Source: an uncultured Candidatus Saccharibacteria bacterium
GTDB taxonomy: Bacteria; Patescibacteriota; Minisyncoccia; Phycocordibacterales; CALRHW01
Assembly: GCA_964390845.1 (NCBI GenBank)
Contig: CAYMIL010000001.1
Coordinates: 11,307 to 75,306 of the forward strand
DNA: 64,000 nt
Direction of reading: 5' to 3'
How positions within the stretch are numbered: the first letter of the stretch is position 1; the number at the start of each line of letters is the position of its first letter. Made by a program: the position numbers and the translations under genes. The notes under the pieces are model-generated. The model did no database searches. It had not been told where the DNA came from and was given only the letters and a program-made list of their open reading frames with translations. Below are positions 1 through 64,000 of this stretch, piece by piece.

Positions 1-104
1 GGTTACTGTACGCTATCTCGACAGAGCTATCGATGAGCCGTTTTCCGCACCACCAACGATAGAAAAAAATATTAAGCTTGTATTCAACTCACAACACAGG
101 GTAT

Positions 105-134
105 TTGATGTTGTACGATAAGCGGGAGTATAAT
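105..134 (+). promoter_or_regulatory. sigma70-like promoter TTGATG-N18-TATAAT; -10 ends 6 nt before ATG at 141 (possible leaderless start)
   Basis: hexamers read directly at 105-110 and 129-134. Confidence 0.3.
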
Positions 135-140
135 AGCCAC

Positions 141-605
141 ATGAATACGTACAAGCACAGTGTGAAAAAATTACTCATTGGCATTGTGTGCGCGGCAGTA
201 GTGGGTACTATCGTGTATGTTACAAAAACACCACCAGTCGTGCCAACTCTTTCACAAGAACAAGCACAGCAAACCTCAACGCAAACTACTTCTGGCACAC
301 CGACAACTCCAACGACTCCAAAGACCCCGGTAAAATCTCAAACCCCTACTACACCACCAGTGGTTCCTTCTGGTATCAGTATGACTCAAATTGCACTGCA
401 TAATTCTCGAGAGAGTTGTTGGTCTGCAATCAACGACTCCGTCTATGATCTAACAAGTTGGATTCCAAACCATCCAGGGGGCGAAAGTGCTATTTTAAGA
501 TTGTGTGGAAAGGATGGCTCAAGTGATTACAATGGCCAACACGGCAAGAGTACTCGTGTCGCGCGGATTTTAGGAGGATTTAAAATTGGCGCTCTCGCGC
601 AATAA
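141..605 (+). CDS. membrane-anchored cytochrome b5-like heme-binding domain protein (alternative TTG start at 78)
   Basis: N-terminal TM segment, Thr/Pro-rich linker (TPTTPTTPKTP), C-terminal HPGG motif (WIPNHPGGESAI) typical of cyt b5 heme-binding domains. Confidence 0.55.
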   Translation: MNTYKHSVKKLLIGIVCAAVVGTIVYVTKTPPVVPTLSQEQAQQTSTQTTSGTPTTPTTPKTPVKSQTPTTPPVVPSGISMTQIALHNSRESCWSAINDSVYDLTSWIPNHPGGESAILRLCGKDGSSDYNGQHGKSTRVARILGGFKIGALAQ

Positions 606-1020
606 CAATATGCATATGAATATACATACGCTAAAAGACATGTACGCACGTTTTCATCGGCCACTTGGTATGCATGTATTACGCCTCGGCCTCGCGTTTG
701 TGTTTTTGTGGTTCGGTTTTTCTCAGTTGTTTGATAGTCTGACATGGGTTTCGCTTGTACCAGACTGGGCTGTTGCGTTGTTGCACCTACCACCCGCAAT
801 GATTGTGCTTGCAAACGGTGTGTTTGAGGTCACTCTTGCTACGTTGCTTGCGGGAGGATTCTTTGTCCGCACTATTGCCTTCATTCTTGCGCTTCATCTA
901 TTGCCCATCACACTTGATTTTGGTCTTATTCCGACGGGCGTTCGAGATTTCGGTTTGGTGGTTGCTGCGTGCGCGCTTGCTCTTGTGTATGAACCTCATT
1001 CTAAAGAAGAAATACGCTAA
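586..1020 (+). CDS. DoxX-like/DUF417-like small integral membrane protein, paralog 1 (true start probably near 610)
   Basis: four predicted TM helices; LRLGLAFVFLWFG motif shared with ORF 3696-4130. Confidence 0.5.
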   Translation: MALSRNNNMHMNIHTLKDMYARFHRPLGMHVLRLGLAFVFLWFGFSQLFDSLTWVSLVPDWAVALLHLPPAMIVLANGVFEVTLATLLAGGFFVRTIAFILALHLLPITLDFGLIPTGVRDFGLVVAACALALVYEPHSKEEIR

Positions 1021-1026
1021 ATATAT

Positions 1027-1797
1027 ATGAAAAAAACTATTGCGATTGTTGGTGTGCTCGTAGTAATTGCTCTTGTACTCATGGCGGGTGCAAAAAACAT
1101 GCTCCACAAGTCGCCGGTCGGACCTTCTGTGCCTACAGTGCCAGCAACAATTCAAGCTGTGTTTAATGGACCCAATGGAACCGTGTCTGCAATGTTTGAG
1201 CCGGGCTTTGTAACCTTTAGCTATGCAGATCTCGGGACTGTGAAATTGCCTCAAGTTGTGTCTGCAAGTGGTGCGCGCTATGCGAATACAGATGAAAGTC
1301 TTGTGTTTTGGAATAAAGGCAACGATGTAACCATTTATAAAAATAATACGCCGATATTTGCGGGAAGTGTCGGGGGTGCATCTAGTGAAGTGCAAACGAT
1401 TCCGTCGGCAACTCCCAAACTGCCCGCGGGGAGCCCTGCGCCAGGAACAGCCGATATGCTTCGCAAGGGTACATGGGTATGGAAGAGCGCTCAGTCTGCT
1501 GGTGTTTCTCTTACACCACAAAAACCAGACGTATTTATGATTACATTTTCTGCAGATGGCCATGTCTCTGGAAAAACTGATTGCAATAGCTTCTCCGGAA
1601 CATATCAAGTAGGGTCTGATGGTGTTCTCACGCTTGGCCCTCTTGCAAGTACGCTCATGTTTTGTGAAGGATCTCAAGAAAGCCAGTTTACAAGCCTTTT
1701 TTCTGAAATGTCGCGCTACGTTGTCTCTGACAGTGTGTTGACATTGCGAAAAAATGACGGTCTAAATTCAATGGTCTTTGTGAAAATGGTACAATAG
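1027..1797 (+). CDS. secreted MliC-like + META (HslJ-like, DUF306) two-domain protein
   Basis: N-terminal signal anchor; C-terminal half with W..W, DG.vSG..CN.F.G.Y, MFC..E pattern of META domains. Confidence 0.55.
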   Translation: MKKTIAIVGVLVVIALVLMAGAKNMLHKSPVGPSVPTVPATIQAVFNGPNGTVSAMFEPGFVTFSYADLGTVKLPQVVSASGARYANTDESLVFWNKGNDVTIYKNNTPIFAGSVGGASSEVQTIPSATPKLPAGSPAPGTADMLRKGTWVWKSAQSAGVSLTPQKPDVFMITFSADGHVSGKTDCNSFSGTYQVGSDGVLTLGPLASTLMFCEGSQESQFTSLFSEMSRYVVSDSVLTLRKNDGLNSMVFVKMVQ

Positions 1798-1804
1798 AGG
1801 GGCT

Positions 1805-2701
1805 ATGAAAAAGATATTTTTTGCACTTATCGTGCTCGTTCTCGCTGGTTTCGGTATTTACTACGTTATGGGTAATCGTGCGGCCGCTCCTGCGCCTGTG
1901 CAAGAGCAACCTCAACAAGTACAAGAAGAAGCAACAACAACACCCGTTGTGCAAACTGGTCCCGAATCTGTCATCGGTACGTCGGTAGAAGGCAACGATA
2001 TTATGGCGTATCACTTTGGAAGCGGTCCGCAGGAGGTGTTGTTTGTCGGAGGTATTCATGGTGGCTATGAATGGAATACCGTGTTCCTTGGTTTTAAGCT
2101 TGTCGATTATCTCAAAGAAAATCCAACACTCATTCCTGCAAATCAGAAGGTTACGGTAATTCCTGTACTCAATCCAGATGGTCTTAAAAAGGTAGTTGGT
2201 TCCGCGGGACGTTTCTCACTCGATGCGGTTCCTTCTTCAGAGAGCGCAACAGTTCCTGGCCGTTTTAATGGCAACAATGTGGACCTCAACCGAAACTTTG
2301 ATTGTGATTGGCAAGAATCTGGCGTGTGGAGAAATACACCGGTAAGTGGTGGTGCGTCAGCATTTTCTGAGCCAGAAAGTCAGGCGCTTCGAGATTATGT
2401 ACAAAACAATAAGCCTGTTGCTGTTGTTGCGTGGTACAGTGCTGCGGGTGGTGTCTTTGCCTCAAGTTGTCACAATGGTGTATCTGCTGAAACTCGCACA
2501 ATCTTGAAAGCATATGCAGATGCGTCAAAGTATCCTGCACACGACGATTTTGATTTCTATGAAGTAACGGGGGATATGGTAAATTGGCTTGCAAAAGTAA
2601 ATGTTCCCGCAATCAGTATTCTTCTTACAAACCACACAAGCATTGAGTGGGACAAAAATCTTGCCGGTATACAAGCTGTTCTCAAACACTTCGCTCAATA
2701 A
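1805..2701 (+). CDS. membrane-anchored M14-family zinc carboxypeptidase-like protein, tandem paralog A
   Basis: GGIHGGYEWNT, NPDG, DLNRNF motifs; N-terminal TM. Confidence 0.6.
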   Translation: MKKIFFALIVLVLAGFGIYYVMGNRAAAPAPVQEQPQQVQEEATTTPVVQTGPESVIGTSVEGNDIMAYHFGSGPQEVLFVGGIHGGYEWNTVFLGFKLVDYLKENPTLIPANQKVTVIPVLNPDGLKKVVGSAGRFSLDAVPSSESATVPGRFNGNNVDLNRNFDCDWQESGVWRNTPVSGGASAFSEPESQALRDYVQNNKPVAVVAWYSAAGGVFASSCHNGVSAETRTILKAYADASKYPAHDDFDFYEVTGDMVNWLAKVNVPAISILLTNHTSIEWDKNLAGIQAVLKHFAQ

Positions 2702-2707
2702 TAGTAA

Positions 2708-3577
2708 GTGATGACTCCTCGCGCCAAGATACTTGCGACGATAAGTGTGCTCGTGGTGTGTGTGATCGGCGTTTTCTTGTGGCTTAGCACAAGGACTCCC
2801 GCGCCAGTAGAGCCTGCGCTCGAAGCAGTACGCGCAGAACGTCGCGCCGTGATAGGTACATCGCAGGAAGGTCGGTCTATTGAGGCATACACATTTGGAA
2901 ATGGATCGAAGACTCTTTTGTTTGTCGGAGGTATTCATGGTGGATATGAATGGAATACTGTACTTCTTGCGTATCAGTTTATAGACTATCTTTCACAACA
3001 CGCATCAGATATTCCCGACACGCTCTCTGTTGTCGTTATTCCATCTGCTAATCCAGACGGTGTGTACAAGGTTGTTGGAAAAGAGGGAAGGTTTACGCAA
3101 GCGGACGTTTCTCCAGATGCTTCAGTACAAGCGTCAGGTCGTTTCAATGCTCGTTCTGTAGATCTCAATAGAAACTTTGAGTGCGCATGGAAACCAGAAG
3201 CGACATGGCGTTCAAAAACCGTTAGCGCTGGTAGCGCGCCTTTTTCCGAAGCGGAAACACAAGTCTTGCAACAATTTATTCTGACCACACAACCAGTGGG
3301 TGTTGTCTTTTGGCACAGTCAGGCGAACACGGTGTACGCCGGTGATTGCGCAGGAGTTTTTCTGCCGTTGTCGTTATCGATGATGAATGAATATGCGTCA
3401 GCGGCAGGGTATCAGCGCGCAGAAACATTTGATAGTTATCCTGTAACAGGTTCTGCTGATGGGTGGCTTACGACAATCAATATTCCATCTATTACTGTTG
3501 AATTGCAGACACATGAGTCTGTGGAATGGGATAAAAATCTCGCGGGCAGCAAGGCACTCTTTTCTCTATTTAAGTAA
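2708..3577 (+). CDS. membrane-anchored M14-family zinc carboxypeptidase-like protein, tandem paralog B
   Basis: same GGIHGGYEWNTV / NPDG / DLNRNF motifs; alignable along full length with 1805-2701. Confidence 0.6.
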   Translation: MMTPRAKILATISVLVVCVIGVFLWLSTRTPAPVEPALEAVRAERRAVIGTSQEGRSIEAYTFGNGSKTLLFVGGIHGGYEWNTVLLAYQFIDYLSQHASDIPDTLSVVVIPSANPDGVYKVVGKEGRFTQADVSPDASVQASGRFNARSVDLNRNFECAWKPEATWRSKTVSAGSAPFSEAETQVLQQFILTTQPVGVVFWHSQANTVYAGDCAGVFLPLSLSMMNEYASAAGYQRAETFDSYPVTGSADGWLTTINIPSITVELQTHESVEWDKNLAGSKALFSLFK

Positions 3578-3607
3578 TGTAATGTTTGTGAGATAATAAA
3601 GTGGTCT

Positions 3608-3691
3608 ATGACAAAAGATCTTACGATTTTGCTTGTTGTTGTTCTCACCATTTTTGCGGCGTGGATTATAGCTGTGGCACATCTTGTGTAA
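3608..3691 (+). CDS. possible 27-aa hydrophobic micropeptide (MTKDLTILLVVVLTIFAAWIIAVAHLV)
   Basis: short ORF below 60-aa track cut-off found by hand; single TM; ends 4 nt before DoxX-like start. Confidence 0.2.
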   Translation: MTKDLTILLVVVLTIFAAWIIAVAHLV

Positions 3692-3695
3692 TATC

Positions 3696-4130
3696 ATGAG
3701 GCGATTACTGTACAACGATGCATTTTTAAAAACATATGGAGATGCGCTTATGGTCGCGCTTCGTTTGGGGCTCGCGCTCATCTTTATCTGGTTTGGCGCA
3801 CTCAAAGTCTTTGGTTTCAACCCTGTGTTTGATCTCATCTACTATTCTATGGTGCCAGCGTTTGCACATGGTGTAGGTCTTTTGTGGCTTGGTGTTGCCG
3901 AGCTTTGTATTGGTGTGATGCTTGTTATCAATCGAGCGCTTATCTTCACGCATCTTGTGCTTCTCGGACATCTCATCGGCACATTTTCTACGTTTCTATT
4001 TGGCTGGCATGTTATCTTTGATCCGTATTTTCCAGTGCTATCTCTTTCTGGTGAATTCGTCGTAAAAAATATGGTGCTTGCAATAAGCGGTCTTGTGGTG
4101 CTTGTGTTTGAATTGCGTCGTAGTAGATAG
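3696..4130 (+). CDS. DoxX-like/DUF417-like small integral membrane protein, paralog 2
   Basis: VALRLGLALIFIWFGALKVFGF aligns with paralog at 586-1020; 4 TM. Confidence 0.5.
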   Translation: MRRLLYNDAFLKTYGDALMVALRLGLALIFIWFGALKVFGFNPVFDLIYYSMVPAFAHGVGLLWLGVAELCIGVMLVINRALIFTHLVLLGHLIGTFSTFLFGWHVIFDPYFPVLSLSGEFVVKNMVLAISGLVVLVFELRRSR

Positions 4131-4160
4131 TTGAAAGTGTATTGGGGTGATATGTAAAAA

Positions 4161-4188
4161 CGCGCGACCCTGTTGTGAGGGTCGCGCG
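4161..4188 (-). terminator. rho-independent terminator (11-bp perfect stem CGCGCGACCCT/AGGGTCGCGCG, loop GTTGTG, T-run on minus strand)
   Basis: inverted repeat read directly; on minus strand followed by TTTTTAC. Confidence 0.55.
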
Positions 4189-4301
4189 AGAAATGCAGCG
4201 AGATGCGGTCATGGCGTCAGTACGGCTTGTGCACCAAAGAACAGCGCGCCTACCGACAGTGCCGCGAGGATGCCGGCAAACGTGTCGTCGAGCATGATGC
4301 C

Positions 4302-4778
4302 TCATACGCCTGGGCATTTTTCCGCGGTCGATACTGGTACGGGCTTGAGGGTATCGAACACACGGAACATGATGAGTGCCGCCACAAGCCACCAGAACTG
4401 GAGCCACGCATCTCCAACGGGGAACAGGAACACGGCGAGCCCCGCGATTGCCTGACCGTGCACTTCATCGATGTTGGTCTCGTTGAAGTCGTGCGAGGTT
4501 TCTTCGCCTGTGTGTCGCTTGCGCTTGCCCCAGCGGGTTGCCATGAAGTGTTCGGCCGTGCCAACGAAGCACAGTCCGAGCATGAACGACGTCACGACGA
4601 GAACCAGCGAAGCGGTCCAGTCGTACCCCTGCCACACGAACATGCATTGGATGGCGAAGGCAACGAGGCTGCCCATGAGACCGCCGCCGGCTCCTGCCTT
4701 GCGGAGAATGATTCCTGGGATGAAGCCACTGAAGCCACCACTTGAAACTCCGATCGCACAAAGGGCGAGTATGTTCAT
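4302..4778 (-). CDS. pgpA: phosphatidylglycerophosphatase A (PgpA family), in ~62% GC island
   Basis: alignable to E. coli PgpA blocks (GSG..PGT.GSL, IDEVHG.., WLVAALIMFRVFDTLKPVPV vs WVAAGFVIFRILDMWKPWPI); GGAGGG SD before ATG (MNIL...). Confidence 0.6.
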   Translation of the reverse strand: MNILALCAIGVSSGGFSGFIPGIILRKAGAGGGLMGSLVAFAIQCMFVWQGYDWTASLVLVVTSFMLGLCFVGTAEHFMATRWGKRKRHTGEETSHDFNETNIDEVHGQAIAGLAVFLFPVGDAWLQFWWLVAALIMFRVFDTLKPVPVSTAEKCPGV

Positions 4779-4922
4779 ACGCGCACCCTCCTTTCTCTGG
4801 ATGTATATAGAACAATCCGACACAATGTACCATGATATTTTTATTTTGACTATGTTTCTATTGTCGATTAGTATTATTCACGGAATTAAGAACAACATCT
4901 GCGTCGTGCGCAAGGAGGCACC

Positions 4923-5222
4923 GTGAACCTTAGACTTGTGGGAACGAATCGTAGGAGGGCGTATTACCCACGACTTCTTCGCATATACCACCGTATTGCA
5001 TTTCAGGAACATGGACCCTGCATTCTTTGTAGGCACCCCATCAATCCTGGAGAGGAGTATTGTGGCGCTGTGTATGTTCAGAGGGGAAAATTGTGGGTCC
5101 TCAAGCAACACCTGTTCTGTATGGATGAATTTGACGATGAGATTGATAGACTCGATAACGAGATGCGAGAAGATGAAGATGAGCGTGGAAAAGTGAGTCG
5201 ATCCCATCGTCGAGTCGCCTGA
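4923..5222 (+). CDS. small Cys-rich (putative zinc-ribbon) protein with acidic C-terminus, GTG start
   Basis: strong SD AAGGAGG 5 nt before GTG; C-x2-C-x11-C plus extra Cys; DEFDDEIDRLDNEMREDEDE tail. Confidence 0.35.
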   Translation: MNLRLVGTNRRRAYYPRLLRIYHRIAFQEHGPCILCRHPINPGEEYCGAVYVQRGKLWVLKQHLFCMDEFDDEIDRLDNEMREDEDERGKVSRSHRRVA

Positions 5223-5279
5223 ATCACCCAAGGCCGATGCGAAAAGCGCAGCGGTCTTGTTTTTTAATCCATCTAGAAA

Positions 5280-7451
5280 CTATGCCGGCCACTTTTCTAC
5301 GATGAGTAGATTTTTTTCTGCCTGAGGAAGATGCGCCCAGATTTCTTCTGTTACAAATGGCATGAATGGGTGAAGAATGACGACGCAGTGTTTGAGAATC
5401 TTAAGAAGTGTTTGCTGTCGAGATAGTTTTGCTGTATCGTCTGTGCCCGAAAGTATCGGCTTACTTTCCTCGAGTATTTTGTCTGCGAAGCGGTCCCAGA
5501 TGTAATGATAGATTTTTTCAGATGCGAGATGGAAGCGGAATCCGTCGAGGTCTGACGTGATATCTTTTGTTATTGTTTCAAGCTCATCGATGAGTGCTTT
5601 GTCTGCGTCTGTCGTAATCTGTGCAGAGTTTTCTACAATCCCTTCAGTGTTTGAAAGCACAAACCGTGTGATGTTCCAGAGTTTGTTTGCAAAATTTTTG
5701 TACCCCTTTATCTTGCTTTCTGAAAGCGCGGTATCGCTTCCAGGCGGATTACCAACAACAAGTCCCATACGAAGCGCATCGGTGCCGTATTTTTCTGTCA
5801 TGTCGACAGGGTTTACCACGTTGCCCTTGCTCTTGCTCATCTTTTTTCCGTGAGCGTCGTTGACGAGGCCGTGGAGATACACATCGCGGAATGGTACGTT
5901 GCCCGCAAGATAGAGGCCGAAAATCACCATGCGTGGAATCCATTTGAAAATGAGGTCATAACCCGACTCCATGACGTCGGTAGGGTAATGTGCGCTAAAA
6001 TCTTTACCGTCTGGGTATCCTGTTGTGATAAGCGGCCACTGGCCAGAAGAAAACCACGTGTCGAATGTGTCAGTATCTTGTGTTACTGAGCCACCGCACT
6101 TTGGGCATGTCGTCGCAGTGTTTTCAAGGTCGGGGAAGGCGTGACCGCATGCACCTTTTTCGTTGGCACAGATTTTTGCAGGAATCTGAATACCCCACAC
6201 GATTTGTCGGGAAATATTCCAGTCGAGTGTGTTCTCCATCCAGTAGTTGAAGATTTTTCGGTAATTGTCTGGATGGAATGTGATGTTGCCCGCTTCTACG
6301 GCAGCGAGCGCCTTTTCTGCAAGCGGTTTCATTTTTACATACCATTGTGGCATGCGCCGCGGCTCAATAACTGTGTTGCATTTGTAGCATGTCGGTACAG
6401 GGTGTACGTAGTCTTCGGTTTTCTCGATAAGACCGAGTGCTTCGAGATCGGCGGCAACTTGTTTGCGAGCCTCGGCAATTTTAAGCCCGGCATATTTCCC
6501 AGTTTTCTCGTTTAGTTTTCCATACTTGTCGATAACCTCAACAGAAGGGAGGTTGTGTCGCGCGGCAAGCTCGAAATCATTTTTGTCGTGAGCGGGTGTG
6601 ATTTTGAGTGCGCCTGTTCCAAATTCTTTTTCTACCATCTCATCACCAACAACAAGGAGGTTCATGTCGCCGATAGGTGTTTGTACCGTAATAGTAGTAC
6701 CAATGAGTGATTTGTATCGCTCGTCTGTTGGATGTACTGCTACAGCAACATCACCGAACATTGTTTCTGGACGTACGGTGGCGACGGTGAGAGGGCCATA
6801 TTTCAAATAGTAGAGCTTGTCCGTCATTTCTTTTGTTTCAGTCTCTACATCGGAGAGGGATGTCTGGTGTTTTGTGCACCAGTTCACCATGCGGTCGCCA
6901 CGATAGACAAGGCCGTCATCGTACATTTTTTTAAATGTCTCCTGAACCTGACGAATAACTTTTTCGTCGAGGGTAAAGAGTTCACGTGACCAGTCGCACG
7001 ACGCACCAAGCATGCGCACTTGGTTTTCCATGGTCGCCTTGTTTTCTAGAGTAAATTTGTAGATCTCCTCATAGAGTTCGCGCGGGTCCATTTTGAAACG
7101 CGAACGACCTTCTTTTTCAAGTTTTCGTTCGTATACAATCTGTGTTTCAAAACCAGCATGGTCTGCACCGGGAATCCAGAGTGCACGAAAGCCCTTCATG
7201 CGTTTGTAGCGGGTGATGATATCTTCGACGGTGATAGCGAGCGCGTGGCCGACGTGGAGGTTGCCGTTGGCGTTTGGTGGGGGCATGACAATAGTAAATG
7301 CCTTAGCGTCGTCGTATCGAGCGGGGAGATTGTCGGGGTTGAAAAAGCCAGAGCGTTCCCACTCGGCGTAGATTGTCGACTCCGTACTCTTTGGGTCGTA
7401 TGGTTTTGTAAATTTCTCGTGAATATTGTGTATTATAGCGGTTTTTGGCAC
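5280..7451 (-). CDS. valS: valyl-tRNA synthetase (compact, 723 aa)
   Basis: class I HIGH-type NANGNLHVGHA, RPETMFGDVAVAVHP (ValRS signature), KMSKS. Confidence 0.85.
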   Translation of the reverse strand: MPKTAIIHNIHEKFTKPYDPKSTESTIYAEWERSGFFNPDNLPARYDDAKAFTIVMPPPNANGNLHVGHALAITVEDIITRYKRMKGFRALWIPGADHAGFETQIVYERKLEKEGRSRFKMDPRELYEEIYKFTLENKATMENQVRMLGASCDWSRELFTLDEKVIRQVQETFKKMYDDGLVYRGDRMVNWCTKHQTSLSDVETETKEMTDKLYYLKYGPLTVATVRPETMFGDVAVAVHPTDERYKSLIGTTITVQTPIGDMNLLVVGDEMVEKEFGTGALKITPAHDKNDFELAARHNLPSVEVIDKYGKLNEKTGKYAGLKIAEARKQVAADLEALGLIEKTEDYVHPVPTCYKCNTVIEPRRMPQWYVKMKPLAEKALAAVEAGNITFHPDNYRKIFNYWMENTLDWNISRQIVWGIQIPAKICANEKGACGHAFPDLENTATTCPKCGGSVTQDTDTFDTWFSSGQWPLITTGYPDGKDFSAHYPTDVMESGYDLIFKWIPRMVIFGLYLAGNVPFRDVYLHGLVNDAHGKKMSKSKGNVVNPVDMTEKYGTDALRMGLVVGNPPGSDTALSESKIKGYKNFANKLWNITRFVLSNTEGIVENSAQITTDADKALIDELETITKDITSDLDGFRFHLASEKIYHYIWDRFADKILEESKPILSGTDDTAKLSRQQTLLKILKHCVVILHPFMPFVTEEIWAHLPQAEKNLLIVEKWPA

Positions 7452-7477
7452 AATGTGAATACGTTACTATATATTAT

Positions 7478-7942
7478 ATGACACACAAACATATCACCGT
7501 ATTGCGCAAAGAGTCGCTTGTACAAATGATTAAAAACGCCCCTGGGACGCGTTTGTTCAACTCACTTATCGTGCGTCATGAAGATACGGGTCGTGTGGAA
7601 GATGTATTTCAAGATGGAAATCTTTCTTGTGCAGCATTTGTCAGTAGTTTGCTAACGCTCACGACTATGCTTTCCGAGCCACGAGCAACCGTTGCTTCAC
7701 TCCGCGCTGTTATAGAAGAATCTTCGCAATGGGAGTCTGTTGATGTGGCGAACGTAGAACCTGGAGATGTTGTGTTTTGGGCAACACAGCGTTTTGATAA
7801 CGGCGAAGATCACGCTCATGTTGGTTTTGTGTTGAATTCAGAGGAGGCGGTTTCTACCGACTACAAAGTTCGCGCTGTAGCGAAACATCCACTTGTGGGA
7901 ACGAGAGTAATCGACGCGGTGTTTAGGTATCGTGTTATCTAA
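7478..7942 (+). CDS. hypothetical protein, possible papain-like/NlpC-P60-like Cys-His fold
   Basis: conserved-looking LSCAAF ... GDVVFW ... HVGFV arrangement; no firm family call. Confidence 0.4.
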   Translation: MTHKHITVLRKESLVQMIKNAPGTRLFNSLIVRHEDTGRVEDVFQDGNLSCAAFVSSLLTLTTMLSEPRATVASLRAVIEESSQWESVDVANVEPGDVVFWATQRFDNGEDHAHVGFVLNSEEAVSTDYKVRAVAKHPLVGTRVIDAVFRYRVI

Positions 7943-7999
7943 AAGAGAAAGCCACCCAGATTCTTGCGAACCCAGGTGGCCTACGGGAGGGAAAAGCTC

Positions 8000-8431
8000 T
8001 CACTGTTTCGCGAGTTTCTGCTTGTGAGCCTCGGAAACAGACTTGTTGAGTCGTTCGATGAACGGCGCGGCACTTTCGGGCCACTTTCCGTCCGGATGCA
8101 CTTTGGTGTGGGTGAACACACCATTGCGATCTCGAAGTGAAAATGATTCCCATCGTCCATCTGCCTTGATGTCGCGCGCAGTGAGCAGGGTGAAGTCGGC
8201 GAACCTCATGCTCATCGGCGTGAGTATCACGACGCGGTCGTCGTAGCCCGTCTGCGAGTTGTAGTCCTCGCGCACGTTTACGGTACAACCGTCGTAGGAA
8301 CTCAGGTATTCCATGGGCGGATGTGGTGTCACATCGCCCTTGTTGTCTAGCCCGAGGAATACGAGCACCATGAGCGGGAGCGCTGCTGCGAAAGCAATCG
8401 CCCCACGAACCCTTGCGTATGTCCGAGTCAC
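8000..8431 (-). CDS. hypothetical secreted/membrane-anchored protein (high-GC island; GTG start with GGAGGAG SD; alternative ATG at 8485)
   Basis: N-terminal hydrophobic anchor AIAFAAALPLMVLVFLGL; GC-rich codon third positions. Confidence 0.4.
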   Translation of the reverse strand: MTRTYARVRGAIAFAAALPLMVLVFLGLDNKGDVTPHPPMEYLSSYDGCTVNVREDYNSQTGYDDRVVILTPMSMRFADFTLLTARDIKADGRWESFSLRDRNGVFTHTKVHPDGKWPESAAPFIERLNKSVSEAHKQKLAKQ

Positions 8432-8464
8432 GTCTTCTCCTCCATGAAAAGAGCTTGTTGACCT

Positions 8465-8520
8465 CTGGATTCCCCCGGAATCCATGACAAGGCCTTCACT
8501 ATTGATATTACCATATATGG
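8465..8520. promoter_or_regulatory. divergent intergenic region with two perfect palindromes: TGGATTCC-CCC-GGAATCCA (8465-8483) and ACCATATATGGT (8509-8520)
   Basis: read directly; lies between divergently oriented high-GC ORFs. Confidence 0.35.
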
Positions 8521-8570
8521 TAGAATTAAAAAGGATTTTGACATACCCTCATTTCGTGGAGACATCCACC

Positions 8571-9242
8571 ATGGATGGTCATTCCGTCGTTGCTGACGGC
8601 GTTTCTACGCACGCACCCCACATCAAAAAGAAGGAGGTTTCTTGTGGTGCTGAAGAAGCAGTGAATGCTTTTAAGCTCTACAGCATTTCAAAGCAGGTAG
8701 AATCGTTTGCTCGCCGTGGAGTTCGGAGGGGGTGTTCTCCCTTCGACTTCGAATGTCCGCGTGGGCATGGTATGCAAGGAAACATACTTGTTCCGAGAAT
8801 TGAGTTTCTCGGACGCAACAGAGAGGAGGCTGGTGTTCGGCTTGTGCGTGTGTTTGGAACCATGCTCAAGCATCGGTTTTCGAGCGTAGACCTGCGGGGT
8901 TCGACACTCGAAGACAAGACGACGCGCGGTCTTGCTCGTGTGCAGGAGTATCACATCAATCGAAACATGCAGTTCGTGGCACTGCCGGTACGCGTAGTGG
9001 TTGCTCAGTCTGACACACGCGACGACGAATTTGGCCTCGGCCTTGTCGAGACTATGTCGTTTGTGATGACCCATGTGCCTCGGTTGTGGGCACTTTATTC
9101 TGCCATTGGCACGTTTTCGATCCCGTGTCTTGGGGAGCGATTCTTCGAATTCGTCTTCCGTGATGGCGTGGTTGAGCTCGTTGCCTGTGAGCAGAATGCA
9201 GTGCTTCAGCGTGTGCATGTGTGGGCAACATGCTGGCGGTAG
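8571..9242 (+). CDS. hypothetical protein (high-GC island; ORF opens at 8484, ATG with GGAGA SD at 8571)
   Basis: long ORF with GC-rich third positions; no recognisable domain. Confidence 0.4.
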   Translation: MDGHSVVADGVSTHAPHIKKKEVSCGAEEAVNAFKLYSISKQVESFARRGVRRGCSPFDFECPRGHGMQGNILVPRIEFLGRNREEAGVRLVRVFGTMLKHRFSSVDLRGSTLEDKTTRGLARVQEYHINRNMQFVALPVRVVVAQSDTRDDEFGLGLVETMSFVMTHVPRLWALYSAIGTFSIPCLGERFFEFVFRDGVVELVACEQNAVLQRVHVWATCWR

Positions 9243-9263
9243 CGCGAGGGCTGTTCGTTGGAT

Positions 9264-9310
9264 AAAAAGGGGCCGGACGCGTTGCGCGTCCGGCCCTCTT
9301 CTTCTTTTTT
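9264..9310. terminator. bidirectional rho-independent terminator (GGGGCCGGACGCG-TTG-CGCGTCCGGCCC flanked by A-run and T-run)
   Basis: 12-bp GC stem read directly; convergent genes end on both sides. Confidence 0.6.
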
Positions 9311-10010
9311 ATAACCCCACCCCTTTCAAAAATTCTTTGAGTTCTTCACCTCGAACCTCTCGATATCCACCTTCCGGCGCACCTGAGAGTGTAAGGTTCA
9401 TCACTCGAGTTCGTTGCAAATCGGTAACATCATTAAAAAGTGCAACAACCATGCGTCGAATCTGATGCTTCTTTCCTTCGGTGAGCGTAATACGAAATGC
9501 GTGATCGTTGAGAATCTGTACCTTGCATGGTTTGGTGATGTGGTCGCCGATGTCTACGCCACCTTCCATTTTTTGTTTAAAATTTTTCCTAATTTTTTCT
9601 CGAGTTCGCACAAGGTATTCTTTTTCGTGCGCGCTATCTGGGTTGAGGAGGCGGTCTGTTACACGGCCATCGTTGGTAAGAATAAGAAGACCGCGTGAGT
9701 TTTTGTCGAGACGACCAACAGGAAATACATCACGCAAGCCCGAGGCCGTTCGTGCATCACGCTCACCCATTTGTGGGGAATGAGTGATAACACCCTTTGG
9801 TTTGTTGTATACGTAATATCTGTACTGCACAGGACCTGTCTTTCCGAGGCGCACCTCGACGACGTCTCGTTCTTGAACCTTGTCACCAAGTTGGGCGAGC
9901 TTGCCATTGATGAACACCTTCTTACGTTCAATAAGCTCGTCTGCGCCACGGCGTGTCGAGTATTTTTTGAGAGCGAGATATTTGTTTATTCGAATCGGGT
10001 ATTCCTCCAT
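9309..10010 (-). CDS. pseudouridine synthase, RsuA/RluB family (S4 domain + catalytic domain)
   Basis: IRINKYLA (S4-like), GRLDKNSRGLLILTNDG catalytic Asp motif. Confidence 0.7.
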   Translation of the reverse strand: MEEYPIRINKYLALKKYSTRRGADELIERKKVFINGKLAQLGDKVQERDVVEVRLGKTGPVQYRYYVYNKPKGVITHSPQMGERDARTASGLRDVFPVGRLDKNSRGLLILTNDGRVTDRLLNPDSAHEKEYLVRTREKIRKNFKQKMEGGVDIGDHITKPCKVQILNDHAFRITLTEGKKHQIRRMVVALFNDVTDLQRTRVMNLTLSGAPEGGYREVRGEELKEFLKGVGL

Positions 10011-10110
10011 GTGATGGCAAAACTATACTTCATAAAATATATTTTGTCAAAACACAGTACAAGACTTTTTTGCTATACTCTATACATTACTCATTAGAGA
10101 TTGTAATCGT

Positions 10111-10473
10111 ATGGGAATCGAATCTATATTGTTTTTGATTGGTCGAGCTGTTTTTGGAGGATATTTTCTCTTTAATGCGTACAACCATCTTGTGCATACA
10201 AAGCACCTTGCGGGGTACGCGCAGTTTAAGGGTGTGCCATCTCCGATGTTTGCTATCTTTGGCTCAGGTCTTTTACTCCTCATTGGTGGTCTTTCATATC
10301 TCACGGGTAGTTATATGCAATGGGGTGGCATCGCACTGCTCGCATTTCTCGTTCCGGTAACATTCAAGATGCACGCATTTTGGAAAGAGCAGGATCCACA
10401 ACAAAGAATGACAGAACGTGTCGCGTTTCTGAAAAATATTGCGCTTATGGCGGCGGTGCTTATGACATTCTAA
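10111..10473 (+). CDS. DoxX family membrane protein
   Basis: GRAVFGGYFLFNAYNHL ... typical DoxX 4-TM layout; upstream TGcTATACT extended -10. Confidence 0.6.
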   Translation: MGIESILFLIGRAVFGGYFLFNAYNHLVHTKHLAGYAQFKGVPSPMFAIFGSGLLLLIGGLSYLTGSYMQWGGIALLAFLVPVTFKMHAFWKEQDPQQRMTERVAFLKNIALMAAVLMTF

Positions 10474-10491
10474 CTGTGTGCAGTTGTAAAT

Positions 10492-11088
10492 ATGAACGAT
10501 TTTGGTTTTTCTTCAAAAACACCGGCATACGATCCCAACAAACCCCGCAACCGAGCCGACTATCTGAAGTGGCTTACGGATGAGGAGGTAAAAAAATATC
10601 TTGCAGAACGCAAGCTCAATTATGGCGTTATGATCGTCAATATTTTGTATGACAACAACGCCGGCAATATTGTGCGGAGTGCAAATGCATTTGGTGCAAA
10701 GGAAATTATTCTCTATGGCCATAAAACATTCGATCGACGTGCGAGTGTTGGCGCGGAGTTTTACGAGCATTTTCGGCACATAAAGTTTGTCGAAGACATT
10801 GATGCTGTATGCGCGGAATACGATGTGATTGTTGCTGTAGAAAATGGCGCACATCTACCGCAAGAAAAAGTTTCATCCCTTGCAGATTTCGCGTGGGATT
10901 CTTCGAAAAAGACTTTGATTATTTTTGGTCAGGAAAGTGGGGGAATACCAACAGAGATATTAAATAAGTGTCATCATGTTGTTGAGATACGACAGTTTGG
11001 TAGCGTCCGCTCTCTCAATGTTGCGGTTGCTGCAGGTATTGTGATGAATGATTACTGTACGAAGACTGCGCAGGGTGCTATAGTGTAA
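10492..11088 (+). CDS. SpoU/TrmH-family (SPOUT) RNA 2'-O-methyltransferase
   Basis: IIFGQESGGIP, SLNVAVAAGIV C-terminal SPOUT motifs. Confidence 0.65.
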   Translation: MNDFGFSSKTPAYDPNKPRNRADYLKWLTDEEVKKYLAERKLNYGVMIVNILYDNNAGNIVRSANAFGAKEIILYGHKTFDRRASVGAEFYEHFRHIKFVEDIDAVCAEYDVIVAVENGAHLPQEKVSSLADFAWDSSKKTLIIFGQESGGIPTEILNKCHHVVEIRQFGSVRSLNVAVAAGIVMNDYCTKTAQGAIV

Positions 11089-11102
11089 GCACTGTACTAC
11101 TT

Positions 11103-11125
11103 CACGATGCAACGTTGTCATCGTG
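11103..11125. promoter_or_regulatory. inverted repeat CACGATG-N9-CATCGTG (spacer contains CAACGTTG) overlapping the pilB GTG start
   Basis: read directly. Confidence 0.25.
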
Positions 11126-12265
11126 TCTGTCATAGAAATCGTCAACACACTCCTCGAGCGCGCGAGGCTCTCATGTGCATCCGATATACATCTTCAGCCT
11201 ACACACCACAATGTGCGTGTGCGTTTTCGTGTTGATGGCGTGTTGCGCGACGAAGATACTCTCGACATACAGACGTATCCGGAAATTGTGTCGAGAATAA
11301 AAATTCTTTCGCACCTGCGTACTGATGAAAGAAATGCTCCTCAAGATGGTCGTTTTTCCTATGGCGGAGGAGATGTGCGAGTGTCATGTGTGCCATCGCA
11401 TCATGGTGAGTGTGTGGTGCTGAGATTACTTATGTATACGATGGGTAATTGTTCGTTGGAAAGCATGGGTTTTTCAGAAGGTGATGTGCAAAAGATATAC
11501 AGGGCACTTCAAAAACAGTGGGGTATGGTGCTTGTTACAGGTCCAACGGGTTCCGGAAAAACAACAACACTTTATTCACTTGCAAAAATTCTCAACAAAC
11601 CAGATGTTTCGATTGTAACAATCGAGGATCCGGTCGAATATGCGGTGGATGGAATGAAACAGATCAATATCAATCCGCGTAGTGGTCTTACGTTTGCACA
11701 TGGACTTCGTTCGGTGCTGCGGCAAGATCCAGACATTATCATGGTCGGCGAAATTCGAGATACAGAAACTGCACACATCGCAACGCATACAGCACTGACG
11801 GGGCACATGTTGTTGTCTACGCTACATACTGTCGATGCATCTTCTGCAATACCTAGGCTCGTCGATATGGGCGTTGAACCGTTTCTGATTTCCTCGACAC
11901 TTACAATGGTGATTGCTCAAAGACTTGTACGAAAAATATGTCCACAGTGCAAAACGACGCGAACACTTTCTCAAGCACAACGCAATGCACTGATGGGTGC
12001 ATACGGTTGGGAGATATCGTCTGTATATTATGGCGCAGGATGTGACGTGTGTGGACGCTGCGGCTTTGTTGGGCGTGAGGTGCTCGCTGAGATTCTTGAG
12101 GTGGATCAACACATACGAGATGTGATTGTGCATTCCCACGATGCGTCACACGTTCGTGCCGTTGCGCGTGAACATGGCATGGTCTCGATAGCGTCTCAGG
12201 GATTGGGCAAGATTATGCAGGGAGTCACGACACTTGAAGAGGTGCTTGAGCTTCTTCACGAATAA
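11123..12265 (+). CDS. pilB: type IV pilus/type II secretion assembly ATPase, GspE/PilB family (short form lacking N1 domain)
   Basis: Walker A GPTGSGKTTTLYS, Asp/His boxes, C-terminal tetracysteine CPQC...CDVCGRCG. Confidence 0.8.
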   Translation: MSVIEIVNTLLERARLSCASDIHLQPTHHNVRVRFRVDGVLRDEDTLDIQTYPEIVSRIKILSHLRTDERNAPQDGRFSYGGGDVRVSCVPSHHGECVVLRLLMYTMGNCSLESMGFSEGDVQKIYRALQKQWGMVLVTGPTGSGKTTTLYSLAKILNKPDVSIVTIEDPVEYAVDGMKQININPRSGLTFAHGLRSVLRQDPDIIMVGEIRDTETAHIATHTALTGHMLLSTLHTVDASSAIPRLVDMGVEPFLISSTLTMVIAQRLVRKICPQCKTTRTLSQAQRNALMGAYGWEISSVYYGAGCDVCGRCGFVGREVLAEILEVDQHIRDVIVHSHDASHVRAVAREHGMVSIASQGLGKIMQGVTTLEEVLELLHE

Positions 12266-12269
12266 ACAG

Positions 12270-13313
12270 ATGAGTGGTCTCAAAAAACAAGCGCACATGA
12301 TGTCTCGGATGGCGTTTCTTATGCGTGCGGATATGTCTGTCATAGAAAGCATACGGCTTTTGTGTGATCAGGCTCGATCACCTCGAGAGCGTAGGTTATT
12401 TGAAGCGCTTATATCGGGTGTTGCACGCGGAGACGCATTCAGCGATTGTCTTACATCTATACAACCACCATTTGATACTCTTGCGATTTCTATGATTCGC
12501 ACCGGTGAACGTACGGGAACACTTGCGCATACATTGTTTCTTGTCGCCGAAGAGCTTACCAAGCGAGAACGTCTTCGAAGAAAAATGACGTCCGCATTTC
12601 TGTATCCAGTGTGTATTGCTGTTGCAACGCTTGGTATTGCGGGAACAATTGTTCTCTATGTACTCCCTAAAATTACGCCGATTTTTTCTGGTATGGGAAA
12701 AGAGTTGCCATTCACAACCCGAACACTGATTGCAATTCACCATATTCTGCAGATCTACTGGGTGTGGTTTGTGCTCGTTGTGGCGATGTTGTGCGTGACA
12801 TCGTGGTATGTTTGGAGCAAGACAAAACGCGCACGCATGGTAGTGGAGCAAGTGCTTGTGCGTGTACCACTGTGTGGCGGTATCCTGCGTCGATATGAAA
12901 TTATCAGAGCGTGTCGGACAATCAGTACAATGCTTTCCGCCACAATTCCTATAGAAAAAGTTTTTTATGCGACAGCAGAAAGCGCATCCTTTGTATTGTA
13001 CGCAGAAGTGTACAAGCATGCTGCGCTTCGCGTAACGTCTGGTGCGCCACTGTATGTAGCACTAGCTGATTATGCATATGTATTTCCAGATATGGTGGTG
13101 CCCATGGTGCGCGTCGGTGAATCCTCTGGAAGTCTGCGTGATGTCTGCGTGCACCTCGCTGATCTATATGAAAAAGAGCTCGACGATATTGTTAAAAATC
13201 TTTCGAGCGTGATTGAGCCGGTGCTTATGGTGGTGATGGGTCTTCTCGTGGGTTTTATTGCAATTTCTATTATTAGTCCTATATATGGGATCACACAACA
13301 GCTTAGGCGGTAG
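12270..13313 (+). CDS. pilC: type IV pilus platform protein, GspF/PilC family (two T2SSF domains)
   Basis: duplicated T2SSF-like halves, 3 TM; follows pilB by 4 nt. Confidence 0.7.
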   Translation: MSGLKKQAHMMSRMAFLMRADMSVIESIRLLCDQARSPRERRLFEALISGVARGDAFSDCLTSIQPPFDTLAISMIRTGERTGTLAHTLFLVAEELTKRERLRRKMTSAFLYPVCIAVATLGIAGTIVLYVLPKITPIFSGMGKELPFTTRTLIAIHHILQIYWVWFVLVVAMLCVTSWYVWSKTKRARMVVEQVLVRVPLCGGILRRYEIIRACRTISTMLSATIPIEKVFYATAESASFVLYAEVYKHAALRVTSGAPLYVALADYAYVFPDMVVPMVRVGESSGSLRDVCVHLADLYEKELDDIVKNLSSVIEPVLMVVMGLLVGFIAISIISPIYGITQQLRR

Positions 13314-13320
13314 GGCATTT

Positions 13321-13749
13321 ATGGTGGAGGGCTTTACTCTTATAGAAGTGCTTGTCGTTCTTGCAATAACAAGCATGTTGTTTTTATGCGCGCCATTTTT
13401 AGATATTTCTGCTGTCGTACATACGTCTCCGCGTGATGAGGCACGTATCTTTTCACATGCGCTCCACGTGGCGAGAACTGCTTCACTAAACGGTATCAAT
13501 AATGATGCGCATGGCGTGCACGTTGGAGATGGTGTCTTTGTTGTGTTTTCTGGTAGCCAGTATCGTGAAGGTGTAGATGTAGATATTGAGTTCCCAAGAA
13601 ATATGTCTATAGATGTAGAGCCGTCAAACATTGATACTGTATTTGAAAAAGGAACAGCAGTGCATGGTAAACGTACTGTTGTGATGTTTGGTCACGGTGA
13701 ACATGCTGTGGCTGTAACGATTGGCTATGAAGGAGGAATTGATTTTTAA
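13321..13749 (+). CDS. prepilin-type N-terminal cleavage/methylation domain pseudopilin
   Basis: GFTLIEVLVVLAI class III signal motif. Confidence 0.6.
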   Translation: MVEGFTLIEVLVVLAITSMLFLCAPFLDISAVVHTSPRDEARIFSHALHVARTASLNGINNDAHGVHVGDGVFVVFSGSQYREGVDVDIEFPRNMSIDVEPSNIDTVFEKGTAVHGKRTVVMFGHGEHAVAVTIGYEGGIDF

Positions 13750-15118
13750 ACATCGAGGATTTTCGACACTGGAAATTATTATCGCGGTGGCGATTGTGTT
13801 GATTGCGCTCGCTGTGGCGGCGAGCGCTCTCTTTTCTGTAGACCTATCTACACTCGGCGGCGAGCTATCCCTTGCCTCAGTCTCTACGCTTGAAAAATAT
13901 TTTATAGAAATTTCACAATCTTCGAATGATACTGTCTCAGTGGGCACAGATATTACACAGTGTATACAAAGGGTACACATAGAAGATGTGGGGCTTATAC
14001 GTGGTATTCCTCGCGCGGTATCCGCTGAGTTTCTTGTTGTCGATACACATTTCCCTGAGCAAATTAAGGAAAGTTGTTATGCTCCCGAACCACACGCGCA
14101 AGATTGGGCTGAGTATTCGGTGCAGTCTTTTTTGCTGTCAGATGTTGTGCACCAAGAAACGATTACTGATATTGATGTCGTGTCTGGTATCGCGTACATA
14201 TCTCTCACAAGTGATAGTCCCACAAGCACAGATTTGATTGTATTTGATACCGAGCAGGGTTCTGTGATTTCATCAACTGATATTGGGAAAGGAATTGTCG
14301 CACTTGATGCAATACAAGGTTATGTGTTTACTGCAAATGAAAGCTCAACAACACAGCTCTCTGTTATTCGTACAGACACACTAGAGCATCCCACTGTTGT
14401 AGCGGAGCGCGGCTTGCAAGGTGTCGACCCATACGGCTCTTTTCCGTATGGTAGAAGCGTTACGTATGTTGACGGTATCGTCTATGTTGGTACACGAGAA
14501 ACAGCTGGACCAGAATTTCACATGTTTGACGTGCACAACCTCGAGTCTCCCTATGAGGTTAGTTTTCTTGAGTTATCTCATAATGTTCACGATATCTCTG
14601 CAAAAAATGGCTTTGCATATCTTGCAACATCTGCGGACACAAAAGAAATTATCATTCTTGATGTACATGACCCATGGACGATACATGAAGTCGGGTCATT
14701 TAACGCAGGCACAAGCGCGAGTGCGGATAGGGATGCAATGAGTGAGTATCTCATTGGCACAACACTCTATGCTGGTCGTCGGCGCGGTAACGCGCAGACT
14801 CGAGAGTTGTATGCGATAGACATGGCTTCTTCAACGGCACCGTTGGAACGTTTTTCCGTGCGTGTACCACTTTCTGGTACAACACATATCAGTGGGCTCA
14901 TCGCGCAGGGAAATGTGCTGTTTGTATCGAGTACAGATCCAGCGTACGGTTTTAGTGTGTATGACATGTCAGATGTTGGGAATGTACGACGTTTAGAGAC
15001 TACCGTGTTTGCTGAAGCTATCGATGCACTTGATAGTGAAAATGGAGTGGTCTATGGTGTGAGTAATTCTAAAAAGAGTATCTATGTATTCAAACCATCG
15101 AGGGTTTACGCTCATTGA
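13721..15118 (+). CDS. large pilin-like protein: prepilin N-terminus fused to LVIVD-repeat beta-propeller-like domain
   Basis: RGFSTLEIIIAVAIV prepilin motif; at least 6 repeats of G(F/I/V)AY...(I/V)(F/L)D(V/T)..P type. Confidence 0.55.
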   Translation: MAMKEELIFKHRGFSTLEIIIAVAIVLIALAVAASALFSVDLSTLGGELSLASVSTLEKYFIEISQSSNDTVSVGTDITQCIQRVHIEDVGLIRGIPRAVSAEFLVVDTHFPEQIKESCYAPEPHAQDWAEYSVQSFLLSDVVHQETITDIDVVSGIAYISLTSDSPTSTDLIVFDTEQGSVISSTDIGKGIVALDAIQGYVFTANESSTTQLSVIRTDTLEHPTVVAERGLQGVDPYGSFPYGRSVTYVDGIVYVGTRETAGPEFHMFDVHNLESPYEVSFLELSHNVHDISAKNGFAYLATSADTKEIIILDVHDPWTIHEVGSFNAGTSASADRDAMSEYLIGTTLYAGRRRGNAQTRELYAIDMASSTAPLERFSVRVPLSGTTHISGLIAQGNVLFVSSTDPAYGFSVYDMSDVGNVRRLETTVFAEAIDALDSENGVVYGVSNSKKSIYVFKPSRVYAH

Positions 15119-15545
15119 GGTACTCATCTATATCGGTTTGCTGTCTGTCATACTTTCCGGCGTTTTTGTGACAGCTGTATATCTTATTGAGTACGGCGAT
15201 GCGCGTACTCGGAAGATTGAAACCTTGGAGGATAGTCAATTCGTGATAGAAAAAATACAATCTTTTCAAAATTTTGGTTTTGACGTGGTGGAGCCAGCGG
15301 TTGGTGCAACAAGCTCAAAGCTTATTCTCGAGCGTGGAGATGAGCGTGTGAGTGTGTACGCAAGCACTGGTGCTGTGTTACTGCAGAGAAATGATGGTCT
15401 ACCAGAAGCGCTTACGCGACGTGGTCTGTTTGTTCATGCATCGAGTACGCTCGAATTTTCTTTTCTTGAAGAGGGTGGTGTGTTTGTGTATTTATTCATG
15501 AATGGTTTGTTATCTACTACACATATATGGATGTATGGCGTATAA
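15084..15545 (+). CDS. prepilin-type pseudopilin
   Basis: MYSNHRGFTLIEVLIYIGLL. Confidence 0.5.
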   Translation: MYSNHRGFTLIEVLIYIGLLSVILSGVFVTAVYLIEYGDARTRKIETLEDSQFVIEKIQSFQNFGFDVVEPAVGATSSKLILERGDERVSVYASTGAVLLQRNDGLPEALTRRGLFVHASSTLEFSFLEEGGVFVYLFMNGLLSTTHIWMYGV

Positions 15546-15916
15546 GACAGGGGGGTTATATTGCAGTAATGTCGGCAGTAGTGCTGTCGGTGGTATTAAT
15601 GGCGCTGTCCGTGCGTCTATCTGTTGCAGGTCTTTCGACGAAGTGGGCTAGTGTGTACCATGAAGGGCGCGCACGCGCTCAATTTCTCGTGTATTCGTGC
15701 ATTGATGTCGCGAGGCTATTTGTCGCTCAACATAGTTCTTATGGTGACGTGTACACCGTGCCGGTGGGAGACGAGGAGTGCACAATAGCGTTTGTGCAAA
15801 GAGATGGCCAGTATATTGTGGTGGATAGTTCGGCACAGGTCTCAGAGAGTCTTTTGGGTGTACGAGTTTCTATCGACACCCATTCTCCCACCTATGAGTG
15901 GCATATCGTGCGCTGA
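15527..15916 (+). CDS. pilus-operon membrane protein (possible PilX-like minor pilin)
   Basis: N-terminal hydrophobic helix, position in pilin operon; no canonical G-F motif. Confidence 0.35.
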   Translation: MDVWRIRQGGYIAVMSAVVLSVVLMALSVRLSVAGLSTKWASVYHEGRARAQFLVYSCIDVARLFVAQHSSYGDVYTVPVGDEECTIAFVQRDGQYIVVDSSAQVSESLLGVRVSIDTHSPTYEWHIVR

Positions 15917-15935
15917 GTTTGATACAATACACAAC

Positions 15936-17177
15936 ATGAAGAAACAGAAAATCGTGATTCTCGGAGGTGGTTTTGGAGGTGTGTACTCGTACTTGTCGTT
16001 AAGAAAGTATCTTGGTCGCAATGAGGCTGAGGTTGTGTTTATCAGTAAGACAAACTATTTTCTGTTTACGCCACTTCTCCATGAGGTTGCAACTGGCGGG
16101 CTTGATGATGAAGAGGTTGTTGAGTCTATACGAAGTATTTCATACAAAACAGGCGCGGACGTCATGGTTGCTGATGTTGTGGGTGTCGATACGGAGCGTC
16201 GTGTTGTACGCACGTCTTCTGGAGACGTCTCATACGACTACCTCGTTGTTGCTCTTGGTGGTACGACAAATTTCTACAATATTCCCGGTGCGCAAGAACA
16301 TGCTTTGGTACTTAAAGATTTAGCAAATGCAGTCGATATTCGCAATCGATTCATTTCTACATTTGAAGAGGCATCCCATATTGAAAATGCAGAGACAAGA
16401 AAAAAGATGTTAAGTTTTGTAGTGGTAGGTGGTGGTCCTACGGGCGTAGAGCTTGTTGCAGAAATGGCAGATCTCTTTTTCAATGCGTTTCGTAAATATT
16501 ACAAAGGACATATCTGTGCGGGAGACGTATCTATTCACCTCATAAACAAAGGGCCAGAATTGCTCCCAATGTTTGATCCAGTGTTGCGGGCGCGCACACT
16601 CAGCGTACTTCGCGCAAAGGGTGTCGATGTGTTACTCAACAAAGATGTGTCGGAGGTTACAAAGCAAAGTGTGCGTTTGGCGGACGGTGAAGTGATTCCC
16701 GCATCGCATGTGTTGTGGGCTGCTGGCGTGATGCCTCAGCCTCTTGAGTTTGATAGAGAGGTCGAGCGTGACCGTGGAGGTCGGATTATTGTTGATGAAT
16801 TTTTGCGTGTAAAAAATACTGACACATTGTTTGCACTTGGAGATATTGCATCCTACACGCCAGATGCGGGAATGCCTCTACCAATGCTTGCGCAGGTTGC
16901 TGTTCAGCAGGGCGCTATTGTGGGGAAAAATATTGCCGCACATATACGGGGTCAACGTCTCTCACGCTTTACATATCACTCACGAGGAAGTCTTGTGTCA
17001 CTTGGTAAATGGCAGGCAGTAGGTAAGGTGTTTGGAACACTCTGGACGGGGCCACTTGGTTGGTGGATGTGGCGTACAGTCTATCTCTTCAATTTTGCAT
17101 CGTGGCCGAAGCGTATCAAGATTGCCGTTGATTGGACGATACACCTCTTTTACCCTCGAGATATTACAAAGGCATAA
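15936..17177 (+). CDS. ndh: type II NADH dehydrogenase / FAD-dependent pyridine nucleotide-disulfide oxidoreductase
   Basis: two Rossmann GxGxxG motifs (ILGGGFGG, VVGGGPTGVE). Confidence 0.7.
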   Translation: MKKQKIVILGGGFGGVYSYLSLRKYLGRNEAEVVFISKTNYFLFTPLLHEVATGGLDDEEVVESIRSISYKTGADVMVADVVGVDTERRVVRTSSGDVSYDYLVVALGGTTNFYNIPGAQEHALVLKDLANAVDIRNRFISTFEEASHIENAETRKKMLSFVVVGGGPTGVELVAEMADLFFNAFRKYYKGHICAGDVSIHLINKGPELLPMFDPVLRARTLSVLRAKGVDVLLNKDVSEVTKQSVRLADGEVIPASHVLWAAGVMPQPLEFDREVERDRGGRIIVDEFLRVKNTDTLFALGDIASYTPDAGMPLPMLAQVAVQQGAIVGKNIAAHIRGQRLSRFTYHSRGSLVSLGKWQAVGKVFGTLWTGPLGWWMWRTVYLFNFASWPKRIKIAVDWTIHLFYPRDITKA

Positions 17178-17325
17178 CCCATTGCGTCTTTAATATTTGT
17201 GTTGTACGATATTTCTTGGTAGTTCATCGTTGTGTTTTCGCGTTGGATTCCACTGTGCGTGTCCCTATGGATGGGGCTGCCTGTGCCCGACAGTTTTCGG
17301 GTAACATCGCGTTTGGAGAATTGTC

Positions 17326-17838
17326 TTGACCTCTTACCTCGAACACTACAAGAAGAAGTTGGCTCGCGATCGCAGCAGTCCTGCGATGCGACAGGCGCGG
17401 CGTCCGACCGGAGCTCCTCTCATCATCCCCGATGACGAGCAGAAGCGTCTGGATCGGATCAAGAAGCGCCGCGCTGCTGAGATCGCCGCGCGTAAGCGCA
17501 AGCTTGAGAAGCCGGACCCGCCTCCGCGCGAGCTCGGGTGGATGCGCTTCGTGCGCTACGTTGTCGATGGGAAGGAGATGTACTGGCCTTCTGGCGGCCC
17601 TGTGTGGGTTGCGTATCAGGACAACACGATGTTCGTCCTGCCGGAGGGCTGTCTGCTCTTTCACGGTCGCAACGTTGAGGATTTCGAGATTGAGTGCCGT
17701 GAGGGTGCTCGGGTTGAGCTCCCGTCGCTTCCCAACGTCGCGCCCGTGTCCGCAATGACTGCCGGACCCAAGGATTTCCGTGTCGTCGTGGAGGAATTCA
17801 CCATGCCCAAGGCAAGCAAGAAGCGTGTCGCGGCCTAG
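17326..17838 (+). CDS. hypothetical basic N-terminus protein in ~60% GC island (TTG start, GGAGAA SD)
   Basis: strong GC3 bias in this frame versus antisense ORF 17224-17901. Confidence 0.4.
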   Translation: MTSYLEHYKKKLARDRSSPAMRQARRPTGAPLIIPDDEQKRLDRIKKRRAAEIAARKRKLEKPDPPPRELGWMRFVRYVVDGKEMYWPSGGPVWVAYQDNTMFVLPEGCLLFHGRNVEDFEIECREGARVELPSLPNVAPVSAMTAGPKDFRVVVEEFTMPKASKKRVAA

Positions 17839-17873
17839 GCTGGGCATCAACAAGCGCAGAAAACACAATCCCT

Positions 17874-17910
17874 GGGGAGTTGGCTTACGCCGACTCCCCA
17901 CATTTTTTTC
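17874..17910. terminator. bidirectional terminator GGGGAGTTGGC-TTAC-GCCGACTCCCC + T7
   Basis: read directly; loop contains stop codon of minus-strand gene. Confidence 0.55.
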
Positions 17911-18256
17911 TATACAAAGCGTCTATTTTTTCAGCAAGAATAAAATCGTTTTCAGAAAGACTGTTGAGTGAGTGGGTGTAGAGGGTAAGTGTGACTTTGT
18001 TCCAGTCGTGCAGAGAGATGTTGGGGTGGTGCCCTTCAGCTTCTGCGATTGCACCAACATCATTTACAAAACCGAGTGCTTCAGAAAAATCTTTGAATTT
18101 TAATGTTTTTTCAATTCGAATATCGTCAATAAGGCTCCATTGGTTGAGCCCCTCTTTTAAATTCATCGCCGCTTCGATATCCAGAGCACCGTCCGCGTCT
18201 TCACAGGGTACACAATGTTTTTCTTCTCGTCGTTGAGAATTATTCTTTTCCGTCAT
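17885..18256 (-). CDS. pterin-4a-carbinolamine dehydratase (PCD/DCoH family)
   Basis: EAEGHHPNISL ... LTLYTHSLNSLSEND motif pattern. Confidence 0.65.
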   Translation of the reverse strand: MTEKNNSQRREEKHCVPCEDADGALDIEAAMNLKEGLNQWSLIDDIRIEKTLKFKDFSEALGFVNDVGAIAEAEGHHPNISLHDWNKVTLTLYTHSLNSLSENDFILAEKIDALYRKKCGESA

Positions 18257-18962
18257 ATGAGTATTTCAGGCCGTTGCGCACAGGTGCGTGTTTTATAATC
18301 TCGAGGATTTCATCTTCATTGTCGGTAATGGTGTAGAGGTTGATGTCTGCACGGTCTATTGTACCGAGGTCGAGTAGGTTTTTATGTATGAACTGTTCCA
18401 AGTCTTTCCAGTACTCGCTACCAACAAGAATAATAGGCACAGATCGGATTTTTCGAGTCTGAACGAGAGTGAGAATTTCAAAACATTCGTCGAGTGTGCC
18501 GAAGCCACCTGGAAAAAAGATGTATGCTTCAGCGCAAAATGAAAGACAGACTTTTCGCACAAAGAAATAATAGAGATCGAGGTGGTCGGTGAGGTACGGG
18601 TTCGTTGCTTGTTCGTGCGGGAGTTTGATGGTGAGGCCGACAGATGATCCATGTGCATCAAATGCACCACGGTTTGCCGCTTCCATGATGCCAGGACCTC
18701 CGCCAGTTACAATAGAGTAACCAAGCTCGCTTACAATACGTTTGCAGAGTGCTCGAGTTTTTTCGTAATATGGGTGCCCTTCTACAAAACGCGCAGAGCC
18801 GAAGACTGTAACAGATTTTTCGTAACGAGTAATAAATTCAAAACCGTCAGTAAACTCTTGTTTGATTCGAGAGACTCGCTGAGCCGCCGCTTCGCGGATT
18901 TCTTCCAAAGAAAGTGGGGTAATGGGAAGATTTTTTTCCGGGATGTTGAGTCTTTTTTTCAT
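18240..18962 (-). CDS. LOG family (TIGR00730) nucleotide 5'-monophosphate nucleosidase-like Rossmann protein
   Basis: GGGPGIMEA and PGGFGTLDE motifs. Confidence 0.7.
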   Translation of the reverse strand: MKKRLNIPEKNLPITPLSLEEIREAAAQRVSRIKQEFTDGFEFITRYEKSVTVFGSARFVEGHPYYEKTRALCKRIVSELGYSIVTGGGPGIMEAANRGAFDAHGSSVGLTIKLPHEQATNPYLTDHLDLYYFFVRKVCLSFCAEAYIFFPGGFGTLDECFEILTLVQTRKIRSVPIILVGSEYWKDLEQFIHKNLLDLGTIDRADINLYTITDNEDEILEIIKHAPVRNGLKYSYDGKE

Positions 18963-18997
18963 GGTATACTGGTGCTATTAGTATTTAGTATATCATA

Positions 18998-19492
18998 ATG
19001 AAGAAACTCTCTCGAAATCAGTGGATAGCCGTCGCCGTCGCGCTTGTCGTGGTGTTCTGGTTCTTCGCATGGAACTCCATGTCGATAAGTCTATTTGGTA
19101 AAAGGGATGACTCTATGATGGAAAATCGCATGGATTCAAACAATATATCAAAGGGTGATGGTTTGATTATCGAAGATATTGCTGTAGGAACAGGTGCTGA
19201 GGCGGTATCTGGAAAGACTGTGACGGTGCATTATAAAGGAACATTTATGGATGGAAAACTATTCGACTCTTCGTTTGGTCGACCACCATTTACCTTTGTG
19301 CTCGGTCAGCAAATGGTTATCAAGGGATGGGATGAGGGTGTTGCTGGTATGAAAGTTGGTGGAAAGCGTCGCCTTACCATTCCTTCAGATCTTGCGTACG
19401 GACCACAGGAGATTCGTGATGGGGCAGGGAATGTTGTCATTCCAGCGAATGCGACACTTATCTTTGAAGTAGAATTGCTTGACGTCAAATAA
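18998..19492 (+). CDS. FKBP-type peptidyl-prolyl cis-trans isomerase with N-terminal membrane anchor
   Basis: VTVHYKGTFMDGKLFDSS...IKGWDEGVAGMKVGGKR FKBP core. Confidence 0.75.
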   Translation: MKKLSRNQWIAVAVALVVVFWFFAWNSMSISLFGKRDDSMMENRMDSNNISKGDGLIIEDIAVGTGAEAVSGKTVTVHYKGTFMDGKLFDSSFGRPPFTFVLGQQMVIKGWDEGVAGMKVGGKRRLTIPSDLAYGPQEIRDGAGNVVIPANATLIFEVELLDVK

Positions 19493-20699
19493 TCGACCAA
19501 TTTCATTTACGATTCAAAAGAAGCTCGGCAACGGCCACCTTGGTCGCGCCGGGCTTCTTGAAACACCGCATGGGTCTATCGAGACGCCAGCGTTTGTTTC
19601 TGTGGGAACAAAAGCAACGGTTAAAGCAATTACTCCAGAGATGCTACGCGATCTTGGCGCTCAGGTGGTGCTTGCAAATACGTATCATCTATATCTTCAG
19701 CCGGGCGACGATATCGTACGCGATGCCGGAGGGTTGCATACATTTATGAATTGGAAGGGTCCCACAATGACCGATTCCGGAGGATTTCAGGTGTTTTCTC
19801 TTGGTGCGGCATACGGCAAGGGGATCAGTAAGGTAACAAAAGAAACAGACCCACAACTTCTCCTCGCAGAAGCACAGTCAGATCCCGAAAAGCCAAAGAT
19901 CGCTCATATCGATCCAGATGGTGTAACGTTTAAATCCCACCTCGATGGTTCGACGCACTATATTACTCCTGAAAAATCGATAGATATTCAGCATAATCTC
20001 GGTGCAGATATCATCTTTGCCTTTGATGAGTGCACATCTCCGCTTGAGCCGATGCACTATCAGCGTGAGGCACTCGACCGCACGCATCGATGGGCAAAGC
20101 GCAGTCTTGAGTATCATCGTTCAAAAGACAACGCAGAGCGCCAGGCGCTTTTTGGTATCGTGCAGGGTGGGCGAAGTGAGGAGCTTCGCAAGGAAAGTGC
20201 ACACGCAATTTCTGCAATGGATTTCGACGGCTTTGGCATTGGTGGCTCTTTTGCAAAAGAGGATATGACCACAGCGGTGCAGTGGGTCAACGAAATTCTT
20301 CCGGAAGAAAAACCACGTCATTTGCTTGGTATCGGAGAGCCCGAGGACTTATTTATGGGTGTAGAAAATGGAGTTGATTTGTTTGACTGCGTCGCACCAA
20401 CGCGCATGGCTCGCAATGGTATGGTCTACACAATGACTGGAAAAATTAACCTCACCAACGCGCAGTATGTGCGTGATTTTACACCAATAGACGCAACGTG
20501 CGGATGCTATACCTGTACACATTACACAAAAGGGTATCTCGCACACTTGTTTCGAGCAAAAGAAATGCTCGCGGGTACACTCGCTACAATTCACAATCTC
20601 TATTTTATTATCAGTCTCGTACACAGTATGCGTGTTGCGTTGCTTGAAGACAGCTTCCCGGAGTTTAAGGCTGCTTTTCTCGACAAATATCGTCCCTAA
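19479..20699 (+). CDS. tgt: queuine tRNA-ribosyltransferase
   Basis: LGIGEPEDL, FDCVAPTR, zinc site CGCYTC..H. Confidence 0.85.
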   Translation: MTSNNRPISFTIQKKLGNGHLGRAGLLETPHGSIETPAFVSVGTKATVKAITPEMLRDLGAQVVLANTYHLYLQPGDDIVRDAGGLHTFMNWKGPTMTDSGGFQVFSLGAAYGKGISKVTKETDPQLLLAEAQSDPEKPKIAHIDPDGVTFKSHLDGSTHYITPEKSIDIQHNLGADIIFAFDECTSPLEPMHYQREALDRTHRWAKRSLEYHRSKDNAERQALFGIVQGGRSEELRKESAHAISAMDFDGFGIGGSFAKEDMTTAVQWVNEILPEEKPRHLLGIGEPEDLFMGVENGVDLFDCVAPTRMARNGMVYTMTGKINLTNAQYVRDFTPIDATCGCYTCTHYTKGYLAHLFRAKEMLAGTLATIHNLYFIISLVHSMRVALLEDSFPEFKAAFLDKYRP

Positions 20700-20714
20700 C
20701 GATACCATGCAGGT

Positions 20715-22778
20715 ATGAAGAAGCCTCTGTTTACCCTCAACAGTGAATACGCTCCAGCCGGTGATCAGCCGAAAGCAATTGATGCGCTTGTGCGTGGCAT
20801 AGAAAAAGGTGAGCGTCATCAGACGTTACTCGGCGTTACTGGTTCTGGAAAAACATTTACGATGGCAAATGTCATTGCGCGCGTTGGAAAACCAACGCTT
20901 GTCATTGCACACAACAAAACACTTGCCGCACAGCTCGCACAAGAGTACCGAGAATTTTTTCCACATAATGCAGTGCATTATTTTGTATCGTATTATGACT
21001 ACTATCAGCCGGAGGCATACATGCCTACAACGGATACTTATATCGAAAAAGAGGCCCAGATCAATGAAGAGATCGATCGGCTTCGTCATGCTTCTACGCA
21101 AGCTCTTCTCACAAGAAAAGATGTAATTATTGTGGCGTCTGTGTCGTGTATCTACAATCTTGGAAGCCCTGTTGAGTATGAAAAAGTAAATATGAAGGTT
21201 GGCGTAGGAATGCAGATCGCGCGCGCAGACTTTATACGCAAACTTATCGACATACATTTTGAGCGCACAGTTGCTGATTTAAGTCCGGGTATGTTTCGGG
21301 CAACCGGAAACTCTATTGAAATTATGCCTGTTTCTGAGAAGTCTATTTTCAAGGTAGATATCGAGGGGGGTGTGATTGCACGTATTCAAAAAATAGATGC
21401 GATTTCTCGAACGATTGTTGAAGATGTCGATGTATTTTTCTTGTTTCCCGCAAAACACTTTATTACAGAAGCGGATCAAGCTGAGTGTGCGTTTAAGGCA
21501 ATCAAAAAAGAGCTCGATGCACGTGTTAAAGAGCTCACCGATGCGGGAAAAATTCTTGAGGCTGACAGAATCAAGCGACGTACGTCCTACGATCTCGCAC
21601 TGATTCGAGAGATTGGGTATTGTAACGGTATTGAAAATTATTCCCGACATTTTGCTGGAAAGACAGAGGGTGAACCACCGGAAACACTACTTTCATATTT
21701 TCCACACAAACCAGATGGCACACCAGATTTTCTCACGGTTATCGATGAATCTCACGTTACAATTCCACAGATTGGAGGTATGTATGCCGGCGATAGGTCT
21801 AGGAAGGAGACGCTCGTTGAGCACGGCTTTCGTCTGCCGTCCGCAAAAGACAATCGCCCTCTTACATTTGAAGAGTTTGAAAAACGTGTAGGGAATTGTG
21901 TCTACACATCGGCAACCCCAGGTGTGTATGAGCGTGAGCATAGTACGTCGGTTGTTGAGCAAGTTATTCGACCGACGGGCCTCGTTGATCCTGAAGTAAG
22001 TGTGCGCCCGATTATTGAACGCTCGGAAGGTGGTGTTGCCACGTATCCTGGGCAAATTTTCGATTTTATTGCCGAAACAGAAAAGGTTATCGCAAAAGGT
22101 CAGCGCACTATCGCTACAACACTGACAAAGAAAATGGCGGAAGATTTGAGCGCATATCTCAAAGAGCGCGGTATAAAAGCCGAATATCTCCATAGTGATA
22201 TCAAAACTCTTCAACGTATAGAGATTTTGACGGATTTTCGAAAAGGGAAATTCGACTGTCTCGTTGGTGTTAATTTGTTGCGAGAAGGCCTCGACCTGCC
22301 GGAAGTTGCTTTTATTGGCATTTTGGATGCAGACAAAGAGGGTTTTTTGCGTTCAGAGACGTCACTTATTCAGATTATTGGTCGTGCAGCACGAAACGTA
22401 GAGGGACGCGTGGTGCTGTATGCAGAAAAGCCGACTTCAGCAATGGAGCGAGCAATTTCAGAAACAAATCGTCGTCGTCAGATTCAGCTTGCGTACAACA
22501 AAGAACACGGCATCACACCAAAAACAATTGTTAAGAAAATTCAGGACATCACCGATCAGTTGCGTAGTGAACATGAAAAAACAGTTGCAACATTGCTCGA
22601 CCTCGATCGCGTCGCTTTTGAGAAAAATCCAAAAGCGTTGATACAAAAGAAAGAACGTCAGATGAGTGATGCGGTGAAGGTGCTCGATTTTGAAACCGCG
22701 GCGATTGTGCGCGACGAGATTCGTGCTCTACAAGAAAAACTCGACGGAACTCCACAAAAAAAGACTAGAAAGAAATAG
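20715..22778 (+). CDS. uvrB: excinuclease ABC subunit B
   Basis: GVTGSGKTFTMANV Walker A, helicase motifs, C-terminal UVR domain. Confidence 0.9.
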   Translation: MKKPLFTLNSEYAPAGDQPKAIDALVRGIEKGERHQTLLGVTGSGKTFTMANVIARVGKPTLVIAHNKTLAAQLAQEYREFFPHNAVHYFVSYYDYYQPEAYMPTTDTYIEKEAQINEEIDRLRHASTQALLTRKDVIIVASVSCIYNLGSPVEYEKVNMKVGVGMQIARADFIRKLIDIHFERTVADLSPGMFRATGNSIEIMPVSEKSIFKVDIEGGVIARIQKIDAISRTIVEDVDVFFLFPAKHFITEADQAECAFKAIKKELDARVKELTDAGKILEADRIKRRTSYDLALIREIGYCNGIENYSRHFAGKTEGEPPETLLSYFPHKPDGTPDFLTVIDESHVTIPQIGGMYAGDRSRKETLVEHGFRLPSAKDNRPLTFEEFEKRVGNCVYTSATPGVYEREHSTSVVEQVIRPTGLVDPEVSVRPIIERSEGGVATYPGQIFDFIAETEKVIAKGQRTIATTLTKKMAEDLSAYLKERGIKAEYLHSDIKTLQRIEILTDFRKGKFDCLVGVNLLREGLDLPEVAFIGILDADKEGFLRSETSLIQIIGRAARNVEGRVVLYAEKPTSAMERAISETNRRRQIQLAYNKEHGITPKTIVKKIQDITDQLRSEHEKTVATLLDLDRVAFEKNPKALIQKKERQMSDAVKVLDFETAAIVRDEIRALQEKLDGTPQKKTRKK

Positions 22779-22815
22779 TGCGCGTGATACAATACATGTG
22801 TAACACGGTGTCACT

Positions 22816-24240
22816 ATGTTCTCTCAGCTCATCTACAGTAATTATTTTGAAGCAAACCGTCGTCTCGTTGTGGCGCGATGGTTTTATGTGCCAGCTATAT
22901 TTCTCATTGGCGCTCTCTTGTCGTATATGGGTAGTTCGCTTCCACTCCCGCTTATGTTGGGTGTGTGTTCTGCGTATGTTCTCGCAAATATTTTTTTTAA
23001 AAAATCAATCGCGTATGCAGAGCTTCATCACGACGAAAGACTCATTCGATACATTAGTATTGGTCAGATAGCTCTGGAGCTCGTCTGTTTTGTACCGTTG
23101 CTCTATTTTTCAGGAGGTGACAGAGGTGTTATCACTACACTCTTCTTTATTCCAATTGTATCGTCGATGGCGTTGTTTGATATTGTCGGTTCTCTTGTGG
23201 TCGCGTTTGTGTGCGCACTATGTATCAACGCGGTGTTGTTGTTTGAGTATCGAGACTATATAGGGTATATGCTCGGGTACGGTGGTAGTGTTTCTGTGCA
23301 TACAGCCTCCGAGCTTATTCTTCGCTTGATGTCGACAGTAACAAATACTTCCGCCTTTTTTATTGTTGGCGCGTTGTCGAGCTTTATTGCCTCGATGCTT
23401 CGCAAGCGGGATTATCAGATTTCCGATGAGCACAAGCGTAAAAAAATGCAGGCCGACCGATTGCGAGCGCTCAACAATGAATATAATACATACGCTCGTA
23501 TGCTTGTTCGCAATCACCTTGGCACACCAAAGGCTACTCGTGATGGTGTACAGCTTGAAAAAGAGCGTTCGGAATTTATTTCAACTGTTGCACACCAGCT
23601 CCGCACGCCGTTGTCGGCTATCAAATGGACGCTTGATTTGCTGCTCAAAGGGGAGGCGGGGACACTTAGTGGCGAACAGCGTGCGCTTATTATGAAAGCG
23701 CATGAAAGTAATGAGCGCATCATCAATCTCATTAAAGATATGCTTGGTGTCGACCAGATTGAGTCTGGGGGCGCGGATTTTTCTTTTGCTCCCACAGATC
23801 TCGCTGCGCTCTTACGTCTTGTGGTAAAAGAATTTGCTCCCCGCATCGAAGAGCGTCGCATTGCCCTTCATGATGATATTGATTCGGCAATGCCACGAGC
23901 AATGGTTGACCCGCAAAAAATGCGCATGGTATTCCAAAATCTTTTAGAGAATGCAATAAAATACACGGGAAGTGATATTTGGATAAGTACAAAACGAAAC
24001 GACGACTCAATTGTCATCTCTGTCCGAGATAATGGCATTGGTATTCCTGAGCGCGACCACAGTGATGTCTTCAAACGTTTTTTCAGGGCGGAAAACGCAT
24101 CAACGCGCGACCCAGAGGGCTCAGGACTCGGTCTTTTTATTGTTCGTTCCGTTCTTCAGCGCCATGGGGGTGATGTATCTTTCGAAAGTAAAGAGCGGAG
24201 CGGTACGACATTTACCTGCACAATACCATTGCGGCACTAG
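22816..24240 (+). CDS. intramembrane-sensing histidine kinase (about 6 TM, HisKA + HATPase_c)
   Basis: H-box STVAHQLRTPLSAI; N, G1, G2 boxes. Confidence 0.75.
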   Translation: MFSQLIYSNYFEANRRLVVARWFYVPAIFLIGALLSYMGSSLPLPLMLGVCSAYVLANIFFKKSIAYAELHHDERLIRYISIGQIALELVCFVPLLYFSGGDRGVITTLFFIPIVSSMALFDIVGSLVVAFVCALCINAVLLFEYRDYIGYMLGYGGSVSVHTASELILRLMSTVTNTSAFFIVGALSSFIASMLRKRDYQISDEHKRKKMQADRLRALNNEYNTYARMLVRNHLGTPKATRDGVQLEKERSEFISTVAHQLRTPLSAIKWTLDLLLKGEAGTLSGEQRALIMKAHESNERIINLIKDMLGVDQIESGGADFSFAPTDLAALLRLVVKEFAPRIEERRIALHDDIDSAMPRAMVDPQKMRMVFQNLLENAIKYTGSDIWISTKRNDDSIVISVRDNGIGIPERDHSDVFKRFFRAENASTRDPEGSGLGLFIVRSVLQRHGGDVSFESKERSGTTFTCTIPLRH

Positions 24241-24269
24241 TTTAAGCGTTATACAATAAACACACTATC

Positions 24270-25049
24270 ATGTCTAAGATTCTTATTGTCGAGCAGGATA
24301 GTTTTCTCGCCAACGTTCTCGATGAGCGTGTTCGAAAAGATGGCCATCAGACGTTGATTGTAAAAAATCCCGCTGTTGCTGTTGAGCAAATGGGTCTCTA
24401 TAAGCCAGATCTCGTTATTTTTGATGTTGATATGCCAGCAGGTTCTTCCGCGTCTAAACTCAAAGCACTTGCTCAAAAAAGCACGACACCGTTTGTGCGA
24501 AACATACCTGTTGTAATGATATCTCCGACAGGTGATCTCAACGAGATTCATAAAGCTGTTGAGCTTGGTGTAAAAGAATATGTTGTAAAAACGCATCTCG
24601 ACCTTGATGATTTGATGAAAAAGGTTTCAACACAGCTTGCAAAGGCACCGCAAACAACGGGTGCGCTTATTGGTAAAAAGATAATGTGGGTCGAGGACGA
24701 TCAATTTCTCAGCGATCTCATTTCTCGAAAGCTTTCTAAGCAGGGGTGTGATTTACTTTATGCGCGTACGGGCGAAGACGCTCTTTTGTTGCTCGAGCGA
24801 GAAACCCCCGATATTCTTTTACTCGATATCTTACTTCCAGGCATCACTGGTTTTGATGTCTATGAACATATGAAAACAGTATCTCGCTTGAAAACTGTTC
24901 CTGTTATTGTACTTTCCAACTTCTCCGACCAAGAAAAAGTAGAGCGAGCAAAGCAGATGGGCGCGGCGCGGTTCTTGGTGAAGGCGACCATTGTGCTTGA
25001 TGACCTTGTGCGAGAGATTGTGGCGGTGCTTTCAGAGAAAGGAAGATAG
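24270..25049 (+). CDS. response regulator with two tandem receiver (REC) domains and no output domain
   Basis: two CheY-like folds with phospho-acceptor Asp (FDVDMP; LLLDILLPG). Confidence 0.7.
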
Positions 25050-25126
25050 TGTACCTTGAGGCCCAGACCTGATATACTGCTCCTGTATAACCCCTTGGAC
25101 CCGTCCGAGGGGCTGTACTGCTATAT

Positions 25127-27742
25127 ATGGCTGAACAGAAAAAAACAAAAGAAAACTCAAAAGACCAGATAATTGTGAGGGGTGCTCGTACGCACAATCT
25201 CAAAGATATTACGGTCGAAATTCCCCGCAATACCATGACGGTGTTTACTGGCTTGTCTGGTTCTGGAAAATCGTCTCTTGCTTTTGATACGATTTTTGCC
25301 GAAGGACAGCGTCGATATGTTGAGTCGCTTTCCTCGTATGCTCGGCAGTTTTTGCGACAAATGCAGAAGCCAGATGTCGATGAAATCGTCGGTCTTTCGC
25401 CGGCAATTTCAATCGATCAAAAATCTCGCTCAAACAACCCGCGTTCAACGGTTGCCACAATTACCGAAATCTACGATTATCTGCGTATTCTTTTTTCTCG
25501 TATAGGTCGTCCGCATTGTCTCGTCTGTGGCAATGAAATCGAGCGACTCTCAAATGAGGAAATAAAAAACCTTATTCTTGAAAAGATTGAGGCAAAACAA
25601 AAAGACGTGCAGGGTAAAAAGCTCGGTCTCCCTGTATACGCAGAAATTTTTTCACCACTTGTTCGAGGTAGAAAAGGTGAATACTACCAGTTGCTTTACG
25701 ACCTTCTCGGAAAGGGCTATACGGAAGTACTCGTCGACGGCGAGCGCAAAAAACTCCGCGACCAGATTATTTTGTCAAAAAACAAAAAGCACGAAATCGA
25801 TGTATTGGTCGATCAGATCAATGTACTTGAGTTTGGGACAAACAAAAAAGACGCCGAAGAGCGTTTGAGTGAAGGTCTTGAGAAAGCTCTTGAAGAATCA
25901 GACGGCTTGGTCAAGATTGTATTTCGAGACATGTCAAAAGAAGAGGACCCAAAGAGTCGTGAAGAGTTCCTCATGTCCTCAAAGTTTTCGTGTCCGCGAG
26001 ATGGATACTCGTATCCAGAAATTGAGCCTCGTCTGTTTTCATTCAACTCTCCGTACGGTGCGTGTCCTGAATGTAATGGCTTGGGCACCCGACATTTTTT
26101 TGGAGAAGAACCGTGTCCAAAATGTAAGGGCGCGCGATTGCGAGAAGAGGCGCTTCATGTGCTTGTTGGAGGTATCAATATCGTTGATTTCGTAAATCTT
26201 TCAATTGCCGATGCGGATGCGTTTCTCAAAAAACTTAAACTCTCCGCACGTGAAAAAAGTATTTCAAAAGTTGTCATCAAAGAGATAGAGGCACGACTCA
26301 GGTTTATGATAAACGTAGGTATCGAGTATCTAACGCTCAATCGTCGTGCACACACGCTTTCTGGTGGTGAGGCTCAGCGTATTCGTCTTGCGTCTCAGCT
26401 TGGCTCTGGCCTTGTGGGTGCGCTCTATGTGCTCGATGAGCCAACAATCGGTCTCCATTCCCGCGACAACGATAGACTGATACAAACTCTTCTTCATTTG
26501 CGAGATTTGGGGAACACAATTATTGTTGTCGAACACGACGAAGATACCATTTATTCGTCGGATTATATCGTCGATATCGGCCCAGGGGCTGGAGTGCATG
26601 GCGGACATGTTGTGGTGTCTGGGTATCTCGATTCATTACTTACCGCAAAAAAGAATGATTCAGGCTCGCTGACACTGGACTATTTGCGGGGTGATAAGAA
26701 GATTGAAACACCAGAAGCTCGGCGCGACACACCAAAGGGAGAGATCAAGATTCGTGGTGGAAAAATATTTAATATCAAAAATCTCAACATAGATATTCCT
26801 CTCGGGCGCCTCATTACTGTCACGGGAGTTTCTGGTTCTGGAAAATCAACGTTTTTGTATGAGATTGTACACAAAAATCTACAAGCGCGATTTGATAGGC
26901 GTTATCGAAGCGCTGAGGTGTTCAATTGTGGTTCATTTGTTGGTACTGAATATTTAGGTCGAGCTATTTTGATAGATCAATCACCAATTGGTCGTACGCC
27001 TCGTTCAAACCCCGCGACATACACGGGCGCTTTTACCTTTATCCGTGACCTCTTTGCCGAAACGGCCGAAGCTCGCGCTCGTGGCTGGAAAGCAAATCGT
27101 TTCTCATTCAACGTAAAAGGTGGTCGATGCGAAACGTGTCAGGGTAATGGAGTAATAGAAGTCGAGATGCACTTTTTGCCGACAGTGTACGTGCCATGCG
27201 ATGTGTGTTCTGGAAAACGATTCACTAAAGAAACACTCGAAGTAAAGTACAAGAAAAAGAGTATTTATGATGTATTGCGCATGACAATCGAAGAAGCCCT
27301 CGATTTCTTTGAAGATATTCCAGCTATTTATGATCGTCTTAAAACAATGGAAGAGGTGGGTCTGGGGTACTTGGAGCTTGGGCAATCTGCGACAACCCTT
27401 TCTGGTGGTGAAGCTCAGCGTGTAAAAATTTCCGCTGAGTTATATCGTCCGCATGTCCAAAAAACAGTCTACCTTCTCGATGAACCAACAATCGGTTTGC
27501 ATTATGAAGATGTGCGTAAGCTTATTGAAATCCTCCAAAAGCTTGTCGATAAAGGCAATACGGTTATTGTTATTGAGCATAATATCGACCTTATAAAAAG
27601 CTCCGATTTTATCATCGACATTGGCCCAGAGGGTGGTAGTGGTGGCGGTCAGATTGTTGCAAAAGGTACACCCGAAGAGGTTGCAAATAATCCAAAATCA
27701 CACACAGGCCACTATCTCAAGAAGGCGCTTAAAAAGGGATAA
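25127..27742 (+). CDS. uvrA: excinuclease ABC subunit A (compact, 871 aa)
   Basis: two ABC cassettes (GLSGSGKSS / GVSGSGKST), zinc-finger Cys pairs. Confidence 0.9.
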
Positions 27743-27745
27743 CCT

Positions 27746-29011
27746 ATGAAACAGCACTATCCGCCATCTGTACAAAAAACACTTGCCGGACTACCGGATA
27801 CTCCCGGTGTATATTTTTTTAAAGGACCACAGGGGAATATTTTGTATGTAGGCAAAGCAACATCATTGCGCGACCGTGTTCGTAGCTACTTTAGCGCGGA
27901 TCTAAGTCGTACACGCGGTCCACTTATCCAAAAAATGATGGAGGAGTTTGCGTCGATTGATGTAACAACTACCGATTCTGTGCTCGAGGCCCTCATTCTT
28001 GAAGCCCATCTCATAAAGCAACATCAGCCCCTATACAATTCTCGCGAAAAAGATAATAAAAGTTTCAATTATGTTGTCATTACAAAAGATCCATTTCCAA
28101 AGGTGTTGATTGCGCGTGGAAGAACAATAGCCTCGGTGTTTCCAAAAGAACACATGTTGCATATGTTTGGCCCGTTTCCTCATGGAGCGCAACTCAAAGA
28201 AGCACTCGCTATCGTGAGAAAAATTTTTCCATATACCGATACAAAATGCGTGCCCGCAGATGAACAGCGTGCGAAAGGTAGGGTGCCGCGCCCGTGTTTC
28301 AATCGTCAGATAGGTTTATGCCCAGGGGTGTGTACAGGGGAAATAAGTAAAAAAGAATATGCGCGCACTATTCGCCAGCTCGCTTTATTTTTTCAAGGCA
28401 AAAAGAAAACATTGCTCCTTGATCTGCAGCGACACATGAAGGCGTATGCAAACGCGCATGAATTTGAAAAGGCGGATATGATAAAACGTCGGATATTTTC
28501 TATCACACACATACACGATGTTGCACTCTTAAAGCGTGATGTTGGTGCGCCCCAAAACGGAGCGGCGCATTTCCGCATCGAAGCGTATGACGTCGCACAT
28601 CTTCAGGGTTCTGACATGACCGGTGTTATGGTGGTGGTAGAGGACGGCGAGGCGACATCTTCTGAATATAGAAAGTTTAAAATCAAAAATGTGTCCGGCA
28701 TCAACGACATCGCCGCACTCAAGGAAGTGCTTACTCGTCGACTTGGTCACACAGAATGGAAGTTGCCCAATCTTATCGTTGTAGATGGTGCGCAGGCGCA
28801 GATCAACGTGGCACAAGAAGTGCTCGCTGAGCGAGGCATTTCAATCGATGTGGTGTCTGTCGTCAAAGATGAAAAGCATAAAGCTCGTGAGGTGCTTGGC
28901 GACAAGCGCCATGTCCTTGAGCATGGTAGCGCAATACTTCTTGCAAACGCTGAGGCCCACCGTTTTGCAATCAGTTATCACCGTTCATTGCGAAACAGGA
29001 ATATGATTTGA
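27746..29011 (+). CDS. uvrC: excinuclease ABC subunit C, short form (GIY-YIG + UvrB-interacting + Endo V-like; no C-terminal HhH pair)
   Basis: GVYFFKG...ILYVGKA GIY-YIG motif. Confidence 0.8.
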   Translation: MKQHYPPSVQKTLAGLPDTPGVYFFKGPQGNILYVGKATSLRDRVRSYFSADLSRTRGPLIQKMMEEFASIDVTTTDSVLEALILEAHLIKQHQPLYNSREKDNKSFNYVVITKDPFPKVLIARGRTIASVFPKEHMLHMFGPFPHGAQLKEALAIVRKIFPYTDTKCVPADEQRAKGRVPRPCFNRQIGLCPGVCTGEISKKEYARTIRQLALFFQGKKKTLLLDLQRHMKAYANAHEFEKADMIKRRIFSITHIHDVALLKRDVGAPQNGAAHFRIEAYDVAHLQGSDMTGVMVVVEDGEATSSEYRKFKIKNVSGINDIAALKEVLTRRLGHTEWKLPNLIVVDGAQAQINVAQEVLAERGISIDVVSVVKDEKHKAREVLGDKRHVLEHGSAILLANAEAHRFAISYHRSLRNRNMI

Positions 29012-29028
29012 TGATATACTAAATCATC

Positions 29029-30009
29029 ATGAGTCATTCTAAAGGTAAAAAAAGAGTTGGCGTACTGCGTGGTGGACCCTCTGGAGAATACGAAGTATCT
29101 CTAAAAACAGGCAACACTGTGCTTGCGCACTTGCCCCCACACTACGAACCAATTGATATCCTAATAGATAAAAAGGGAGTGTGGCATGTCGGTGGTCTCC
29201 CAAAGTCTCCAGAAAGTGTACTGCGTCTCGTCGATGTGGTGTTCAACGCGCTTCATGGCGATTATGGCGAGGATGGAAAGGTGCAACAGCTTCTCGATGC
29301 ATTTGGTGTTCCGTATACAGGTTCTGGTGCCGTTGCGTCTGCGCTAAGTATGAACAAATACCTTACAAAAAAGGTGTACATTGCGCGTGGTCTACGCACG
29401 CCTCATTTTGAGATTCTTCGTCGAGAAGACATCGAGCGCCCAAAATTATTTGGCGTATTTGCAAACCTCAATAAACCACTTGTAGTAAAGCCGGCATCGG
29501 CAGGTTCTTCGCTTGGAGTAACGATTCTTGTTGATTGGGAAGAGTTTACACCTGCTGTTGAGCACGCACTTGAGTTTTCTGACACGGTGCTTGTGGAAGA
29601 GTTTGTAAAGGGAATAGAGGCAACGTGCGGCGTACTCGATAGCGCGACAACAAAAGGTGAGATATATGCGCTTCCACCTGTGGAAATTGTAAAACCAGAA
29701 GAGAGTCCCTTCTTTAATTACGATGCAAAGTATAGCGGTGCATCTCAAGAGTTCTGTCCTGGTCGTTTCAACCCTCACCAAACAAAAAAAATTCAAGAGA
29801 TGGCAAAGGAAGCACACCGCGCGCTTGGGTTGCGTCACTATTCTCGCTCCGACTTTATCGTCGCTGATGATGATATTTACATTTTGGAGACCAATACATT
29901 GCCCGGCCTTACGCAGGAGTCTTTGTTGCCAAAGTCGCTCCTCGCAGCCGATTGCTCACTGCCAGACTTTCTCGATCACGTGATTATTTTGGCAATTGAA
30001 GGGGATTAG
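29029..30009 (+). CDS. ddl: D-alanine--D-alanine ligase
   Basis: ATP-grasp motifs, RVGVLRGGPSGEYEVS N-terminus. Confidence 0.85.
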   Translation: MSHSKGKKRVGVLRGGPSGEYEVSLKTGNTVLAHLPPHYEPIDILIDKKGVWHVGGLPKSPESVLRLVDVVFNALHGDYGEDGKVQQLLDAFGVPYTGSGAVASALSMNKYLTKKVYIARGLRTPHFEILRREDIERPKLFGVFANLNKPLVVKPASAGSSLGVTILVDWEEFTPAVEHALEFSDTVLVEEFVKGIEATCGVLDSATTKGEIYALPPVEIVKPEESPFFNYDAKYSGASQEFCPGRFNPHQTKKIQEMAKEAHRALGLRHYSRSDFIVADDDIYILETNTLPGLTQESLLPKSLLAADCSLPDFLDHVIILAIEGD

Positions 30010-30017
30010 ATGGTGCC

Positions 30018-30046
30018 TTGATTTTCTACCGTGTGTCCCATATAAT
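30018..30046 (+). promoter_or_regulatory. near-consensus sigma70 promoter TTGATT-N17-TATAAT for tRNA-Ala
   Basis: read directly; tRNA 5' end 30 nt downstream of -10. Confidence 0.5.
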
Positions 30047-30076
30047 GTAGCGCACGGTTTAGTTTGGTAAGTAGAC

Positions 30077-30149
30077 GGGCCCTTAGCTTAGTTGGTAGAG
30101 CGCCTCATTTGCAATGAGGAGGTCATCGGTTCGAATCCGATAGGGTCCA
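30077..30149 (+). tRNA. tRNA-Ala(UGC), CCA not encoded
   Basis: cloverleaf folded by hand: 7-bp acceptor with G3:U70, anticodon loop TTTGCAA, T-arm GGTTCGAATCC. Confidence 0.85.
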
Positions 30150-30851
30150 CAACACATTGTTCCATGCCTCCAAAGTTAGTTTTCCTGAGTCTTCATTTTT
30201 TGTATATATAGTTACACTAGCATTTTTGGGTGCATTTTTTCCTTTCAGAAATTCTTCCATTTCCTCCCACGTCATCTCGTCTAAGATAAATCGAAAACAT
30301 TGGATGATTCGCCCATGTGTAACTAGCACTACGGTTTTGTCTTCGTAGGTGGTATAGAGTTCTTTAAGAAATGGTTTGAGGCGCTGTTCGATAACATCCA
30401 TCAAACTTTCACCGCCAACTGGTCGTGCAAACAAACCTCCAACAATGTCCCAATAGTGTTGTATGTAGGGAAAGTAAAGATTCTTGTCAGCCTCAAGGAG
30501 TACGTGGGTGTACCCACTTTCTCGTTCCCTGAGCGATAAATGTTCCTTAATCGGGATAGAGTTATTTTCATATGCGGTTAGTAGTTCTGTCGTTGTCTGT
30601 CGGGTTCTTTGATAACCAGAGTGGAACAATACATCTGGAGTGCCAATAAGTTCTTTGAGATGTTTAGACGTTTCTCGAGCCTGAAGAATTCCTGCGTTGG
30701 TAAGATTGATTTTATGATCCGGAATTTTTGAAAGAGACTCAAGTCCAGACGGGTCTTCGGTAAATAGTGCGTCGTTTGCTGCCTTATTTTTTTCTGATTC
30801 CGCGTGACGAATGAGGATAAGTTTTTTTGGAGTTCCTGACATATTTTTCAT
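30123..30851 (-). CDS. histidine phosphatase superfamily (phosphoglycerate mutase-like) protein; 3' end overlaps tRNA-Ala antisense by 27 nt
   Basis: LIRHAESEKN (RHG-type) and VLVTHG motifs. Confidence 0.55.
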   Translation of the reverse strand: MKNMSGTPKKLILIRHAESEKNKAANDALFTEDPSGLESLSKIPDHKINLTNAGILQARETSKHLKELIGTPDVLFHSGYQRTRQTTTELLTAYENNSIPIKEHLSLRERESGYTHVLLEADKNLYFPYIQHYWDIVGGLFARPVGGESLMDVIEQRLKPFLKELYTTYEDKTVVLVTHGRIIQCFRFILDEMTWEEMEEFLKGKNAPKNASVTIYTKNEDSGKLTLEAWNNVLWTLSDSNR

Positions 30852-30961
30852 GCTAGCACAGGTTGTGTATTGGTGCACGACTATGCTATAAATTTATGCA
30901 TATCAGCGTGGGTCGAAACTCGCGCGCAGTTCTTTGGGGAAACAGAAAGAAGGTGATAGCT

Positions 30962-31573
30962 ATGACGTGTCGTTCCGTTCCAACCTCAGTCGTCATCGTT
31001 GGTGAGGCGGGGACGGGAACGTCCTCCCTTCTCAGTGCGCTTCACAGCCAACTCAGTTTCAGGTGCCGTTCGGCGGGTAGTGAGGTGCGCAGGGCGCTTA
31101 TTCAGCGCAATGTCGACATCAACAACCCGGGCAGTCTCTATGAGACCGACGAGGAGTTTGACCTGAGGATTGACAGAGCGAATCGAGAGTTCATTGCCGA
31201 TGACGGCACCGCTCTCGACTGCCGACTCGGCCTGCTTGCGACAGAGGGCATGAGTCACGTGCTCAAGGTCAGACTCATCTGCGATCCGGAAGTGCGCTAC
31301 CAGCGCATCGCCGCACGCGAAGGGATTGCCCTCAGCCAAGCGGCAGAGCGAACGAAGGCTCGCGACGAACGCGACCTCAGGCGCCTCTCGACCATCTACA
31401 AGAAGACCCGCCAGGAGATCTACGGACTTCATCACTTCGATCGGGTGTTCGATACCACGGATACCTCGACGGAAGTGTGTGTTCGCGTGATCCAGAGCCT
31501 GTGCGCGCTCCCTCTCTTCGATGGGACCACCGTTCCCATGACCTGCTGTGGCCGATGTGCCAACGGCCGGTGA
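30962..31573 (+). CDS. P-loop kinase resembling archaeal-type (type 2) cytidylate kinase, in ~58% GC island
   Basis: IVGEAGTGTSSL Walker A; LKVRLICDPEVRYQRIAAREG...ERDLRR lid/C-terminal pattern; GAAGGTGA SD. Confidence 0.45.
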   Translation: MTCRSVPTSVVIVGEAGTGTSSLLSALHSQLSFRCRSAGSEVRRALIQRNVDINNPGSLYETDEEFDLRIDRANREFIADDGTALDCRLGLLATEGMSHVLKVRLICDPEVRYQRIAAREGIALSQAAERTKARDERDLRRLSTIYKKTRQEIYGLHHFDRVFDTTDTSTEVCVRVIQSLCALPLFDGTTVPMTCCGRCANGR

Positions 31574-31593
31574 ACAACGCCCCCCCCAACTAG

Positions 31594-31637
31594 CCCTGTG
31601 CACCGCCCTCAAGGTGGTGTACGGGGTTATTTTTTTG
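31594..31637 (+). terminator. rho-independent terminator (CCCTGTGCACC...GGTGGTGTACGGGG with G:U pairs, then TTATTTTTTTGTTG)
   Basis: folded by hand. Confidence 0.45.
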
Positions 31638-31654
31638 TTGTAAAATAAGCTGTA

Positions 31655-31678
31655 ATGACGGGTCTGTATATCCGTCAT
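31655..31678. promoter_or_regulatory. palindrome ATGACGG-N10-CCGTCAT 6 nt upstream of ECF sigma start
   Basis: read directly. Confidence 0.3.
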
Positions 31679-31683
31679 ATTCT

Positions 31684-32196
31684 ATGGATTCGCGCACAGA
31701 GGCACAATTTCTTGAGTCATATAAGGAACACGCTGATGCTTTGTTCCGATATTGCTACTTTAAGACCCTTCAGCGAGAAGAGGCAAAAGACATGCTTCAG
31801 GATGTATTCGTAAAGACATGGGAATATATCAACAAGGGAGGTGAGGTAGAAAATATGAAGGCATTTTTGTATCGAACAGCTCACAATATAGTTGTCGATC
31901 ACTATCGCAAGAAAAAGACCGTCTCGCTAGACGACCTCGCAGATCAGGGTTTTGATCCTGGCGCGGATACCACACAAGAACTTGAAAACCAGATAGATGG
32001 CGCGCATGCGATTTCTCTACTCAACAAAATTCCCGATGCGTATCGCGATGTGATTTTTATGCAGTATGTTGATGGTCTCAGTGTAAAAGAAATTGCAGAT
32101 ATTCTTGGAGAAACACCAAACAATGTCTCAGTAAAAATTCACCGAGGACTTGAAAAGTTGCGAAAAGTATACAACGACAATGGATCCAGAAATTAA
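31684..32196 (+). CDS. ECF-subfamily RNA polymerase sigma-70 factor
   Basis: sigma70 region 2 and region 4 (GLSVKEIADILGETPNNVSVKIHRGLEKLR). Confidence 0.8.
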   Translation: MDSRTEAQFLESYKEHADALFRYCYFKTLQREEAKDMLQDVFVKTWEYINKGGEVENMKAFLYRTAHNIVVDHYRKKKTVSLDDLADQGFDPGADTTQELENQIDGAHAISLLNKIPDAYRDVIFMQYVDGLSVKEIADILGETPNNVSVKIHRGLEKLRKVYNDNGSRN

Positions 32197-33463
32197 AAAA
32201 GTAATACAGAGTATTCGAAAGATTTCTCTTTCTTCTAGTGAAAAGAGGGCTCTTTTGAGTGAAATAACATCGCGTATGCGGGCAGATGCTCCGTACGTAT
32301 CGGCGCAGTCGCCTGTACGTCGCCCGATACTTTCCCCATATTTTTTCCACGCTCAGCGTTACGCGGTCTTTGCGTTCGTTGCTGTGTTTGTCGTGTTGGG
32401 TGGTAGCGCCTCTGCTCTCGCGCAGTCAGCGCTTCCGGGTGATGTGCTCTACACCGTAAAGGTCAACATCAACGAAGAAATTCGTTCTATGTTTGCATTT
32501 AATGCAGAATCAAAAGCATATTTTGAAACACAGCGCGCGGGAGAACGCCTTGAAGAAGCAAAAACACTTGCGATGAAGGGCGAGCTCACGAGTGACACTA
32601 AGGCAGAAATCCAAAAGAATCTTGCTAAGCATGTTCAGAAAGTTCAGGAGCAGATTCAGACAATCGAGGCAGGCAACAATCTTCCAGCCGCTATTAAAGT
32701 AAGTGAAAATCTAGAGCAATCGTTGCGTACGTACACAAAGCCACTTGTTCAACTTGAAGAAACTCGCAAAAGTGCACGGGTTGTAGCATCTCGCACATCG
32801 ACTCGTTCTACTGCAAAGAAAGTACCACAGGAAAGCACTGAGGCTCCTGTTGCTGTGTCCGCATCTATCGCGTCTGAGCCAGCTTCAGAGTCCGTTTCAG
32901 AGCCTGTCGCACTCATGGCTGAGCCTGTCGTAGAAGATGTATCTGAGCCAGCCGTGTCTGCATCTCTCGCATCCGAGCTTATTCCTGAAGAAATTTCTGA
33001 TGTTACTGCGATGGTAGAAAGCACTGAATTGACTGATATTGTAAATAGTGTTCAGCAAAGTATTAGTACGGCAACACAGGTTCGCGAAGAAGTAGAACAA
33101 AAAATTCTTACCGCAACAGGTGATGTTCAGCGTGCGATTGCCGAAGAAAAACGTGCTATTGCTCTTACTCAAATAGAGCAAGCTCGTTTTCTTGCGTTCG
33201 GCACATCTACACCGCCAATTGTCGCTACAAGTACAAAAAATATGAACGCCTCGACAACACTTGCGCTTGCGTATGATTTTATTGCACAAGGCGATACTTC
33301 TTTTGCTACGGAAGCATACGTAGACGCGTACACATTGTTTAAGAAGGCGCTTGAGTCTGCGACAGCTATTGTCGAAGAATACACCCCTGCAGTTTCAGAG
33401 GGTAAGGTCCTTGGAGATAGCACGGTAGAGGTGGGCACTTCAACTCCTAAAGTTTCGAAATAG
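32180..33463 (+). CDS. putative anti-sigma/partner membrane protein with Ser/Glu/Pro-rich repeats (SEPASESVSEPVALMAEPVVEDVSEP)
   Basis: overlaps sigma gene end; single TM after cytoplasmic N-terminus; low-complexity acidic repeats. Confidence 0.4.
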   Translation: MDPEIKKVIQSIRKISLSSSEKRALLSEITSRMRADAPYVSAQSPVRRPILSPYFFHAQRYAVFAFVAVFVVLGGSASALAQSALPGDVLYTVKVNINEEIRSMFAFNAESKAYFETQRAGERLEEAKTLAMKGELTSDTKAEIQKNLAKHVQKVQEQIQTIEAGNNLPAAIKVSENLEQSLRTYTKPLVQLEETRKSARVVASRTSTRSTAKKVPQESTEAPVAVSASIASEPASESVSEPVALMAEPVVEDVSEPAVSASLASELIPEEISDVTAMVESTELTDIVNSVQQSISTATQVREEVEQKILTATGDVQRAIAEEKRAIALTQIEQARFLAFGTSTPPIVATSTKNMNASTTLALAYDFIAQGDTSFATEAYVDAYTLFKKALESATAIVEEYTPAVSEGKVLGDSTVEVGTSTPKVSK

Positions 33464-33487
33464 TCAGTACTGCGATATAATTTTCGC

Positions 33488-34729
33488 ATGCCTGATAATT
33501 CAAATCCTTTCGCTAACGCGATTTCTCAATTGGAGCGCGCCGCTTCAGTTGCGCAAGTAAGTCCGGCGTTTATTGAGCGCATGAAGTTTCCGGATCGTCA
33601 TGTCGAGGTAAGTATTCCTGTGCGCATGGATGATGGAACAGAGCGCATCTTTCAAGGTTTTCGAAGTCAGCACAACAATGCCCGCGGTCCATACAAGGGT
33701 GGTATCCGCTTTCATCCCAATGTTGATCTCGACGAAGTTCGCGCACTCAGTTTTTGGATGACTTTTAAAACAGCGGTCGTTGGAGTGCCGTTTGGTGGTG
33801 GTAAGGGTGGTGTTGTGGTAGATCCAAAAACCCTGAGCGCTCGGGAGCTTGAAGCGGTCGCGCGTGGATATGTGCAGAAAATGTATCCTGTGCTCGGGCC
33901 AGAAATCGATGTTCCGGCACCCGATGTAAACACAGGTGAAGTCATTATGGGATATATGCTCGATGAGTATGAGCGTATGGTACAGAAAAAAGCACCCGCA
34001 ACGTTTACGGGAAAAGCTGTCTCAAATGGCGGGAGCGAGGGGCGTACTGAAGCAACTGGTTTTGGCGGTGGTGTTGTGTTGAGAGAGATTATGCGCGCAG
34101 GGTTCCTTCCTGCTGTAGAAAAACCCCGTGTTGCGATTCAGGGTTTTGGAAATGTTGCGACATATATGGCAGAGAGTGCGGTACAGCAGGGAATGTCTGT
34201 CGTTGCATTATCTGACAGTTCTGGTGGTGTATATGCCTCTGGTGGTATTGATATCGCTAAAGCATTGGCGCACAAAAAGCAGACAGGATCGCTTGCTCAT
34301 CTTGAAGGCACAACACCTATTTCAAACGAAGAATTGCTCGCATCCGATGTGGATATTCTTATTCCATCAGCTCTTGAAAATGTTCTTACGGGGGAAAACG
34401 CGAGTGCTGTGCGTGCCCGACTCGTGCTTGAAATGGCAAATGGTCCGACAACACAGAAGGCAGATGATGTGATGCATGAGCGTGGTATCGTGGTTGTGCC
34501 AGACATTCTCGCAAACAGTGGTGGTGTCGCAACAAGCTATTTTGAATGGTATCAAAACATGCACAACGAGCGTTGGACTCGAGAAGAAGTGTTGCACAAA
34601 CTCGATCAGCGTATGACGGAAGCTGTTGCGGCAGTGTGTGCGATGCGAGCAAAATACAACACCACACTTCGAAATGCCGCATATATTCTTGCTGTAGAGC
34701 GCATACAAGAAAAAATGAATATCGTATAA
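33488..34729 (+). CDS. gdhA: NAD(P)-dependent glutamate dehydrogenase
   Basis: GPYKGGIRFHP, VVGVPFGGGKGG active-site blocks; Rossmann GFGNVA. Confidence 0.85.
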   Translation: MPDNSNPFANAISQLERAASVAQVSPAFIERMKFPDRHVEVSIPVRMDDGTERIFQGFRSQHNNARGPYKGGIRFHPNVDLDEVRALSFWMTFKTAVVGVPFGGGKGGVVVDPKTLSARELEAVARGYVQKMYPVLGPEIDVPAPDVNTGEVIMGYMLDEYERMVQKKAPATFTGKAVSNGGSEGRTEATGFGGGVVLREIMRAGFLPAVEKPRVAIQGFGNVATYMAESAVQQGMSVVALSDSSGGVYASGGIDIAKALAHKKQTGSLAHLEGTTPISNEELLASDVDILIPSALENVLTGENASAVRARLVLEMANGPTTQKADDVMHERGIVVVPDILANSGGVATSYFEWYQNMHNERWTREEVLHKLDQRMTEAVAAVCAMRAKYNTTLRNAAYILAVERIQEKMNIV

Positions 34730-34736
34730 TACACGT

Positions 34737-35705
34737 ATGGAAGAAGCTCTCAAAAATTTTGCACAACAATTTGCGTGGAAACCTATAATTGAGCACGAGG
34801 ATGCTTTGCCGCGCGAACGAAGAAGTGTTGTGCTTTGTGGTATGGGTGGTTCACACCTTGCGGCGGATATTTTGAAGATGGTGCGACCAGAGACTGATAT
34901 ATACATACATCGAGATTATGGCTTGCCTGCACTCGATGACGCGAAATACAGTACGGCACTTCATATCGCAAGTTCTCATTCTGGAAATACAGAAGAAGTC
35001 CTCGACTTTGTGAGTGAAGCGCTAAAACGCGGTCGGTCTGTCGCTGTCATTTCTTCTGGAGGTGCTCTCATAGACGTTGCTCGCACACATTCATTGCCCT
35101 ACGTACTTTTGCCAGACGGTGGGATACAGCCTCGTGTTGCTATCGGCCATGCACTCGTGGCGCTCGGTGCACTTTTGGGAGATACTCCTCTTCTGCAGGA
35201 GCTAGGGCGGCTGGCTGTCGAGTGGAAACCCTCGGAGATAGAAGCAGAGGGAAAAGCGCTTGCATGGAAAATGCAAGGGAAGATTCCGCTTGTGTATGCT
35301 TCTCGAGCTCGTAGCGCACTCGCAATGAATTGGAAGATTCGTTTTAATGAAACGGCGAAAATCCCTGCATTTCACAATGTGTTTCCCGAGCTCAATCACA
35401 ACGAAATGGAAGGTTTTGATCTGATGAATCAAATGGAAATGTCGACAAACATTTTTCATTTCATCTTTCTCTTTGACAAAAACGACCACCCACGTATTTC
35501 TCGTCGAATGATTATTACTCGAAAATTGCTTGAAGCTCGAGGTTACACCGTGTCTGTTGTTGAGAGTGCAGAAAAAAATCCTTGGATCAACGCATTTCAT
35601 TTGTTACTTCTTGCCGACTGGACAGCAGTGCATATTGCTCAGGAAAACGATGTTGACCCCGAGCAGGTGCCAATGATTTCAGAATTAAAAGAAAAACTTT
35701 CCTAA
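34737..35705 (+). CDS. SIS-domain bifunctional phosphoglucose/phosphomannose isomerase family
   Basis: VLCGMGGSHLAADIL SIS motif. Confidence 0.6.
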   Translation: MEEALKNFAQQFAWKPIIEHEDALPRERRSVVLCGMGGSHLAADILKMVRPETDIYIHRDYGLPALDDAKYSTALHIASSHSGNTEEVLDFVSEALKRGRSVAVISSGGALIDVARTHSLPYVLLPDGGIQPRVAIGHALVALGALLGDTPLLQELGRLAVEWKPSEIEAEGKALAWKMQGKIPLVYASRARSALAMNWKIRFNETAKIPAFHNVFPELNHNEMEGFDLMNQMEMSTNIFHFIFLFDKNDHPRISRRMIITRKLLEARGYTVSVVESAEKNPWINAFHLLLLADWTAVHIAQENDVDPEQVPMISELKEKLS

Positions 35706-35706
35706 T

Positions 35707-36531
35707 ATGTACCTCTTGTTTGATATTGGTGGCACTCGTACACGCGTTGCGTATTCAGCCGATGGGGCAACGATCGGAGATCATGTATCGTTTGAAACTC
35801 CAGCACACTGTGCTGAGGGTGTTGAGGCGATTGTGCAGGCTGCGCACTCTCTGGGTGCATTTGGAAACATTACCGCGGCGTCTGGAGGGGTGCCAGGAAT
35901 TCTTGATGAGAAAAAAGCAGGGCTTCTTTCAGCACCACACCTTCCTGCGTGGGCGGGAGAGCCGTTTGTAGATTTGTTGTCTACAGCGCTTGGTGTGCCA
36001 GTATATATAGAAAACGATGCGACACTAGCTGGCCTCGGAGAGGCACACCATGGTGCTGGTCGTGGTGTGGGTATTATGGAGTACATTACGGTGAGCACGG
36101 GCGTTGGTGGTACTCGGATTGTAGACGGTCGCATTGATGAAAAGGCACTTGGTTTTGAGCCGGGCAAAGAAATACTTTCCTTTGAAGCGGGTAGTGTCCA
36201 CACGTTTGAAGATGCGGTGTCGGGCACTGCACTTGAGAAAAAGTATGGGAGAAAACCCAAGGACATCCATGAGCCAGAAGTGTGGGAAGAACTCTCAGTA
36301 CTTCTTGCTCGCGGACTCTACAACACCATACTCCTGTGGTCTCCTGATGTGATAGTATTGGGTGGTTCGATGATTACTGGTAATCCCGCGATTCCACTTG
36401 AGAGAACAAAAGCTCATATGATGGACACAGCCTCAGTGCTTCCGCGGGTGCCGGACATTCGAAAGGCAGAACTCGGTGATGTGGGAGGTTTGTGGGGTGC
36501 ACTTGAATATATAAAACAATATACACACTAA
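35707..36531 (+). CDS. ROK/BadF-type sugar kinase (putative glucokinase)
   Basis: LLFDIGGTRTRVA actin-fold phosphate-1 motif; position after isomerase. Confidence 0.55.
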   Translation: MYLLFDIGGTRTRVAYSADGATIGDHVSFETPAHCAEGVEAIVQAAHSLGAFGNITAASGGVPGILDEKKAGLLSAPHLPAWAGEPFVDLLSTALGVPVYIENDATLAGLGEAHHGAGRGVGIMEYITVSTGVGGTRIVDGRIDEKALGFEPGKEILSFEAGSVHTFEDAVSGTALEKKYGRKPKDIHEPEVWEELSVLLARGLYNTILLWSPDVIVLGGSMITGNPAIPLERTKAHMMDTASVLPRVPDIRKAELGDVGGLWGALEYIKQYTH

Positions 36532-36533
36532 CT

Positions 36534-36758
36534 ATGTCGATTAAAGATTTTTTTATGAGAAAGATTCTTGCGTCAAAGCTCAAGAATGTTCCAGAAGCTC
36601 AGCGCAATCAGATGTTGGATATGATTCAAAAAAATCCTGAACTTTTTCAGCAGATTGGCCGTGAGGTGCAAGAAAAAATGAGTCATGGCATGGACCAAAT
36701 GGCGGCAAGTATGGAGGTAATGAGAAAATACGAGGGAGAACTCAGAAAAATAATGTAG
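36534..36758 (+). CDS. small helical hypothetical protein (74 aa)
   Basis: ORF begins 3 nt after ROK kinase stop; no identifiable domain. Confidence 0.3.
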   Translation: MSIKDFFMRKILASKLKNVPEAQRNQMLDMIQKNPELFQQIGREVQEKMSHGMDQMAASMEVMRKYEGELRKIM

Positions 36759-36857
36759 TTGCTTTTGGGTCGTGTTCGCTGTATTCTTGTAGGTAGAAAG
36801 CGTGCCGTATCACGCAATCACTGACACTCTTGAAAACCAGAAAGGAGGTGATGAGTC

Positions 36858-37187
36858 ATGAACAGCAAACAGCCTGTTCGCGGACTGAAGTACGAGGGCC
36901 TCGTAGAGCTTCAACTTAAGCGACTTCGTTTTCTCGAAGGAGTGCGCGAAGCGTGTAAGGGGAAGCCTGGCGGTATTGGGGTTCGGAAAAACTGGACCCC
37001 CGAAGATCGTCAGACGCACAAGGAGCACAAGGCTCGCATCCATGCTCATCGAGAGCTGTATAAAATCGATGATGCCATGGCGCAGGATGCCCTCGACGAA
37101 GCCGTGAAGCGCCATGAGGAACTCAAGGTGCTTCAGGACATTCCAGAAGATCAGCAAGAAGGAACAAGCCATGCAGATGCAGCGTGA
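36858..37187 (+). CDS. hypothetical protein in ~55% GC island (AAAGGAGGTGA SD)
   Basis: strong SD, GC3-rich frame, own terminator. Confidence 0.4.
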   Translation: MNSKQPVRGLKYEGLVELQLKRLRFLEGVREACKGKPGGIGVRKNWTPEDRQTHKEHKARIHAHRELYKIDDAMAQDALDEAVKRHEELKVLQDIPEDQQEGTSHADAA

Positions 37188-37213
37188 AAGCTGGCATGAG
37201 TTGTTCGCCAGGT

Positions 37214-37268
37214 AAGGCGTCGTTCGGATGAAATTCGATCGACGCTTTCCTTTTGTCTTTATTTTTTA
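37214..37268 (+). terminator. rho-independent terminator (AAGGCGTCG...CGACGCTTT + T-rich tail)
   Basis: folded by hand. Confidence 0.45.
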
Positions 37269-37281
37269 TACTCTATACACC

Positions 37282-38379
37282 ATGTCGTTATCAGTCGGAA
37301 TCGTTGGTTTGCCAAATGTGGGAAAGTCCACACTCTTCAATGCTCTTACAAAAAAGAGTGTTCTTGCCGCGAATTATCCCTTTGCCACAATCGACCCATC
37401 CGTGGGCGTGGTAGAGGTTCCCGATGAACGTCTCTGGAAACTTTCTGCGTTTTCCAACACGCAAAAGACAGTGCCTGCCGCGGTGGAATTCGTAGATATT
37501 GCGGGGCTTGTAAAAGGCGCGTCGGAAGGCGAGGGCCTTGGAAATCAATTTCTCACAAATATTCGCGAAACAGATGCTATTGCTCAGGTTGTACGTATTT
37601 TTGAAGATGAAAATATTATTCATGTCGATGGAAAAATACATCCAGTAGGGGATATTGAGGTAATCAATCTTGAGCTTATTTTGGCTGATTTACAAACAGT
37701 CACAAAGAGACTTGGCAATTTGGGGCGCGATGTGAAGCGTGGAGACAAAACAGCGCTTCTTGAGCACGACGCGCTCATTCGTATTGAAAGCGCCCTCAAG
37801 GATGGTAAGCTTGCATCGTCTGTTGCACTCAATGATCTAGAAAAGCCTCTTGTGAAGCAGCTTCACCTCCTTACCTCAAAACCAATGATGTATGTGCTCA
37901 ATAAAAAAGCTGGGGGGAAAAATCTTGATGAAATAAAAGATGAACGATGGGACGCCCTACTCACATTTCTTAATAACTCTGGCGCAAAATGGGTAGTTGT
38001 TGACGCGCGCATCGAAGAAGAGCTCAAGGATATGTCTGGTGAAGAAAAAACGATGTTTAGAGGTGAGCTCGGAGCGCACGATGACGGTATCAACAATCTG
38101 ATTCGTACTGGCTACGATTTGCTCAATCTCATTACATATTTCACGACAGGCGAAAAAGAAACGCGGGCATGGACTATTGTGCGGGGATGGAATGCACCAA
38201 TGGCGGGAACAGCTATTCATACAGACTTTAAAGATAAATTTGTGCGCGCAGAAGTCGTAGAGTGGGACAAACTCATTGAAGCAGGCTCATACGGCGCCGC
38301 TCGTGAAAAAGGCCTTGTGCGAACTGAAGGAAAAGAATACATCGTCAAAGACGGTGATGTGATTGAGTTTAAGATTTAG
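37282..38379 (+). CDS. ychF: ribosome-binding ATPase YchF (Obg-family GTPase fold + TGS)
   Basis: [19 protein letters not shown]1, C-terminal TGS-like domain. Confidence 0.85.
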
Positions 38380-38392
38380 CTCAGGCGTAAGG

Positions 38393-38421
38393 GTTTAAAT
38401 TTGCCCAAAAACTGGTATAAT
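38393..38421 (+). promoter_or_regulatory. sigma70 promoter TTTAAA-N17-TATAAT with TG extension; ATG 9 nt after -10 (leaderless-type)
   Basis: read directly. Confidence 0.35.
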
Positions 38422-38429
38422 GCGCGCAT

Positions 38430-38996
38430 ATGAATCAGAAAAAACCAGCCGTTGTAAAGTGGGCTCTTATCATAGGTATCACTATTGTTCTTAACCTCTT
38501 TTTCAATTACGCCGCGTCGCTTGTATTTACACAGCCTGAATATAATAATTTCTGCCCTCAAGCTCAGGTGATGCAAGCATTGTCTGACGAGCGTGCGTGT
38601 GTGCAAGCTGGTGGTCAGTGGAATGGATACGCAACGCCTGTTATGGAAAAATCTGCAACGGGACAAACTGTTGCTGTGAGTGGCTATTGCGATCCGCAGT
38701 TTACATGTCGACAAAATTTTGATGCCGCACAAAAAACATATGACAGAAATGTGTTCGTGACACTTGTTGTGCTTGGGGTTCTCTGTATCGCGTACGCTCT
38801 TATTTCCAGAAAAAATGAAGTATTGGCTACAGCGCTGTCCTTTGGAGGTGTGTTGTCGTTTGTTATTGCTTCGATGAGATATTGGTCCCACGCAGACAAC
38901 ATCCTCAAGGTCGTCATTCTTGGTCTCGCGCTTGCGATACTGGTTGGTATTACACTTCGAACATTTAAAGATAGCAGTGAAACAGTACGATCATAA
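38430..38996 (+). CDS. hypothetical membrane protein with Cys-containing extracytoplasmic loop
   Basis: TM at N-terminus and 2 TM at C-terminus. Confidence 0.4.
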   Translation: MNQKKPAVVKWALIIGITIVLNLFFNYAASLVFTQPEYNNFCPQAQVMQALSDERACVQAGGQWNGYATPVMEKSATGQTVAVSGYCDPQFTCRQNFDAAQKTYDRNVFVTLVVLGVLCIAYALISRKNEVLATALSFGGVLSFVIASMRYWSHADNILKVVILGLALAILVGITLRTFKDSSETVRS

Positions 38997-40830
38997 AAAA
39001 GTAGAAAAAAAGTGGCAGGGATTGTGGGAGAAGAAGCAACTTCACGTGGTGGATGATGCTTCAGTCAAACCAAAGTTCTATGCACTCATGGAGTTTCCGT
39101 TTCCTTCTGGAGATGGTCTTCATGTTGGTCATGTACGAGGAAATGTAGCTATGGACGTTGTGGCGCGTAAGCGTCGAGCAGAGGGGTACAACGTACTCTT
39201 TCCGACAGGCTGGGATGCTTTTGGTTTGCCGACAGAAAACGCGGCAATAAAAAACAAAGTATCACCGCAGAAGATTAGTAAGCGCAACACGACAAACTTC
39301 AAAAAACAAATGAAGCGACTCGGGCTATCGTTTGATTGGACACGAGAGATCAATACAACGGACCCCGCATACTACAAGTGGACCCAGTGGTTGTTTCTTC
39401 AGTTTTACAAACACGGCCTTGCATACAAGGCAAAAATGACAATCAATTGGTGTCCGAAAGATAAGATCGGGCTCGCAAATGAAGAGGTGGTTAACGGTTT
39501 TTGTGAGCGTTGTGGCACTGCGGTAGAGAAACGCGATAAAGAACAGTGGATGCTTGCGATTACGAAGTATGCAGACCGACTTGCAAAAGACCTTGATCTT
39601 ACCGAATTTCCAGAACATATAAAAACTCAACAGAGGCACTGGATTGCTGGTCTTCGAGATTGGGTATTTTCTCGTCAGCGATATTGGGGTGAACCTATTC
39701 CAATGGTGCATTGTGAGGCGTGTGGGTGGGTTCCTGTGCCAGAGCAAGAGTTACCCGTTACTCTTCCGCGCGTCAAAAAATATGAGCCGACAGATACCGG
39801 TGAATCTCCACTGGCGGCTATTTCTTCGTGGGTGCAGACAACATGTCCGACATGTGGAGGGAAAGCACAGAGAGAAACAGACACGATGCCAAACTGGGCT
39901 GGTTCAAGCTGGTATTTCCTCCGTTTTATTGATCCTAAAAATACAAACACATTTGCTGATACGGGAAAGCTTGAGCGATGGATGCCGGTGGATTGGTACA
40001 ACGGCGGCATGGAACACACAACATTGCATCTGTTGTACTCTCGATTCTGGAATAAGTTTTTGTTTGATTGTGGTCTTGTGCCCACGACAGAGCCATACAA
40101 ACGTCGCACATCTCACGGCATGATTTTGGGTCCGGATGGAGAAAAGATGTCAAAATCTCGAGGCAACGTCATTAACCCAGATGAGGTGATTATGCATGTT
40201 GGTGCTGATACGTTGCGAGTCTATGAAATGTTTATTGGTCCTTTTGACCAGGCGGTGTCGTGGAGTACCGATTCCATCGCAGGTTCGCGACGCTTTTTGG
40301 AGCGCGTGTGGCGTTTGCAAGAACACGTTTCAAAAGACAATATTTCCGTGTCTGATGCTCTCAACGGATCTGTAGCTAAGGCAATCAAAAAAGTATCTGA
40401 CGACATTGAGCGCGCGGCCTTTAATACCGCAATCTCTGCGCTCATGATTTTGACAAATGAATTTGAAAAAGAGATAGGTGAGGGGAAGAATATTTCTCGT
40501 ATGCAGTATGAAACGCTCTTACAGCTTCTTGCTCCGTTTGCGCCACATATTACCAATGAATTATGGTCGTTGCTTGGCAACAAGACACCACTTGCTTTTG
40601 CGCCATGGCCACAGGCACAGGGAGGGGCGTTTGAATCCCAGACAAAAATGATTGCCGTACAGGTAAATGGTAAGGTGCGAGCCGAGGTAGAGGTGGCAAA
40701 AACAGAGACTGAAGAAGAAATAAGGGCTAAAACACTAGCGTTGCCCGCAGTGTCTAAGTGGCTTGAAGGTAAACAGGTGGTAAAAGTTATATATGTAAAA
40801 GACCGTTTGGTCAATATTGTGCTTCAATAA
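38977..40830 (+). CDS. leuS: leucyl-tRNA synthetase lacking the CP1 editing domain (GTG start; ORF opens at 38920)
   Basis: HVGHVRGNVAMDV, zinc knuckle CERCGT, KMSKS; HWIAG immediately followed by LRDWVFSRQRYWGEPIP. Confidence 0.75.
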   Translation: MKQYDHKKVEKKWQGLWEKKQLHVVDDASVKPKFYALMEFPFPSGDGLHVGHVRGNVAMDVVARKRRAEGYNVLFPTGWDAFGLPTENAAIKNKVSPQKISKRNTTNFKKQMKRLGLSFDWTREINTTDPAYYKWTQWLFLQFYKHGLAYKAKMTINWCPKDKIGLANEEVVNGFCERCGTAVEKRDKEQWMLAITKYADRLAKDLDLTEFPEHIKTQQRHWIAGLRDWVFSRQRYWGEPIPMVHCEACGWVPVPEQELPVTLPRVKKYEPTDTGESPLAAISSWVQTTCPTCGGKAQRETDTMPNWAGSSWYFLRFIDPKNTNTFADTGKLERWMPVDWYNGGMEHTTLHLLYSRFWNKFLFDCGLVPTTEPYKRRTSHGMILGPDGEKMSKSRGNVINPDEVIMHVGADTLRVYEMFIGPFDQAVSWSTDSIAGSRRFLERVWRLQEHVSKDNISVSDALNGSVAKAIKKVSDDIERAAFNTAISALMILTNEFEKEIGEGKNISRMQYETLLQLLAPFAPHITNELWSLLGNKTPLAFAPWPQAQGGAFESQTKMIAVQVNGKVRAEVEVAKTETEEEIRAKTLALPAVSKWLEGKQVVKVIYVKDRLVNIVLQ

Positions 40831-40870
40831 TTTGTGTGGACTTGACAAGTTTGCGCAATTAGATTAATAA

Positions 40871-41947
40871 TTGTGTTACAACGTTTACACGATGACAGCA
40901 AAACGTACAAAAGAAAAAGGTCCATCACTCTCCTTCAACCCTAAGCAGGCGACAAAACGCCTGCTTGGCGTATTAGCGGAGCGCGCACGTGATGTTGTCG
41001 TCAACCGTTACGGACTCAGTACCGACCCTCGCAAAATGACACTCGAGGCAATTGGTAAAAAATACGATATTACTCGAGAACGTGTTCGACAAATCGAAAA
41101 CTATTCCCTCGCAAATATCCGAAAATCCAAAGAATATGCTCGAGAAAAGAAAACATTTGACGAGCTTCGAGAATATATCAAACAGCTTGGAAGCGTTGTG
41201 TCTGAACACGACATCCTCGAGCACATGTCGAAAGATAAAAGCGTTCAAAATCACGCACATTTTCTTCTTGTCGTCGGTGAGGAATTTAAAAAAGAAAAAG
41301 AAGACGATGAATTTAAACATCGATGGCATATCGACTCTCGTCTTGCAGACAAAATCCACGAGTCTCTCCGCAAACTTTACTCAAGTCTTTCAGACGATGC
41401 TATTATCCCTGAAGCAGACATGGTTACCGCTTTTCTCGATCACATTAAAGATGTGAATGAGGAATACAAAAATGAAGAAGTGATCAAGCGATGGCTCGGT
41501 CTTTCAAAAAAGCTTGGTAAAAACTCTTTGGGTGAGTGGGGACGCGCACAATCATCAAATATCAATGCAAAAGGTATGCGAGATTATGCATTCTTGGTTA
41601 TTCGAAAGCACGGATCGCCGATTCATTTCCGTGAAGTTGCAAATTCAATCGAAAAAATCTTTAAAAAGAAAGCACACGTCGCAACAACTCATAACGAACT
41701 CATCAAAGACCCTCGCTTTGTGCTCGTTGGACGCGGTCTCTACGCGCTCGCGGAGTGGGGCTACATGAGCGGTGTCGTGAAAGATGTCATCCGAAAGATT
41801 CTCGAAAAGGAAGGACCGCTTACTCGGGAAGAGATTATCGATAAGGTTCTCAAAGAACGATACGTCAAAGAAAATACAATCCTCGTCAATCTTCAGAATC
41901 CAAAATTCTTTAAGAAAGACAAGCAGGGAAAATATAGTATCGCGTAA
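40871..41947 (+). CDS. sigma-70 region 4-like HTH domain protein plus winged-helix-like C-terminal domain, hypothetical
   Basis: LGVLAERARDVVVNRYGL...ERVRQIENYSLANIRK matches sigma70_r4 pattern. Confidence 0.45.
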   Translation: MCYNVYTMTAKRTKEKGPSLSFNPKQATKRLLGVLAERARDVVVNRYGLSTDPRKMTLEAIGKKYDITRERVRQIENYSLANIRKSKEYAREKKTFDELREYIKQLGSVVSEHDILEHMSKDKSVQNHAHFLLVVGEEFKKEKEDDEFKHRWHIDSRLADKIHESLRKLYSSLSDDAIIPEADMVTAFLDHIKDVNEEYKNEEVIKRWLGLSKKLGKNSLGEWGRAQSSNINAKGMRDYAFLVIRKHGSPIHFREVANSIEKIFKKKAHVATTHNELIKDPRFVLVGRGLYALAEWGYMSGVVKDVIRKILEKEGPLTREEIIDKVLKERYVKENTILVNLQNPKFFKKDKQGKYSIA

Positions 41948-41958
41948 CATCCCCTTCT

Positions 41959-43233
41959 GTGGGGATGTTTTCGTATGGTAGAATATATGGCATGGATGTA
42001 CTGATACATATTTTACGTTCAGAAATATTGTGGAGCATATTGTCGTGGATATACACGCTTACTCCGTTATGGCTCCCCATCGTTCTCCTTATTATATTTT
42101 TTAAAAAATGGATTGCTCTTATTCAGACACAGTTTATTGAAAAAGAGGGTTCTGTATTGCTTGAGATTAAGCTCCCACAAGAAATTACAAAATCTCCTGC
42201 GGCGATGGAGCTTGTATTGCTCTCAATGCACCAGCTCGCGAAAAATAACCTCATCGATGCATATATTACTGGCAAAACTCGGCCATGGTTTTCTCTTGAG
42301 CTCGTATCAATTGGCGGTTCGGTAAAGTTCTTCATCTGGGCGCGCAAACGCTTCCGCAAGATGGTTGAGACACAGATTTACGCCCAGTATCCAACAGTCG
42401 AGGTGCACGAAGCGCAAGACTACGCGATGGAAGTACATCATCCGGGAAAGCTTACGCGTAAAGACCTGATGCCGTTTTGGGCAGGGCATTTTGTACTCAC
42501 AAAAGATGATGTGTATCCGATAAAGACATATATCGACTACGGGCTCGATAAAGATCCAAAGGAAGAGTACAAGATTGATCCAATGACACCAATGCTCGAG
42601 TATCTTGGTTCACTAAAGCCGGGGGAACAGGCGTGGGTGCAAATTTTGATTCGAGCACACCGAAAAGAAGGCTTTACAGACATCCGTCTTTCTAAAAAGC
42701 CAGATTGGACTGATGCTGGCAAGAAAGAGATCAAAGAAAAGATGGAAAAGTTGAAAGAGGAAGGGGAAAATGGTTCTCGAACTCGTCAACCTACAAAAGT
42801 TGAGGCCGATGTTATTACCGCGCTTGAGCGAAGTCTCACAAAGGCACCTTTCGAGGTGGGTATTCGTGGTTTTTATATCGCGCCCCCAGATGTATTTAAC
42901 CCAGCAAATATTCCGGGTATTATTGGAAGCTTCAAACAGTACGGCTCAGAGCATCTCAACGGCTTTAAGCCATCAAAGGCGACGACATTTGATTTCCCAT
43001 GGCAAGATTTCGGACGCCGCAAACAAACTAAAAACGAAAAAAAAATGCTTGAAGCATATAAGCGCCGATCATTCTTTGAGATACCGTTTAAGTTTTACCG
43101 CGTTGACCCCTTTATCCTAAATGTTGAAGAGCTCGCGACAATTTTCCACTTCCCAGGACGTGTTGCGACAACACCTACAATTCAAAAGACAACCTCAACA
43201 AAGGGTCAGCCTCCACCAAATCTTCCTGTATAG
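41959..43233 (+). CDS. hypothetical membrane protein (N-terminal TM pair, large soluble domain)
   Basis: 12 nt after upstream gene, 4 nt before mltG. Confidence 0.4.
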   Translation: MGMFSYGRIYGMDVLIHILRSEILWSILSWIYTLTPLWLPIVLLIIFFKKWIALIQTQFIEKEGSVLLEIKLPQEITKSPAAMELVLLSMHQLAKNNLIDAYITGKTRPWFSLELVSIGGSVKFFIWARKRFRKMVETQIYAQYPTVEVHEAQDYAMEVHHPGKLTRKDLMPFWAGHFVLTKDDVYPIKTYIDYGLDKDPKEEYKIDPMTPMLEYLGSLKPGEQAWVQILIRAHRKEGFTDIRLSKKPDWTDAGKKEIKEKMEKLKEEGENGSRTRQPTKVEADVITALERSLTKAPFEVGIRGFYIAPPDVFNPANIPGIIGSFKQYGSEHLNGFKPSKATTFDFPWQDFGRRKQTKNEKKMLEAYKRRSFFEIPFKFYRVDPFILNVEELATIFHFPGRVATTPTIQKTTSTKGQPPPNLPV

Positions 43234-43236
43234 TCG

Positions 43237-44223
43237 ATGGATCCAGAACAGACACAGCAGAATACACAGTACGCTCGAGTGCGCGCCCATACTCGTTTTA
43301 TCTACGGTATCGGTGGGGCAATTATTTTTCTCACACTCGTCTACGTTGCATGTTGTCGGCCGCCAAAAGATTTTCCCGTCGGTACTACGTACACTGTCGA
43401 AGAGGGAATATCTCTCTCTCGTGTCGCGCAAGACCTTGCAAATCATCATGTCGTGTCTTCTCCGTTTATGTTTACACGTTTGGTGGTTGCGCTTGGTAAG
43501 GAAAATAATATACAGGCGGGGGACTATATGTTTGAAGAGCCTCTCACAATGTTTTCTGTTGCTCTGAGGCTCGTTACGGGCGATCACGGCATTACACCTG
43601 TGCGAATTACGATACCCGAAGGATACAATGTGTTTGAAATAGCGGATCTGGCGCGTCAGGGCCTCGATTCTTTTGACCCAAAGCGTTTTATTGAGATTGC
43701 GCAAGAAGGGTATATGTTTCCTGATACATATTTGTTTCGTCCTGATAGCACCGAAGAAGATGTCGCTGAACGTATGGAGAAAAACTTTGAAGAAAAAATT
43801 GCCACACTTTCAGATGATATTCACGCGTTCGGTAAGCCACTTAAAGACGTACTTATTATCGCGTCCATTCTTGAAGAGGAGGCGCGAACAACAGAAAGTC
43901 GGGAAATTATTTCTGGTATTTTATGGAAACGACTCGAGCTCGGTATGCCTTTGCAGGTTGATGTGACGTTTAAGTATATTAATGGGAAAAATACGTACGA
44001 ACTTTCACAGGATGATCTTGAAATTGATTCTCCATACAACACGTACAAATATGCTGGTTTACCACCAACACCTATCGCAAATCCTGGCTTAGATTCTTTG
44101 CGCGCGGCAGTACATCCACGAGAGACTCCGTATCTGTATTTCCTCTCTTCAAAAGAGGGCGCGATGTACTATGCCAAAGATTTTGAGGGGCATAAACGTA
44201 ATCGTGCGCTATACTTAGACTAA
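43237..44223 (+). CDS. mltG: endolytic murein transglycosylase MltG (YceG family)
   Basis: YceG-like blocks incl. LQVDVTFKY, DSPYNTYKYAGLPPTPIANPG. Confidence 0.75.
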   Translation: MDPEQTQQNTQYARVRAHTRFIYGIGGAIIFLTLVYVACCRPPKDFPVGTTYTVEEGISLSRVAQDLANHHVVSSPFMFTRLVVALGKENNIQAGDYMFEEPLTMFSVALRLVTGDHGITPVRITIPEGYNVFEIADLARQGLDSFDPKRFIEIAQEGYMFPDTYLFRPDSTEEDVAERMEKNFEEKIATLSDDIHAFGKPLKDVLIIASILEEEARTTESREIISGILWKRLELGMPLQVDVTFKYINGKNTYELSQDDLEIDSPYNTYKYAGLPPTPIANPGLDSLRAAVHPRETPYLYFLSSKEGAMYYAKDFEGHKRNRALYLD

Positions 44224-44224
44224 T

Positions 44225-45055
44225 ATGACCAAACAGAAATTCGTAGTAAAAGCAGATGGCACAAAGGAAGTATTTGATGGCAACAAGCTTGAGCAGTCGT
44301 TGCAACACTCAAAAGCATCTCCGCATGTTGTGAGGCTTATTGTTGAACACATTGAAAAAGAAATTGGCGAGGAAACAAAAACAGTAGACATTTTTGAACA
44401 CGCCTCAGCACTGCTTAGAAAATTTGAGCGACCTACGGCATTTCGATATTCACTGAAGCGCGCGATCATGGACCTTGGACCAACAGGTTTTCCATTTGAA
44501 GATTTTGTCGCGGAGATTTTTAAAGCGCGTGGATACACCACGCTCACAGACCAACGTGTACTTGGTAATTGCGTGGAGCATGAAGTCGACGTTGTTGCAT
44601 ACAACGACGACAAGTTGATTATGACTGAGGTTAAGTTTCATAATGAACCAGGGCTTCGCTCCGACCTTAAAGTGGCGCTCTATGTGAAAGCACGTTTTGA
44701 TGATCTCTCAGATAAAGAATTTGAAGGGTATGGGAAAAAACGCACACTCACAGAAGGATGGCTTGTTACAAACACAAAATTTACTTCAACAGCAATTCAT
44801 TATGGCCTGTGCAAAGGTATCCACATGATTGGTTGGAATTATCCCGATAAAGATAATCTACAGACACTTGTTGAGCAGTACGCACTGCATCCAATCACGT
44901 GTCTGCGCTCTCTTACACAGACACAGATGAGACAGATTGTTGCTGAAAATGTTGTGTTGTGTAAGACGCTTGCGGAACGCACCGACCTCATGAAATCTAT
45001 CGGGCTAACAGACGACGAAATACACGCTGTTGTTGAGGAAATTAATATTTTGTAA
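44225..45055 (+). CDS. ATP-cone domain fused to Mrr-like PD-(D/E)xK restriction endonuclease domain
   Basis: N-terminal VKADGTKEVFDGNKLEQSL (ATP-cone pattern); central EHEVDVVAY...EVKF PD-(D/E)xK core. Confidence 0.55.
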   Translation: MTKQKFVVKADGTKEVFDGNKLEQSLQHSKASPHVVRLIVEHIEKEIGEETKTVDIFEHASALLRKFERPTAFRYSLKRAIMDLGPTGFPFEDFVAEIFKARGYTTLTDQRVLGNCVEHEVDVVAYNDDKLIMTEVKFHNEPGLRSDLKVALYVKARFDDLSDKEFEGYGKKRTLTEGWLVTNTKFTSTAIHYGLCKGIHMIGWNYPDKDNLQTLVEQYALHPITCLRSLTQTQMRQIVAENVVLCKTLAERTDLMKSIGLTDDEIHAVVEEINIL

Positions 45056-45064
45056 TATACACAT

Positions 45065-45571
45065 ATGCACGTATTTATTTACCCTTATATTATCCCGTTT
45101 CTTCAGTTGGTGTTGGCGATGTTGCTCGGCGCGCTTTTGGGTTTTGAGCGTACATTTGCAGGAAAGACTGCAGGGGTTCGTACATACGGTCTCGTATGCA
45201 TGGGGTCATGTTTGTTTGTGGTCATCTCAACACTCGTATCGGGTATGTTTGTACACTCTATCGACTTTGACCCACTTCGCCTTGCGGCGGGAGTGGTAAC
45301 GGGTGTTGGTTTCTTGGGTGCTGGCCTTATTGTGTTTAAAGACTCAAAGCTCAATGGCCTCACTACCGCAGCTGGTTTGTGGGTATCTTGTGGTATCGGT
45401 ATGGCGGTTGGCTTTAAGCTATTCGCGGTAGCGGTTTTTGCAACGATTCTTACGTTCGCAACATTTACTGTATTGTGGTCTCTTGAAGATAAAATAAAAG
45501 ATGCGCTCAAAGATGATCTCCTTCCCAACGATTCCGACGATACAACGCGCCCTACTCATAACGTCGCATAA
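45065..45571 (+). CDS. MgtC/SapB family membrane protein
   Basis: LLGALLGFERTFAGKTAGVRTYGLVCMGSCLF. Confidence 0.7.
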   Translation: MHVFIYPYIIPFLQLVLAMLLGALLGFERTFAGKTAGVRTYGLVCMGSCLFVVISTLVSGMFVHSIDFDPLRLAAGVVTGVGFLGAGLIVFKDSKLNGLTTAAGLWVSCGIGMAVGFKLFAVAVFATILTFATFTVLWSLEDKIKDALKDDLLPNDSDDTTRPTHNVA

Positions 45572-45576
45572 GATTA

Positions 45577-46326
45577 GTGGCTGAATACGGATACAAAAAA
45601 AGAAGTGCGTCATGGAATTATGGTGGACCACAGTGGAAATTGAGTCGATCAAAAATCGACCTGTTCCTCAACTGTCCTCGTTGTTTTTATCTAGATAATA
45701 AACTTGGTATAAAACGTCCAGACACCCCACCGTTTACACTCAATGTTGCTGTCGATGCATTGCTCAAAAAAGAATTTGATATACACCGCGCCCACAAGCG
45801 ACCTCATCCGCTTATGGATACCTACGGAATAGATGCGGTGCCTTTTTCACACAAAGATCTTGAAGCGTGGAGGCACAACTTTACAGGAATCCAGCATATA
45901 CATAAGCCAACAGGACTTCTTGTGTCGGGTGCTGTTGATGATATTTGGGTCAACCCAGCAGGAGAGCTGATTGTTGTTGATTATAAAGCAACAGCAAAAG
46001 ATGGCTCCATCGACAAGCTCGAAGATACAAAATGGCACAACCAGTATCGTCGCCAGATGGAGGTGTATCAATGGCTACTTAGGGGAAAGAAGTTTTCTGT
46101 GTCGGATACTGGATATTTTGTGTATGTAAATGGAAAAACAGATAAAGAGTCGTTTGATGGAAAGCTTGAGTTTGATGTGACTATTATTCCGTACACTGGC
46201 TCTGATGCCTGGATTGAGGATGTGTTGTACGATATTCACACGTGTCTGGAAAGCGACACCCCTCCGGTACCCACAAAAACCTGTGATTATTGCTCGTATA
46301 TTGAAGCGATGTCCGACGTGGTATGA
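45577..46326 (+). CDS. Cas4-like/RecB-like PD-(D/E)xK nuclease with 4-Cys cluster; no CRISPR nearby
   Basis: N-terminal CPRCFYL, core ELIVVDYKA...Y.QMEVYQWLL, C-terminal C-x2-C. Confidence 0.5.
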   Translation: MAEYGYKKRSASWNYGGPQWKLSRSKIDLFLNCPRCFYLDNKLGIKRPDTPPFTLNVAVDALLKKEFDIHRAHKRPHPLMDTYGIDAVPFSHKDLEAWRHNFTGIQHIHKPTGLLVSGAVDDIWVNPAGELIVVDYKATAKDGSIDKLEDTKWHNQYRRQMEVYQWLLRGKKFSVSDTGYFVYVNGKTDKESFDGKLEFDVTIIPYTGSDAWIEDVLYDIHTCLESDTPPVPTKTCDYCSYIEAMSDVV

Positions 46327-46333
46327 TGTCCGC

Positions 46334-46603
46334 ATGTCAGAGGACACATTTACTCGTAGGGTATTGTCGATTGTGCGCGATATTCCTCGTGGTTCTGTGA
46401 TGACCTACGGTCACGTTGCGAGCCTCGCCGGTAGCCCTGGCGCTAGTCGTGCGGTGGGCAGTATTCTTAAAAAAAATTATAATCCCGATATCCCGTGCCA
46501 CAGAGTCATCCGTTCAAATGGTACACTTGGTCGTTACAATCGCGGTGATGCAAAAAAAGCTCAACTACTTGCCTCGGAGGGTTATTGCAACTACACACCA
46601 TGA
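46334..46603 (+). CDS. MGMT-family methylated-DNA-protein-cysteine methyltransferase DNA-binding domain protein
   Basis: PCHRVI active-site motif. Confidence 0.6.
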   Translation: MSEDTFTRRVLSIVRDIPRGSVMTYGHVASLAGSPGASRAVGSILKKNYNPDIPCHRVIRSNGTLGRYNRGDAKKAQLLASEGYCNYTP

Positions 46604-47196
46604 ACGACAAGAGAGAAAAAATGAAACAGGTCCGAGACGATGTCTTTGCACTCGAAGCCTCTCCACTCTATGCGGTTCGTGTTGCGCATAAGACATTTCC
46701 CGTAATTGGTGAAGGAGACCACGACGCGCGGATTATGTTTATCGGCGAGGCGCCAGGAAAAAATGAGGCAGCAACAGGACGTCCGTTTGTTGGCGCGTCG
46801 GGTAAAATTTTAAACGAGTTGCTTGAGTCAGTTTCTATTGCCCGCGAAAAAGTGTACATCACAAACATTGTAAAAGATCGTCCTCCACAAAACCGCGATC
46901 CATTGCCAGAAGAGATAGACATATACGCACCCTTTCTTGATCGACAAATAGATATTATTCAGCCGGCTGTAATAGCAACACTCGGCCGCTTTGCGATGAT
47001 ATATAGTATGAAAAAATTTGGTCTTGAGGCACAACTGGAGCCAATTTCCAAACTGCACGGCAGGGAATTTACCGTGCAAGCATCCTATGGTCCTATCACA
47101 CTACTTCCTCTGTACCACCCAGCGGTTGCCGTGTATAATTCGACCACAAAAGACATGCTCAAAGAGGATTTTAAGATACTCAAAAAATATTTATGA
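46600..47196 (+). CDS. uracil-DNA glycosylase, family 4
   Basis: GEAPG motif; ATGA start/stop overlap with upstream gene. Confidence 0.7.
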   Translation: MNDKREKMKQVRDDVFALEASPLYAVRVAHKTFPVIGEGDHDARIMFIGEAPGKNEAATGRPFVGASGKILNELLESVSIAREKVYITNIVKDRPPQNRDPLPEEIDIYAPFLDRQIDIIQPAVIATLGRFAMIYSMKKFGLEAQLEPISKLHGREFTVQASYGPITLLPLYHPAVAVYNSTTKDMLKEDFKILKKYL

Positions 47197-48986
47197 CCAC
47201 ACAAGACACACGGTATCCGTACCCAACAGAATGGAATGTAACTCTTCTCTATTCATCGTTTAACGATCCGCAATTTGAAAAAGATATGCGTGCATATGAG
47301 CGTGCGTATGCGCAGTTTGAGAAAAAATATAAAGGAAAAACTGATTGGCTAAAAAATAAAAAGAAGTTACTCACGGCACTTGGTGATTGGCGTGCACTGA
47401 GTGAAACGGTTGGTTCTCTAAAACCGATGGTGTATGTCCATTTGCGAGCGAGCGTCGATAGCTCAAACGAAGAGGTGCAAGCGCGTGTCAGCGCTCTTTC
47501 ACAGCGCATTACAAACACAGCAAATAAAATTGTATTTTTTGGACTCGCGCTTGGTAAAATACCCGCACCATTTCAAAAAAGTATTCTTGCAGATAAGGCG
47601 TTTACACACTACGCGCACCTCCTCAAACACATATTCAACACTAGCAAGTACGATTTGTCCGAATCTGAGGAAAAAATCTTAAACCTCATGTCGTTGCCCG
47701 CGTACGACTTATGGGTACGTGGCGTAGAGAAGGCACTCAATGAAAAAACAGTGATACACAAAGGCACTACTATGCCATTGTCTGAAGCAATGAACAGCAT
47801 TCACACCCTCAAGACAGAAGATCGATATGCACTTCACGACAAGGTCATGAAAGAGCTTGTGCGCGTGGCGGATTTCAGTACCTCAGAAATAAACGCGATT
47901 TATACAGACAAAAAAATTAGCGATGAACTGCGTGGTTTCAAAACTCCCTATGCTGCCACACTCCTGTCTCACGAAATTTCAGAAAAAACGCTCAAGCAAC
48001 TGCTTTCAAGTGTGAACAAGTATAAGCGAGTGAGTCATAATTTTTATGCCGTGAAGGCACAACTTCTAAAGCTCGATACGCTTCGATACCCCGACCGTGC
48101 CGCGTCTGTTGGAAACACGTCAGAGAAGATTACTTTTGAAGAAGCTGTTGCGCTTGCTTCTGCTGGTTTTGAAAAATTCGGCCCATGGTATAAAGAAACA
48201 TTCCAGACTTTTTTGCGCAATGGTCAGATTGATGTGTTTCCACGAAAAGGTAAAGAGGGTGGGGCATTTTGTTGGGGTGGTCTCAACAGGCCAACCTTCG
48301 TGCTTCTCAACCATATCGAAAACCTCGATTCCGTACTGACACTCGCGCATGAAATGGGGCATGCATTCCATACAGAATTGAGTAAAAAACAAGATGTGTT
48401 GTATCAGGGATATTCAACAGCTGTCGCTGAGGTGGCGAGTACGTTTTTCGAAAATATTGTGTTTGAAGAGGTGTTTAAAACACTCTCAAAACGTGAGCAG
48501 GTTATCGCTCTCCATGACCGCATCAACGACGATATTCAGACAATCTATCGTCAGATAGCTTGCTTCAACTTTGAGCTCGACCTTCATACGGCAATTCGCA
48601 CAAAGGGAAATGTGTCGACCGCAGAAATTGCAGACATGATGAATGCGCGCATGCGGGAGTATCTCGGACCACTCTTTTCGCTTACAAAAGAAGACGGATA
48701 CTTTTTCATCACATGGTCGCACATCAGACGATTTTTCTACGTGTATTCGTATGCGTACGGACAGATCATCAGTAAGGCGCTCTATAAGAAATATGTTGAG
48801 CAACCATCGTTTGCAAAAAAGATTGAGGAGTTTTTGAGCGCAGGAGGTAGTGCTACGCCAGAGCGTATATTCAAAAAAATAGGCATAGACACTACAAAAC
48901 CAGGCTTTTTTGAAGAGGGTCTTAAAAGCATTGCCGAGAACATCCGTAGGCTTGAGGTGTTAGCAAAGGAAGAGAAATTGATATAG
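47193..48986 (+). CDS. pepF: M3-family oligoendopeptidase F
   Basis: HEMGHAFH zinc motif and downstream E. Confidence 0.75.
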   Translation: MTTQDTRYPYPTEWNVTLLYSSFNDPQFEKDMRAYERAYAQFEKKYKGKTDWLKNKKKLLTALGDWRALSETVGSLKPMVYVHLRASVDSSNEEVQARVSALSQRITNTANKIVFFGLALGKIPAPFQKSILADKAFTHYAHLLKHIFNTSKYDLSESEEKILNLMSLPAYDLWVRGVEKALNEKTVIHKGTTMPLSEAMNSIHTLKTEDRYALHDKVMKELVRVADFSTSEINAIYTDKKISDELRGFKTPYAATLLSHEISEKTLKQLLSSVNKYKRVSHNFYAVKAQLLKLDTLRYPDRAASVGNTSEKITFEEAVALASAGFEKFGPWYKETFQTFLRNGQIDVFPRKGKEGGAFCWGGLNRPTFVLLNHIENLDSVLTLAHEMGHAFHTELSKKQDVLYQGYSTAVAEVASTFFENIVFEEVFKTLSKREQVIALHDRINDDIQTIYRQIACFNFELDLHTAIRTKGNVSTAEIADMMNARMREYLGPLFSLTKEDGYFFITWSHIRRFFYVYSYAYGQIISKALYKKYVEQPSFAKKIEEFLSAGGSATPERIFKKIGIDTTKPGFFEEGLKSIAENIRRLEVLAKEEKLI

Positions 48987-48995
48987 TATTGGCGT

Positions 48996-50798
48996 ATGAA
49001 TTCACAGCAGATTCGAAGCGCATTTTTGGCCTTTTTTAAAGAACGCGGACACGCCGTGTTGCCCTCAGCATCTCTGGTTACGACTGATGAAAAGGGTGTA
49101 ACAGACAATACACTTTTTAATACGGCGGGTATGCAGCCGCTTATTCCGTACTTGCTTGGCGCACAACACAAAGAGGGTACGCGTCTCGCAAGCTCACAAA
49201 AGTGTTTGCGCACAACTGACATCGACAGTGTTGGAGATAATACGCACGCAACCTTTTTTGAAATGCTCGGCAACTGGTCGCTTGGGGATTATTTTAAAAA
49301 AGAGGCAATAGAGTGGAGTTTTGAATTTCTGACATCAAAAGAAAAAGGTCTTGGCTTGGATCCGCGCCGTTTGTATGTGACGGTGTTTGAAGGAGATGAG
49401 AATGCACCAAAAGACGAAGAGTCGTATGTGCTATGGAAAGATATATTTGCTCGGCACAATATTTCTGGTGAGCGAATCTATTACATGGGCGCAAAAAGTA
49501 ATTGGTGGAGTGCTGGAGACAACGGTCCATGTGGTCCCGACACTGAGATGTTTTATGATCTTACAGGTACGCTTCTTGATGGTATGACGCGGGAGGAGTA
49601 TATGCGTGCTGACGATGAGCAGAAGGTTGTCGAAGTTTGGAATGACGTCTTTATGGAGTATGAAAAGAAAGATGGTCGGGTTGTGGGTAAGCTTCCGCGA
49701 CACAACGTCGACACAGGTGCTGGCCTCGAGCGCTTACTTGCTGTGCTGTCTGGTGCGCGGTCTATTTTTGACACAGACGTGCTTGCTCCGCTTGTGCGTG
49801 TGGCCGAAAAAATAGCGGACACAACTCGAGCACAACGTATCATTGCTGACCATATTCGCACCTCAGTATTTCTTATCGCCGACGGCGTTACGCCCTCAAA
49901 CACAGATAGAGGCTATATTCTTCGCCGACTTCTTCGTCGTGCAGTGCTCAATACACGCACACACAACATAGATGCAGGTACATTGAGTGAATTTCTCGGG
50001 CATGTTTCCACGGTATATGGCACAGAATATCCAGAAATAACAGCACAGCGTGCATCGATTGAAAGTGTTATACATCAGGAGGTGGAAAAATTTAGAAAAA
50101 CGTTGTCTGACGGTATAAAGCAGTTTGAGAAAATAATATCGCAATCACAAGGCACCATTTCTGGCACCGATGCATTTGTGCTTTTTTCTACGTATGGTTT
50201 CCCAATAGAAATGACACAGGAACTTGCTCAAGAACGAGGGGTGAAAGTCGACATGGAGAGTTTTAAAACTGAGTTTTCACAACACCAAGAACGCTCTCGC
50301 GCGGGTGCTGAGCAAAAATTCAAGGGAGGTCTTGCGGGGACAGACGACATGTCTGTGCGGTACCACACTGCTACACATTTGTTGCATCAAGCGCTTCGGG
50401 ATGTTCTTGGCGAGCATGTAGAACAGCGTGGTTCAAATATTACTCCTGAGCGATTACGATTTGATTTTACGCATCCTCAAAAAATGACAGACGAAGAGAA
50501 GCGTCGAGTTGAAGAAATTGTAAATCAAAAAATTACAGCATCTCTCCCAGTACACTGTGTTGTGTTGCCAAAAGACGAAGCACTACGCACAGGTGCACGA
50601 CACCTTTTTAATGAAAAATATGGAGATGAAGTGAGTGTGTATATTATTGGCGACACACTCGACACGGCATATTCAAAAGAATTTTGTGGTGGACCACATG
50701 TAAACAATACACGTGAGCTTGGCGTCTTCTCAATCGTGAAAGAAGAAGCAGTTTCTTCAGGCGTTCGACGCATCAAGGCAATTCTTTCTGTGGTATAA
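48996..50798 (+). CDS. alaS: alanyl-tRNA synthetase, short form (catalytic + editing, no C-Ala domain)
   Basis: class II motifs, editing HxxxH (HTATHLLH) and CGGPHV. Confidence 0.85.
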   Translation: MNSQQIRSAFLAFFKERGHAVLPSASLVTTDEKGVTDNTLFNTAGMQPLIPYLLGAQHKEGTRLASSQKCLRTTDIDSVGDNTHATFFEMLGNWSLGDYFKKEAIEWSFEFLTSKEKGLGLDPRRLYVTVFEGDENAPKDEESYVLWKDIFARHNISGERIYYMGAKSNWWSAGDNGPCGPDTEMFYDLTGTLLDGMTREEYMRADDEQKVVEVWNDVFMEYEKKDGRVVGKLPRHNVDTGAGLERLLAVLSGARSIFDTDVLAPLVRVAEKIADTTRAQRIIADHIRTSVFLIADGVTPSNTDRGYILRRLLRRAVLNTRTHNIDAGTLSEFLGHVSTVYGTEYPEITAQRASIESVIHQEVEKFRKTLSDGIKQFEKIISQSQGTISGTDAFVLFSTYGFPIEMTQELAQERGVKVDMESFKTEFSQHQERSRAGAEQKFKGGLAGTDDMSVRYHTATHLLHQALRDVLGEHVEQRGSNITPERLRFDFTHPQKMTDEEKRRVEEIVNQKITASLPVHCVVLPKDEALRTGARHLFNEKYGDEVSVYIIGDTLDTAYSKEFCGGPHVNNTRELGVFSIVKEEAVSSGVRRIKAILSVV

Positions 50799-52000
50799 TG
50801 TACGGCATGTCAGAGGTAAATCTCGTACTCGACATCGGAAACGGTAGTGTCGGCGCGGCACTTGTCGTCTTTGCGCGCGGCGCGAAACCCCGTATGGTGT
50901 TTACTCACCGAGCACCTCTCTCTATTCCTATACAACCAGACTCAAAACATCTCTCTGCGGTGATGCTCTCTGCGCTTGAGTCGGCGGTTTCGCATGTGGC
51001 AGAGCAGGGCCCACACGTTCTCCACTCGCTTGGCATAAAAAACGAAAAAGTTCGTCACACATTTTGTATCTTGGCATCACCATGGTATGCCTCAAAAACA
51101 AAAATTGTTCACATCGAAAATAAAGATCCTATTTTTATTACAAAAGGTTTTGTACGCGAGTTGCTCGACAAAGAAGAAGGGTTGTTTGAAGAAAATCTAC
51201 TCGTACACAGCGAAGGTGTTTTTTCCAAGGGCGACTTTAAGGTAATTGAGAAAAAAGTAATTCATACAACACTCAATGGTTATAGCACATCGAGTCCGTA
51301 TGAAAAACGAGCTGAGCATATTGAGCTTGCTATCCACCTAAGTGTCGCTCCTACGAGCGTTGTCGATGCGATCGAGCGCATTGTGGGCAAGTTTTTCTAT
51401 GCAAAACACATGCTTATTCACTCGTTTCCTCTAGTGGGGCAAAGCGTAGTGAGCGACCTAGCGCCATCAGAAACAAATTTCCTCTTTGTTGATGTGTCTG
51501 CTGAAGTGACAGACGTTTCTTTTGTTGAAAACCATGTTCTTATGGAAACTGCGTCATTTCCTATGGGTAGAAATCATTTGGTGCGGGAGATAGCAAAGGC
51601 ATTTGATGTAACAACAGACATCGCGATGTCATTTGCGAGTTTGCACGCACACGACAACGCCGAGCGTGCTGTTGCGCAAAAAATTGATGCAACATACGCA
51701 GAGGCACACACTGTGTGGGGAAATTATTTTTCGGGAGTAGTGAGCGACATGATACGGGAGCGCGTACCCGCAAAAATATTTGTGACAGCAGATGAAGAGC
51801 TCGCTCCTGTGTTTGTATCATGTATCAAAAAAAATCTCGCCCCCATGGCGCAAGGCACGATCAATTTGCAGGGAACACCTGTGGTACTTCTCGACACACA
51901 AGCGCTCTGTGCACTTGTCGACACTGATGCGCATACAGCGCACGACCCATTTTTGGCAATCGAAAGCATTTTCTTTTCAAAGTTGTTCAATGAGCAATAA
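50798..52000 (+). CDS. FtsA/PilM-like actin-fold protein with degenerate phosphate-binding motifs
   Basis: LVLDIGNGSVGAALV (phosphate 1-like), FVDVSAEVTDVS in place of DxGGGTxD, adenosine-like MGRNHLVREIAKAF. Confidence 0.4.
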   Translation: MYGMSEVNLVLDIGNGSVGAALVVFARGAKPRMVFTHRAPLSIPIQPDSKHLSAVMLSALESAVSHVAEQGPHVLHSLGIKNEKVRHTFCILASPWYASKTKIVHIENKDPIFITKGFVRELLDKEEGLFEENLLVHSEGVFSKGDFKVIEKKVIHTTLNGYSTSSPYEKRAEHIELAIHLSVAPTSVVDAIERIVGKFFYAKHMLIHSFPLVGQSVVSDLAPSETNFLFVDVSAEVTDVSFVENHVLMETASFPMGRNHLVREIAKAFDVTTDIAMSFASLHAHDNAERAVAQKIDATYAEAHTVWGNYFSGVVSDMIRERVPAKIFVTADEELAPVFVSCIKKNLAPMAQGTINLQGTPVVLLDTQALCALVDTDAHTAHDPFLAIESIFFSKLFNEQ

Positions 52001-52076
52001 CAACTGTTGTTTACAGTGTGAGTGCAATCGTATACAATAGTCTGTATACTTTGAAATTTTCTAGACGCGTACACAT

Positions 52077-53423
52077 ATGATCAAAAAAATTGTGCAGGAT
52101 GTAGTTCCTCCCGAACAAAAAACGATCAGAAACATTCCGATTCCAAGTCGGAGAACACGAGCTCGTGCAAGTGTTTCTTCTACAGCCACACCGACACCAC
52201 CCTCATCTTTTGAAACACCTCGAGTTGAAAGCTTGAGTCGGCGGTATGACACATCTTCTTTGGTTACACCACCACGCCGACATGGTCCTTCAAAAAAAGG
52301 TTTTTGGAGTATCGTCGTTGCGTGCGTCCTTCTTCTTGTGTACGGGATTTCCTTTTTGTTTGTCAGCGCTGAGGTAACCATCACTCCAAAGACAGAAACA
52401 GCAAATATTAACGCCGCACTTGTTGCGAAGAAAAGTGCCGATGAGGGTGTGCTCGGATACGATCTCGTAACTGTTTCAAAAGAGCTCGGAAAAACAGTTC
52501 CGGCACAAGGCGAGGAGTCTGTTGAGAAAAAGGCGTCTGGAAAAATTGTTATTTACAATAAAAACAGCGCTACAAGTCAGCGACTTATTGCAAACACACG
52601 ATTTCAGACTCCCGGCGGCCTTATTTATCGCATTACCGATGCTGTTGTTGTGCCTGGATACACCAAAAAGGGTAGTGATATTACCCCAGGTAGCATATCT
52701 GTAACGGTATATGCGGATAAGCCAGGCGAGACATACAATATCGGCTTCTCAGACTTCACTATCCCAGGCTTTAAGGGTGACCCTCGCTACACAACAGTCT
52801 ACGCTCGTTCTGAAACACCAATGCAGGGTGGCTTTGTCGGAAAAGCAAAAAAAGTAACCGATAGCACTCTTGAGGCTACCGAAGATGAGCTCGAAGCACA
52901 GCTAAAAGAACAGCTTATGATAGAGGCAACATCTCAAATCCCTGATTCATACATTTTGTACCCAGGAGCTGTATCTTATGTTTTTGAAACTATGCCCCAA
53001 ACAGAGACCACAGACACTACCGTTAAGATCAACAAAAAAGGCACCCTCACTGGTATGATAATCGACAAAAAGTCACTCTACGCGGCACTTTCAGAGGAAA
53101 GACCGATCAAAACCCATGATGGGGAAGTATACGTAGCACACCCTGAAAACCTAGAGTTTTCCCTTGGTGCGAGCGAAACCCTTACCCCTGCCACGGTAAA
53201 AGATGTCTCGTTTACCCTCCGCGGACCAGCAAAGTTTGTATGGGTTTTTGATGAGCAGAAGGTCAAAAAAGACCTTGCGGGTAAGCCAAAAAGTAGCCTA
53301 AGTTCGATTCTTTCCTCGTATTCTTCACTGGAGAAAGCAAGGGCGGTGGTAAGCCCAATCTGGAAGAGGTCGTTCCCTAAAGATACTGATAAAATCACTA
53401 TCCGGACAATAGGTGTTGACTAA
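52077..53423 (+). CDS. hypothetical bitopic membrane protein (disordered basic N-terminus, 1 TM, about 350-aa beta-rich ectodomain)
   Basis: follows actin-fold gene; no known domain recognised. Confidence 0.4.
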   Translation: MIKKIVQDVVPPEQKTIRNIPIPSRRTRARASVSSTATPTPPSSFETPRVESLSRRYDTSSLVTPPRRHGPSKKGFWSIVVACVLLLVYGISFLFVSAEVTITPKTETANINAALVAKKSADEGVLGYDLVTVSKELGKTVPAQGEESVEKKASGKIVIYNKNSATSQRLIANTRFQTPGGLIYRITDAVVVPGYTKKGSDITPGSISVTVYADKPGETYNIGFSDFTIPGFKGDPRYTTVYARSETPMQGGFVGKAKKVTDSTLEATEDELEAQLKEQLMIEATSQIPDSYILYPGAVSYVFETMPQTETTDTTVKINKKGTLTGMIIDKKSLYAALSEERPIKTHDGEVYVAHPENLEFSLGASETLTPATVKDVSFTLRGPAKFVWVFDEQKVKKDLAGKPKSSLSSILSSYSSLEKARAVVSPIWKRSFPKDTDKITIRTIGVD

Positions 53424-53443
53424 ATCCCGTATTTTGTTAGTAT
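53415..53443 (+). promoter_or_regulatory. sigma70 promoter TTGACT-N16-TAGTAT upstream of infA/ribosomal protein block
   Basis: read directly. Confidence 0.35.
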
Positions 53444-53465
53444 ATTCCGCATTGCTAATATTGTA

Positions 53466-53684
53466 ATGGACAAGCATAACGAAAAGAACCAGGTTACCGG
53501 CATAGTCACTGAGGCATTGCCGAATACCTTCTTTAAAGTTAAACTTGAAGGCTCCGAAGAGGAAATCCTTACATATCTTGCAGGGAAGATGCGGCTTCAT
53601 CGAATCCGTGTCCTTATCGGCGACAAAGTGGTTGTCGAGCTTGACCAATACGGCGGGAAAGGTAGGATAGTAAAACGTTTATAA
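53466..53684 (+). CDS. infA: translation initiation factor IF-1
   Basis: S1-like OB fold, 72 aa, conserved GKMR..RIRVL.GD.V. Confidence 0.85.
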
Positions 53685-53706
53685 ACGAAAAACACACGAA
53701 ATCGTA

Positions 53707-53823
53707 ATGAGAGTTCGAGCATCAGTAAAAAAAATCTGTTCGAAGTGCCAAGTTGTCCGACGCAAAGGATACGTGTATGTCGTATGTAAGAGTAATCCTC
53801 GTCACAAACAGCGCCAGGGCTAA
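53707..53823 (+). CDS. rpmJ: 50S ribosomal protein L36 (38 aa; below ORF-track cut-off, found by hand)
   Basis: [39 protein letters not shown]-x2-C...C...H zinc ribbon. Confidence 0.8.
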
Positions 53824-53841
53824 TCCATTTTTCATATATCC

Positions 53842-54222
53842 ATGCGTATCCTAGGTATTACAATTCCAGAAAATAAGCGAATCGAAATCGGCCTTACTAC
53901 CCTCTATGGTATTGGTCGCCCGCTCGCGCACAAGATTCTCGACGAAGCAAAGATTGAATATGGCAAGAAGCCAAAGGATCTTTCTGTTGATGATGAAAAC
54001 AGAATCCGTTCAATTATTGAGCGATTCAAAATTGAGGGTGATCTCAAACGAGAAATTGCGGGTAATATTAAGCGCCTCAAAGACATCAAGGCGTACCGAG
54101 GTACACGACACGCTCGTGGCTTGCCTACTCGGGGCCAGCGCACAAAAACCAACTCTCGAACTCGACGAGGAAACGTCCGAAAGACCATGGGAAGCGGTAA
54201 GCGAACAGTAGAGAAGAAGTAA
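53842..54222 (+). CDS. rpsM: 30S ribosomal protein S13
   Basis: MRILGITIPENKRIEIGLTTLYGIG. Confidence 0.9.
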   Translation: MRILGITIPENKRIEIGLTTLYGIGRPLAHKILDEAKIEYGKKPKDLSVDDENRIRSIIERFKIEGDLKREIAGNIKRLKDIKAYRGTRHARGLPTRGQRTKTNSRTRRGNVRKTMGSGKRTVEKK

Positions 54223-54237
54223 TACACACATACCACA

Positions 54238-54666
54238 ATGGGAAAGAAACGAATTGTTAAAAAGGCAGAGGGTGGAGCAGAAGGAACACAAAAGTCCTCT
54301 GGTTCTTCTTCTAAAAAGAAGGTAGATACGGGTATTTTGTATGTTCAGTCTACATACAACAATACAAAAGTTGTCCTTACTGATGCAAAGGGCAACACTC
54401 TTTGCTGGTCTTCAAGCGGTTCTCTTGGCTTCAATGGCGCAAAGAAAGGTACTCCATTTGCAGCTGCAAAAATCGGCGAAACTCTTGCCGCAAAAGCTCA
54501 AACTATGGGCGTTCGCGAAGTTGCTGTTGTGGTAAAGGGTGTCGGATCAGGACGAGAGTCTTCGATTCGAGGTTTTATTTCAAAAGGTATCAATATTTCA
54601 TCAATAAAAGACGTGACTCCGGTTCCACACAACGGCCCGAAGCCACCTAAGCCACGACGAGTATAA
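54238..54666 (+). CDS. rpsK: 30S ribosomal protein S11
   Basis: GILYVQSTYNNTKVVLTD..., GSGRESSIRGF. Confidence 0.9.
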   Translation: MGKKRIVKKAEGGAEGTQKSSGSSSKKKVDTGILYVQSTYNNTKVVLTDAKGNTLCWSSSGSLGFNGAKKGTPFAAAKIGETLAAKAQTMGVREVAVVVKGVGSGRESSIRGFISKGINISSIKDVTPVPHNGPKPPKPRRV

Positions 54667-54671
54667 AACAT

Positions 54672-55283
54672 ATGATTATCGGACCAAAATACAAAATTGC
54701 GCGACGACTTGGAGCACCTGTGTTTGAAAAAACGCAGACTCAAAAGTACGTCCTCTCTCAGACAAAAAAGACGAAGACGAAGCGTGGTGGCCCAAAGCAA
54801 CGCACAGACTTCGGCATGCAGATGAATGAGAAGCAGAAAGCACGATTCTCATACCTCCTCTCAGAAAAGCAATTTTCAAATTACGTAAAGAAAGCACTCT
54901 CAGCGCAGGGAACAGACAATGCGGGTATGTTGTTCGAGATCCTCGAGCGACGCCTCGACAACGTTGTCCTTCGAGCTGGTTTCGCACACGCTCGCGGTCT
55001 CGCTCGCCAGATGGTTTCTCACAACCACATTCAGGTAAATGGAAAGACAGTAAACATTCCTTCATACCGAGTGTCCGTTGGAGATGTAATCACGGTTCGA
55101 GAGGGAAGTTCAAAGAAGCCTCTTTTCAACAACCTTGAAGAGCGACTTCAGGCGAAAACAGCGCCATCATGGATCAAAGTTGACGCTTCACAGAAGCGAG
55201 CAGAGGTTCAGGGTGCGCCGAAGGTAGATAAGGGGGAGCTTTTGTTTGATCTCAATTCCGTTATTGAATTTTATAGCAGATAA
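54672..55283 (+). CDS. rpsD: 30S ribosomal protein S4
   Basis: S4 domain FAHARGLARQMVSHNHIQVNGKTVNIPSYRV. Confidence 0.9.
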   Translation: MIIGPKYKIARRLGAPVFEKTQTQKYVLSQTKKTKTKRGGPKQRTDFGMQMNEKQKARFSYLLSEKQFSNYVKKALSAQGTDNAGMLFEILERRLDNVVLRAGFAHARGLARQMVSHNHIQVNGKTVNIPSYRVSVGDVITVREGSSKKPLFNNLEERLQAKTAPSWIKVDASQKRAEVQGAPKVDKGELLFDLNSVIEFYSR

Positions 55284-55303
55284 CAAACACCGTTGGACGC
55301 ATA

Positions 55304-55327
55304 CGTCGGCAATACCGACGTTTTTGC
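55304..55327 (+). terminator. intra-operon hairpin + T-run (CGTCGG-CAATA-CCGACG-TTTTTG) between rpsD and rpoA
   Basis: folded by hand. Confidence 0.4.
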
Positions 55328-55345
55328 GTTCCCTCCCACGCCTTA

Positions 55346-55373
55346 TTGCCAGATTTCAAAATTAATGTATAAT
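55346..55373 (+). promoter_or_regulatory. sigma70 promoter TTGCCA-N16-TATAAT upstream of rpoA
   Basis: read directly. Confidence 0.4.
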
Positions 55374-55395
55374 TTACGAATTAACTAAAAACCAT

Positions 55396-56352
55396 ATGGT
55401 ACACCACAGCATCGTTTTGCCTTCGAAACCAAAAATCGTTTCTGAGAACGGATTTTCTGCCGTATACGAAATTGACGGGTTGTATCCTGGCTATGGCCAC
55501 ACTCTTGGCAACTCCCTCCGCCGAATCATCCTCTCATCCCTTCCTGGAGCAGCGATCACATCGGTGAAAATCAATGGCGTGAGCCATGAATTCTCCGTTA
55601 TGGACGGTGTAAAGGAGGATGTTATTACCATACTTCTCAACCTCAAGAAGGTACGCATTCAGATGCATTCTGATGAGCCTGTTACTCTCAACCTCAAGGT
55701 AAAGGGTATTCAGGAAGTTACAGCAAAGGACATTATTGCTCCTGGACAAGTATCTGTACTCAATCCAGATCTTGTTATCGCACACATCACAGACAAGAAC
55801 ACGGAGCTTTCTATGGAAATGCTTGTGGAGAAGGGTCTTGGCTATGTGCCAAAGGACATGATTCAGAAAAACCGAGTAGACATCGGTTCAATCACACTCG
55901 ACGGTGTCTTTACTCCTATCCGACGCGTAAGCTATGAGGTAGAAAACATGCGAGTTGGCGATCGAACAGACTTCAACCGCCTTCGAATCGCAATTGAGAC
56001 TGACGGAACAATCGCTCCTACAGAAGCGCTTTCAAAATCTATTGAAATCATGATCAATCAGCTTAAGGCTATTGTTGGTTTCAAGGAAGAGGAAGTTCTT
56101 GAGAGTAAACCTGTAGAAGCAGAAGACGCGGGCGAGAAAAAAGAGCTCGACCCTGAATTCCTCAAAACTCGAATTGAGTCCCTCAATCTTTCAGCACGAA
56201 CAATGAACGCACTTACTGGCGCAAATATCCGAACAGTTGGTGGACTTGTTCGAAAGAAGGAAAAAGATATTGCTGAAATCGAGGGCATGGGCACAAAGGG
56301 CATTTCAGAAATCAAGAAGGTTCTCGCTGAGTTTGGCGTAACCCTCAAGTAA
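55396..56352 (+). CDS. rpoA: DNA-directed RNA polymerase subunit alpha
   Basis: N-terminal dimerisation domain, C-terminal alpha-CTD. Confidence 0.9.
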   Translation: MVHHSIVLPSKPKIVSENGFSAVYEIDGLYPGYGHTLGNSLRRIILSSLPGAAITSVKINGVSHEFSVMDGVKEDVITILLNLKKVRIQMHSDEPVTLNLKVKGIQEVTAKDIIAPGQVSVLNPDLVIAHITDKNTELSMEMLVEKGLGYVPKDMIQKNRVDIGSITLDGVFTPIRRVSYEVENMRVGDRTDFNRLRIAIETDGTIAPTEALSKSIEIMINQLKAIVGFKEEEVLESKPVEAEDAGEKKELDPEFLKTRIESLNLSARTMNALTGANIRTVGGLVRKKEKDIAEIEGMGTKGISEIKKVLAEFGVTLK

Positions 56353-56367
56353 TACTGTTGTAATACC

Positions 56368-56715
56368 ATGCGGCATCACAAATCTACAAAGAAATTCGGA
56401 CGACCTAAGAACCAGAGAAATGCTCTCGTTGCATCTCTCGCGCGTTCTCTTATCATCAACGAGAAAATTAAAACGACAGAGACAAAGGCAAAGGCACTCC
56501 GACCTGTCATCGAGCAGATGGTTACACGAGGTAAAAACAAGACTGTTGCTTCTCAGCGACTTCTTTCGGCTCGTGTTGGTGCTGAAGGCGCAAAGAAGCT
56601 TGTTGATGTTATCGGTCCTCGATACAAAGACCGAAAGGGTGGCTACACTCGCATCATCAAGCTCGGCAACCGACCAAGCGACAGAAGTGCGATGGCTCAG
56701 ATAGAATTCGTATAA
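56368..56715 (+). CDS. rplQ: 50S ribosomal protein L17
   Basis: MRHHKSTKKFGRPKNQRNAL. Confidence 0.85.
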   Translation: MRHHKSTKKFGRPKNQRNALVASLARSLIINEKIKTTETKAKALRPVIEQMVTRGKNKTVASQRLLSARVGAEGAKKLVDVIGPRYKDRKGGYTRIIKLGNRPSDRSAMAQIEFV

Positions 56716-56719
56716 ATCC

Positions 56720-57064
56720 ATGAAACACACGATTGACGCACAGGACAAAAAGCTCGGACGAATCGCAAGCGAAGCGGCTAAGATTCTCATGGGCAAGCAG
56801 ACAACTCACTACGTAAAAAATACTGTAGAGCCTGTTACAGTGCATATTATCAATGCTTCAAAGGCAAAACTTGATGCAAAGAAACTTCGAGAAAAGGAGT
56901 ATGTTACATATTCTGGTTTCCCAGGTGGTATTAAAACATCTACCGCTTCACATGTTGTAAGCAAAAAGGGTTACAGTGAATTGTTCCGAGAAGCTGTCTA
57001 CGGTATGCTTCCAATCAACAAGTTGCGAGCAAAACGAATTCAGAACTTAATTGTGACCGAGTAA
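56720..57064 (+). CDS. rplM: 50S ribosomal protein L13
   Basis: WHIINASKAKLD.../YSGFPGG. Confidence 0.85.
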   Translation: MKHTIDAQDKKLGRIASEAAKILMGKQTTHYVKNTVEPVTVHIINASKAKLDAKKLREKEYVTYSGFPGGIKTSTASHVVSKKGYSELFREAVYGMLPINKLRAKRIQNLIVTE

Positions 57065-57071
57065 AACGTCT

Positions 57072-57479
57072 ATGAATACAGAAGATAACAAGCGATATAT
57101 TGAAACGATTGGCCGACGTAAAACGTCTGCGGCACGTGTTCGAATCACAGAGGCAGGGAAAACATCTATTACGGTAAACGAACGAGACTACACAGCATAT
57201 TTCCCGACAGATGCTCTCCAGATTGTAGTAAAAGAACCTTTCACAACATCAGCTATCACAGCAAAGTTTAAGGTTACAGCTGTACTTAAGGGTGGTGGTA
57301 TCAGTTCTCAGGCGCAAGCCCTCCGACATGGTATTTCACGAGCACTTGTTGCATACGATGCGGAGCTTCGAAAGAAACTCAAATCATCAGGACTTCTTAA
57401 GCGAGACGCTCGAGCAAAAGAACGCCGAAAGTTCGGTCTCAAGAAAGCTCGAAAAGCTCCTCAGTGGTCGAAGCGATAA
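57072..57479 (+). CDS. rpsI: 30S ribosomal protein S9
   Basis: GGGISSQAQALRHGISRAL...KFGLKKARKAPQWSKR. Confidence 0.85.
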   Translation: MNTEDNKRYIETIGRRKTSAARVRITEAGKTSITVNERDYTAYFPTDALQIVVKEPFTTSAITAKFKVTAVLKGGGISSQAQALRHGISRALVAYDAELRKKLKSSGLLKRDARAKERRKFGLKKARKAPQWSKR

Positions 57480-57490
57480 TAGAGCTTCCA

Positions 57491-57518
57491 AAAGAGTCCT
57501 GAACGGGACTTTTTTGTT
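57491..57518 (+). terminator. rho-independent terminator after rpsI (AAAAGAGTCC-TGAAC-GGGACTTTTTT)
   Basis: folded by hand. Confidence 0.55.
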
Positions 57519-57563
57519 TGGTTCTTGAAAGCAACACAACGTTTTGATAATCTATGTGTACCC

Positions 57564-58118
57564 ATGACAGAATCTAACACTAATGAAGACATTGTTTTTG
57601 AGCAGGACGCAGAATTTACAGAACGAGACCCTAAAGAAGCACTAGAGAAACTCCGGCAAAAACTAAAAGCGACCGAAGCGCAAAAACAAGAATATCTCGA
57701 CGGGTGGCAGAGAGCAAAAGCCGACTTCATCAACACCCGAAAGCGCGATGAGGAGCATCACGCACAGATGGTGAAGTTTTCAAACGAACAGCTCATTTCA
57801 GATCTCATACCGGTACTCGATAGCTTCGATATGGCGACCGCCAACAAAGAAGCATGGGAGAAAGCTCCAAAAGAGTGGCGCATGGGTGTCGAGTACATCA
57901 ATTCACAGTTACTCTCGACTCTAGGGCAGTACGGTCTTACGCAATTCAATCCCCTTGGGCAAGAGTTTGACCCAAAACAGCACGATGCTGTGGAAACCCT
58001 TGAAACAGACAAGAAAGAAGAGGATAATAAAGTGCTCGTAGTGCTTCAGAAGGGCTACAGTCTCAATGGGAAGTTGATACGTTCAGCAAAGGTAAAGACG
58101 GGTGTATACAATGCATAG
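57564..58118 (+). CDS. grpE: nucleotide exchange factor GrpE (ORF opens at 57525 but that ATG lies in a promoter-like TTGAAA...GATAAT element)
   Basis: coiled-coil N-terminus, conserved C-terminal beta domain. Confidence 0.75.
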   Translation: MTESNTNEDIVFEQDAEFTERDPKEALEKLRQKLKATEAQKQEYLDGWQRAKADFINTRKRDEEHHAQMVKFSNEQLISDLIPVLDSFDMATANKEAWEKAPKEWRMGVEYINSQLLSTLGQYGLTQFNPLGQEFDPKQHDAVETLETDKKEEDNKVLVVLQKGYSLNGKLIRSAKVKTGVYNA

Positions 58119-58155
58119 ATAGTAGTTTATTAATCTAATTCATTCACACGAATAT

Positions 58156-60042
58156 ATGGCAAAAATCATTGGAATCGATTTGGGAACCACAAATAGTGCT
58201 GTTGCAGTGATGGAGGCGGGAGGTCCAAAGATCCTAGAAAACGCTGAGGGTGCTCGCACGACGCCATCTATCGTCGCTATTTCAAAGAGTGGTGAACGAA
58301 CCGTTGGTCTACTCGCTAAGCGCCAAGCGGTTACAAATCCAAAAAATACTATTTTCGGCATCAAGCGCTTTATCGGGCACGAATTCGAAGATCAGGCAGT
58401 GCAAAAAGATAAAGCGACTGTGCCCTATGACATGAGTAAATCATCAAGTGGTGGGGTGCTCGTAAAAATGGGTGACAAAGAGTATCGACCGGAAGAAATC
58501 TCCGCAATGATTCTTCAGAAAATAAAAGCAGACGCGGAAGCAAAGCTTGGGGAGACGGTCACTGAAGCTATCATTACTGTACCCGCATACTTCAACGACG
58601 CTCAACGAAAAGCAACAAAAGATGCCGGCGCTATCGCGGGTCTCGATGTAAAACGCATCATCAACGAGCCGACAGCTGCGGCGCTTGCGTACGGTTTCAA
58701 TAAAAAGAAGGATGAAAAGATTGTCGTTTTCGATTTCGGCGGTGGAACATTCGACATTTCCGTGCTTGAAGTGGGCGGTGATGTTGTAGAGGTAAAGTCT
58801 ACCGATGGTGACAGTCATCTCGGCGGAAAAGATATTGATCAGAAAATCATTCACTTCCTCGCAGAGGAGTTTAAGCGTGAACATGGTATCGATCTCACAA
58901 AAGACGCGTTTGCCCTCCAGCGCCTCGATGAAGCGGCAGAGAAGGCGAAGATTGAGCTTTCTACGGCGATGGAAACAGAAATTAATATTCCGTTTATCAC
59001 ATCAGACGCGTCTGGACCAAAGCACTTTGTGATGAAAATGACTCGAGCAAAGCTTGAGGATCTCTGCGCAGAGTTTATCGACCGCGCAATGATGATCACA
59101 AAGCGTGCAATGGAAGCTTCTCCTTTTAAGGTTGCGGACATTCATGAGGTCGTGCTTGTTGGAGGTCAGACTCGTATGCCAAAGATTCAGCAGGCAGTAA
59201 AAGAGTTCTTTGGAAAAGAGCCGAACAAATCTATCAACCCAGACGAGGTGGTTGCTCTTGGCGCCGCGCTTCAGGGAGGCATCATCACGGGTGATGTAAA
59301 GGATGTGCTCTTGCTTGACGTGATCCCACTTTCTCTTGGCATCGAGACAATGGGAGGAGTCGCAACGAAGCTTATCGACAAAAACACAACGATTCCCGCA
59401 TCTCGATCTCAGATTTTCTCTACAGCCGCAGACAATCAGACATCTGTAGAAATCCATATTGTGCAAGGTGAGCGACCGATGGCTTCAGACAACAAGTCGC
59501 TCGGACGATTTATCCTCGACGGTATCCCACCAGCTCCTCGCGGTATGCCACAAGTTGAAGTTACCTTCGATATCGACGCAAACGGCATCTTGAGCGTGAA
59601 AGCAAAAGACAAAGCGAGCGGTAAAGAACAGTCTATCCGCATCGAGGCAAGCTCAGGTCTTTCAAAAGAAGACATCGAGCGCATGCAAAAAGAAGCTCAG
59701 ATGCACAGTGACGAAGATACAAAAAAGAAAGAGATGGCGGAGGCGCGCAATGTCTCAGAACAGCTTGTGTACACCGCAGAAAAATCTCTTCGTGATGCAG
59801 GCGACAAAGTGCCGGCGGATATCAAAAAGACAATTGAAGACAGCATTGCGAGCGTAAAGACAGCGCAGGCGGGTTCAGACAAAAACGCACTCACACAAGC
59901 AACATCCGCCCTCTCTACAGAGCTCCAGAAGATTGGCCAGTACATGAACCAACAGCAACCACAGGGCGGAGAGCAACCGAAAGCAGAGGACAACGTACGC
60001 GACGTTCCATTTGAGGAAAAGAAGGACGACCAAGCTAAATAA
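58156..60042 (+). CDS. dnaK: molecular chaperone DnaK (Hsp70)
   Basis: [18 protein letters not shown], full NBD+SBD. Confidence 0.95.
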
Positions 60043-60045
60043 TTC

Positions 60046-61128
60046 ATGGCAAAAGACTACTACGAAATCCTTGGTGTACAAAAAGATGCGTCGAAAGACG
60101 ATATCAAGAAAGCGTTTCGTAAGTTGGCGCATCAATACCACCCAGACAAAAAGGGTGGTGATGAAGCGCGCTTCAAAGAGGTCAACGAAGCATACAGTGT
60201 CCTCTCCGACGACCAAAAACGTTCCGAATACGATTCATATGGCAAAACATTTGGTGGCAATGGAGGTGCTGGCTTTGGTGGTTTTGGCGGGCAGGGTTTT
60301 GGCGGCTTCGACTTCAGTCAGTTTACACAGGGTGGTGAAGGCTTTGATCTGGGAGATATTTTTGGCGACATCTTTGGAGGCGGGCGCCGAGAGCGCGTAA
60401 AGCGTGGTCGCGATATATCTATCGACATTGAGCTCTCATTCCAAGACTCTATCTTTGGTGTCGACAGAAAAATTCTTCTCAACAAAGCATCGACCTGTAC
60501 ACACTGCAAAGGCACCGGTGGCGAGCCGGGTACGGAGATGAAAACCTGTGATACCTGCAATGGCAAAGGAAAAATTCGTGATGTAAAGCGTACAATTCTT
60601 GGCAGTATCGCAACAGAGCGCGTCTGTGAAGCGTGTCATGGCGCGGGTAAGATTCCAAAAGACCGATGTAAAGAATGTAAGGGTCTTGGGGTTACCAAAA
60701 AAGAGCAGGAGATTGCCGTCAAAATCCCCGCAGGTATTGATGATGGTGAGATGATTCGCCTTACAGGTGGCGGAGAAGCTGTGCCGGGTGGTGTTTCTGG
60801 AGATTTGTATATAAAAGTGCACGTGAAGCGTCATTCAACATTCCGCAAAGAAGGCAACAACCTCGTCATGGATCTCAATATTAAGCTCTCTGAAGCGCTT
60901 TTGGGTAGCACCTACACGATTGCAACGCTCGATGGCGACATTGATCTTAAAACGCCTGAGCACATCTCATTCGGCGAGATTTTGCGCGTGAAAGGAAAGG
61001 GGGTGCCGATTGGCGCGGGCAAAAACCAGCGTGGCGATTTGCTTATTAAGGTACATATTGAATTGCCGAAAAAGCTTTCAAAAGAAGCACGCAAACTCGT
61101 GGAACAATTGAGGGGGGAGGGGGTGTAG
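60046..61128 (+). CDS. dnaJ: molecular chaperone DnaJ
   Basis: J domain HPD, Gly/Phe-rich region, four CxxCxGxG zinc repeats. Confidence 0.9.
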
Positions 61129-61223
61129 TTTTTGTATCTTACTGACAACAATCCGCGTTACACATCCACACGAAGAATCAGCGACAGATGTGTATTTTTA
61201 GAAACTGTTTAGACAAACAAAAA

Positions 61224-61267
61224 CCCCGCAAACAACACGAGACACGGGGTCTTTGTTGTTTGCGGGG
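61224..61267 (-). terminator. 14-bp perfect-stem hairpin (CCCCGCAAACAACA...TGTTGTTTGCGGGG), immediately 3' of the minus-strand gene stop, T-run on minus strand
   Basis: read directly. Confidence 0.5.
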
Positions 61268-61274
61268 TTGCGGG

Positions 61275-61565
61275 TCACGAGCGAGGATCTTCTTCGGGCA
61301 GCTCATCATAAATCTGCTGCCCAGTTTTGCCATCGCCGACACGCAAGAGGTCCCAGTGCTTCTTCCATCGACCCCAATTCGTGAGGCTGATGTAGGCCGG
61401 GGTGATGATCAGGAAGATCCACCACCAGATTCCGTTCGCAATCGCCATCAAAGAGAAGAACACAATGCAGAGCAATGCCTCCACGATGGTCTCGATCATG
61501 CGATTGCGACGGACTTGACGCTTGCTGACAACGGGCATGTAGCTGATCATTCGGTTGGGGAACAT
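61275..61565 (-). CDS. small 2-TM membrane protein, hypothetical (high-GC island; AAGGAGA SD)
   Basis: hydrophobic core LLCIVFFSLMAIANGIWWWIFLIITPAYI; competing antisense ORF 61188-61661 rejected. Confidence 0.4.
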   Translation of the reverse strand: MFPNRMISYMPVVSKRQVRRNRMIETIVEALLCIVFFSLMAIANGIWWWIFLIITPAYISLTNWGRWKKHWDLLRVGDGKTGQQIYDELPEEDPRS

Positions 61566-61730
61566 GGTCAATCTCCTTATTCGCTAGAGCGATATTTCAA
61601 TCCATATCCCAATAAGGGGTATGGGTACGTAACTCTTAATATTAGAGCACATTTTATATGATAAAGTCAAGTATACGGCATCACCCCAATATCAGGATAT
61701 TTCGGTCCAAAAACACGAGCACTAATTGCC

Positions 61731-61760
61731 AAATAAAAAAGAAACCCCGCGCTAGCGGGG
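61731..61760 (-). terminator. hairpin CCCCGC-GCTA-GCGGGG containing stop codon of the 45-aa gene, T-run on minus strand
   Basis: read directly. Confidence 0.4.
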
Positions 61761-61886
61761 GAAGGGGGTGTCACAGAGGAAGAGTCGGATCATGAAGATG
61801 AGACTCACGATTCCGAACATGAGGAGAATGGCGAAGACATGCTCCTTCACGCTCATCTTGCGACGATGATTGCAGCGTCCCTGGTT
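61752..61886 (-). CDS. 45-aa single-TM peptide (MNQGRCNHRRKMSVKEHVFAILLMFGIVSLIFMIRLFLCDTPFPR), GGGAGG SD
   Basis: SD 5 nt before ATG; own terminator. Confidence 0.3.
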   Translation of the reverse strand, partial: NQGRCNHRRKMSVKEHVFAILLMFGIVSLIFMIRLFLCDTPFPR

Positions 61887-61980
61887 CATGCATACCTCCC
61901 TGGAAAGTGCGACTCGTTGTATATAATACGACATGAATAGTATTTGTCAATTATACCTTCCGTCTGTTATGATTTTCAAC

Positions 61981-62967
61981 ATGAAATCAGGAAAAAAAAT
62001 CCTAGTGTCGGGTATTCAACCGACTGGACGACCACACATTGGTAACTATTTCGGCGCGATGAAGCAAATGATTGATCTGCAGGATGAGCACGACTGTCAT
62101 ATATTTATTGCAGATTTACACGCTCTCACGGGCGTAAATGATCCAGCACAACTTTCCCAAAACACCCTCGACCTAGCCATCGACTACCTCGCTATTGGCC
62201 TCGACCCGAAAAAGGTCACAATATACAAACAATCCGACATACCTCAGACAGCAGAGCTAGCTTGGATTTTCAACTGCATCACTACGATGCCATACCTCAT
62301 GCGCGCACATGCTTTCAAAGACGCCGAAGCAAAAAATCATGAAATAAACGTCGGAGTTTTTGATTATCCTCTACTAATGTCAGCCGATATTTTGCTTCCA
62401 GAGGCAGACGTAGTGCCTGTAGGCGCTGATCAAAAACAGCATATAGAAATAGCACGCGATACGGCAGAAAAATTCAATCGACTTTTCGGCGAGACTTTTA
62501 AAATGCCTGAAGCTTTGATTGTAAAAGACGTCATGACTGTCCCGGGCACAGACGGACAAAAGATGAGTAAAAGCTATGGCAACACTATTGGCCTTTTTGC
62601 TAGCGATGATGAGATCGTGAAGGCTGTAATGAAAATTCCGACAGACTCAAAGGGTGTAGACGAGCCAAAAAATCCTGATGAATGCAAAGTTTTCGCACTC
62701 CACAAACTTTTTGCCAGCGCAGATGAGCTCGCAGATATTCGTGCACGATATGAAAAAGGTGGACTCGGCTATAAGGAATCAAAAGAAATTCTCGCGCGTA
62801 ACATTTCAGCGTTTATCACACCGCTTCGCACAAAACGCGAGAAGATAGCGCAAGACACAGAATTTATCATGGACATTTTGAAAGATGGAGGAAAAAAGAT
62901 GCACATGCACGCAGAAAAGAAAATGGGGGAAATACGGGCAAAGGTGGGATTGGCTTTTAAGCAATAG
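61981..62967 (+). CDS. trpS: tryptophanyl-tRNA synthetase
   Basis: class I HIGH-type (TGRPHIGNY), KMSKS. Confidence 0.85.
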   Translation: MKSGKKILVSGIQPTGRPHIGNYFGAMKQMIDLQDEHDCHIFIADLHALTGVNDPAQLSQNTLDLAIDYLAIGLDPKKVTIYKQSDIPQTAELAWIFNCITTMPYLMRAHAFKDAEAKNHEINVGVFDYPLLMSADILLPEADVVPVGADQKQHIEIARDTAEKFNRLFGETFKMPEALIVKDVMTVPGTDGQKMSKSYGNTIGLFASDDEIVKAVMKIPTDSKGVDEPKNPDECKVFALHKLFASADELADIRARYEKGGLGYKESKEILARNISAFITPLRTKREKIAQDTEFIMDILKDGGKKMHMHAEKKMGEIRAKVGLAFKQ

Positions 62968-62972
62968 TTGCT

Positions 62973-63503
62973 GTGTGCAAAGTTTATTTTATTTCTGGTG
63001 TTTCTGGTGTAGGCAAAACATCCACACTAAATCATTTAAAAAATATTCTTCATTCTAGTAAATATGACATTAGAGATCTTGACGAAAGAGGTGTGCCTGA
63101 TGGCGGTGGTTTAGATTGGCTAAATGGTGAGACGAGATACTGGCTTGATGTTGCCAAATTAAATGCTGAAAATGGGAAAAATACAATAATTTGTGGTTTT
63201 GCTAATCCAGATTTATTTAAAAACATATACAAAACAGGCGAGGATATTCCTGCTCAGCTAATACTACTTAATGTTTCTGATAAAAATCTTGAGTCACGTC
63301 TCAGGGGTAGGCACCTTACTCCTGAAAGTGTGAAAGAGATGGAGAGAGCAGCTGGAATTTCTTTGGAACAATTTATATTAAATAATATTGAGTTTGCTCC
63401 TAAACTTCGTTCTATTTTTGAGGGTTATGGATATCCAATAATCGAAACAGATAACAAAACACCGGAAGAGGTTGCCATAGAGATATCTAAGATTACCATT
63501 TGA
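62973..63503 (+). CDS. P-loop NTPase/kinase-like protein in AT-rich (~33% GC) segment
   Basis: Walker A GVSGVGKTS near N-terminus. Confidence 0.45.
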   Translation: MCKVYFISGVSGVGKTSTLNHLKNILHSSKYDIRDLDERGVPDGGGLDWLNGETRYWLDVAKLNAENGKNTIICGFANPDLFKNIYKTGEDIPAQLILLNVSDKNLESRLRGRHLTPESVKEMERAAGISLEQFILNNIEFAPKLRSIFEGYGYPIIETDNKTPEEVAIEISKITI

Positions 63504-63898
63504 AAAATTTAATAAAAAATAACCCCATGACCATCAAAAAAATAGGCCATTGTTGCCTCCTCATAAAAACAAACAACCTCACAATACTCACTGACCTCGG
63601 TGCTTTTTCTACAGATCAAAATACAATAACGGGAATAGATGTCATTCTCATCACTCATGAACACGCAGATCATTTGCACACTGACTCCCTAAAAGATGTC
63701 ATGAAAAATAATCCACAAGCACGCGTAATCACAAATACCGGTGTGGGTAAAAAGCTAGATGAGATAGGTCTGCCGTACGAGATTGTAGAGGGTCGAGCAA
63801 ATACTGATATAAATGGTCTGGTTATAGAAGCGTTTGATGGAAAGCACGAAGAGATTTTCCTCGAGATTGGTCAGGTGCAAAATACTGGGCACCAATAA
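63500..63898 (+). CDS. metallo-beta-lactamase-fold hydrolase (short)
   Basis: THEHADH motif. Confidence 0.5.
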   Translation: MKNLIKNNPMTIKKIGHCCLLIKTNNLTILTDLGAFSTDQNTITGIDVILITHEHADHLHTDSLKDVMKNNPQARVITNTGVGKKLDEIGLPYEIVEGRANTDINGLVIEAFDGKHEEIFLEIGQVQNTGHQ

Positions 63899-64000
63899 GA
63901 GGGCTAGTTCGAGCTCTCGAGAAGGATTGATTATGAATTTAGATCCAATTAAAAAAATAGTTCTTGATACTTGCATTATTATCTATTATGTAGATGAAAA

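Follow-up and report, generated by a model that had tools for sequence, protein, structure and literature searches.

The DNA analysed here, a window of 64,000 nt, is read as a housekeeping region from the reduced chromosome of a Patescibacteria-like bacterium, into which foreign genes have probably been inserted one at a time. In the proposed explanation, single-gene units have been put between native genes at six places, with six clear members and two marginal ones. In each unit a Shine-Dalgarno (SD) site would precede a short ORF that ends in a hairpin/T-run terminator of its own, much as in the phage elements known as morons. The native genes, with a GC3 of ~0.41, are nearly all co-oriented and mostly SD-less. 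Contrasts in composition, codon usage, initiation signal and strand set the units apart, their boundaries are discrete, and they are present in several assemblies. The reading that we consider probable is that they arose by independent, moron-like insertions from SD-using donors of ~60% GC, and at least one of the units appears to be decaying.

Composition and codon usage

Outside six GC-rich blocks, the GC content of the window is 45.2%. Within the blocks, bulk GC is 59.0% at 4150-4800 (z 6.2), 53.5% at 7935-9310 (z 5.1), 58.9% at 17200-17900 (z 6.3), 59.3% at 30950-31640 (z 6.5), 51.4% at 36800-37270 (z 2.4) and 48.9% at 61190-61900 (z 1.7). The original prediction placed all six at 58-62% GC, a range that holds for the first, third and fourth blocks and fails for the other three; its hand counts were correct (61% GC at 4191-4290 and 44% at 5280-5379). 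In short, the compositional mosaic is real, yet weaker than first described. A maximal-scoring-segment test recovered four GC-rich segments, at 4161-4791 (score 29.2), 7951-9296 (14.3), 17361-17899 (33.0) and 30966-31626 (33.6), all of which score above every one of 30 shuffles (highest shuffled score 11.1). The GC-rich segments open at the SD site or start codon and close where the terminator ends. The three strong islands are spaced roughly 13 kb apart, which is regarded as coincidence.

The contrast is sharper at the level of genes, and here the predicted GC3 bias was found in all six blocks (GC3 0.54-0.78). Across 63 backbone genes, GC3 is 0.409±0.046 and never exceeds 0.501, and all eight island genes lie above that maximum (Mann-Whitney p 9e-11): pgpA (0.705), g8000 (0.667), g8517 (0.541), I2 (0.737), I3 (0.706), g36858 (0.536), g61275 (0.732) and g61752 (0.783). 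The six with a GC3 of 0.67-0.78 show a bias toward C-ending codons, and the synonymous-codon likelihood of pgpA, g8000, I2 and I3 is atypical (z = -3.7 to -4.6). In the SD-led frame, GC by codon position follows the order GC3>GC1>GC2, which is a coding pattern. Synonymous usage across the five strongest gene sets shows no significant heterogeneity (p 0.09), a result compatible with a single donor pool. The high GC3, the C-ending bias and the long SD sites would all have been carried over from donors of ~60% GC with SD-dependent initiation.

Anatomy of the units

The first unit, on the minus strand, contains pgpA (phosphatidylglycerophosphatase A; 4209-4778, 189 codons, 59% GC, GC3 z-score 6.4), which matches Pfam PF04608 at 4e-11. 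Its SD site, AGAAAGGAGG at 4787-4796, stands 8 nt before the ATG and forms a duplex of -12.1 kcal/mol, while its intrinsic terminator at 4161-4188, CGCGCGACCCT-loop-AGGGTCGCGCG then TTTTT, marks the left edge of the segment 4161-4791. The frame is interrupted by a TGA at 4302-4304, directly ahead of the conserved GIMLDD motif. Homology extends beyond this stop, which splits off the motif, so that an intact, full-length PF04608 frame including the C-terminal G-I-M-x-D-D is lacking. The closest homologue has a Trp at this position, and the TGA occurs in all seven contigs that cover the stretch; pgpA is probably a pseudogene or yields a truncated product. Recoding of TGA (code 4 or 25) was ruled out, since TGA is the stop codon of 12 of 70 genes, four of which belong to the islands. 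Among 33 pgpA homologues the best is 57% identical, the closest relatives (at or below 57% identity) reside in uncultured genomes of 36-50% GC, and the closest of all has no SD. The Gly, Ala, Arg and Pro (GARP) content of the window's protein ranks top among its closer homologues (P0002-P0022) and second in the whole 40-57% identity group, which suggests a long residence in GC-rich DNA.

The second block holds a divergent pair. On the minus strand, g8000 (8000-8485; GC3 0.64-0.67) encodes a membrane-anchored protein without a known family that forms a singleton cluster. It could begin at the ATG at 8485 (161 aa) or at the GTG at 8431 (143 aa), the latter being preceded by GGAGGAG and the more likely start. 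Its terminator at 7949-7982 on the same strand forms the left edge of the segment 7951-9296, and a bidirectional GC hairpin terminator of 12-13 pairs at 9269-9297 forms the right edge. The plus-strand partner, g8517 (8517-9242; 241 aa, GC3 0.54), has neither a known family nor an SD; of all the island genes it makes the weakest case, and it could be native or an older arrival.

The I2 unit (17312-17838, plus strand, 61% GC) has an SD of GGAG at 17315-17318. Translation from a TTG at 17326 gives 170 aa; public gene calls take the ATG at 17386 instead, for a product of 150 aa. The protein has a basic, helical N-terminus and a beta-rich C-terminus with no TM segment, and is an ORFan in protein libraries of 5.8 billion and 1.84 billion, with a marginal match at most (E 8e-6). 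Its terminator (17873-17900, plus strand) has its 3′ arm within the last five codons of a convergent gene for pterin-4a-carbinolamine dehydratase (17885-18256, minus strand), in a part of the protein that its Pfam domain no longer covers. This intrusion into the 3′ end of a native ORF was counted in favor of insertion. A 10-nt perfect inverted repeat around I2 (17230-17239/17859-17868) was discounted, as chance alone should produce ~0.6 such pairs in the region.

The I3 unit (30944-31573, plus strand, 60% GC) begins with an SD, AGAAAGAAGGTGAT at 30944-30957, that can pair with the canonical 3′ end of 16S rRNA at 13 of 14 positions. An ATG at 30962 opens a frame of 203 aa, and a terminator hairpin of 17 pairs followed by TTTTTTT lies at 31591-31636 on the same strand. 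The protein is related to archaeal-type (d)CMP kinases, matching Pfam PF13189 at 8.5e-10 and TIGR02173 at 2.2e-18 (66.9 bits, under the cut-off of 102.1), with an alignment that spans positions 3-165 of 169. The relationship is one of family-level profiles, as a word-indexed sequence search found no I3 homologue. Its P-loop, GEAGTGTSS, places a Thr where the GTPase HflX (P-loop NAGKSS) has the Walker-A Lys, and against the Walker-A pattern GxxGxGK[ST] it reads G-E-A-G-T-G-T-S, with the catalytic Lys missing. Judging from this motif, the kinase-like gene has probably decayed. Single-sequence AlphaFold models were unusable for both I2 (pLDDT 48) and I3 (pLDDT 34). A tRNA-Ala, the sole Rfam match in the window, lies ~750 nt from I3 with a backbone gene between.

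The fifth unit, g36858 (36839-37187, plus strand, 54% GC), encodes a charged, soluble protein of 109 aa without a known family behind a perfect 14-nt SD, AGAAAGGAGGTGAT at 36839-36852. Its GC arises chiefly from GC1 (0.73) and its synonymous codon usage is near that of the backbone, so that it owes its island membership mostly to its SD; along with g8517, it is a mild outlier of marginal standing. The sixth block is an outlier on the minus strand alone, where it is read as two small genes. One is g61275 (61275-61579), a 96-aa membrane protein with an SD of TAAGGAG at 61573-61579 and a terminator at 61214-61267 (a GC-rich hairpin of 14 pairs, then a T-run). The plus-strand ORF that public gene callers pick here (61188-61661) is antisense to g61275 and has an ordinary GC3 of 0.42. 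The other is the g61752 unit (61731-61950), which has a near-consensus promoter, TTGACA-N16-TATTAT at 61923-61950, an SD of GGGAGGT at 61894-61900, a CDS at 61752-61889 for a 45-aa single-TM peptide, and a terminator hairpin with a T-run at 61731-61760. Among the island units a consensus-type promoter was seen for g61752 alone, and I2 and g36858 could be transcribed by read-through of upstream genes.

Taken together, the layout of a single ORF with its own terminator recurs in seven of the eight units. The original prediction gave every block its own GC-stem terminator, and GC stems with T-runs do follow pgpA, g8000, g8517, I2, I3, g61275 and g61752; g36858 has only a large-loop hairpin. The description of the products as membrane, secreted or kinase proteins was roughly right, with membrane helices predicted in four of the eight and one kinase-like protein. 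Their supposed accessory function is doubtful for two genes, given the in-frame stop in pgpA and the Thr in place of the Walker-A Lys in the kinase-like protein. In fact, since pgpA and probably the CMP-kinase-like gene appear to be decaying, much of the cargo is probably neutral and transient rather than adaptive. Automatic annotation, for its part, assigns three units to the wrong strand and overlooks the probable pgpA pseudogene.

Initiation signals, donors and rival explanations

A second marker that separates the units from the backbone is translation initiation, where the predicted contrast proved larger than claimed. SD duplexes of -6 kcal/mol or stronger precede seven of eight island genes but just 6 of the 63 in the backbone (Fisher p 9e-6), with some start codons uncertain, backbone starts taken from the longest ORFs and the g8000 start picked partly by its SD. 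When the best of all candidate starts is used, duplexes at or below -9 are found for 4/63 backbone and 5/8 island genes, and in three island genes the SD has 10-14 nt complementary to the 16S tail. Many first-in-operon backbone genes have a -10 box so close to the ATG (4-10 nt upstream) that their mRNAs should be leaderless, and the backbone looks SD-poor and partly leaderless. Orientation is a third marker: four of the eight island genes lie on the minus strand versus 5 of the 63 backbone genes (p 0.007), a half-and-half distribution that would fit unselected insertion.

Composition, codons, SD and strand thus agree on foreign-looking, gene-sized units at six separate places, which upholds that much of the proposed horizontal acquisition; no donor can be named, as a donor or close homologue was found for none of the eight island genes. 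Searches by tblastn and scans of viral contigs gave no plasmid relatives for the six island proteins tested and no phage or viral-contig relatives for those tried there, PHROGs and PADLOC searches of island proteins gave nothing meaningful, and PDB sequence searches gave no matches. A high-GC host from a well-sampled group, for instance an actinobacterium in culture, is disfavored as the donor because it should have produced close matches. Synteny was seen with a single related locus (L149); it is lost before the I3 site, and the locus stops short of the I2 site. Scans of genome contigs with the pilus ATPase (best 49-51% identical, the universal motif QDPDIIMV dominating) and of metagenomes with the histidine kinase (best 44%, DNGIGIPE dominating) gave no close relative or empty insertion site among the matches listed. 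Signs of mobility were likewise lacking, with no integrase in the window, no target-site duplications or significant flanking repeats at the islands (repeats of 10-15 nt at chance level only) and no mobility domains in island proteins.

What kind of donor, then, might be considered? The units could be foreign and yet come from other, higher-GC Patescibacteria rather than from a host or other non-CPR lineage. Such transfers are in the majority, 83% of detected HGT into Patescibacteria originating in other Patescibacteria (PMC12455944). Two Patescibacteria loci of 56-58% GC (L017 and L039) even share the island codon signature, with Leu CTC far above CTG, C3 above G3 and GC3 ~0.69, in a crude comparison that kept shadow ORFs, and small-genome-like metagenomic contigs carry pgpA homologues. 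Against this stands the SD signal. Strong SD sites make up 0-16% in these two loci and 14 other Patescibacteria loci but occur in five of the eight island genes, three with an SD of 10-14 nt, and pgpA's nearest homologue is itself SD-less. Bacillota loci, under identical scoring, reach 26-59%. Since even the Patescibacteria loci of 56-58% GC are SD-poor, the strong SD sites argue for a donor outside this group, and a Patescibacteria source is considered unlikely. A single origin for all strong islets, in one SD-using partner of ~60% GC (the epibiont's physical host) or its phages, through the competence-type pilus encoded in the window, is a speculative extension to which a similarly low probability is given.

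Explanations without any transfer fare worse. It is conceivable that the GC-rich genes are native, an SD-led class in a mostly leaderless organism with composition under selection for mRNA structure or condition-specific translation. The units are indeed identical and present in every assembly seen, the SD and terminator of each (and the consensus promoter of g61752) look functional, and a preference for Leu CTY codons is common to islands and backbone. However, the ribosomal-protein, chaperone and aaRS genes do not differ from the rest of the backbone in GC3, which shows that high expression does not elevate GC3 in this genome; moreover, a nonsense codon is fixed in pgpA, the kinase-like protein lacks its catalytic lysine, island orientation is random where that of native genes is not, and the few related lineages that were found contain no relatives of the island proteins. 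A native origin is accordingly rated very improbable. In short-read metagenome assemblies one might suspect chimeras, or contamination by fragments of some high-GC organism assembled alongside, and a shared artefact is conceivable when all copies are identical. Even so, the same junctions recur in 5-7 contigs of very different lengths, up to 0.2-1 Mb, from at least three assemblies (among ENA ERZ28655916, ENA ERZ27309394, Logan SRR6747782 and NCBI), which makes a chimera unlikely; the 100% identity of all assemblies means that one clonal population was sampled. The borders, furthermore, fall on SD sites and terminators rather than at arbitrary points, the I2 terminator overlaps the stop region of a backbone ORF, and six cleanly bounded, gene-sized insertions would be an improbable chimera pattern, so that little credence is left to this explanation. 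The least credible of all is that the blocks encode introns or structured non-coding RNAs instead of proteins. GC-rich islands of AT-richer genomes often are RNAs, and long ORFs are in fact open on either strand of the blocks. Rfam gave no family match to the islands beyond chance even at E up to 1, codon-position GC is coding-like in the SD-led frame, and pgpA and I3 show protein-family homology.

Single-gene insertion from SD-using donors thus remains the preferred explanation. The value of the case lies in the three markers, since composition, initiation signal and orientation flag the same genes independently and could permit cleaner, homology-free calling of foreign genes in SD-poor lineages. 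Foreign DNA that is GC-richer than its recipient and mostly ORFan would also point to an unsampled, SD-using donor pool in contact with these cells. If that donor is the host, the islets become a marker for finding hosts, and the mismatch in initiation mode, with native genes leaderless and captured ones SD-led, would provide a sequence-only flag for host DNA, and hence for hosts, in uncultured Patescibacteria.

Comparison with known systems

Compositionally atypical, horizontally acquired genes and genomic islets are the subject of the Lawrence-Ochman amelioration framework. As in such islets, the gene-sized segments described here deviate sharply in GC, GC3 and codon usage, their distribution is patchy or ORFan-like, and some members appear to be decaying. 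Unlike most ORFans and xenogeneic DNA, which are AT-richer than the host, the foreign DNA here is GC-richer. The usual features of islands (mobility genes, integration at tRNA sites, flanking repeats) are absent, and each unit holds one gene where islands hold several. In addition to composition, initiation (SD-led versus SD-less or leaderless) sets the units apart from the backbone.

An analogy can also be drawn with the morons described by Hendrix and colleagues, autonomous promoter-gene-terminator units lying between phage genes, often with deviant base composition. Here, too, a unit carries a single gene together with a translation signal and a factor-independent terminator of its own. It is set among unrelated backbone genes, from which it differs in base composition and is independent in orientation. 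The backbone, however, consists of cellular housekeeping genes (aaRS, Uvr, ribosomal proteins, DnaK/J) rather than a prophage, a promoter is evident for g61752 only, and there are no PHROG or viral-contig relatives. Integron gene cassettes are likewise compact, with one ORF apiece and an imperfect palindrome behind it. Unlike cassettes, the present units are scattered rather than arrayed, with no intI and no attC-type site, and their palindromes are ordinary GC hairpins with T-runs.

HGT into Patescibacteria, including single-gene acquisition, is already documented, so the phenomenon itself is not new. Gios et al. (2025, mSystems; PMC12455944) found that transferred genes and islands account for up to 13% of genome length in some Patescibacteria, mostly through Patescibacteria-to-Patescibacteria transfers with identifiable partners. 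The present case resembles theirs in being made up of individual gene transfers, with islets that together occupy ~5.6% of the window. It differs in that no partner was found and in its SD signal, which points away from Patescibacteria donors.

Composition and boundaries of the islands

The window has a G+C content of 45.9%, falling to 45.2% in the 59.4 kb outside the six blocks. The hand counts behind the original prediction, which held that six islands of 58–62% G+C interrupt the backbone, were reproduced (61% at 4191-4290 and 44% at 5280-5379). Scored against same-size windows from the rest of the sequence, the predicted values are borne out for blocks 4150-4800 (59.0%, z 6.2), 17200-17900 (58.9%, z 6.3) and 30950-31640 (59.3%, z 6.5), referred to as islands 1, 2, and 3. 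They are half true for block 7935-9310 (53.5%, z 5.1) and do not hold in bulk G+C for 36800-37270 (51.4%, z 2.4) and 61190-61900 (48.9%, z 1.7). A maximal-scoring-segment test (60% versus 45% model; top score over 30 shuffles, 11.1) recovered exactly four GC-rich segments in the whole window, namely 4161-4791 (score 29.2), 7951-9296 (14.3), 17361-17899 (33.0) and 30966-31626 (33.6). As a whole, the compositional mosaic is partly confirmed.

The GC-rich segments begin at a Shine-Dalgarno (SD) site or start codon and extend exactly to the end of a GC hairpin, beyond which comes a T-run. Seven such hairpin and T-run ends (4161-4188, 7949-7982, 9269-9297, 17873-17900, 31591-31629, 61214-61267 and 61731-61760) provide the predicted terminators of blocks 1, 2, 3, 4, and 6, leaving block 5 as the exception. 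The block 6 gene g61752 has a near-consensus promoter, TTGACA-N16-TATTAT. For I2 of island 2 and g36858 of block 5, transcription could read through from genes lying upstream. The I2 terminator reaches with its 3′ arm into the final five codons of a convergent pterin-4a-carbinolamine dehydratase gene, past the end of the dehydratase Pfam domain, an appearance that would be expected if the backbone ORF now extends into inserted DNA. The islands showed neither mobility genes nor attC-like sites, and repeats flanking them were not significant.

Genes carried by the islands

Island 1 holds pgpA (4209-4778, minus strand; Pfam PF04608, 4e-11), whose frame is interrupted by a TGA at 4302-4304, a position occupied by Trp in the closest homologue (57% identity). 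Homology carries on past the TGA into a conserved GIMLDD motif. Since TGA is a normal stop in the window, where 12 of 70 genes terminate with it, four island genes among them, and since the pgpA TGA is found in all seven contigs, pgpA is either a pseudogene or encodes a product without the C-terminal motif.

The 170-aa protein of I2 (17326-17838, plus strand) has no family match in Pfam, PHROGs, NCBIfam or PADLOC, and 5.8 billion clustered proteins plus 1.84 billion representatives yielded no relative but itself, with one weak exception. Residues 81-115 (17566-17670) match a repeat in P0042 (E 8e-6), a low-complexity, N/K/S-rich protein of 450 aa in which a 68-aa unit is repeated six times. 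Their common motif, K-x-x-Y-W-x-x-G-x-x-x-W-x-x-x-x-D-N...G-x-x-x-F, may be a rare small domain. I3 of island 3 (30962-31573, plus strand) encodes a distant relative of the archaeal-type (d)CMP kinase (TIGR02173, 2.2e-18, under the cut-off; PF13189, 8.5e-10), for which a word-indexed search gave no homologue. In its P-loop, GEAGTGTSS, Thr replaces the Walker-A Lys of the aligned GTPase HflX P-loop. With the pgpA TGA and a kinase-like protein lacking the P-loop lysine, at least part of the cargo appears to be decaying, which speaks against the proposed accessory function in its simple form.

The divergent pair in block 2, g8517 and the N-terminally membrane-anchored g8000, belongs to no known family, and block 5 encodes a charged protein of 109 aa, g36858. 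Scanning for start codons preceded by an SD revealed two small membrane-protein genes on the minus strand of block 6, g61275 (61275-61565, 96 aa) and g61752 (61752-61889, 45 aa); read as a plus-strand ORF, the block is ordinary in composition. The possibility that the blocks are RNA genes was rejected because Rfam matched nothing in the islands at E up to 1 and because the G+C of codon positions in the SD-led frames is that of protein genes. Of the eight genes, six have GC3 as the highest position (GC1 exceeds it in g8517 and g36858) and seven have GC2 as the lowest (it slightly exceeds GC1 in g61275). In public gene calls for this contig, island 1, island 3 and block 6 are represented by antisense shadow ORFs (4203-4745, plus; 30986-31678, minus; 61188-61661, plus), and neither the pgpA pseudogene, nor the CMP-kinase-like gene, nor either of the small membrane-protein genes is called.

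The backbone and its contrast with the islands

Backbone products include an ATPase and a platform protein of the type IV pilus, ValRS, AlaRS, Uvr proteins, ribosomal proteins, and DnaK/J. Among the matches listed, the best for the pilus ATPase reach only 49–51% identity, with Yanofskybacteria, Jorgensenbacteria and Saccharibacteria MAGs among them, and a Yanofskybacteria contig is closest in four-gene pilus synteny. Because of these modest identities, and because every protein checked forms a singleton cluster at 90% identity, it is by inference that the chromosome is called "Patescibacteria-like"; an epibiotic lifestyle is assumed. ValRS (5280-7451, minus, 723 aa) and AlaRS (48996-50798, plus, 600 aa) are well below typical bacterial length, which fits a reduced genome. 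A minus-strand histidine-phosphatase gene (30123-30878) overlaps at its 3′ end the opposite-strand tRNA-Ala(TGC) (30077-30150) by 28 nt. From 62970 to 64000, and on to ~67000 in L170, lies an AT-rich island (30–38% G+C, at least 4 kb) whose compositional deviation runs counter to that of the GC-rich islets; its genes specify an HTH protein, an EcoRI-like methylase and a T5orf172 protein. Both the source contig and a contig of another assembly terminate inside or beside it, suggesting a defence island that varies between strains.

Backbone GC3 is 0.409±0.046 over 63 genes (maximum 0.501), against 0.705 for pgpA, 0.667 for g8000, 0.541 for g8517, 0.737 for I2, 0.706 for I3, 0.536 for g36858, 0.732 for g61275 and 0.783 for g61752 (Mann-Whitney p 9e-11). 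With backbone usage as the model, synonymous-codon likelihood is 3.7–4.6 SD (standard deviations) low for pgpA, g8000, I2, and I3. Canonical SD sites had been predicted for the blocks and weak or absent ones for the backbone, and indeed an SD duplex reaches -6 kcal/mol in seven of eight island genes versus 6/63 in the backbone (Fisher p 9e-6), whose upstream regions are poor in G. Controlling for start calls, by taking the best SD over all candidate starts within the first 50 codons, left 5/8 versus 4/63 genes at -9 kcal/mol. Complementarity to the canonical 16S tail AGAAAGGAGGTGAT is very long in g36858 (14/14), I3 (13/14) and pgpA (10/10). Minus-strand genes are also over-represented among the island genes (4/8 versus 5/63, p 0.007), making codon composition, translation signals, and orientation three independent contrasts.

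Backbone genes show a different start context. A TANNNT box ends 4–10 nt 5′ of the ATG in 15 of 41 ATG-start genes (for example, at 33466-33490, 34715-34739, 38408-38432, 37267-37284 and 61911-61935) versus 9% of control ATGs, an arrangement that implies leaderless mRNAs. By one crude SD score applied to all, strong sites make up 0–16% in 16 Patescibacteria loci, which are as poor in SD as the backbone, versus 26–59% in Bacillota loci; no published description of SD scarcity or leaderless starts in Patescibacteria was found in the literature searched. For YchF, the start given by the longest ORF (37228) is probably incorrect, as the conserved N-terminus MSLSVG starts at 37282, and TATACT 9 nt upstream makes this a further leaderless-type start. 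Between the pgpA unit and valS, a gap of 450 nt contains an unannotated 99-aa ORF (4923-5222, plus; GTG start, AAGGAGG upstream) with ordinary GC3 (0.44) and no Pfam match; it may be a genuine small gene or may have arisen by chance.

Origin of the islands and comparison with known systems

The island genes are quite probably foreign in origin. Chimeric assembly is not a plausible source of the blocks, in that six insertions, cleanly bounded and delimited by signals, recur in several assemblies. Exact antisense ORFs span island 1 in seven contigs and island 3 in six, on contigs of 10 kb to 0.2–1 Mb from ENA, Logan, and NCBI. Identity is 100% over island 3 in a contig from Logan (SRR6747782) and likewise 100% over block 6 in ERZ27309394, a second ENA assembly.

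As for the donor of this foreign DNA, island codons are C-ending (C3 41%, G3 30%; Leu CTC 0.59 versus CTG 0.21), and heterogeneity of usage across the five strongest gene sets falls short of significance (p 0.09), so that one donor pool would be possible. Two high-GC Patescibacteria loci (L017 and L039) have an island-like codon signature but lack SD sites, and this SD evidence favors a donor outside Patescibacteria. A well-sampled high-GC host is disfavored, since close matches would then be expected; the donor may be a host that has not been sampled, or that host's mobile elements. Searches with tblastn gave no plasmid match for the six island proteins tested and no phage match for I2 or I3, and IMG/VR contigs held none for I2, I3 or g8517. 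The 33 pgpA homologues include a group of 24 at 40–57% identity and come from uncultured genomes, and the G+C of the homologue tracks that of its surroundings, with pgpA at 30% where the genome is 36%, at 55% where it is 50%, and at 48% on a contig of 43%. The Gly, Ala, Arg, and Pro content of the window PgpA, highest among the closer homologues of this group (P0002-P0022) and second highest in the whole 40–57% group, would be the expected outcome of a long stay in GC-rich DNA. Directly upstream of one homologue, in a 36% G+C genome (L005), 1.5 kb of 47–56% G+C with no called gene (8251-9750) is probably an RNA gene.

Single-gene acquisition of the kind proposed here is a known type of event. 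The islets are built like phage morons but are sited in a cellular chromosome. Horizontal transfer into Patescibacteria has been documented, mostly within the phylum (PMC12455944); the present case differs in that the foreign DNA is GC-richer than its recipient, in its ORFan content, and in the contrast between SD-led and leaderless genes, which serves as an orthogonal marker.

Follow-up and report, generated by a model that had tools for sequence, protein, structure and literature searches.

Dyad symmetries between divergent genes recall the operators of TetR-, LacI- or Cro-like regulators, and divergent promoters of the extended -10 type (TGn-TATAAT) are known from E. coli and Gram-positive bacteria. 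At the RNA level, mRNA-stabilising stem-loops at the 5' terminus are known from the ompA leader of E. coli and from the aprE and ermC leaders of B. subtilis. At the scale of whole genomes, frequent single-gene acquisition has been reported for Patescibacteria (PMC12455944). The locus that we describe here can be compared with each of these systems.

The locus, at positions 7935-9310, is found in a 64-kb window (the whole stretch of DNA that was analysed) of a Paceibacterota genome, a member of the candidate phyla radiation. It harbours two divergent genes of hypothetical function, called P1 and P2 in the following, and the flanking genes code for a valyl-tRNA synthetase (ValRS), an NlpC/P60-like protein, an RluB-type pseudouridine synthase and a DoxX protein. 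A previous interpretation of the letters alone, hereafter the sequence-only reading, had proposed a self-contained, high-GC cassette under the control of a transcription factor. The features that it listed, i.e. ORFs, dyads, hairpins and GC content, are all present at or near the positions where it had placed them. We nevertheless prefer another reading, to which we give a probability of about 0.6. The locus would consist of two independent single-gene transcription units coding for lineage-specific orphan proteins. Both units probably arrived by horizontal transfer, jointly or one at a time, from a donor with a moderately higher GC content, and they now carry host-type expression signals. Taken as a whole, it appears to be an ordinary pair of orphan genes, real but unremarkable, and probably of horizontal origin. 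Its features are as follows.

7939-7982, minus strand: intrinsic terminator of P1, with a 15-pair stem (7982-7949, including G-U pairs) and a U-rich tail (terminator scan, fold energy)
8000-8431, minus strand: P1, orphan protein of 143 aa (GTG start, open frame, coding score)
8466-8484, minus strand: perfect 8-3-8 dyad TGGATTCC-CCC-GGAATCCA, present as a single copy in the window
8505-8513, minus strand: extended -10 element TGGTAATAT for P1, with a transcription start predicted near 8498 from the motif
8510-8521, no strand assigned: 12-bp perfect palindrome ACCATATATGGT, the overlap zone of two TGG(T) extended -10 elements plus a 4-bp TATA spacer
8518-8526, plus strand: extended -10 element TGGTAGAAT for P2, with a transcription start predicted near 8533 from the motif
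8558-8562, plus strand: GGAGA as ribosome-binding site of P2, 8 nt ahead of its ATG (sequence reading)
8571-9242, plus strand: P2, orphan cytoplasmic protein of 223 aa (ATG start, open frame, coding score)
9260-9312, no strand assigned: bidirectional intrinsic terminator common to P2 (plus) and to the gene of the RluB-type pseudouridine synthase (minus, 9309-10010) (terminator scan, fold energy)

Both divergent ORFs look genuinely coding. Across the locus, positive coding scores are confined to these two frames (+0.079 for P1 and +0.110 for P2), all other frames in the two segments being negative, and GC1 exceeds GC2 in both, a coding-like pattern. The public gene calls use other start codons. 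For P1, translation from ATG 8485 would yield a protein of 161 aa and would put the 19-bp dyad inside codons 1 to 7, while the GTG at 8431 is preceded by a GGAGGAG sequence (8443-8437) at the correct spacing for a ribosome-binding site. For P2, the called ATG at 8517 (241 aa) is overlapped by the -10 element of this gene, and the coding score over 8484-8570 is negative (-0.18), which argues against the longer form. For the two hypothetical genes, the likely start codons are GTG 8431 for P1 and ATG 8571 for P2, a correction of the public calls.

P1 is predicted to start with a signal anchor at residues 10-28, in the positive-inside orientation and with a Kyte-Doolittle maximum of 2.42, to continue with about 115 aa of beta-rich domain and to end in a C-terminal helix. 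Its AlphaFold single-sequence model is of low confidence (pLDDT 54). Based on these predictions, we tentatively describe P1 as anchored in the membrane by a single pass, N-in, and as exposing a small beta-rich domain on the extracytoplasmic side, and the sequence-only reading had likewise taken one member of the divergent hypothetical pair for a secreted or anchored protein. A fold search with the P1 model returned nothing at E <= 0.001; the best match, LolA, was rejected as a fold relative (E = 0.047, TM 0.27). P2 contains six Cys residues and no transmembrane segment, with a pI of 8.8, and is tentatively described as a soluble protein with six cysteines. It was left out of the fold search because its AlphaFold single-sequence model (pLDDT 31) is unusable. 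Residues 23-52 of P2 had suggested a helix-turn-helix regulator, an idea that no profile supports.

P1 and P2 are true orphans in all libraries searched, P1 by word-seeded search and P2 also exhaustively. The word-seeded searches returned only the queries themselves, and an exhaustive HMMER search of 1.84 billion representatives with P2 yielded P2 and three artefacts. In the latter (P0003-P0005), one match of 33-35 residues at 34-37% identity is added up across the 8-10 tandem repeats that adhesin-like proteins contain, and they were discarded. Neither protein matches a family in Pfam, PHROGs, PADLOC or NCBIfam or a sequence in the PDB, and none of the known anti-phage defence or toxin-antitoxin families was recognized in them with PADLOC, PHROGs or Pfam. 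No match was found in phage, plasmid and viral-contig collections or in 160 related loci, and the 64-kb window contains no paralogues.

The spacer of 139 bp between the two genes harbours both symmetrical elements. The most plausible reading of the palindrome ACCATATATGGT is a pair of extended -10 promoter elements placed back to back, of a type also in use elsewhere in the genome. TGGTAGAAT and TGGTAATAT each have a TG one base upstream of a hexamer close to TATAAT, and neither is accompanied by a good -35 hexamer. Transcription would proceed leftward from TGGTAATAT and rightward from TGGTAGAAT, which lie 4 bp apart, with the starts predicted from the motifs. The exact 9-mer TGGTAGAAT recurs at 41976, upstream of another gene. 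More generally, nine of the 19 occurrences of TGnTAn[AT]AT have the ATG of an ORF of at least 100 aa within 4-50 nt downstream, compared with a background of 13.5% (p = 4e-4); in the controls, 20% of hexamers devoid of the TG and 15% of reversed motifs are near gene starts. The stricter motif was used instead of a looser one, TGGTAnnnT, which fails to discriminate gene starts. The 12-bp palindrome arises because the symmetry of the two outward -10 elements creates it, and the symmetry continues imperfectly over 8502-8529, with 15-nt arms that are 80% complementary. Perfect 12-bp palindromes are not enriched in the window (20, for 17.3 +/- 4.3 expected), the chance of finding one in a 139-bp spacer is about 0.038, and the adjacent divergent spacer contains an AT-rich 12-bp palindrome of a similar kind. 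Neat palindromes in divergent spacers can thus result incidentally from extended -10 promoters that stand back to back.

The 19-bp dyad is located outside both -10 elements. Counted from the predicted transcription starts, it covers about +15 to +33 for P1 and -49 to -67 for P2. It is the sole copy in the 64-kb window, with three mismatches in the next best site. The window has no excess of perfect inverted repeats with 8-bp arms either (10, for 8.2 +/- 3.0 expected), and the chance of finding one in a 139-bp spacer is about 0.018. The presence of the dyad and the 12-bp palindrome in one spacer is mildly unusual, and neither is remarkable by itself. On the RNA of the minus strand, the dyad forms the core of a composite stem-loop of 14 pairs (8494-8460). 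This strand folds at -17.7 kcal/mol (z = -2.64, with 3 of 200 shuffles as good), versus -12.3 kcal/mol (z = -1.64) for the plus strand, and the G-U pairs that lengthen the stem are present only on the P1 transcript. When folded within the whole P1 leader, the hairpin has a z-score of only -1.8. The stem and the 5' end that the promoter motif predicts for the P1 mRNA are about 4 nt apart. Close to its 5' end, the P1 mRNA would thus most likely carry the dyad as a stable stem-loop, which might shield the transcript and/or hide the upstream AUG at 8485, such that initiation would take place at GTG 8431, where the Shine-Dalgarno sequence is strong. We slightly favour an RNA stem-loop over an operator, and a perfect DNA dyad would suit a dimeric DNA-binding protein just as well. 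At the gathering threshold, an Rfam scan of the whole window for known RNA families detected only a tRNA-Ala, and a permissive scan of the locus gave only sub-threshold, terminator-like matches.

Each transcription unit has its own terminator. The left hairpin (7949-7982) qualifies as a terminator only when read on the minus strand, with a fold energy of -24 kcal/mol (z = -2.66), and its U-rich tail runs into the convergent NlpC/P60-like gene, whose stop codon it overlaps. The right hairpin (9269-9297) has 13 and 12 pairs, 11 of them G-C, T-runs on both strands and a fold energy of -35.5 kcal/mol (z = -4.07). The P1 transcript would end at its own, strand-specific intrinsic terminator, and that of P2 at the bidirectional one common to the convergent rluB-like gene. 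The two hairpins had been regarded as the bounds of an inserted block. They are simply terminators, of P1 on the left and of the convergent P2/RluB pair on the right, and do not mark the borders of an island.

The GC content of 7935-9310 is 53.5%, for a window mean of 45.9% (standard deviation 4.0% in 300-bp windows). The proposed atypical composition between housekeeping genes is thus borne out, with raised GC and with ValRS and the RluB-type enzyme on the flanks. The excess is real but modest. Of four unrelated GC-rich islets in the 64-kb window, this segment deviates least, the other three reaching 62-64%. Those islets include a PgpA gene and a cytidylate-kinase-like gene; two of the three code for enzymes with clear homologues outside, one of which matches an archaeal-type CMP kinase model. 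The four islets have no similarity to one another at the DNA or protein level, and a common origin was rejected on that basis. Together, they fit with frequent single-gene acquisition (PMC12455944). At third codon positions, the GC content is 0.667 in P1 and 0.545 in P2, compared with 0.422 +/- 0.045 in 35 long backbone ORFs; the spacer between them is backbone-like, at 42% GC.

P1 and P2 are present in 7 of 7 contigs with identical flanking genes, which represent the same population. The nearest relatives are at most 79% identical in ValRS and at most 70% in RluB, and the gene order here is rearranged. No empty site was found among ValRS relatives, metagenome RluB relatives or contigs of the closest RluB homologues, all of which are distant relatives. 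The segment contains no mobility genes, the only tRNA gene of the window is not adjacent (30077), and the flanks show no direct or terminal inverted repeats other than short chance repeats. The searches identified neither a donor nor homologues in other lineages, phages or plasmids. Since the nearest relatives are too rearranged for synteny, we infer that the pair was probably acquired horizontally from its composition and orphan status only.

Rather unlikely, in our view, is that P1 and P2 are native, fast-evolving, lineage-specific genes that were never transferred, in which case the GC content would stem from a gene-specific amino-acid or codon composition or from a local mutational bias, and 'island' would be a misnomer. 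Candidate-phyla-radiation genomes are rich in hypothetical, lineage-restricted proteins, which counts for a native origin. A caveat on the fraction of hypothetical coding sequences is made in PMC12455944. The backbone-like GC content of the spacer and the host-type promoters also fit old, native, fast-evolving genes, as do the host-type ribosome-binding sites and terminators, the lack of a mobility signature, the fixation of the pair in all seven contigs and the modest size of the GC excess. Nevertheless, GC3 exceeds that of the backbone ORFs by about 5 standard deviations for P1 and about 2.7 for P2, and such a third-position bias is hard to derive from protein composition. Moreover, the shift in composition starts and stops at the boundaries of the transcription units, the three other islets are shifted alike, including the two with enzymes that have clear outside homologues, and homologues of P1 and P2 are missing even from relatives whose housekeeping proteins are 70-79% identical. 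It is very improbable, in turn, that one or both ORFs are not genes at all, being either frames left open by chance in GC-rich DNA, with its few stop codons, or remnants of a decayed element. The orphan status of both proteins and the pLDDT of 31 for P2 would be in keeping with this, as would coding scores (0.08-0.11) below the backbone mean of 0.27 and an antisense ORF of 176 aa that overlaps P2, of the sort expected from GC-rich DNA. However, the antisense ORF scores -0.16, and the annotated frame is the only positive one in each segment. The codon-position pattern fits coding sequences, each ORF has a promoter element, a correctly spaced ribosome-binding site and a terminator of its own, and the signal anchor of P1 is canonical and positive-inside.

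As for regulation, the sequence-only reading took both dyads for operator-like sites. Under this model, a dimeric regulator, whose gene would lie within the cassette or elsewhere, would bind them and control both divergent genes. The 8-3-8 dyad is perfect, single in the window and has a low chance of occurrence per spacer. The dyad is centred at about -58 relative to the predicted P2 start and +24 relative to that of P1, and judging from these positions a bound protein could activate one gene and block the other. At the 12-bp palindrome, which overlaps both -10 elements, a bound protein would repress both promoters. However, searches of P1, P2 and their sub-segments in Pfam, NCBIfam and among PDB sequences brought up neither a helix-turn-helix nor any other DNA-binding domain, even at E <= 10 for the sub-segments, and no regulator gene adjoins the pair; the claim of transcription-factor regulation thus found no support. 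Neither did that of a regulon defined by the dyad, which has no second copy in the 64 kb searched. The palindrome is fully explained by the standard promoter type of the genome, and 12-bp palindromes occur at chance frequency, including in the next divergent spacer; its assignment as an operator is not supported. Finally, the dyad folds better on the P1-sense strand thanks to its G-U pairs. In light of these elements, we consider a self-contained, regulated cassette unlikely. A more elaborate scenario is highly unlikely. P1 and P2 would be the founders of two new families and form a functional module peculiar to this episymbiotic lineage, with P1 as a membrane-anchored beta-domain protein exposed at the surface and P2 as its Cys-rich partner in the cytoplasm; the dyad would serve as an operator from which P2 is activated, at about -58, while elongation of P1 is blocked, resulting in reciprocal expression.

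With two probably acquired single-gene units as our main reading, the locus matters little beyond annotation. P1 or P2 would be of some interest if either were a true surface factor for host attachment, although nothing points there specifically. The presence of several short, GC-rich single-gene patches in this genome fits with frequent small-scale gene acquisition in streamlined bacteria of the candidate phyla radiation.

Compared with the small acquired islets of Patescibacteria (PMC12455944), the locus is likewise a short, atypical segment with accessory or hypothetical genes amid housekeeping genes, and one of several such patches. It differs in being devoid of an integrase, a tRNA target, direct repeats, a donor or homologues, and since its proteins have no homologues, transfer is deduced here from GC3 alone. 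As in TetR-, LacI- or Cro-like systems, a perfect 8-3-8 dyad of typical operator length is found between divergent genes. Nevertheless, the locus lacks a regulator gene and a second site, the dyad is clear of both -10 elements, and its RNA fold is strand-asymmetric. Like the ompA, aprE and ermC leaders, P1 has a predicted stable hairpin a few nt from the 5' end and upstream of a strong Shine-Dalgarno sequence; the likeness is in the possible mode of action and not in sequence, and the 5' end of P1 is a predicted one. Lastly, as in the divergent extended -10 promoters of E. coli and Gram-positive bacteria, two outward TGnTAnnAT elements are found 4 bp apart, each preceding a ribosome-binding site and a start codon at a suitable distance. 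The transcription starts are predicted here from the motif, and the symmetry of the two elements happens to make a perfect 12-bp palindrome.

The window belongs to a metagenome-assembled genome from sample WANG18-1 / SAMN08389278, a member of the Paceibacterota (Patescibacteria, candidate phyla radiation). Within it, the orphan ORFs P1 and P2, their divergent 139-bp spacer and the surrounding hairpins make up the following locus.

7949-7982, minus strand: left hairpin of 15 pairs including G-U, with a U-rich tail and a terminator score on this strand only
8000-8431, minus strand: P1, 143 aa
8466-8484: perfect 19-bp dyad, TGGATTCC-CCC-GGAATCCA
8505-8513, minus strand: TG-G-TAATAT, predicted extended -10 element
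8510-8521: perfect 12-bp palindrome, ACCATATATGGT
8518-8526, plus strand: TG-G-TAGAAT, predicted extended -10 element
8571-9242, plus strand: P2, 223 aa
9269-9297: right hairpin with a 12-13 bp G+C stem and T-runs on both sides

All the features described in the sequence-only reading, i.e. both palindromes, both hairpins and a GC-rich segment, are present in the sequence. Its ORF coordinates are preferable to the public calls of 161 aa (P1) and 241 aa (P2). Codon-usage log-odds scores, with 35 long window ORFs as the training set, were positive in each segment for the annotated frame alone (+0.079 for P1 and +0.110 for P2), and GC by codon position followed a coding pattern in both genes. An antisense ORF of 176 aa within P2 scored -0.16, and the extension of P2 included in the public call (8484-8570) scored -0.18. 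GGAGGAG is found five bases upstream of the GTG at 8431, and GGAGA eight bases upstream of the ATG at 8571. Based on coding scores and ribosome-binding sites, we therefore prefer these starts. Alternatively, P1 might begin at the ATG at 8485, preceded at seven bases by GAAGG, a weaker motif than GGAGGAG. Within the P2 coding region, 8792-8813 also forms a perfect inverted repeat (8-bp arms around a 6-nt loop), one of three such 8-bp-arm repeats in the 1.4-kb locus among the 10 of the window.

P1 (pI 8.8) carries three Arg residues ahead of a hydrophobic stretch of 19 residues (10-28; Kyte-Doolittle 2.42) and has no lipobox cysteine. Its low-confidence model (pLDDT 54) places six beta-strands between two helices, the second of them C-terminal, and P1 may be signal-anchored in an N-in orientation, with a small beta domain outside the cytoplasm. 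P2 (pI 8.8, six Cys) has no hydrophobic segment, and its model is unusable (pLDDT 31). Neither protein matched Pfam, PHROGs, PADLOC, NCBIfam or PDB sequences; a word-seeded search of 5.8 billion clusters returned only the queries themselves, and phage records, plasmids and viral contigs yielded nothing. The fold search with the P1 model gave no significant match. An exhaustive HMMER search with P2 against 1.84 billion representatives collected P2 itself and three long repeat proteins, which we rejected as homologues. Their E-values were discounted because one short match (33-35 residues, 34-37% identity) was summed 8-10 times.

The segment 7935-9310 has a GC content of 53.5%, peaking at 58% and 57% over 300 bp, relative to a window mean of 45.9% (sd 4.0% in 300-bp windows). 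It is a modest GC-rich islet, the weakest of the four in the window. GC3 is 0.667 in P1 and 0.545 in P2, compared with 0.422 +/- 0.045 for the backbone (35 long window ORFs), while the spacer is backbone-like at 42% GC. The other three islets (4101-4850, 17201-17950 and 30851-31700; 62-64% GC) are unrelated single-gene islets, two of which encode enzymes with clear outside homologues, PgpA and a cytidylate-kinase-like protein.

At 4101-4850, an islet of the strongest type (62% GC), Pfam recognises PgpA in the minus-strand ORF 4302-4823 (E = 4e-11, passing the curated cut-off). The public call is an overlapping plus-strand ORF of 180 aa (4203-4745), which is probably annotated on the wrong strand, since it has no family match and the PgpA match lies opposite. 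The islet at 17201-17950 (64% GC) has ORFs overlapping on opposite strands, 17326-17838 (plus, 170 aa, GC3 0.74) and 17224-17901 (minus, 225 aa). As neither matches any family, this islet may be another orphan. At 30851-31700 (62% GC), ORF 30863-31573 codes for a cytidylate-kinase-like P-loop protein (8.5e-10 with Pfam Cytidylate_kin2; E = 3e-18 with the archaeal-type (d)CMP kinase model of NCBIfam, whose cut-off it does not reach). This ORF is flanked by a gene adjoining tRNA-Ala (30077-30150) and by ORF 31684-32196, which by eye looks like an ECF sigma factor.

The locus is present in all seven public contigs with identical ValRS or RluB proteins. The closest species representatives, Paceibacterota or similar, have ValRS proteins of 71-79% identity, and RluB identity to relatives is at most 64% in JGI metagenomes and 70% in a larger protein collection. 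Regarding the proposed insertion among housekeeping genes, the synteny comparison showed no P1- or P2-like genes in 160 related loci, and gene order is not conserved. The gene 3' of RluB codes for TatA/TatC in the near relatives L165 and L166 and for a BtpA-like protein in L168. In L164, Cyt-b5, Cupin and hypothetical genes precede TatA/TatC, a three-gene insertion relative to L165 (regions compared: L164 8721-10452, L165 4350-5214, L168 8763-9533; RluB 68-70% identity). The position 3' of RluB is variable across near relatives and may be a site of recurrent gene gain and loss; no empty site could be reconstructed. Just to the right of the locus, a cluster resembling type IV pilus/type II secretion genes spans 11123-15700, with a PilB-like ATPase, a T2SSF platform protein and N_methyl pseudopilins; such gene sets are typical of the competence or attachment machinery of candidate-phyla-radiation bacteria.

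The locus had also been viewed as a bounded block. The left hairpin (-24 kcal/mol), 17 nt past the P1 stop codon, is the P1 terminator, and the right one (-35.5 kcal/mol, z = -4.1) is a terminator common to the convergent P2 and rluB genes. Both are ends of transcription units rather than element borders. The analysis found neither direct nor terminal inverted repeats flanking 7935-9310, nor any tRNA or mobility gene near the locus.

Outward from the centre of the 12-bp palindrome, the plus and minus strands read as two putative extended -10 elements that face away from each other across 4 bp; the symmetry runs on imperfectly across 8502-8529. Predicted transcription starts are near 8533 (plus, P2) and 8498 (minus, P1). 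Similar elements (TGnTAnAAT) precede other genes:

TGGTACAAT: just 5' of the gene at 1787
TGATACAAT: just 5' of the gene at 15920
TGGTATAAT: just 5' of the genes at 38413 and 50791
TGGTAGAAT: just 5' of the gene at 41976

The ATG often lies merely 7-9 nt past the hexamer, a spacing that points to leaderless or near-leaderless mRNAs as a common feature of this Paceibacterota genome. Of 19 TGnTAn[AT]AT motifs, 9 have within the following 4-50 nt an ATG that opens an ORF of 100 aa or more, against a background of 13.5% (binomial p = 4e-4); the controls gave 20% (hexamer without TG) and 15% (reversed motif). The extended -10 is a promoter type used elsewhere in this genome. The palindrome, formerly described as operator-like, is a by-product of such paired promoters; a transcription factor is therefore unnecessary to account for it. 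In the next divergent spacer, RluB/DoxX (10011-10110), AAAATATATTTT at 10034 is likewise a perfect 12-bp palindrome, AT-rich and situated among the -10-like elements TATAGT (minus) and TGcTATACT (plus), suggesting that AT-rich palindromes in divergent spacers stem from promoter layout.

Both palindrome classes occur at chance frequency window-wide: 10 perfect inverted repeats (8-bp arms, 0-6 nt loops) against 8.2 +/- 3.0 expected, and 20 perfect 12-bp palindromes against 17.3 +/- 4.3. The chance of falling in this 139-bp spacer is ~0.018 and ~0.038, respectively. Given the predicted starts, the 19-bp dyad would span +15 to +33 of the P1 transcript and -49 to -67 of P2. In the minus-strand RNA, its 8-bp stem continues past a 4-nt bulge into six further pairs, including two G-U pairs possible on that strand only (-17.7 kcal/mol, z = -2.64; 3 of 200 shuffles folded at least as well); the plus-strand RNA folds at -12.3 kcal/mol (z = -1.64). 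The strand difference tips the balance slightly towards a role in the RNA. The stem starts ~4 nt from the predicted P1 5' end and holds the UG of the alternative AUG at 8485. It might protect the 5' end of the P1 mRNA or, alternatively, mask that AUG so that the GTG with the strong Shine-Dalgarno is used. A DNA operator is slightly less favoured. A perfect dyad suits a dimeric DNA-binding protein, and the z-score of the hairpin is only -1.8 in the whole leader; however, the dyad overlaps neither -10 element and has no second copy in the 64-kb window, the nearest site having three mismatches. Furthermore, no DNA-binding domain was found in or adjoining the pair, which argues against a transcription factor-regulated cassette. 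The dyad is modestly significant, an RNA stem-loop explaining it slightly better than an operator.

Based on GC3, orphan status and the three unrelated GC-rich islets, P1 and P2 were probably acquired horizontally. Alternatively, they are old, native genes, consistent with the backbone-like spacer and host-type promoters; therefore, either any transfer preceded adaptation of the expression signals, or the genes are native. Our preferred reading is an orphan gene pair with ordinary expression signals, probably acquired. The initial observation is confirmed and its interpretation partly supported; the locus is of a kind already known, a small islet of hypothetical genes with atypical composition.

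Follow-up and report, generated by a model that had tools for sequence, protein, structure and literature searches.

The stretch of DNA analysed here (64,000 nucleotides, hereafter the window) comes from an ultra-small CPR bacterium, namely a Paceibacteria-type member of the Patescibacteria. An ORF check of the window shows that positions 11123-15916 of the + strand form a single, tightly packed operon of six genes, which we interpret with reasonable confidence as the core cassette of a type IV filament of minimal, monoderm-style design with an HIJK-like cap, in which an LVIVD propeller carried by one of the pilins would be the ligand-binding effector. The preliminary description had already called this region a type IV pilus locus, and rightly so: the six ORFs lie where they had been placed, show the profile matches of a type IV filament cassette, and are kept in synteny among relatives. 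Their order is ATPase, PilC, pilin 1, propeller pilin, pilin 3, and Glu5-less pilin:

11123-12265, + strand: extension ATPase of the PilB/GspE family (380 aa, GTG start; PF00437, E=3.6e-117, positions 8-369 of 370)
12270-13313, + strand: platform protein PilC/GspF (347 aa from the probable ATG at 12270; PF00482, two T2SSF domains, E=2.3e-48)
13285-13749, + strand: minor pilin 1, GspH/FimU-like (154 aa from the ATG at 13285, or 142 aa from the ATG at 13321)
13727-15118, + strand: modular minor pilin with a propeller (463 aa from the ATG at 13727)
13727-13759, + strand: leader of the propeller pilin, MKEELIFKHRG
13760-14107, + strand: alpha1 helix and short three-stranded pilin moiety of the propeller pilin, with two invariant Cys
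about 14108-15100, + strand: seven-bladed LVIVD-type beta-propeller
15084-15545, + strand: minor pilin 3 (153 aa; N_methyl, E=9.1e-8)
15527-15916, + strand: Glu5-less minor pilin, putative cap/nucleator (129 aa; ...RQGG/YIAVMSAVVL; GspK/GspI-like without the alpha-domain insert)

Gene content of the operon

The first gene had been described as a short pilB lacking the N1 domain, in agreement with the GspE and PilB models, both of which are matched without their N-terminal parts (GspE: positions 109-484 of 486, 468.8 bits for a cut-off of 630; PilB: positions 181-560 of 564, 427 bits for a cut-off of 675). As these alignments only start at model positions 109 and 181, the ATPase is devoid of the N-terminal N1/MshEN-type domain(s). 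The ComGA model yields 245.7 bits (cut-off 300). The translation contains a Walker A motif (GPTGSGKTT), a Walker B motif, a His box, and a CPQC...CDVC tetracysteine (CxxC...CxxC zinc motif). One public annotation retains only the final 266 aa of this protein; despite that gene call, the reading frame covers the complete T2SSE domain, and a fragmentary ATPase can be ruled out.

The ORF of the platform protein opens at a TTG (position 12234) and overlaps the ATPase stop, while the ATG at 12270 is the start used in the public gene call. The product reaches 244 bits with the GspF model TIGR02120 (positions 60-400 of 401, cut-off 424) and 121.5 bits with the ComGB model (cut-off 240). ATPase and platform protein both fall below every NCBIfam equivalog cut-off, so that neither assigns the filament to a subtype.

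The four remaining genes had all been credited with class III signal peptides, which is correct for three of them. Pilin 1, the propeller pilin, and pilin 3 exhibit G at -1, F at +1, and E at +5 along with some 20 hydrophobic residues in a row, and these three, clustered here, are the only good prepilin motifs across all six frames of the window. The fourth gene does not conform, as its product has Met at +5. Because Glu is found at this position in none of 20 orthologues, the signal peptide is to be regarded as degenerate rather than canonical.

In pilin 1, the cleavage site follows ...MVEG and precedes FTLIEVLVVLAI (MVEG/FTLIE), the leader being longer if the ATG at 13285 is used. This protein matches N_methyl (E=4.8e-5) and exceeds the cut-off of TIGR02532. 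All 22 of its orthologues match N_methyl, four of the 22 match GspH (PF12019, best E=2.6e-4), and the motif ERD...L..AR..A..N....HGV is kept among them. Pilin 3, the gene of which overlaps that of the propeller pilin by 35 nt, has the site MYSNHRG/FTLIEVLIYIGLL (MYSNHRG/FTLIE); its 20 orthologues all match N_methyl and no other family. When PDB sequences were searched, pilins 1 and 3 matched pilin alpha1 helices only, and the 129-aa protein had no match. The predicted structure of the latter, however, confidently shows the lollipop pilin fold and is nearest to GspK (best match), Streptococcus sanguinis PilA, and GspI; with this fold and no Glu at +5, "GspK/GspI-like cap subunit" is a more fitting name for the fourth "prepilin". 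There are thus four consecutive pilin genes, one GspH-like and one K-like without Glu5, as in HIJK-type gene sets. Given the GspH-like pilin 1 and the resemblance of the last product to GspK, GspI, and S. sanguinis PilA, the four pilins look like an HIJK-type tip/priming complex.

No PilD, PilT, PilMNO, or major pilin was detected in the window, nor on related contigs over 8-10 kb to either side, and the window contains no second ATPase. Secretin and other T2SS components are absent from the window and from the neighbouring genes of relatives. Presumably, other parts of the genome encode the major pilin, the prepilin peptidase, and perhaps a retraction ATPase. The sole PilMNO candidate in the window is a weak FtsA-like match at 50798-52000. 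A search with Rfam models returned a single tRNA in the window.

The propeller pilin and its family

The 463-aa form starting at the ATG at 13727 is identical to a database protein (P0001). Its N-terminus reads MKEELIFKHRG/FSTLEIIIAVAIVLIALAVAASALF, with cleavage before FSTLE, and deserves to be called a canonical prepilin N-terminus, as had been proposed: both G-1 and E+5 are present, E+5 being invariant and G-1 found in at least 90% of the sequences in a 64-sequence family alignment. Profile scores stay below their cut-offs, for N_methyl (PF07963, 14.0 bits versus 21.2) and, narrowly, for TIGR02532 (15.5 versus 16.3), while N_methyl is matched by five of seven close homologues (best E=8.1e-4). 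The AlphaFold2 model predicts a helix (residues 16-65) and strands (71-107), with low confidence in this part (pLDDT 29-73). The protein combines a pilin module with a domain that is not T4P-specific, and is thus a modular type IV pilin as defined by Raynaud et al. 2021.

The rest of the AlphaFold2 model consists of seven blades of four strands each, with canonical WD40-like geometry, i.e. the beta-propeller expected from the preliminary description. At least six LVIVD-like repeats had been reported there. The tandem repeats are real (about 45 residues each, blade HMMs picking up the other blades in register), but both the modelled blades and the blade HMMs bring their number to seven. As for their LVIVD-like nature, PF08309 leaves the window protein unmatched even at E<=10, whereas six of the seven full-length homologues match it (best E=1.6e-17) and are themselves related to the window protein with E-values from 8e-28 to 7e-84. 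We thus consider that the LVIVD assignment holds by homology only, without a direct HMM match. When the 465-aa protein was scanned with Pfam and NCBIfam models, only N_methyl and DUF6923 (E=0.003) came up, both below threshold, and PDB sequence searches, whether with the single protein or with a 64-sequence profile, matched the pilin alpha1 helix and nothing in the propeller. None of seven members matches an RCC1 Pfam model. Homology to PilY1 was considered and ruled out, as PF05567 (PilY1/Neisseria_PilC) is matched by none of the seven members even at E<=10 and PilY1 is not among the top 50-60 structural matches.

The propeller is acidic in all 64 family members examined (pI from 4.05 to 5.74; median net charge of -20). 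It contains invariant residues and an ETAGPEFH motif that are strongly kept across the whole bacterial class; E265, H267, and D270 of ETAGPEFHxFD are among the invariant positions. Loop conservation shows no clear bias toward either face (0.40-0.43 for the top face, 0.40-0.48 for the bottom face).

The fusion of a pilin to a propeller is not unusual, since it defines a large family that is widespread in the group. A word-indexed search, which retrieved seven to nine relatives, had suggested a rare family, but an exhaustive HMM search overturned this view with about 1,600 clusters at 50% identity (E<=1e-30). N-termini were counted in 138 proteins of 430-620 aa, namely the seven close homologues and the best HMM matches listed: in 124 of them, the pattern x-x4-E precedes a hydrophobic stretch, and G occupies position -1 in 121 of the 124. 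The family also includes giant prepilin-LVIVD proteins with several propellers (P0014, with 1,998 aa, P0040, P0125, and P0155). Architectures combining N_methyl and LVIVD (IPR012902-IPR013211(xN), IPR013211 being the LVIVD repeat) were already listed in 2021, in Dataset S1 of Raynaud et al. (PMC8179133), and the protein described here is a further member.

The cassette recurs in each of the 23 Patescibacteria genomes retrieved, and 19 of the 23 loci contain all six genes in the same order, which is also present on related contigs. The exceptions are two loci without pilin 1 (L005 and L007) and two without a match to the Glu5-less pilin (L016 and L022). As this survey drew on a seven-sequence alignment and on the single pattern [RKA]ETAGPE[FL]H, its taxonomic coverage is biased toward close relatives. 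A highly conserved major-pilin-like gene adjoins the cassette in many of the relatives' loci (for example, 8481-8930 in L010).

Assembly, ligand, and alternative readings

Under the reading we favour, the N-terminally truncated PilB/GspE-type ATPase and the PilC platform would polymerise the pilins. The four pilins of the operon, as a counterpart of GspH-I-J-K, FimU-PilV-PilW-PilX, or ComGD-G, would prime assembly and end up as the cap, the Glu5-less 129-aa subunit entering first and sitting on top, and the GspH-like subunit joining the tip complex to the shaft. The alpha1 helix of the 463-aa subunit, together with the very short pilin moiety, would lock this protein into the tip complex, and its propeller would be kept at the distal end because it is too bulky for the shaft. 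There, this acidic seven-bladed domain would act as a ligand-binding effector. We infer the tip location, the order of assembly, and the adhesive role. By analogy, the propeller probably serves the pilus as a binding head and tip adhesin, and its ligand is most likely a component of the host-cell envelope.

Class-wide conservation of the propeller is atypical for an adhesin that determines host range, and agrees better with a conserved ligand or a structural role. We also entertain, more tentatively, a reading in which the propeller pilin, in effect a cis-fused PilY1 equivalent, would be a core subunit that the filament cannot do without. The filament would then represent a distinct, minimal subtype found throughout the Paceibacteria, characterized by its N-less ATPase, by the absence of PilMNO from the locus, and by a propeller built into its HIJK-like set. 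With the acidic propeller binding a conserved ligand of the envelope, it would be the main organelle by which the largest CPR class attaches to its hosts. Conservation could also reflect a structural or priming role, in which the propeller would be the cis-fused equivalent of the C-terminal propeller of PilY1 and have no specific external ligand; it might nucleate or stabilise the tip complex, counteract retraction, or help the filament cross the wall and the S-layer. We consider such a role unlikely. The fixed position of the gene in a class-wide syntenic cassette and the invariant residues of the propeller are in its favour, as is the description of the PilY1 propeller as a conserved "carrier" of variable adhesive modules (PMC8179133). 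It is difficult to reconcile, however, with the lack of PF05567 and PilY1 structural matches, with the dispensability of the TM7x propeller pilin for filament extrusion (PMC11623550), and with the multi-propeller giants, which resemble surface-display proteins and not assembly parts.

Two further readings concern the function of the filament as a whole. It might be a Com-like DNA-uptake pseudopilus, the tip complex (propeller included) capturing DNA for import by ComEC and thereby providing an auxotrophic CPR cell with nucleotides. The ATPase indeed shares with ComGA the lack of an N-terminal domain, the operon resembles comG in its layout (ATPase, platform, pilins), with no PilMNO or PilT nearby, monoderm Com pili capture DNA via a four-minor-pilin tip complex (PMC12153270), and Paceibacterales parasites co-express ComEC with pilus genes (PMC10936435). 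This is nonetheless quite unlikely, as the ComGA and ComGB scores are not only below cut-off but also lower than those of GspE/PilB and GspF/PilC, the structural match to YncE is no better than that to dozens of unrelated WD40 propellers, and TM7x mutants of a propeller-pilin pilus keep wild-type competence (PMC11623550). Moreover, the uniform acidity of the propeller is unfavourable for DNA binding, which was rejected as a primary reading for this reason. The operon might instead encode a T2SS-like secretion pseudopilus working as a piston, or the propeller pilin might never polymerise and be a membrane-anchored surface protein, with a class III signal peptide that serves export and anchoring alone, as in the archaeal bindosome. 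The best NCBIfam scores of ATPase and platform are those of GspE and GspF, some of the pilins resemble GspH and GspK/GspI, and LVIVD repeats are typical of bacterial and archaeal cell-surface proteins (PMC10210494). The Gsp similarities do not discriminate, however, because HIJK-type sets are common to all type IV filaments (PMC9934059). With every score under the T2SS equivalog cut-offs, no secretin or other T2SS parts in the window or around the cassette of relatives, and many relatives in which a conserved major pilin gene adjoins the cassette, we regard both variants as very improbable. Pilus-like filaments are also a known trait of CPR cells, reportedly described by Luef et al. (2015), which counts against them as well.

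No branch of the CPR is larger or less cultivated than the Paceibacteria/Parcubacteria. For the way in which these cells find and hold their hosts, a class-wide tip subunit with a well-folded, soluble-looking propeller would be a concrete reagent for ligand hunting, and its gene a marker for this pilus type in metagenomes. In addition, the orphan LVIVD repeat gains a defined cellular context.

Comparison with known filaments

The locus departs from T2SSs, Com pili, and T4aP. Relative to T2SSs, GspE and GspF scores are below cut-off, and secretin and GspC/L/M are missing from the window and from the neighbouring genes of relatives. Relative to Com pili (T4dP), ComGA and ComGB are below cut-off, and matches to ComGC/D/E/F cover the N-terminal motif only. 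Relative to T4aP, PilB is below cut-off and without its N-terminal domain, and no PilT or PilMNO is found in the window.

An HIJK complex, with a K subunit lacking Glu5, caps type IV filaments (PMC9934059), and the Com pilus is likewise capped by a four-minor-pilin complex (PMC12153270). The GspH-I-J-K tip of T2SSs (3CI0) shares with the window set its four minor pilins and a GspH-like first gene, but here the Glu5-less subunit has no GspK-type alpha-domain insert, one subunit carries a propeller, and neither secretin nor other T2SS components accompany the set. PilY1/PilC of diderm T4aP provides another parallel, as a four-minor-pilin priming complex (FimU-PilV-PilW-PilX) from the same operon presents a propeller protein at the tip (PMC8179133; PMC9934059). 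PilY1, however, is a very large non-pilin protein, docked non-covalently, with a modified propeller (PF05567) and variable N-terminal modules, whereas the window propeller is canonical, WD40-like, and covalently fused to a pilin.

Among CPR bacteria, PilX2 of Nanosynbacter lyticus TM7x (Saccharibacteria; T4P-2) is a minor pilin with a heptabladed propeller and a proposed tip adhesin (Grossman 2024, PMC11623550). Its deletion halves host binding, although filaments are still extruded (PMC11623550). By its published description, PilX2 is built of RCC1-type repeats and is not predicted to have a PilD signal peptide, while the window protein is of the LVIVD type, has a canonical G-1/E+5 site, and is encoded in a fixed HIJK-like operon.

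[quoted passage not shown] PilB-vWA and PilC-lectin share with the propeller pilin a canonical class III signal peptide, an unusually short pilin moiety, and a grafted globular module, and they likewise occur in a monoderm context together with a Glu5-less PilA (Raynaud 2021, PMC8179133; Shahin 2023, PMC9934059). They differ from the window system by the module itself (vWA or lectin instead of a seven-bladed LVIVD propeller), by the number of minor pilins (three instead of four, including a GspH-like one), and by the ATPase, which lacks its N-terminal domain in the window. The propeller pilin locus thus reveals no new principle, but extends that of an effector on an HIJK cap, known from S. sanguinis and Saccharibacteria, to another CPR lineage.

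Composition of the pilus cassette

Six plus-strand ORFs between positions 11123 and 15916 of the window adjoin one another or share from a few to ~35 nt, the signature of one operon. The first two encode the assembly machinery:

First product of the cassette (+): ATPase, 380 aa, GTG start, complete T2SSE domain (PF00437, E=3.6e-117)
Second product of the cassette (+): PilC/GspF platform protein, two T2SSF domains (E=2.3e-48)

The preliminary description had seen in the former a short PilB devoid of N1, which is borne out: the alignment is limited to positions 109-484 of 486 in the GspE model and 181-560 of 564 in the PilB model, so that the protein lacks the N-terminal domain(s) found in canonical assembly ATPases. 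Walker A, Walker B, a His box and a CPQC...CDVC tetracysteine are legible in the translation. Tetracysteines of this type are typical of extension ATPases, not of retraction ATPases. In the public annotation of the same genome the ATPase is only 266 aa long and is accompanied by a 65-aa gene on the opposite strand (window 11123-11464; 7739-8539 in locus L027). Despite this call, the whole T2SSE domain is encoded in the 380-aa GTG-initiated ORF, and the public 266-aa version probably results from a wrongly called start codon.

PilC is followed by three canonical prepilins, MVEG/FTLIE, MKEELIFKHRG/FSTLE and MYSNHRG/FTLIE (slash, cleavage site). A six-frame motif scan found no such N-terminus elsewhere in the 64-kb window; their clustering is thus not due to chance. 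The sixth ORF (129 aa) starts with G/YIAVMS and lacks Glu at +5 (Glu5), so that of the four class III signal peptides initially proposed, three are canonical and the last is not.

Neither a prepilin peptidase nor a second ATPase nor PilMNO was found anywhere in the window, or within +/-8-10 kb in relatives, and no pilus-related gene was recognised in the window beyond the cassette and one candidate. This candidate, 400 aa long, is the first of two proteins encoded in window 50798-53423; it resembles FtsA at E=0.004, a weak score under the cut-off that would fit either FtsA or a PilM-like actin-fold ATPase. The second, of 448 aa, contains a GlxA beta-barrel-like stretch. Elsewhere, 1805-3577 contains a tandem pair of M14 zinc carboxypeptidase paralogues (E=5e-20 and 1e-22), both secreted-looking. 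Two segments (8000-9300 and 17224-17901) have a higher G+C content (about 0.50-0.51 vs about 0.45) and long ORFs overlapping on both strands; the one ORF scanned, 17326-17838, has no Pfam match, and the public gene calls there are likewise without family.

The propeller pilin and its family

The fourth gene (13721-15118) encodes the propeller pilin, whose 463-aa product from ATG 13727 is identical to database entry P0001. A perfect Shine-Dalgarno-like AAGGAGG lies at 13730-13736, just past this ATG and two nucleotides upstream of an in-frame TTG (13739), so translation could in truth start there and leave a leader of 7 instead of 11 residues; both lengths fit a prepilin. The best terminator-like match of the region, a strong G+C-rich hairpin at 13805-13827 (10 bp stem, 8 G-C pairs, then a T-rich run), falls inside the coding sequence of the hydrophobic alpha1N helix and is probably a by-product of Ala codons.

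An AlphaFold2 model built with seven homologues as input (mean pLDDT 79, pTM 0.77) predicts, at low to moderate confidence, a long helix at the N-terminus (residues 16-65) and a group of three strands (71-107). The expected beta-propeller comes next, with 28 strands forming seven four-stranded blades (residues 132-459, pLDDT about 85-95), blade 7 being closed by the first strand. HMMs of individual family blades match, in register, blades of the window protein other than their own (e.g. blade 6 to blade 4, 6e-10; blade 5 to blade 3, 6e-8), confirming seven sequence repeats of the type ...xAYVAxxxxxxLxVxDVxxPxxP..., where at least six had been counted. Their assignment to LVIVD is correct by homology, as six of seven full-length homologues match (best 1.6e-17; Beta_propel matches five of seven), but the window protein itself has no Pfam LVIVD match even at E<=10.

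Invariant positions in a 64-sequence alignment are E+5, in keeping with the canonical prepilin motif initially recognised, C81 and C119 flanking the pilin moiety (ORF numbering), and E265, part of the conserved ETAGPEFH carried by the B-C loop of blade 3; conservation is highest in blades 2-4. The extended motif ETAGPEFHxFDV (residues 260-272 of the 13721-15118 product, nt about 14498-14536) is nearly invariant in the 64 members and may be a metal- or ligand-binding site.

A word-indexed search yielded only 7-9 relatives. An exhaustive profile search gave 22,947 proteins at E<=1e-3, and at E<=1e-30 there were 1,600 representative clusters; the prepilin-propeller fusion defines a large family instead of an isolated case. 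The best profile matches are overwhelmingly 450-560 aa long and align end to end. Among the seven word-search proteins and the listed best profile matches, 138 are 430-620 aa long; x-x4-E followed by a hydrophobic stretch occurs in 124 of these (Gly at -1 in 121), the remainder being mostly visibly truncated gene calls. Public names are 'hypothetical protein' and, once, 'Tfp pilus assembly protein PilE'. Four giants share the same prepilin N-terminus:

P0014, 1998 aa
P0040, 1266 aa
P0125, 1295 aa
P0155, 1650 aa

With 7-20 separately matched LVIVD-type stretches each, they are, by sequence, multi-propeller modular pilins.

Conservation of gene order

The ETAGPEFHxFDV-type motif is specific enough to serve as sole search pattern: used alone, which biases the scan to close relatives, on one genome per species, it retrieved 23 orthologous loci, all in Patescibacteria MAGs (including Paceibacteria, Adler-, Kaiser-, Lipton-, Giovannoni-, Taylor- and Nomurabacteria). 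All six genes are present in 19 of them, in the order ATPase, PilC, pilin 1, propeller pilin, pilin 3, Glu5-less pilin. Pilin 1 is absent from the Baikal-type relatives L001 (6917-9497), L005 and L007, where the propeller pilin directly follows PilC; the H-like subunit thus seems dispensable in this subclade. The Glu5-less pilin has no phmmer match in L016 and L022, and L012, a short contig, ends soon after pilin 3.

Pilin 1 orthologues match N_methyl (22/22) and, in four of 22 cases, GspH (best 2.6e-4), and have in common an ER...L..AR..A...HGV signature. N_methyl is the sole family match of pilin 3 orthologues. The 129-aa protein has no family match; its orthologues display G/[FY]IAL[IM]S, in which +5 is hydrophobic, along with a pair of invariant Cys, and its model is a textbook pilin lollipop (pLDDT 85.7).

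In many loci a seventh gene, for a very conserved major-pilin-like protein (GFTLIEILVVIGIIAILAGIVLVAINPARQF.QARDSQR...), adjoins the cassette.

Major-pilin-like genes beside the cassette
L010 8481-8930, downstream
L011 7877-8377, downstream
L013 8731-9294, downstream
L014 8189-8686, downstream
L020 6269-6727, downstream
L023 7817-8284, downstream
L024 8410-8883, downstream
L025 7954-8412, downstream
L019 872-1369, upstream

In the subclade that includes the window it is absent from this place, which an NDH-2 gene takes (window 15936-17177); the cassette studied here must obtain its major pilin from a gene at another site.

A candidate tip complex

T2SS pseudopili, T4aP and Com pili are primed and capped by four minor pilins, H, I, J and K, of which K is devoid of Glu5 because no subunit lies on top of it. 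In S. sanguinis the cap is nucleated by PilA, which is GspI-like and Glu5-less, and includes two modular pilins; the modules grafted onto these are adhesins and have room only at the tip (PMC9934059; PMC8179133; PMC12153270). The cassette corresponds gene by gene to this scheme, which makes the propeller pilin most likely the effector-bearing member of a tip complex. We hold this reading to be reasonably probable: the analysis itself establishes what the genes are, their motifs and folds, the size of the family and the synteny, whereas tip location, assembly order and an adhesive role are inferred.

The N-less ATPase and the minimal operon would also suit a Com-like filament capturing DNA. We judge this quite unlikely, given that ComGA/ComGB scores are sub-threshold and lower than those for GspE/PilB and GspF/PilC, that the propeller is acidic across the family (pI 4.05-5.74, median net charge -20) and that PilX2 of the saccharibacterium TM7x is unnecessary for competence (PMC11623550). 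The unusual conservation of the propeller could instead reflect a purely structural, priming role similar to that of the PilY1 C-terminus, but no PilY1 homology was found and the multi-propeller giants point to surface display, making such a role unlikely. That the cassette builds a secretion pseudopilus, or a surface anchor which does not polymerise, appears very improbable.

The propeller pilin, then, was correctly recognised and is an uncharacterised member of a catalogued architecture: IPR012902-IPR013211 (N_methyl plus 1 to 12 LVIVD copies, CPR proteins included) was among the 264 modular-pilin architectures listed in 2021, IPR013211, the LVIVD repeat, being described as a motif of unknown function (PMC8179133). 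Our literature search found no publication tying LVIVD to CPR pili or describing the conserved cassette. What is added here is the fixed place of the propeller pilin in a class-wide HIJK-like operon, whose ATPase is systematically N-less and whose last gene is predicted to encode a GspK/GspI-like cap. The closest functional precedent is TM7x PilX2, a minor pilin with a heptabladed propeller that is needed for efficient host binding and dispensable for filament extrusion, as for competence (PMC11623550); its repeats are of the RCC1 type, whereas those of the window protein are of the LVIVD type.

Follow-up and report, generated by a model that had tools for sequence, protein, structure and literature searches.

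A GC-rich type-2 cytidylate-kinase-family gene near tRNA-Ala, annotated on the wrong strand and probably acquired as a single-gene import

We analyzed a 64-kb stretch of DNA, referred to here as the window, from the genome of an ultra-small bacterium (Paceibacteria), in which a tRNA-Ala gene is followed by a phosphatase gene, a kinase gene, and a sigma factor gene. The features of the locus are as follows.

30018..30046, plus strand: candidate sigma-70-like promoter of the tRNA, TTGATT-17-TATAAT, 10/12 matches
30077..30150, plus strand: tRNA-Ala(UGC), found by ARAGORN and Rfam
30123..30851, minus strand: histidine-phosphatase-superfamily gene, 242 aa (Pfam His_Phos_1, E 5.9e-21)
30852..30961: divergent intergenic region, AT-rich by the phosphatase start, with the left GC boundary at ~30900 (sequence and GC profile)
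30906-30925: small hairpin within the divergent intergenic region
30950-30956: Shine-Dalgarno (SD) sequence AAGGTGA of the kinase gene, 5 nt ahead of the ATG
30962..31573, plus strand: type-2 (archaeal-type) cytidylate-kinase-family gene, 203 aa (HMMs, homologues, and predicted fold)
31591..31639, plus strand: intrinsic terminator of the kinase gene, a 17-pair GC-rich hairpin (31591-31629) followed by a T-run
30986..31678, minus strand: antisense ORF, 230 aa, annotated as the gene by ENA, Logan, and NCBI
31684..32196, plus strand: ECF-type sigma factor with backbone GC content, flanking the GC-rich island on the right (Pfam Sigma70_r2/r4_2 and NCBIfam)

The tRNA-Ala(UGC), the kinase ORF at 30962-31573, and the SD sequence and terminator of that ORF all lie where the initial annotation had placed them. 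ARAGORN reported the tRNA (anticodon tgc) at 30077-30150, and the Rfam tRNA model RF00005 matched 30077-30149 with 73.8 bits. The near-consensus promoter ascribed to this tRNA stands only in part: the site is present, but a single promoter-like site in 29900-31800 compares with an average of 1.9 expected in shuffled sequences. Because the shuffles yield as many, the candidate, though plausible, carries no significance by itself. The approximately 0.8 kb between the tRNA and the kinase gene, which had been overlooked as occupied, is filled by the phosphatase gene, which is also called at 242 aa in public contigs. This gene is convergent with the tRNA and has backbone composition (GC 0.41, GC3 0.37); its last 28 nt overlap the tRNA 3′ end, and the C-terminal tail encoded there lies outside the Pfam match. 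Besides the phosphatase and the ECF sigma factor, the neighbors of the kinase include a DUF5667 protein and GDH.

Public records (ENA, Logan, and NCBI) have the 230-aa minus-strand ORF in place of the kinase gene, which is why the kinase is missing from protein databases. For the same reason, a word-indexed homologue search with the kinase had no result, and an exact look-up did not retrieve it. If the public annotation were correct, the real gene would be the ORF at 30986-31678, which is the longer of the two, begins with ATG, and was called in all three annotations. We give this reading almost no credence. The minus-strand product has no Pfam match, and its sole homologue among 5.8 billion clusters is itself, with no diverged relatives. 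In contrast, kinase-family HMM matches fall on the plus strand only, where the frame yields a full-length family match (E 2e-18) and a kinase fold predicted with a pLDDT of 90.7. The GC3 > GC1 > GC2 pattern, the SD sequence, and the terminator also fit the plus strand. The antisense frame is codon-aligned, its third position falling on the first position of the sense codons, and such a frame is open by chance when GC3-rich genes avoid TTA, CTA, and TCA. Moreover, a PgpA-like GC-rich island 26 kb from the kinase gene shows the same wrong-strand call. We conclude that 30962-31573 on the plus strand is the coding strand; the antisense ORF appears to be a by-product of GC-rich codon usage.

The encoded protein is a divergent, intact, and full-length member of the type-2 cytidylate kinase family, to which it belongs at the Pfam level and by its fold and conserved residues. 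The archaeal-like assignment made by the initial annotation was borne out by profile searches: PF13189 (Cytidylate_kin2) scored 39.7 bits, above its gathering cutoff of 28, and NCBIfam TIGR02173 (cyt_kin_arch) matched with an E-value of 2.2e-18 over model positions 3-165 of 169. The TIGR02173 score of 66.9 bits does not reach the equivalog cutoff of 102.1, and the relatives P0005, P0010, and P0015 likewise fall under it. The bacterial Cmk model PF02224 gave only 14 bits against a cutoff of 26. An exhaustive HMMER search returned 316 relatives, all of them cytidylate-kinase-like proteins of ~170-190 aa; a PDB sequence search gave chance HflX matches only. The following motifs were located in the kinase.

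P-loop: G14-EAGTG-T20-S-S
Further motifs: G39/R43 motif; R88; R112/R115
Lid: R134-D-E-R-D138-L-R-R141
Residues 183-203: Cys-rich, disordered C-terminal tail

All seven columns that are invariant in a 17-sequence alignment (G14, G19, G39, R43, R115, R134, and R141) are kept by the kinase, as are the nearly invariant D67, R88, and R112; in a 41-sequence alignment, all of the seven but R141 remain invariant. The predicted model is confident, its best structural matches are cytidylate kinases, and its fold is a compact NMP kinase without the bacterial NMP-domain insert. In an hhalign comparison with E. coli Cmk (97.7% probability), R134/D138/R141 corresponded to R181/D185/R188 and R88 to R131, residues that have been named as contacts to CMP or its phosphate (PMC7259600).

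The gene product is probably a CMP kinase; its substrate, and activity despite the residue at the P-loop Lys position, are inferred. The position of the canonical P-loop Lys, which in T. thermophilus CMPK bridges the phosphates of both nucleotides, is occupied by Thr20. By hhalign, Leu89 takes the place of the Asp with which bacterial Cmk reads cytosine N4, and the NMP-domain insert that bears the cytosine-binding Arg in bacterial Cmk is absent; therefore, CMP specificity is not transferable from the solved enzymes. We found no paper characterizing an archaeal-type enzyme in the literature searched. These features could also mean that the kinase is not catalytic for CMP: it might be a pseudo-kinase that binds nucleotides, act on a different substrate, or have an accessory or defense-linked role. 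This reading would agree with the TIGR02173 cutoff not being reached and with the closest solved structures (3hdt and 3fdi) being themselves of unknown function. We consider it quite improbable. Thr occupies the P-loop Lys position in 48 of the 150 nearest family representatives, and within the type-2 family Leu89 hardly varies; both residues are thus family traits rather than signs of decay. Every invariant Arg is retained as well. The defense role that had been left open draws only on weak PADLOC matches to VakA (E 1e-4) and viperin-kinase fusions (E 2e-4). These span the generic kinase domain only, which causes them, and neither viperin nor any other defense gene was found among the called neighbors. 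No other cmk of either type was found in the window, the 64 kb of this genome that was searched, by tblastn with E. coli and B. subtilis Cmk queries or by the family HMM, and no type-1 cmk was found in 1.6 Mb of further loci; these negatives carry little weight, since the sequences covered are parts of genomes.

The kinase gene is foreign to its surroundings in composition. Its GC content is 0.60, with GC1/2/3 values of 0.60/0.49/0.71, compared with a backbone median GC3 of 0.417 (robust sd 0.041; the kinase gene lies ~7 sd out) and a backbone GC2 of about 0.38. The protein contains 11.8% Arg and 2.0% Lys, and the RSCU of the gene correlates at 0.84 with other GC-rich islands versus 0.08 with the backbone. 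The GC-rich island spans ~30900-31640, with sharp edges at the gene's own leader and at its terminator, which coincides with the right edge. GC3, GC2, codon usage, and the Arg/Lys ratio therefore all agree with the proposal of a high-GC foreign gene. The further suggestion of an old, decayed insertion fits poorly: there is no sign of amelioration in the composition, the reading frame is undamaged, and the family-invariant residues are all kept. In 47 other Paceibacteria loci, the region downstream of ddl contained no counterpart of the kinase, so conserved synteny, which would have spoken for a resident gene, is absent. The closest relatives of this genome are distant (best Ddl match 55%, best sigma match 37%); a JGI metagenome scan for relatives via the neighboring sigma factor gave nothing closer than 37% identity, and a DNA-level scan of JGI metagenomes found nothing for the kinase. 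We did not find a mobile-element origin, since searches of viral contigs, phage records, plasmids, and PHROGs gave no relatives of the kinase.

The window contains three more GC-rich islands, at 4.2, 8.0, and 17.2 kb; each is a single gene and shares the codon usage of the kinase gene. Each of the four islands has a GC3 of about 0.64-0.74, at least three have their own terminator, and no flank motif shared among the four was found. The PgpA-like ORF has only a Pfam PgpA match and a weak NCBIfam PgpA match, and the two unnamed ORFs gave nothing in viral scans, PHROGs, NCBIfam, or Pfam. It is conceivable, and we suggest it only tentatively, that four or more genes in the window, the kinase gene among them, are recent single-gene imports drawn from the same GC-rich donor pool and that the kinase replaced a lost CMP kinase xenologously; the pool may be a GC-rich Paceibacterota lineage or the host. 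If this were true, such imports, and CPR nucleotide-salvage capacity, would be systematically under-counted in protein databases because standard callers got the strand wrong for two or more of the four islands.

The nearest relative of the kinase is only 33% identical, the best match among 1.84 billion representatives. This best-match cluster represents a gene native to a Ca. Paceibacterota genome that is itself GC-rich (contig GC 0.59, gene GC3 0.77). We rejected the notion that the nearest homologue (L129) is itself a GC-rich island in a low-GC backbone, as a longer contig (L138) has a GC-rich backbone. The lack of a donor closer than 33% sits oddly with a transfer so recent that GC3 is still 0.71. 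In a neighbor-joining tree, 84 of 100 bootstraps grouped the kinase with bacterial-context sequences, apart from the archaeal ones; the branches of this tree are long, which leaves room for long-branch attraction. Horizontal transfer has been reported to account for up to 13% of genome length in Patescibacteria, with single-gene transfers into these bacteria coming mostly from other Patescibacteria (PMC12455944). The donor was most plausibly a GC-rich genome (~58-60% GC) of a Patescibacteria-like lineage.

The gene may instead have been inherited vertically, as the lineage's own fast-evolving type-2 kinase with a high GC content from a cause other than transfer. Patescibacteria do carry type-2 kinases as native housekeeping genes at backbone GC, including a tandem pair between rseP and proS in one locus (L135) and one family kinase each in two others (L131 and L138). 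An identity of 33% to the nearest match is not extreme, because family members from CPR genomes share only ~37% identity with one another, and the grouping with bacterial-context sequences fits vertical descent as well. We nevertheless regard it as unlikely. It does not explain a GC3 seven robust sd above the backbone together with the shifted GC2 and Arg/Lys values and a codon usage uncorrelated with the backbone, nor the same signature in three unrelated single-gene islands, nor the sharp boundaries at the gene's own leader and terminator.

The initial annotation had pointed to the tRNA as the site of integration, a proposal that our data do not support. According to this proposal, an element would have inserted at the 3′ end of tRNA-Ala, and its integrase and att repeat would since have disappeared. 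The conserved block uvrA-uvrC-ddl-tRNA-Ala does end at the tRNA, with variable content beyond it across 48 loci; the phosphatase beside the tRNA likewise has no counterpart there in relatives and matches the phage protein family phrog_12933 (E 9e-16). However, loss of synteny is expected anyway among relatives this distant (Ddl at most 55% identical). A search of the whole window for an att site, using the last 22 or 16 nt of the tRNA with up to 3 mismatches, returned only the tRNA itself; a repeat finder likewise detected no second copy of the tRNA 3′ end, and no integrase or recombinase was found among the called genes within 10 kb, Pfam matches included. The foreign DNA does not adjoin the tRNA: GC begins to rise at ~30900, about 750 bp away, past the native phosphatase gene of backbone GC that overlaps the tRNA. 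Related Paceibacteria loci mostly have tRNA-Ala(UGC) just downstream of ddl, on either strand, and the conservation of this pairing across Paceibacteria places the tRNA at its ancestral position. Additionally, the window contains only one tRNA, and the three other islands of identical signature lie far from it. A decayed tRNA-targeted island is therefore very improbable, and the nearness of the kinase gene to tRNA-Ala is best read as incidental.

Overall, the likely explanation is that the divergent type-2 kinase gene was imported as a single gene from a GC-rich donor, with its proximity to the tRNA being incidental. A single-gene segment of ~740 bp, comprising the 5′ leader, SD sequence, ORF, and the gene's own terminator, would have arrived from a donor genome of ~58-60% GC, likeliest of a Patescibacteria-like lineage, and would have been inserted between the native histidine-phosphatase gene and the native ECF sigma gene. 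The tRNA-Ala would merely mark the end of the uvrA-uvrC-ddl-tRNA-Ala block, past which gene content appears to vary across the class.

Genomes of CPR/Patescibacteria have minimal nucleotide metabolism; therefore, the kinases that they own bear on their degree of host dependence. In the present case, public protein sets lack a probable CMP kinase because the caller picked the antisense ORF of an apparent GC-rich import. Gene calling can thus miss genes of foreign composition in low-GC streamlined genomes or place them on the wrong strand, and metabolic reconstructions and counts of HGT are biased as a result. In biological terms, the event would be an ordinary single-gene transfer within a known enzyme family and of modest interest.

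Compared with other members of the TIGR02173/PF13189 family, the kinase is similar in length save for its ~20-residue C-terminal tail, aligns with the HMM over its full length, and shares the fold, the P-loop GxxGxG[K/T][ST][ST], the SAGxxxR and (D/E)xRL motifs, and the lid Arg cluster. It differs in scoring under the equivalog cutoff (66.9 vs 102.1), in its identity of at most 33% to any of the 1.84 billion representatives, and in the additional Cys-rich disordered tail. Its setting as an isolated GC-rich insert is unlike both the archaeal secY-DUF106-cmk context (L134) and the CPR housekeeping cluster (L135). Bacterial type-1 Cmk (TIGR00017 and PF02224; E. coli 2cmk, T. thermophilus 3akc, and S. 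aureus 2h92) is further removed, as PF02224 gives only 14 bits, the ~45-residue NMP-binding-domain insert is absent from the kinase, the P-loop Lys is replaced by Thr, and the cytosine-reading Asp is replaced by Leu. The locus resembles tRNA-targeted integrative islands in that, at a synteny break, DNA of odd composition lies less than 1 kb from the 3′ end of a tRNA, but those are multi-gene elements, whereas this segment holds one gene in 0.74 kb, stands apart from the tRNA, and has neither integrase nor att direct repeat. Although the present case is built on composition and synteny and not on tree reconciliation, it is similar to the individually transferred genes of Patescibacteria (PMC12455944) in being a single nucleotide-metabolism gene apparently imported into a streamlined CPR genome.

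The kinase gene at 30962-31573 adds a new, divergent member to a known enzyme family and was probably acquired by ordinary single-gene transfer. The initial annotation had described a tRNA-Ala followed by a GC-rich kinase ORF with its own SD sequence and terminator, and ARAGORN, Rfam and the sequence itself confirmed this arrangement. The tRNA is the sole one in the 64-kb window (ARAGORN) and was also matched by Rfam at 73.8 bits. The locus contains the following features:

30018-30046, promoter-like site TTGATT-17-TATAAT
30077-30150, tRNA-Ala(UGC), called by ARAGORN and Rfam
30123-30851, minus strand, histidine-phosphatase-superfamily gene, 242 aa in public calls (Pfam E 6e-21)
30962-31573, plus strand, kinase ORF, 203 aa, with SD sequence AAGGTGA and HMM matches
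30986-31678, minus strand, antisense ORF overlapping the kinase ORF, 230 aa (public gene calls)
31591-31639, kinase terminator, a 17-pair hairpin followed by a T-run

A single promoter-like site of this kind is also expected in shuffled sequence. The SD sequence lies 5 nt upstream of the kinase ATG, and local GC climbs from ~0.40-0.45 to 0.58-0.64 across about 30900-31640, leaving both strands open at the kinase locus. The ENA, Logan and NCBI gene calls took the antisense ORF instead of the kinase; therefore, the kinase protein is missing from protein collections. We concluded that the plus strand is the coding strand because protein-family matches occur on this strand only, TIGR02173 is matched over its full length, the predicted kinase fold has a pLDDT of 90.7, and the SD sequence and terminator are both on the plus strand. 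Among 5.8 billion clusters, the sole homologue of the antisense ORF was itself. Directly upstream of the start codon (31684) of an ECF sigma factor, we also observed a perfect 7-bp inverted repeat, ATGACGG-N10-CCGTCAT (31655-31678), which may act as an operator or form a hairpin in the leader.

Composition supports a foreign origin of the kinase, in line with the acquisition proposed in the initial annotation. Its GC3 of 0.71 compares with a backbone median of 0.417 (robust sd 0.041) and its GC2 of 0.49 with about 0.38; its synonymous codon usage correlates with that of backbone genes at only 0.08. The protein contains 11.8% Arg and 2.0% Lys, compared with roughly equal Lys and Arg in backbone proteins. 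Three further single-gene islands in the window carry the same signature (GC 0.56-0.61 and GC3 0.64-0.74, against a backbone GC of 0.45):

4151-4800, minus strand, PgpA-like gene at 4302-4778 (Pfam 43 bits; SD sequence AAGGAGG)
7951-8500, minus strand, 161-aa ORF at 8000-8485, with a weaker GC-rich stretch also at 8701-9300
17201-17900, plus strand, 150-170-aa ORF at 17326/17386-17838, with its own terminator near 17870-17900

RSCU correlations among the four island genes are 0.61-0.84, and no flank motif common to the islands was found. Neither the kinase nor the other island ORFs had any phage, plasmid or viral relative that we could find, and the two unnamed ORFs gave no family match. As a by-product, public records proved to assign the wrong strand to the kinase and to a second GC-rich import, the PgpA-like gene; over the latter they place a 180-aa plus-strand ORF (4203-4745; 15266-15808 in L137) with no Pfam match. 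The transfer of individual genes into Patescibacteria is already documented (PMC12455944): other Patescibacteria are the usual source, and genes of nucleotide metabolism are among those transferred.

The initial annotation had further suggested the tRNA 3' end as the insertion site. The last 16-22 nt of tRNA-Ala have no second copy in the whole window at ≤3 mismatches, no direct repeat was found, and the genes called within 10 kb include no integrase. Moreover, the 0.8 kb between tRNA and kinase holds a gene that the initial annotation overlooked, the histidine-phosphatase gene, which has backbone composition (GC3 0.37) and overlaps the tRNA, and the GC-rich segment begins beyond it, about 750 bp from the tRNA. 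None of the other three islands is near a tRNA. Integration targeted to the tRNA is therefore not supported, and the adjacency is best read as a coincidence at a general synteny break. The flanking ddl gene assigns the window to Patescibacteria, class Paceibacteria, with the nearest species representative only 55% identical in Ddl; no close relative of the genome was found in the collections searched. A uvrA-uvrC-ddl block is kept across related Paceibacteria genomes, and in most of them tRNA-Ala(UGC) follows ddl on either strand, a conserved linkage that puts the tRNA of the window at an ancestral position. Past the tRNA, conservation ceases: no gene family in the 6 kb downstream recurs in more than 11 of 48 loci, and none of the window genes downstream of the tRNA has a counterpart there.

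Several side observations concern this region. The last 28 nt of the phosphatase ORF (30123-30150) enter the 3' part of the convergent tRNA before the stop, outside the Pfam domain match, and the protein has a further hit to phrog_12933 (E 9e-16), a phage protein family whose function is unknown. The differing tRNA-Ala strand after ddl (loci L005-L082) implies repeated local inversions at that spot. Several other Paceibacteria carry GC-rich patches of ~0.4-0.7 kb in the uvrA, uvrC and ddl gaps, whose small ORFs have no Pfam match, unlike the window, in which these genes are tightly packed:

L030, 7601-8300 and 9401-10000
L013, 3651-4050
L056, 7851-8250

The type-2 (archaeal-like) cytidylate kinase pattern was upheld by Pfam Cytidylate_kin2 (39.7 bits, above the cutoff of 28); TIGR02173, the archaeal-type (d)CMP kinase model, spans the protein end to end (E 2e-18), with 66.9 bits below its equivalog cutoff of 102.1. 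The proposed search for a cmk elsewhere covered the 64-kb window, where none of either type was found. An exhaustive HMMER search of 1.84 billion representatives returned 316 relatives, all cytidylate-kinase-like and about 170-190 aa long, the closest only 33% identical (E 2e-14), which is surprising for an unameliorated gene. This best match, cluster P0001/P0151 (named Ca. Paceibacterota), is native to a genome that is itself GC-rich (contig GC 0.59, gene GC3 0.77), and it overlaps a YfbR-like HD nucleotidase gene. On its contig (L129), GC3 drops to about 0.28-0.30 in two genes at 1206-2524, one for a Trypsin_2 protease and one unknown, against 0.72-0.82 for the others, the mirror image of our window. 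Elsewhere in Patescibacteria, type-2 kinases are native housekeeping genes at backbone GC: contig L131 has one, and L135 (5438-6531) has a tandem Cytidylate_kin2 pair directly 3' of rpsB-tsf-frr-rseP. The tsf-frr interval is the pyrH site in many bacteria; L135 has no pyrH there, and one of its two copies might be a UMP kinase. True archaeal copies are located in a secY-DUF106-cmk cluster (L134). In a neighbour-joining tree, 84 of 100 bootstraps separated the kinase, together with the divergent bacterial-context sequences P0015, P0005 and P0010, from the archaeal cluster; because the branches are long, this placement is weak evidence.

The kinase retains all seven invariant columns of a 17-sequence family alignment (G14, G19, G39, R43, R115, R134 and R141), six of which are still invariant in 41 sequences. 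No paper dealing with an archaeal-type enzyme turned up in our literature search, and phosphoryl transfer in family members lacking the Walker-A Lys seems not to have been studied. Profile comparison with E. coli Cmk gave a probability of 97.7%, aligning R88 with R131, and R134/D138/R141 with R181/D185/R188, E. coli residues that contact CMP or phosphate (PMC7259600). In contrast to bacterial Cmk, the kinase has Thr20 in place of the P-loop Lys and Leu89 in place of the Asp that reads cytosine N4. Given these departures, we infer its substrate and mechanism from family annotation and not from solved enzymes. Ser, Arg or Asn occupies the Walker-A Lys position in a few of the 150 nearest representatives (P0001-P0150). 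Since Thr occurs there in 48 of the 150 (GxxGxGT[ST][ST]; about a third) and Leu89 is nearly invariant within the family, both differences from bacterial Cmk are traits of the family and not decay.
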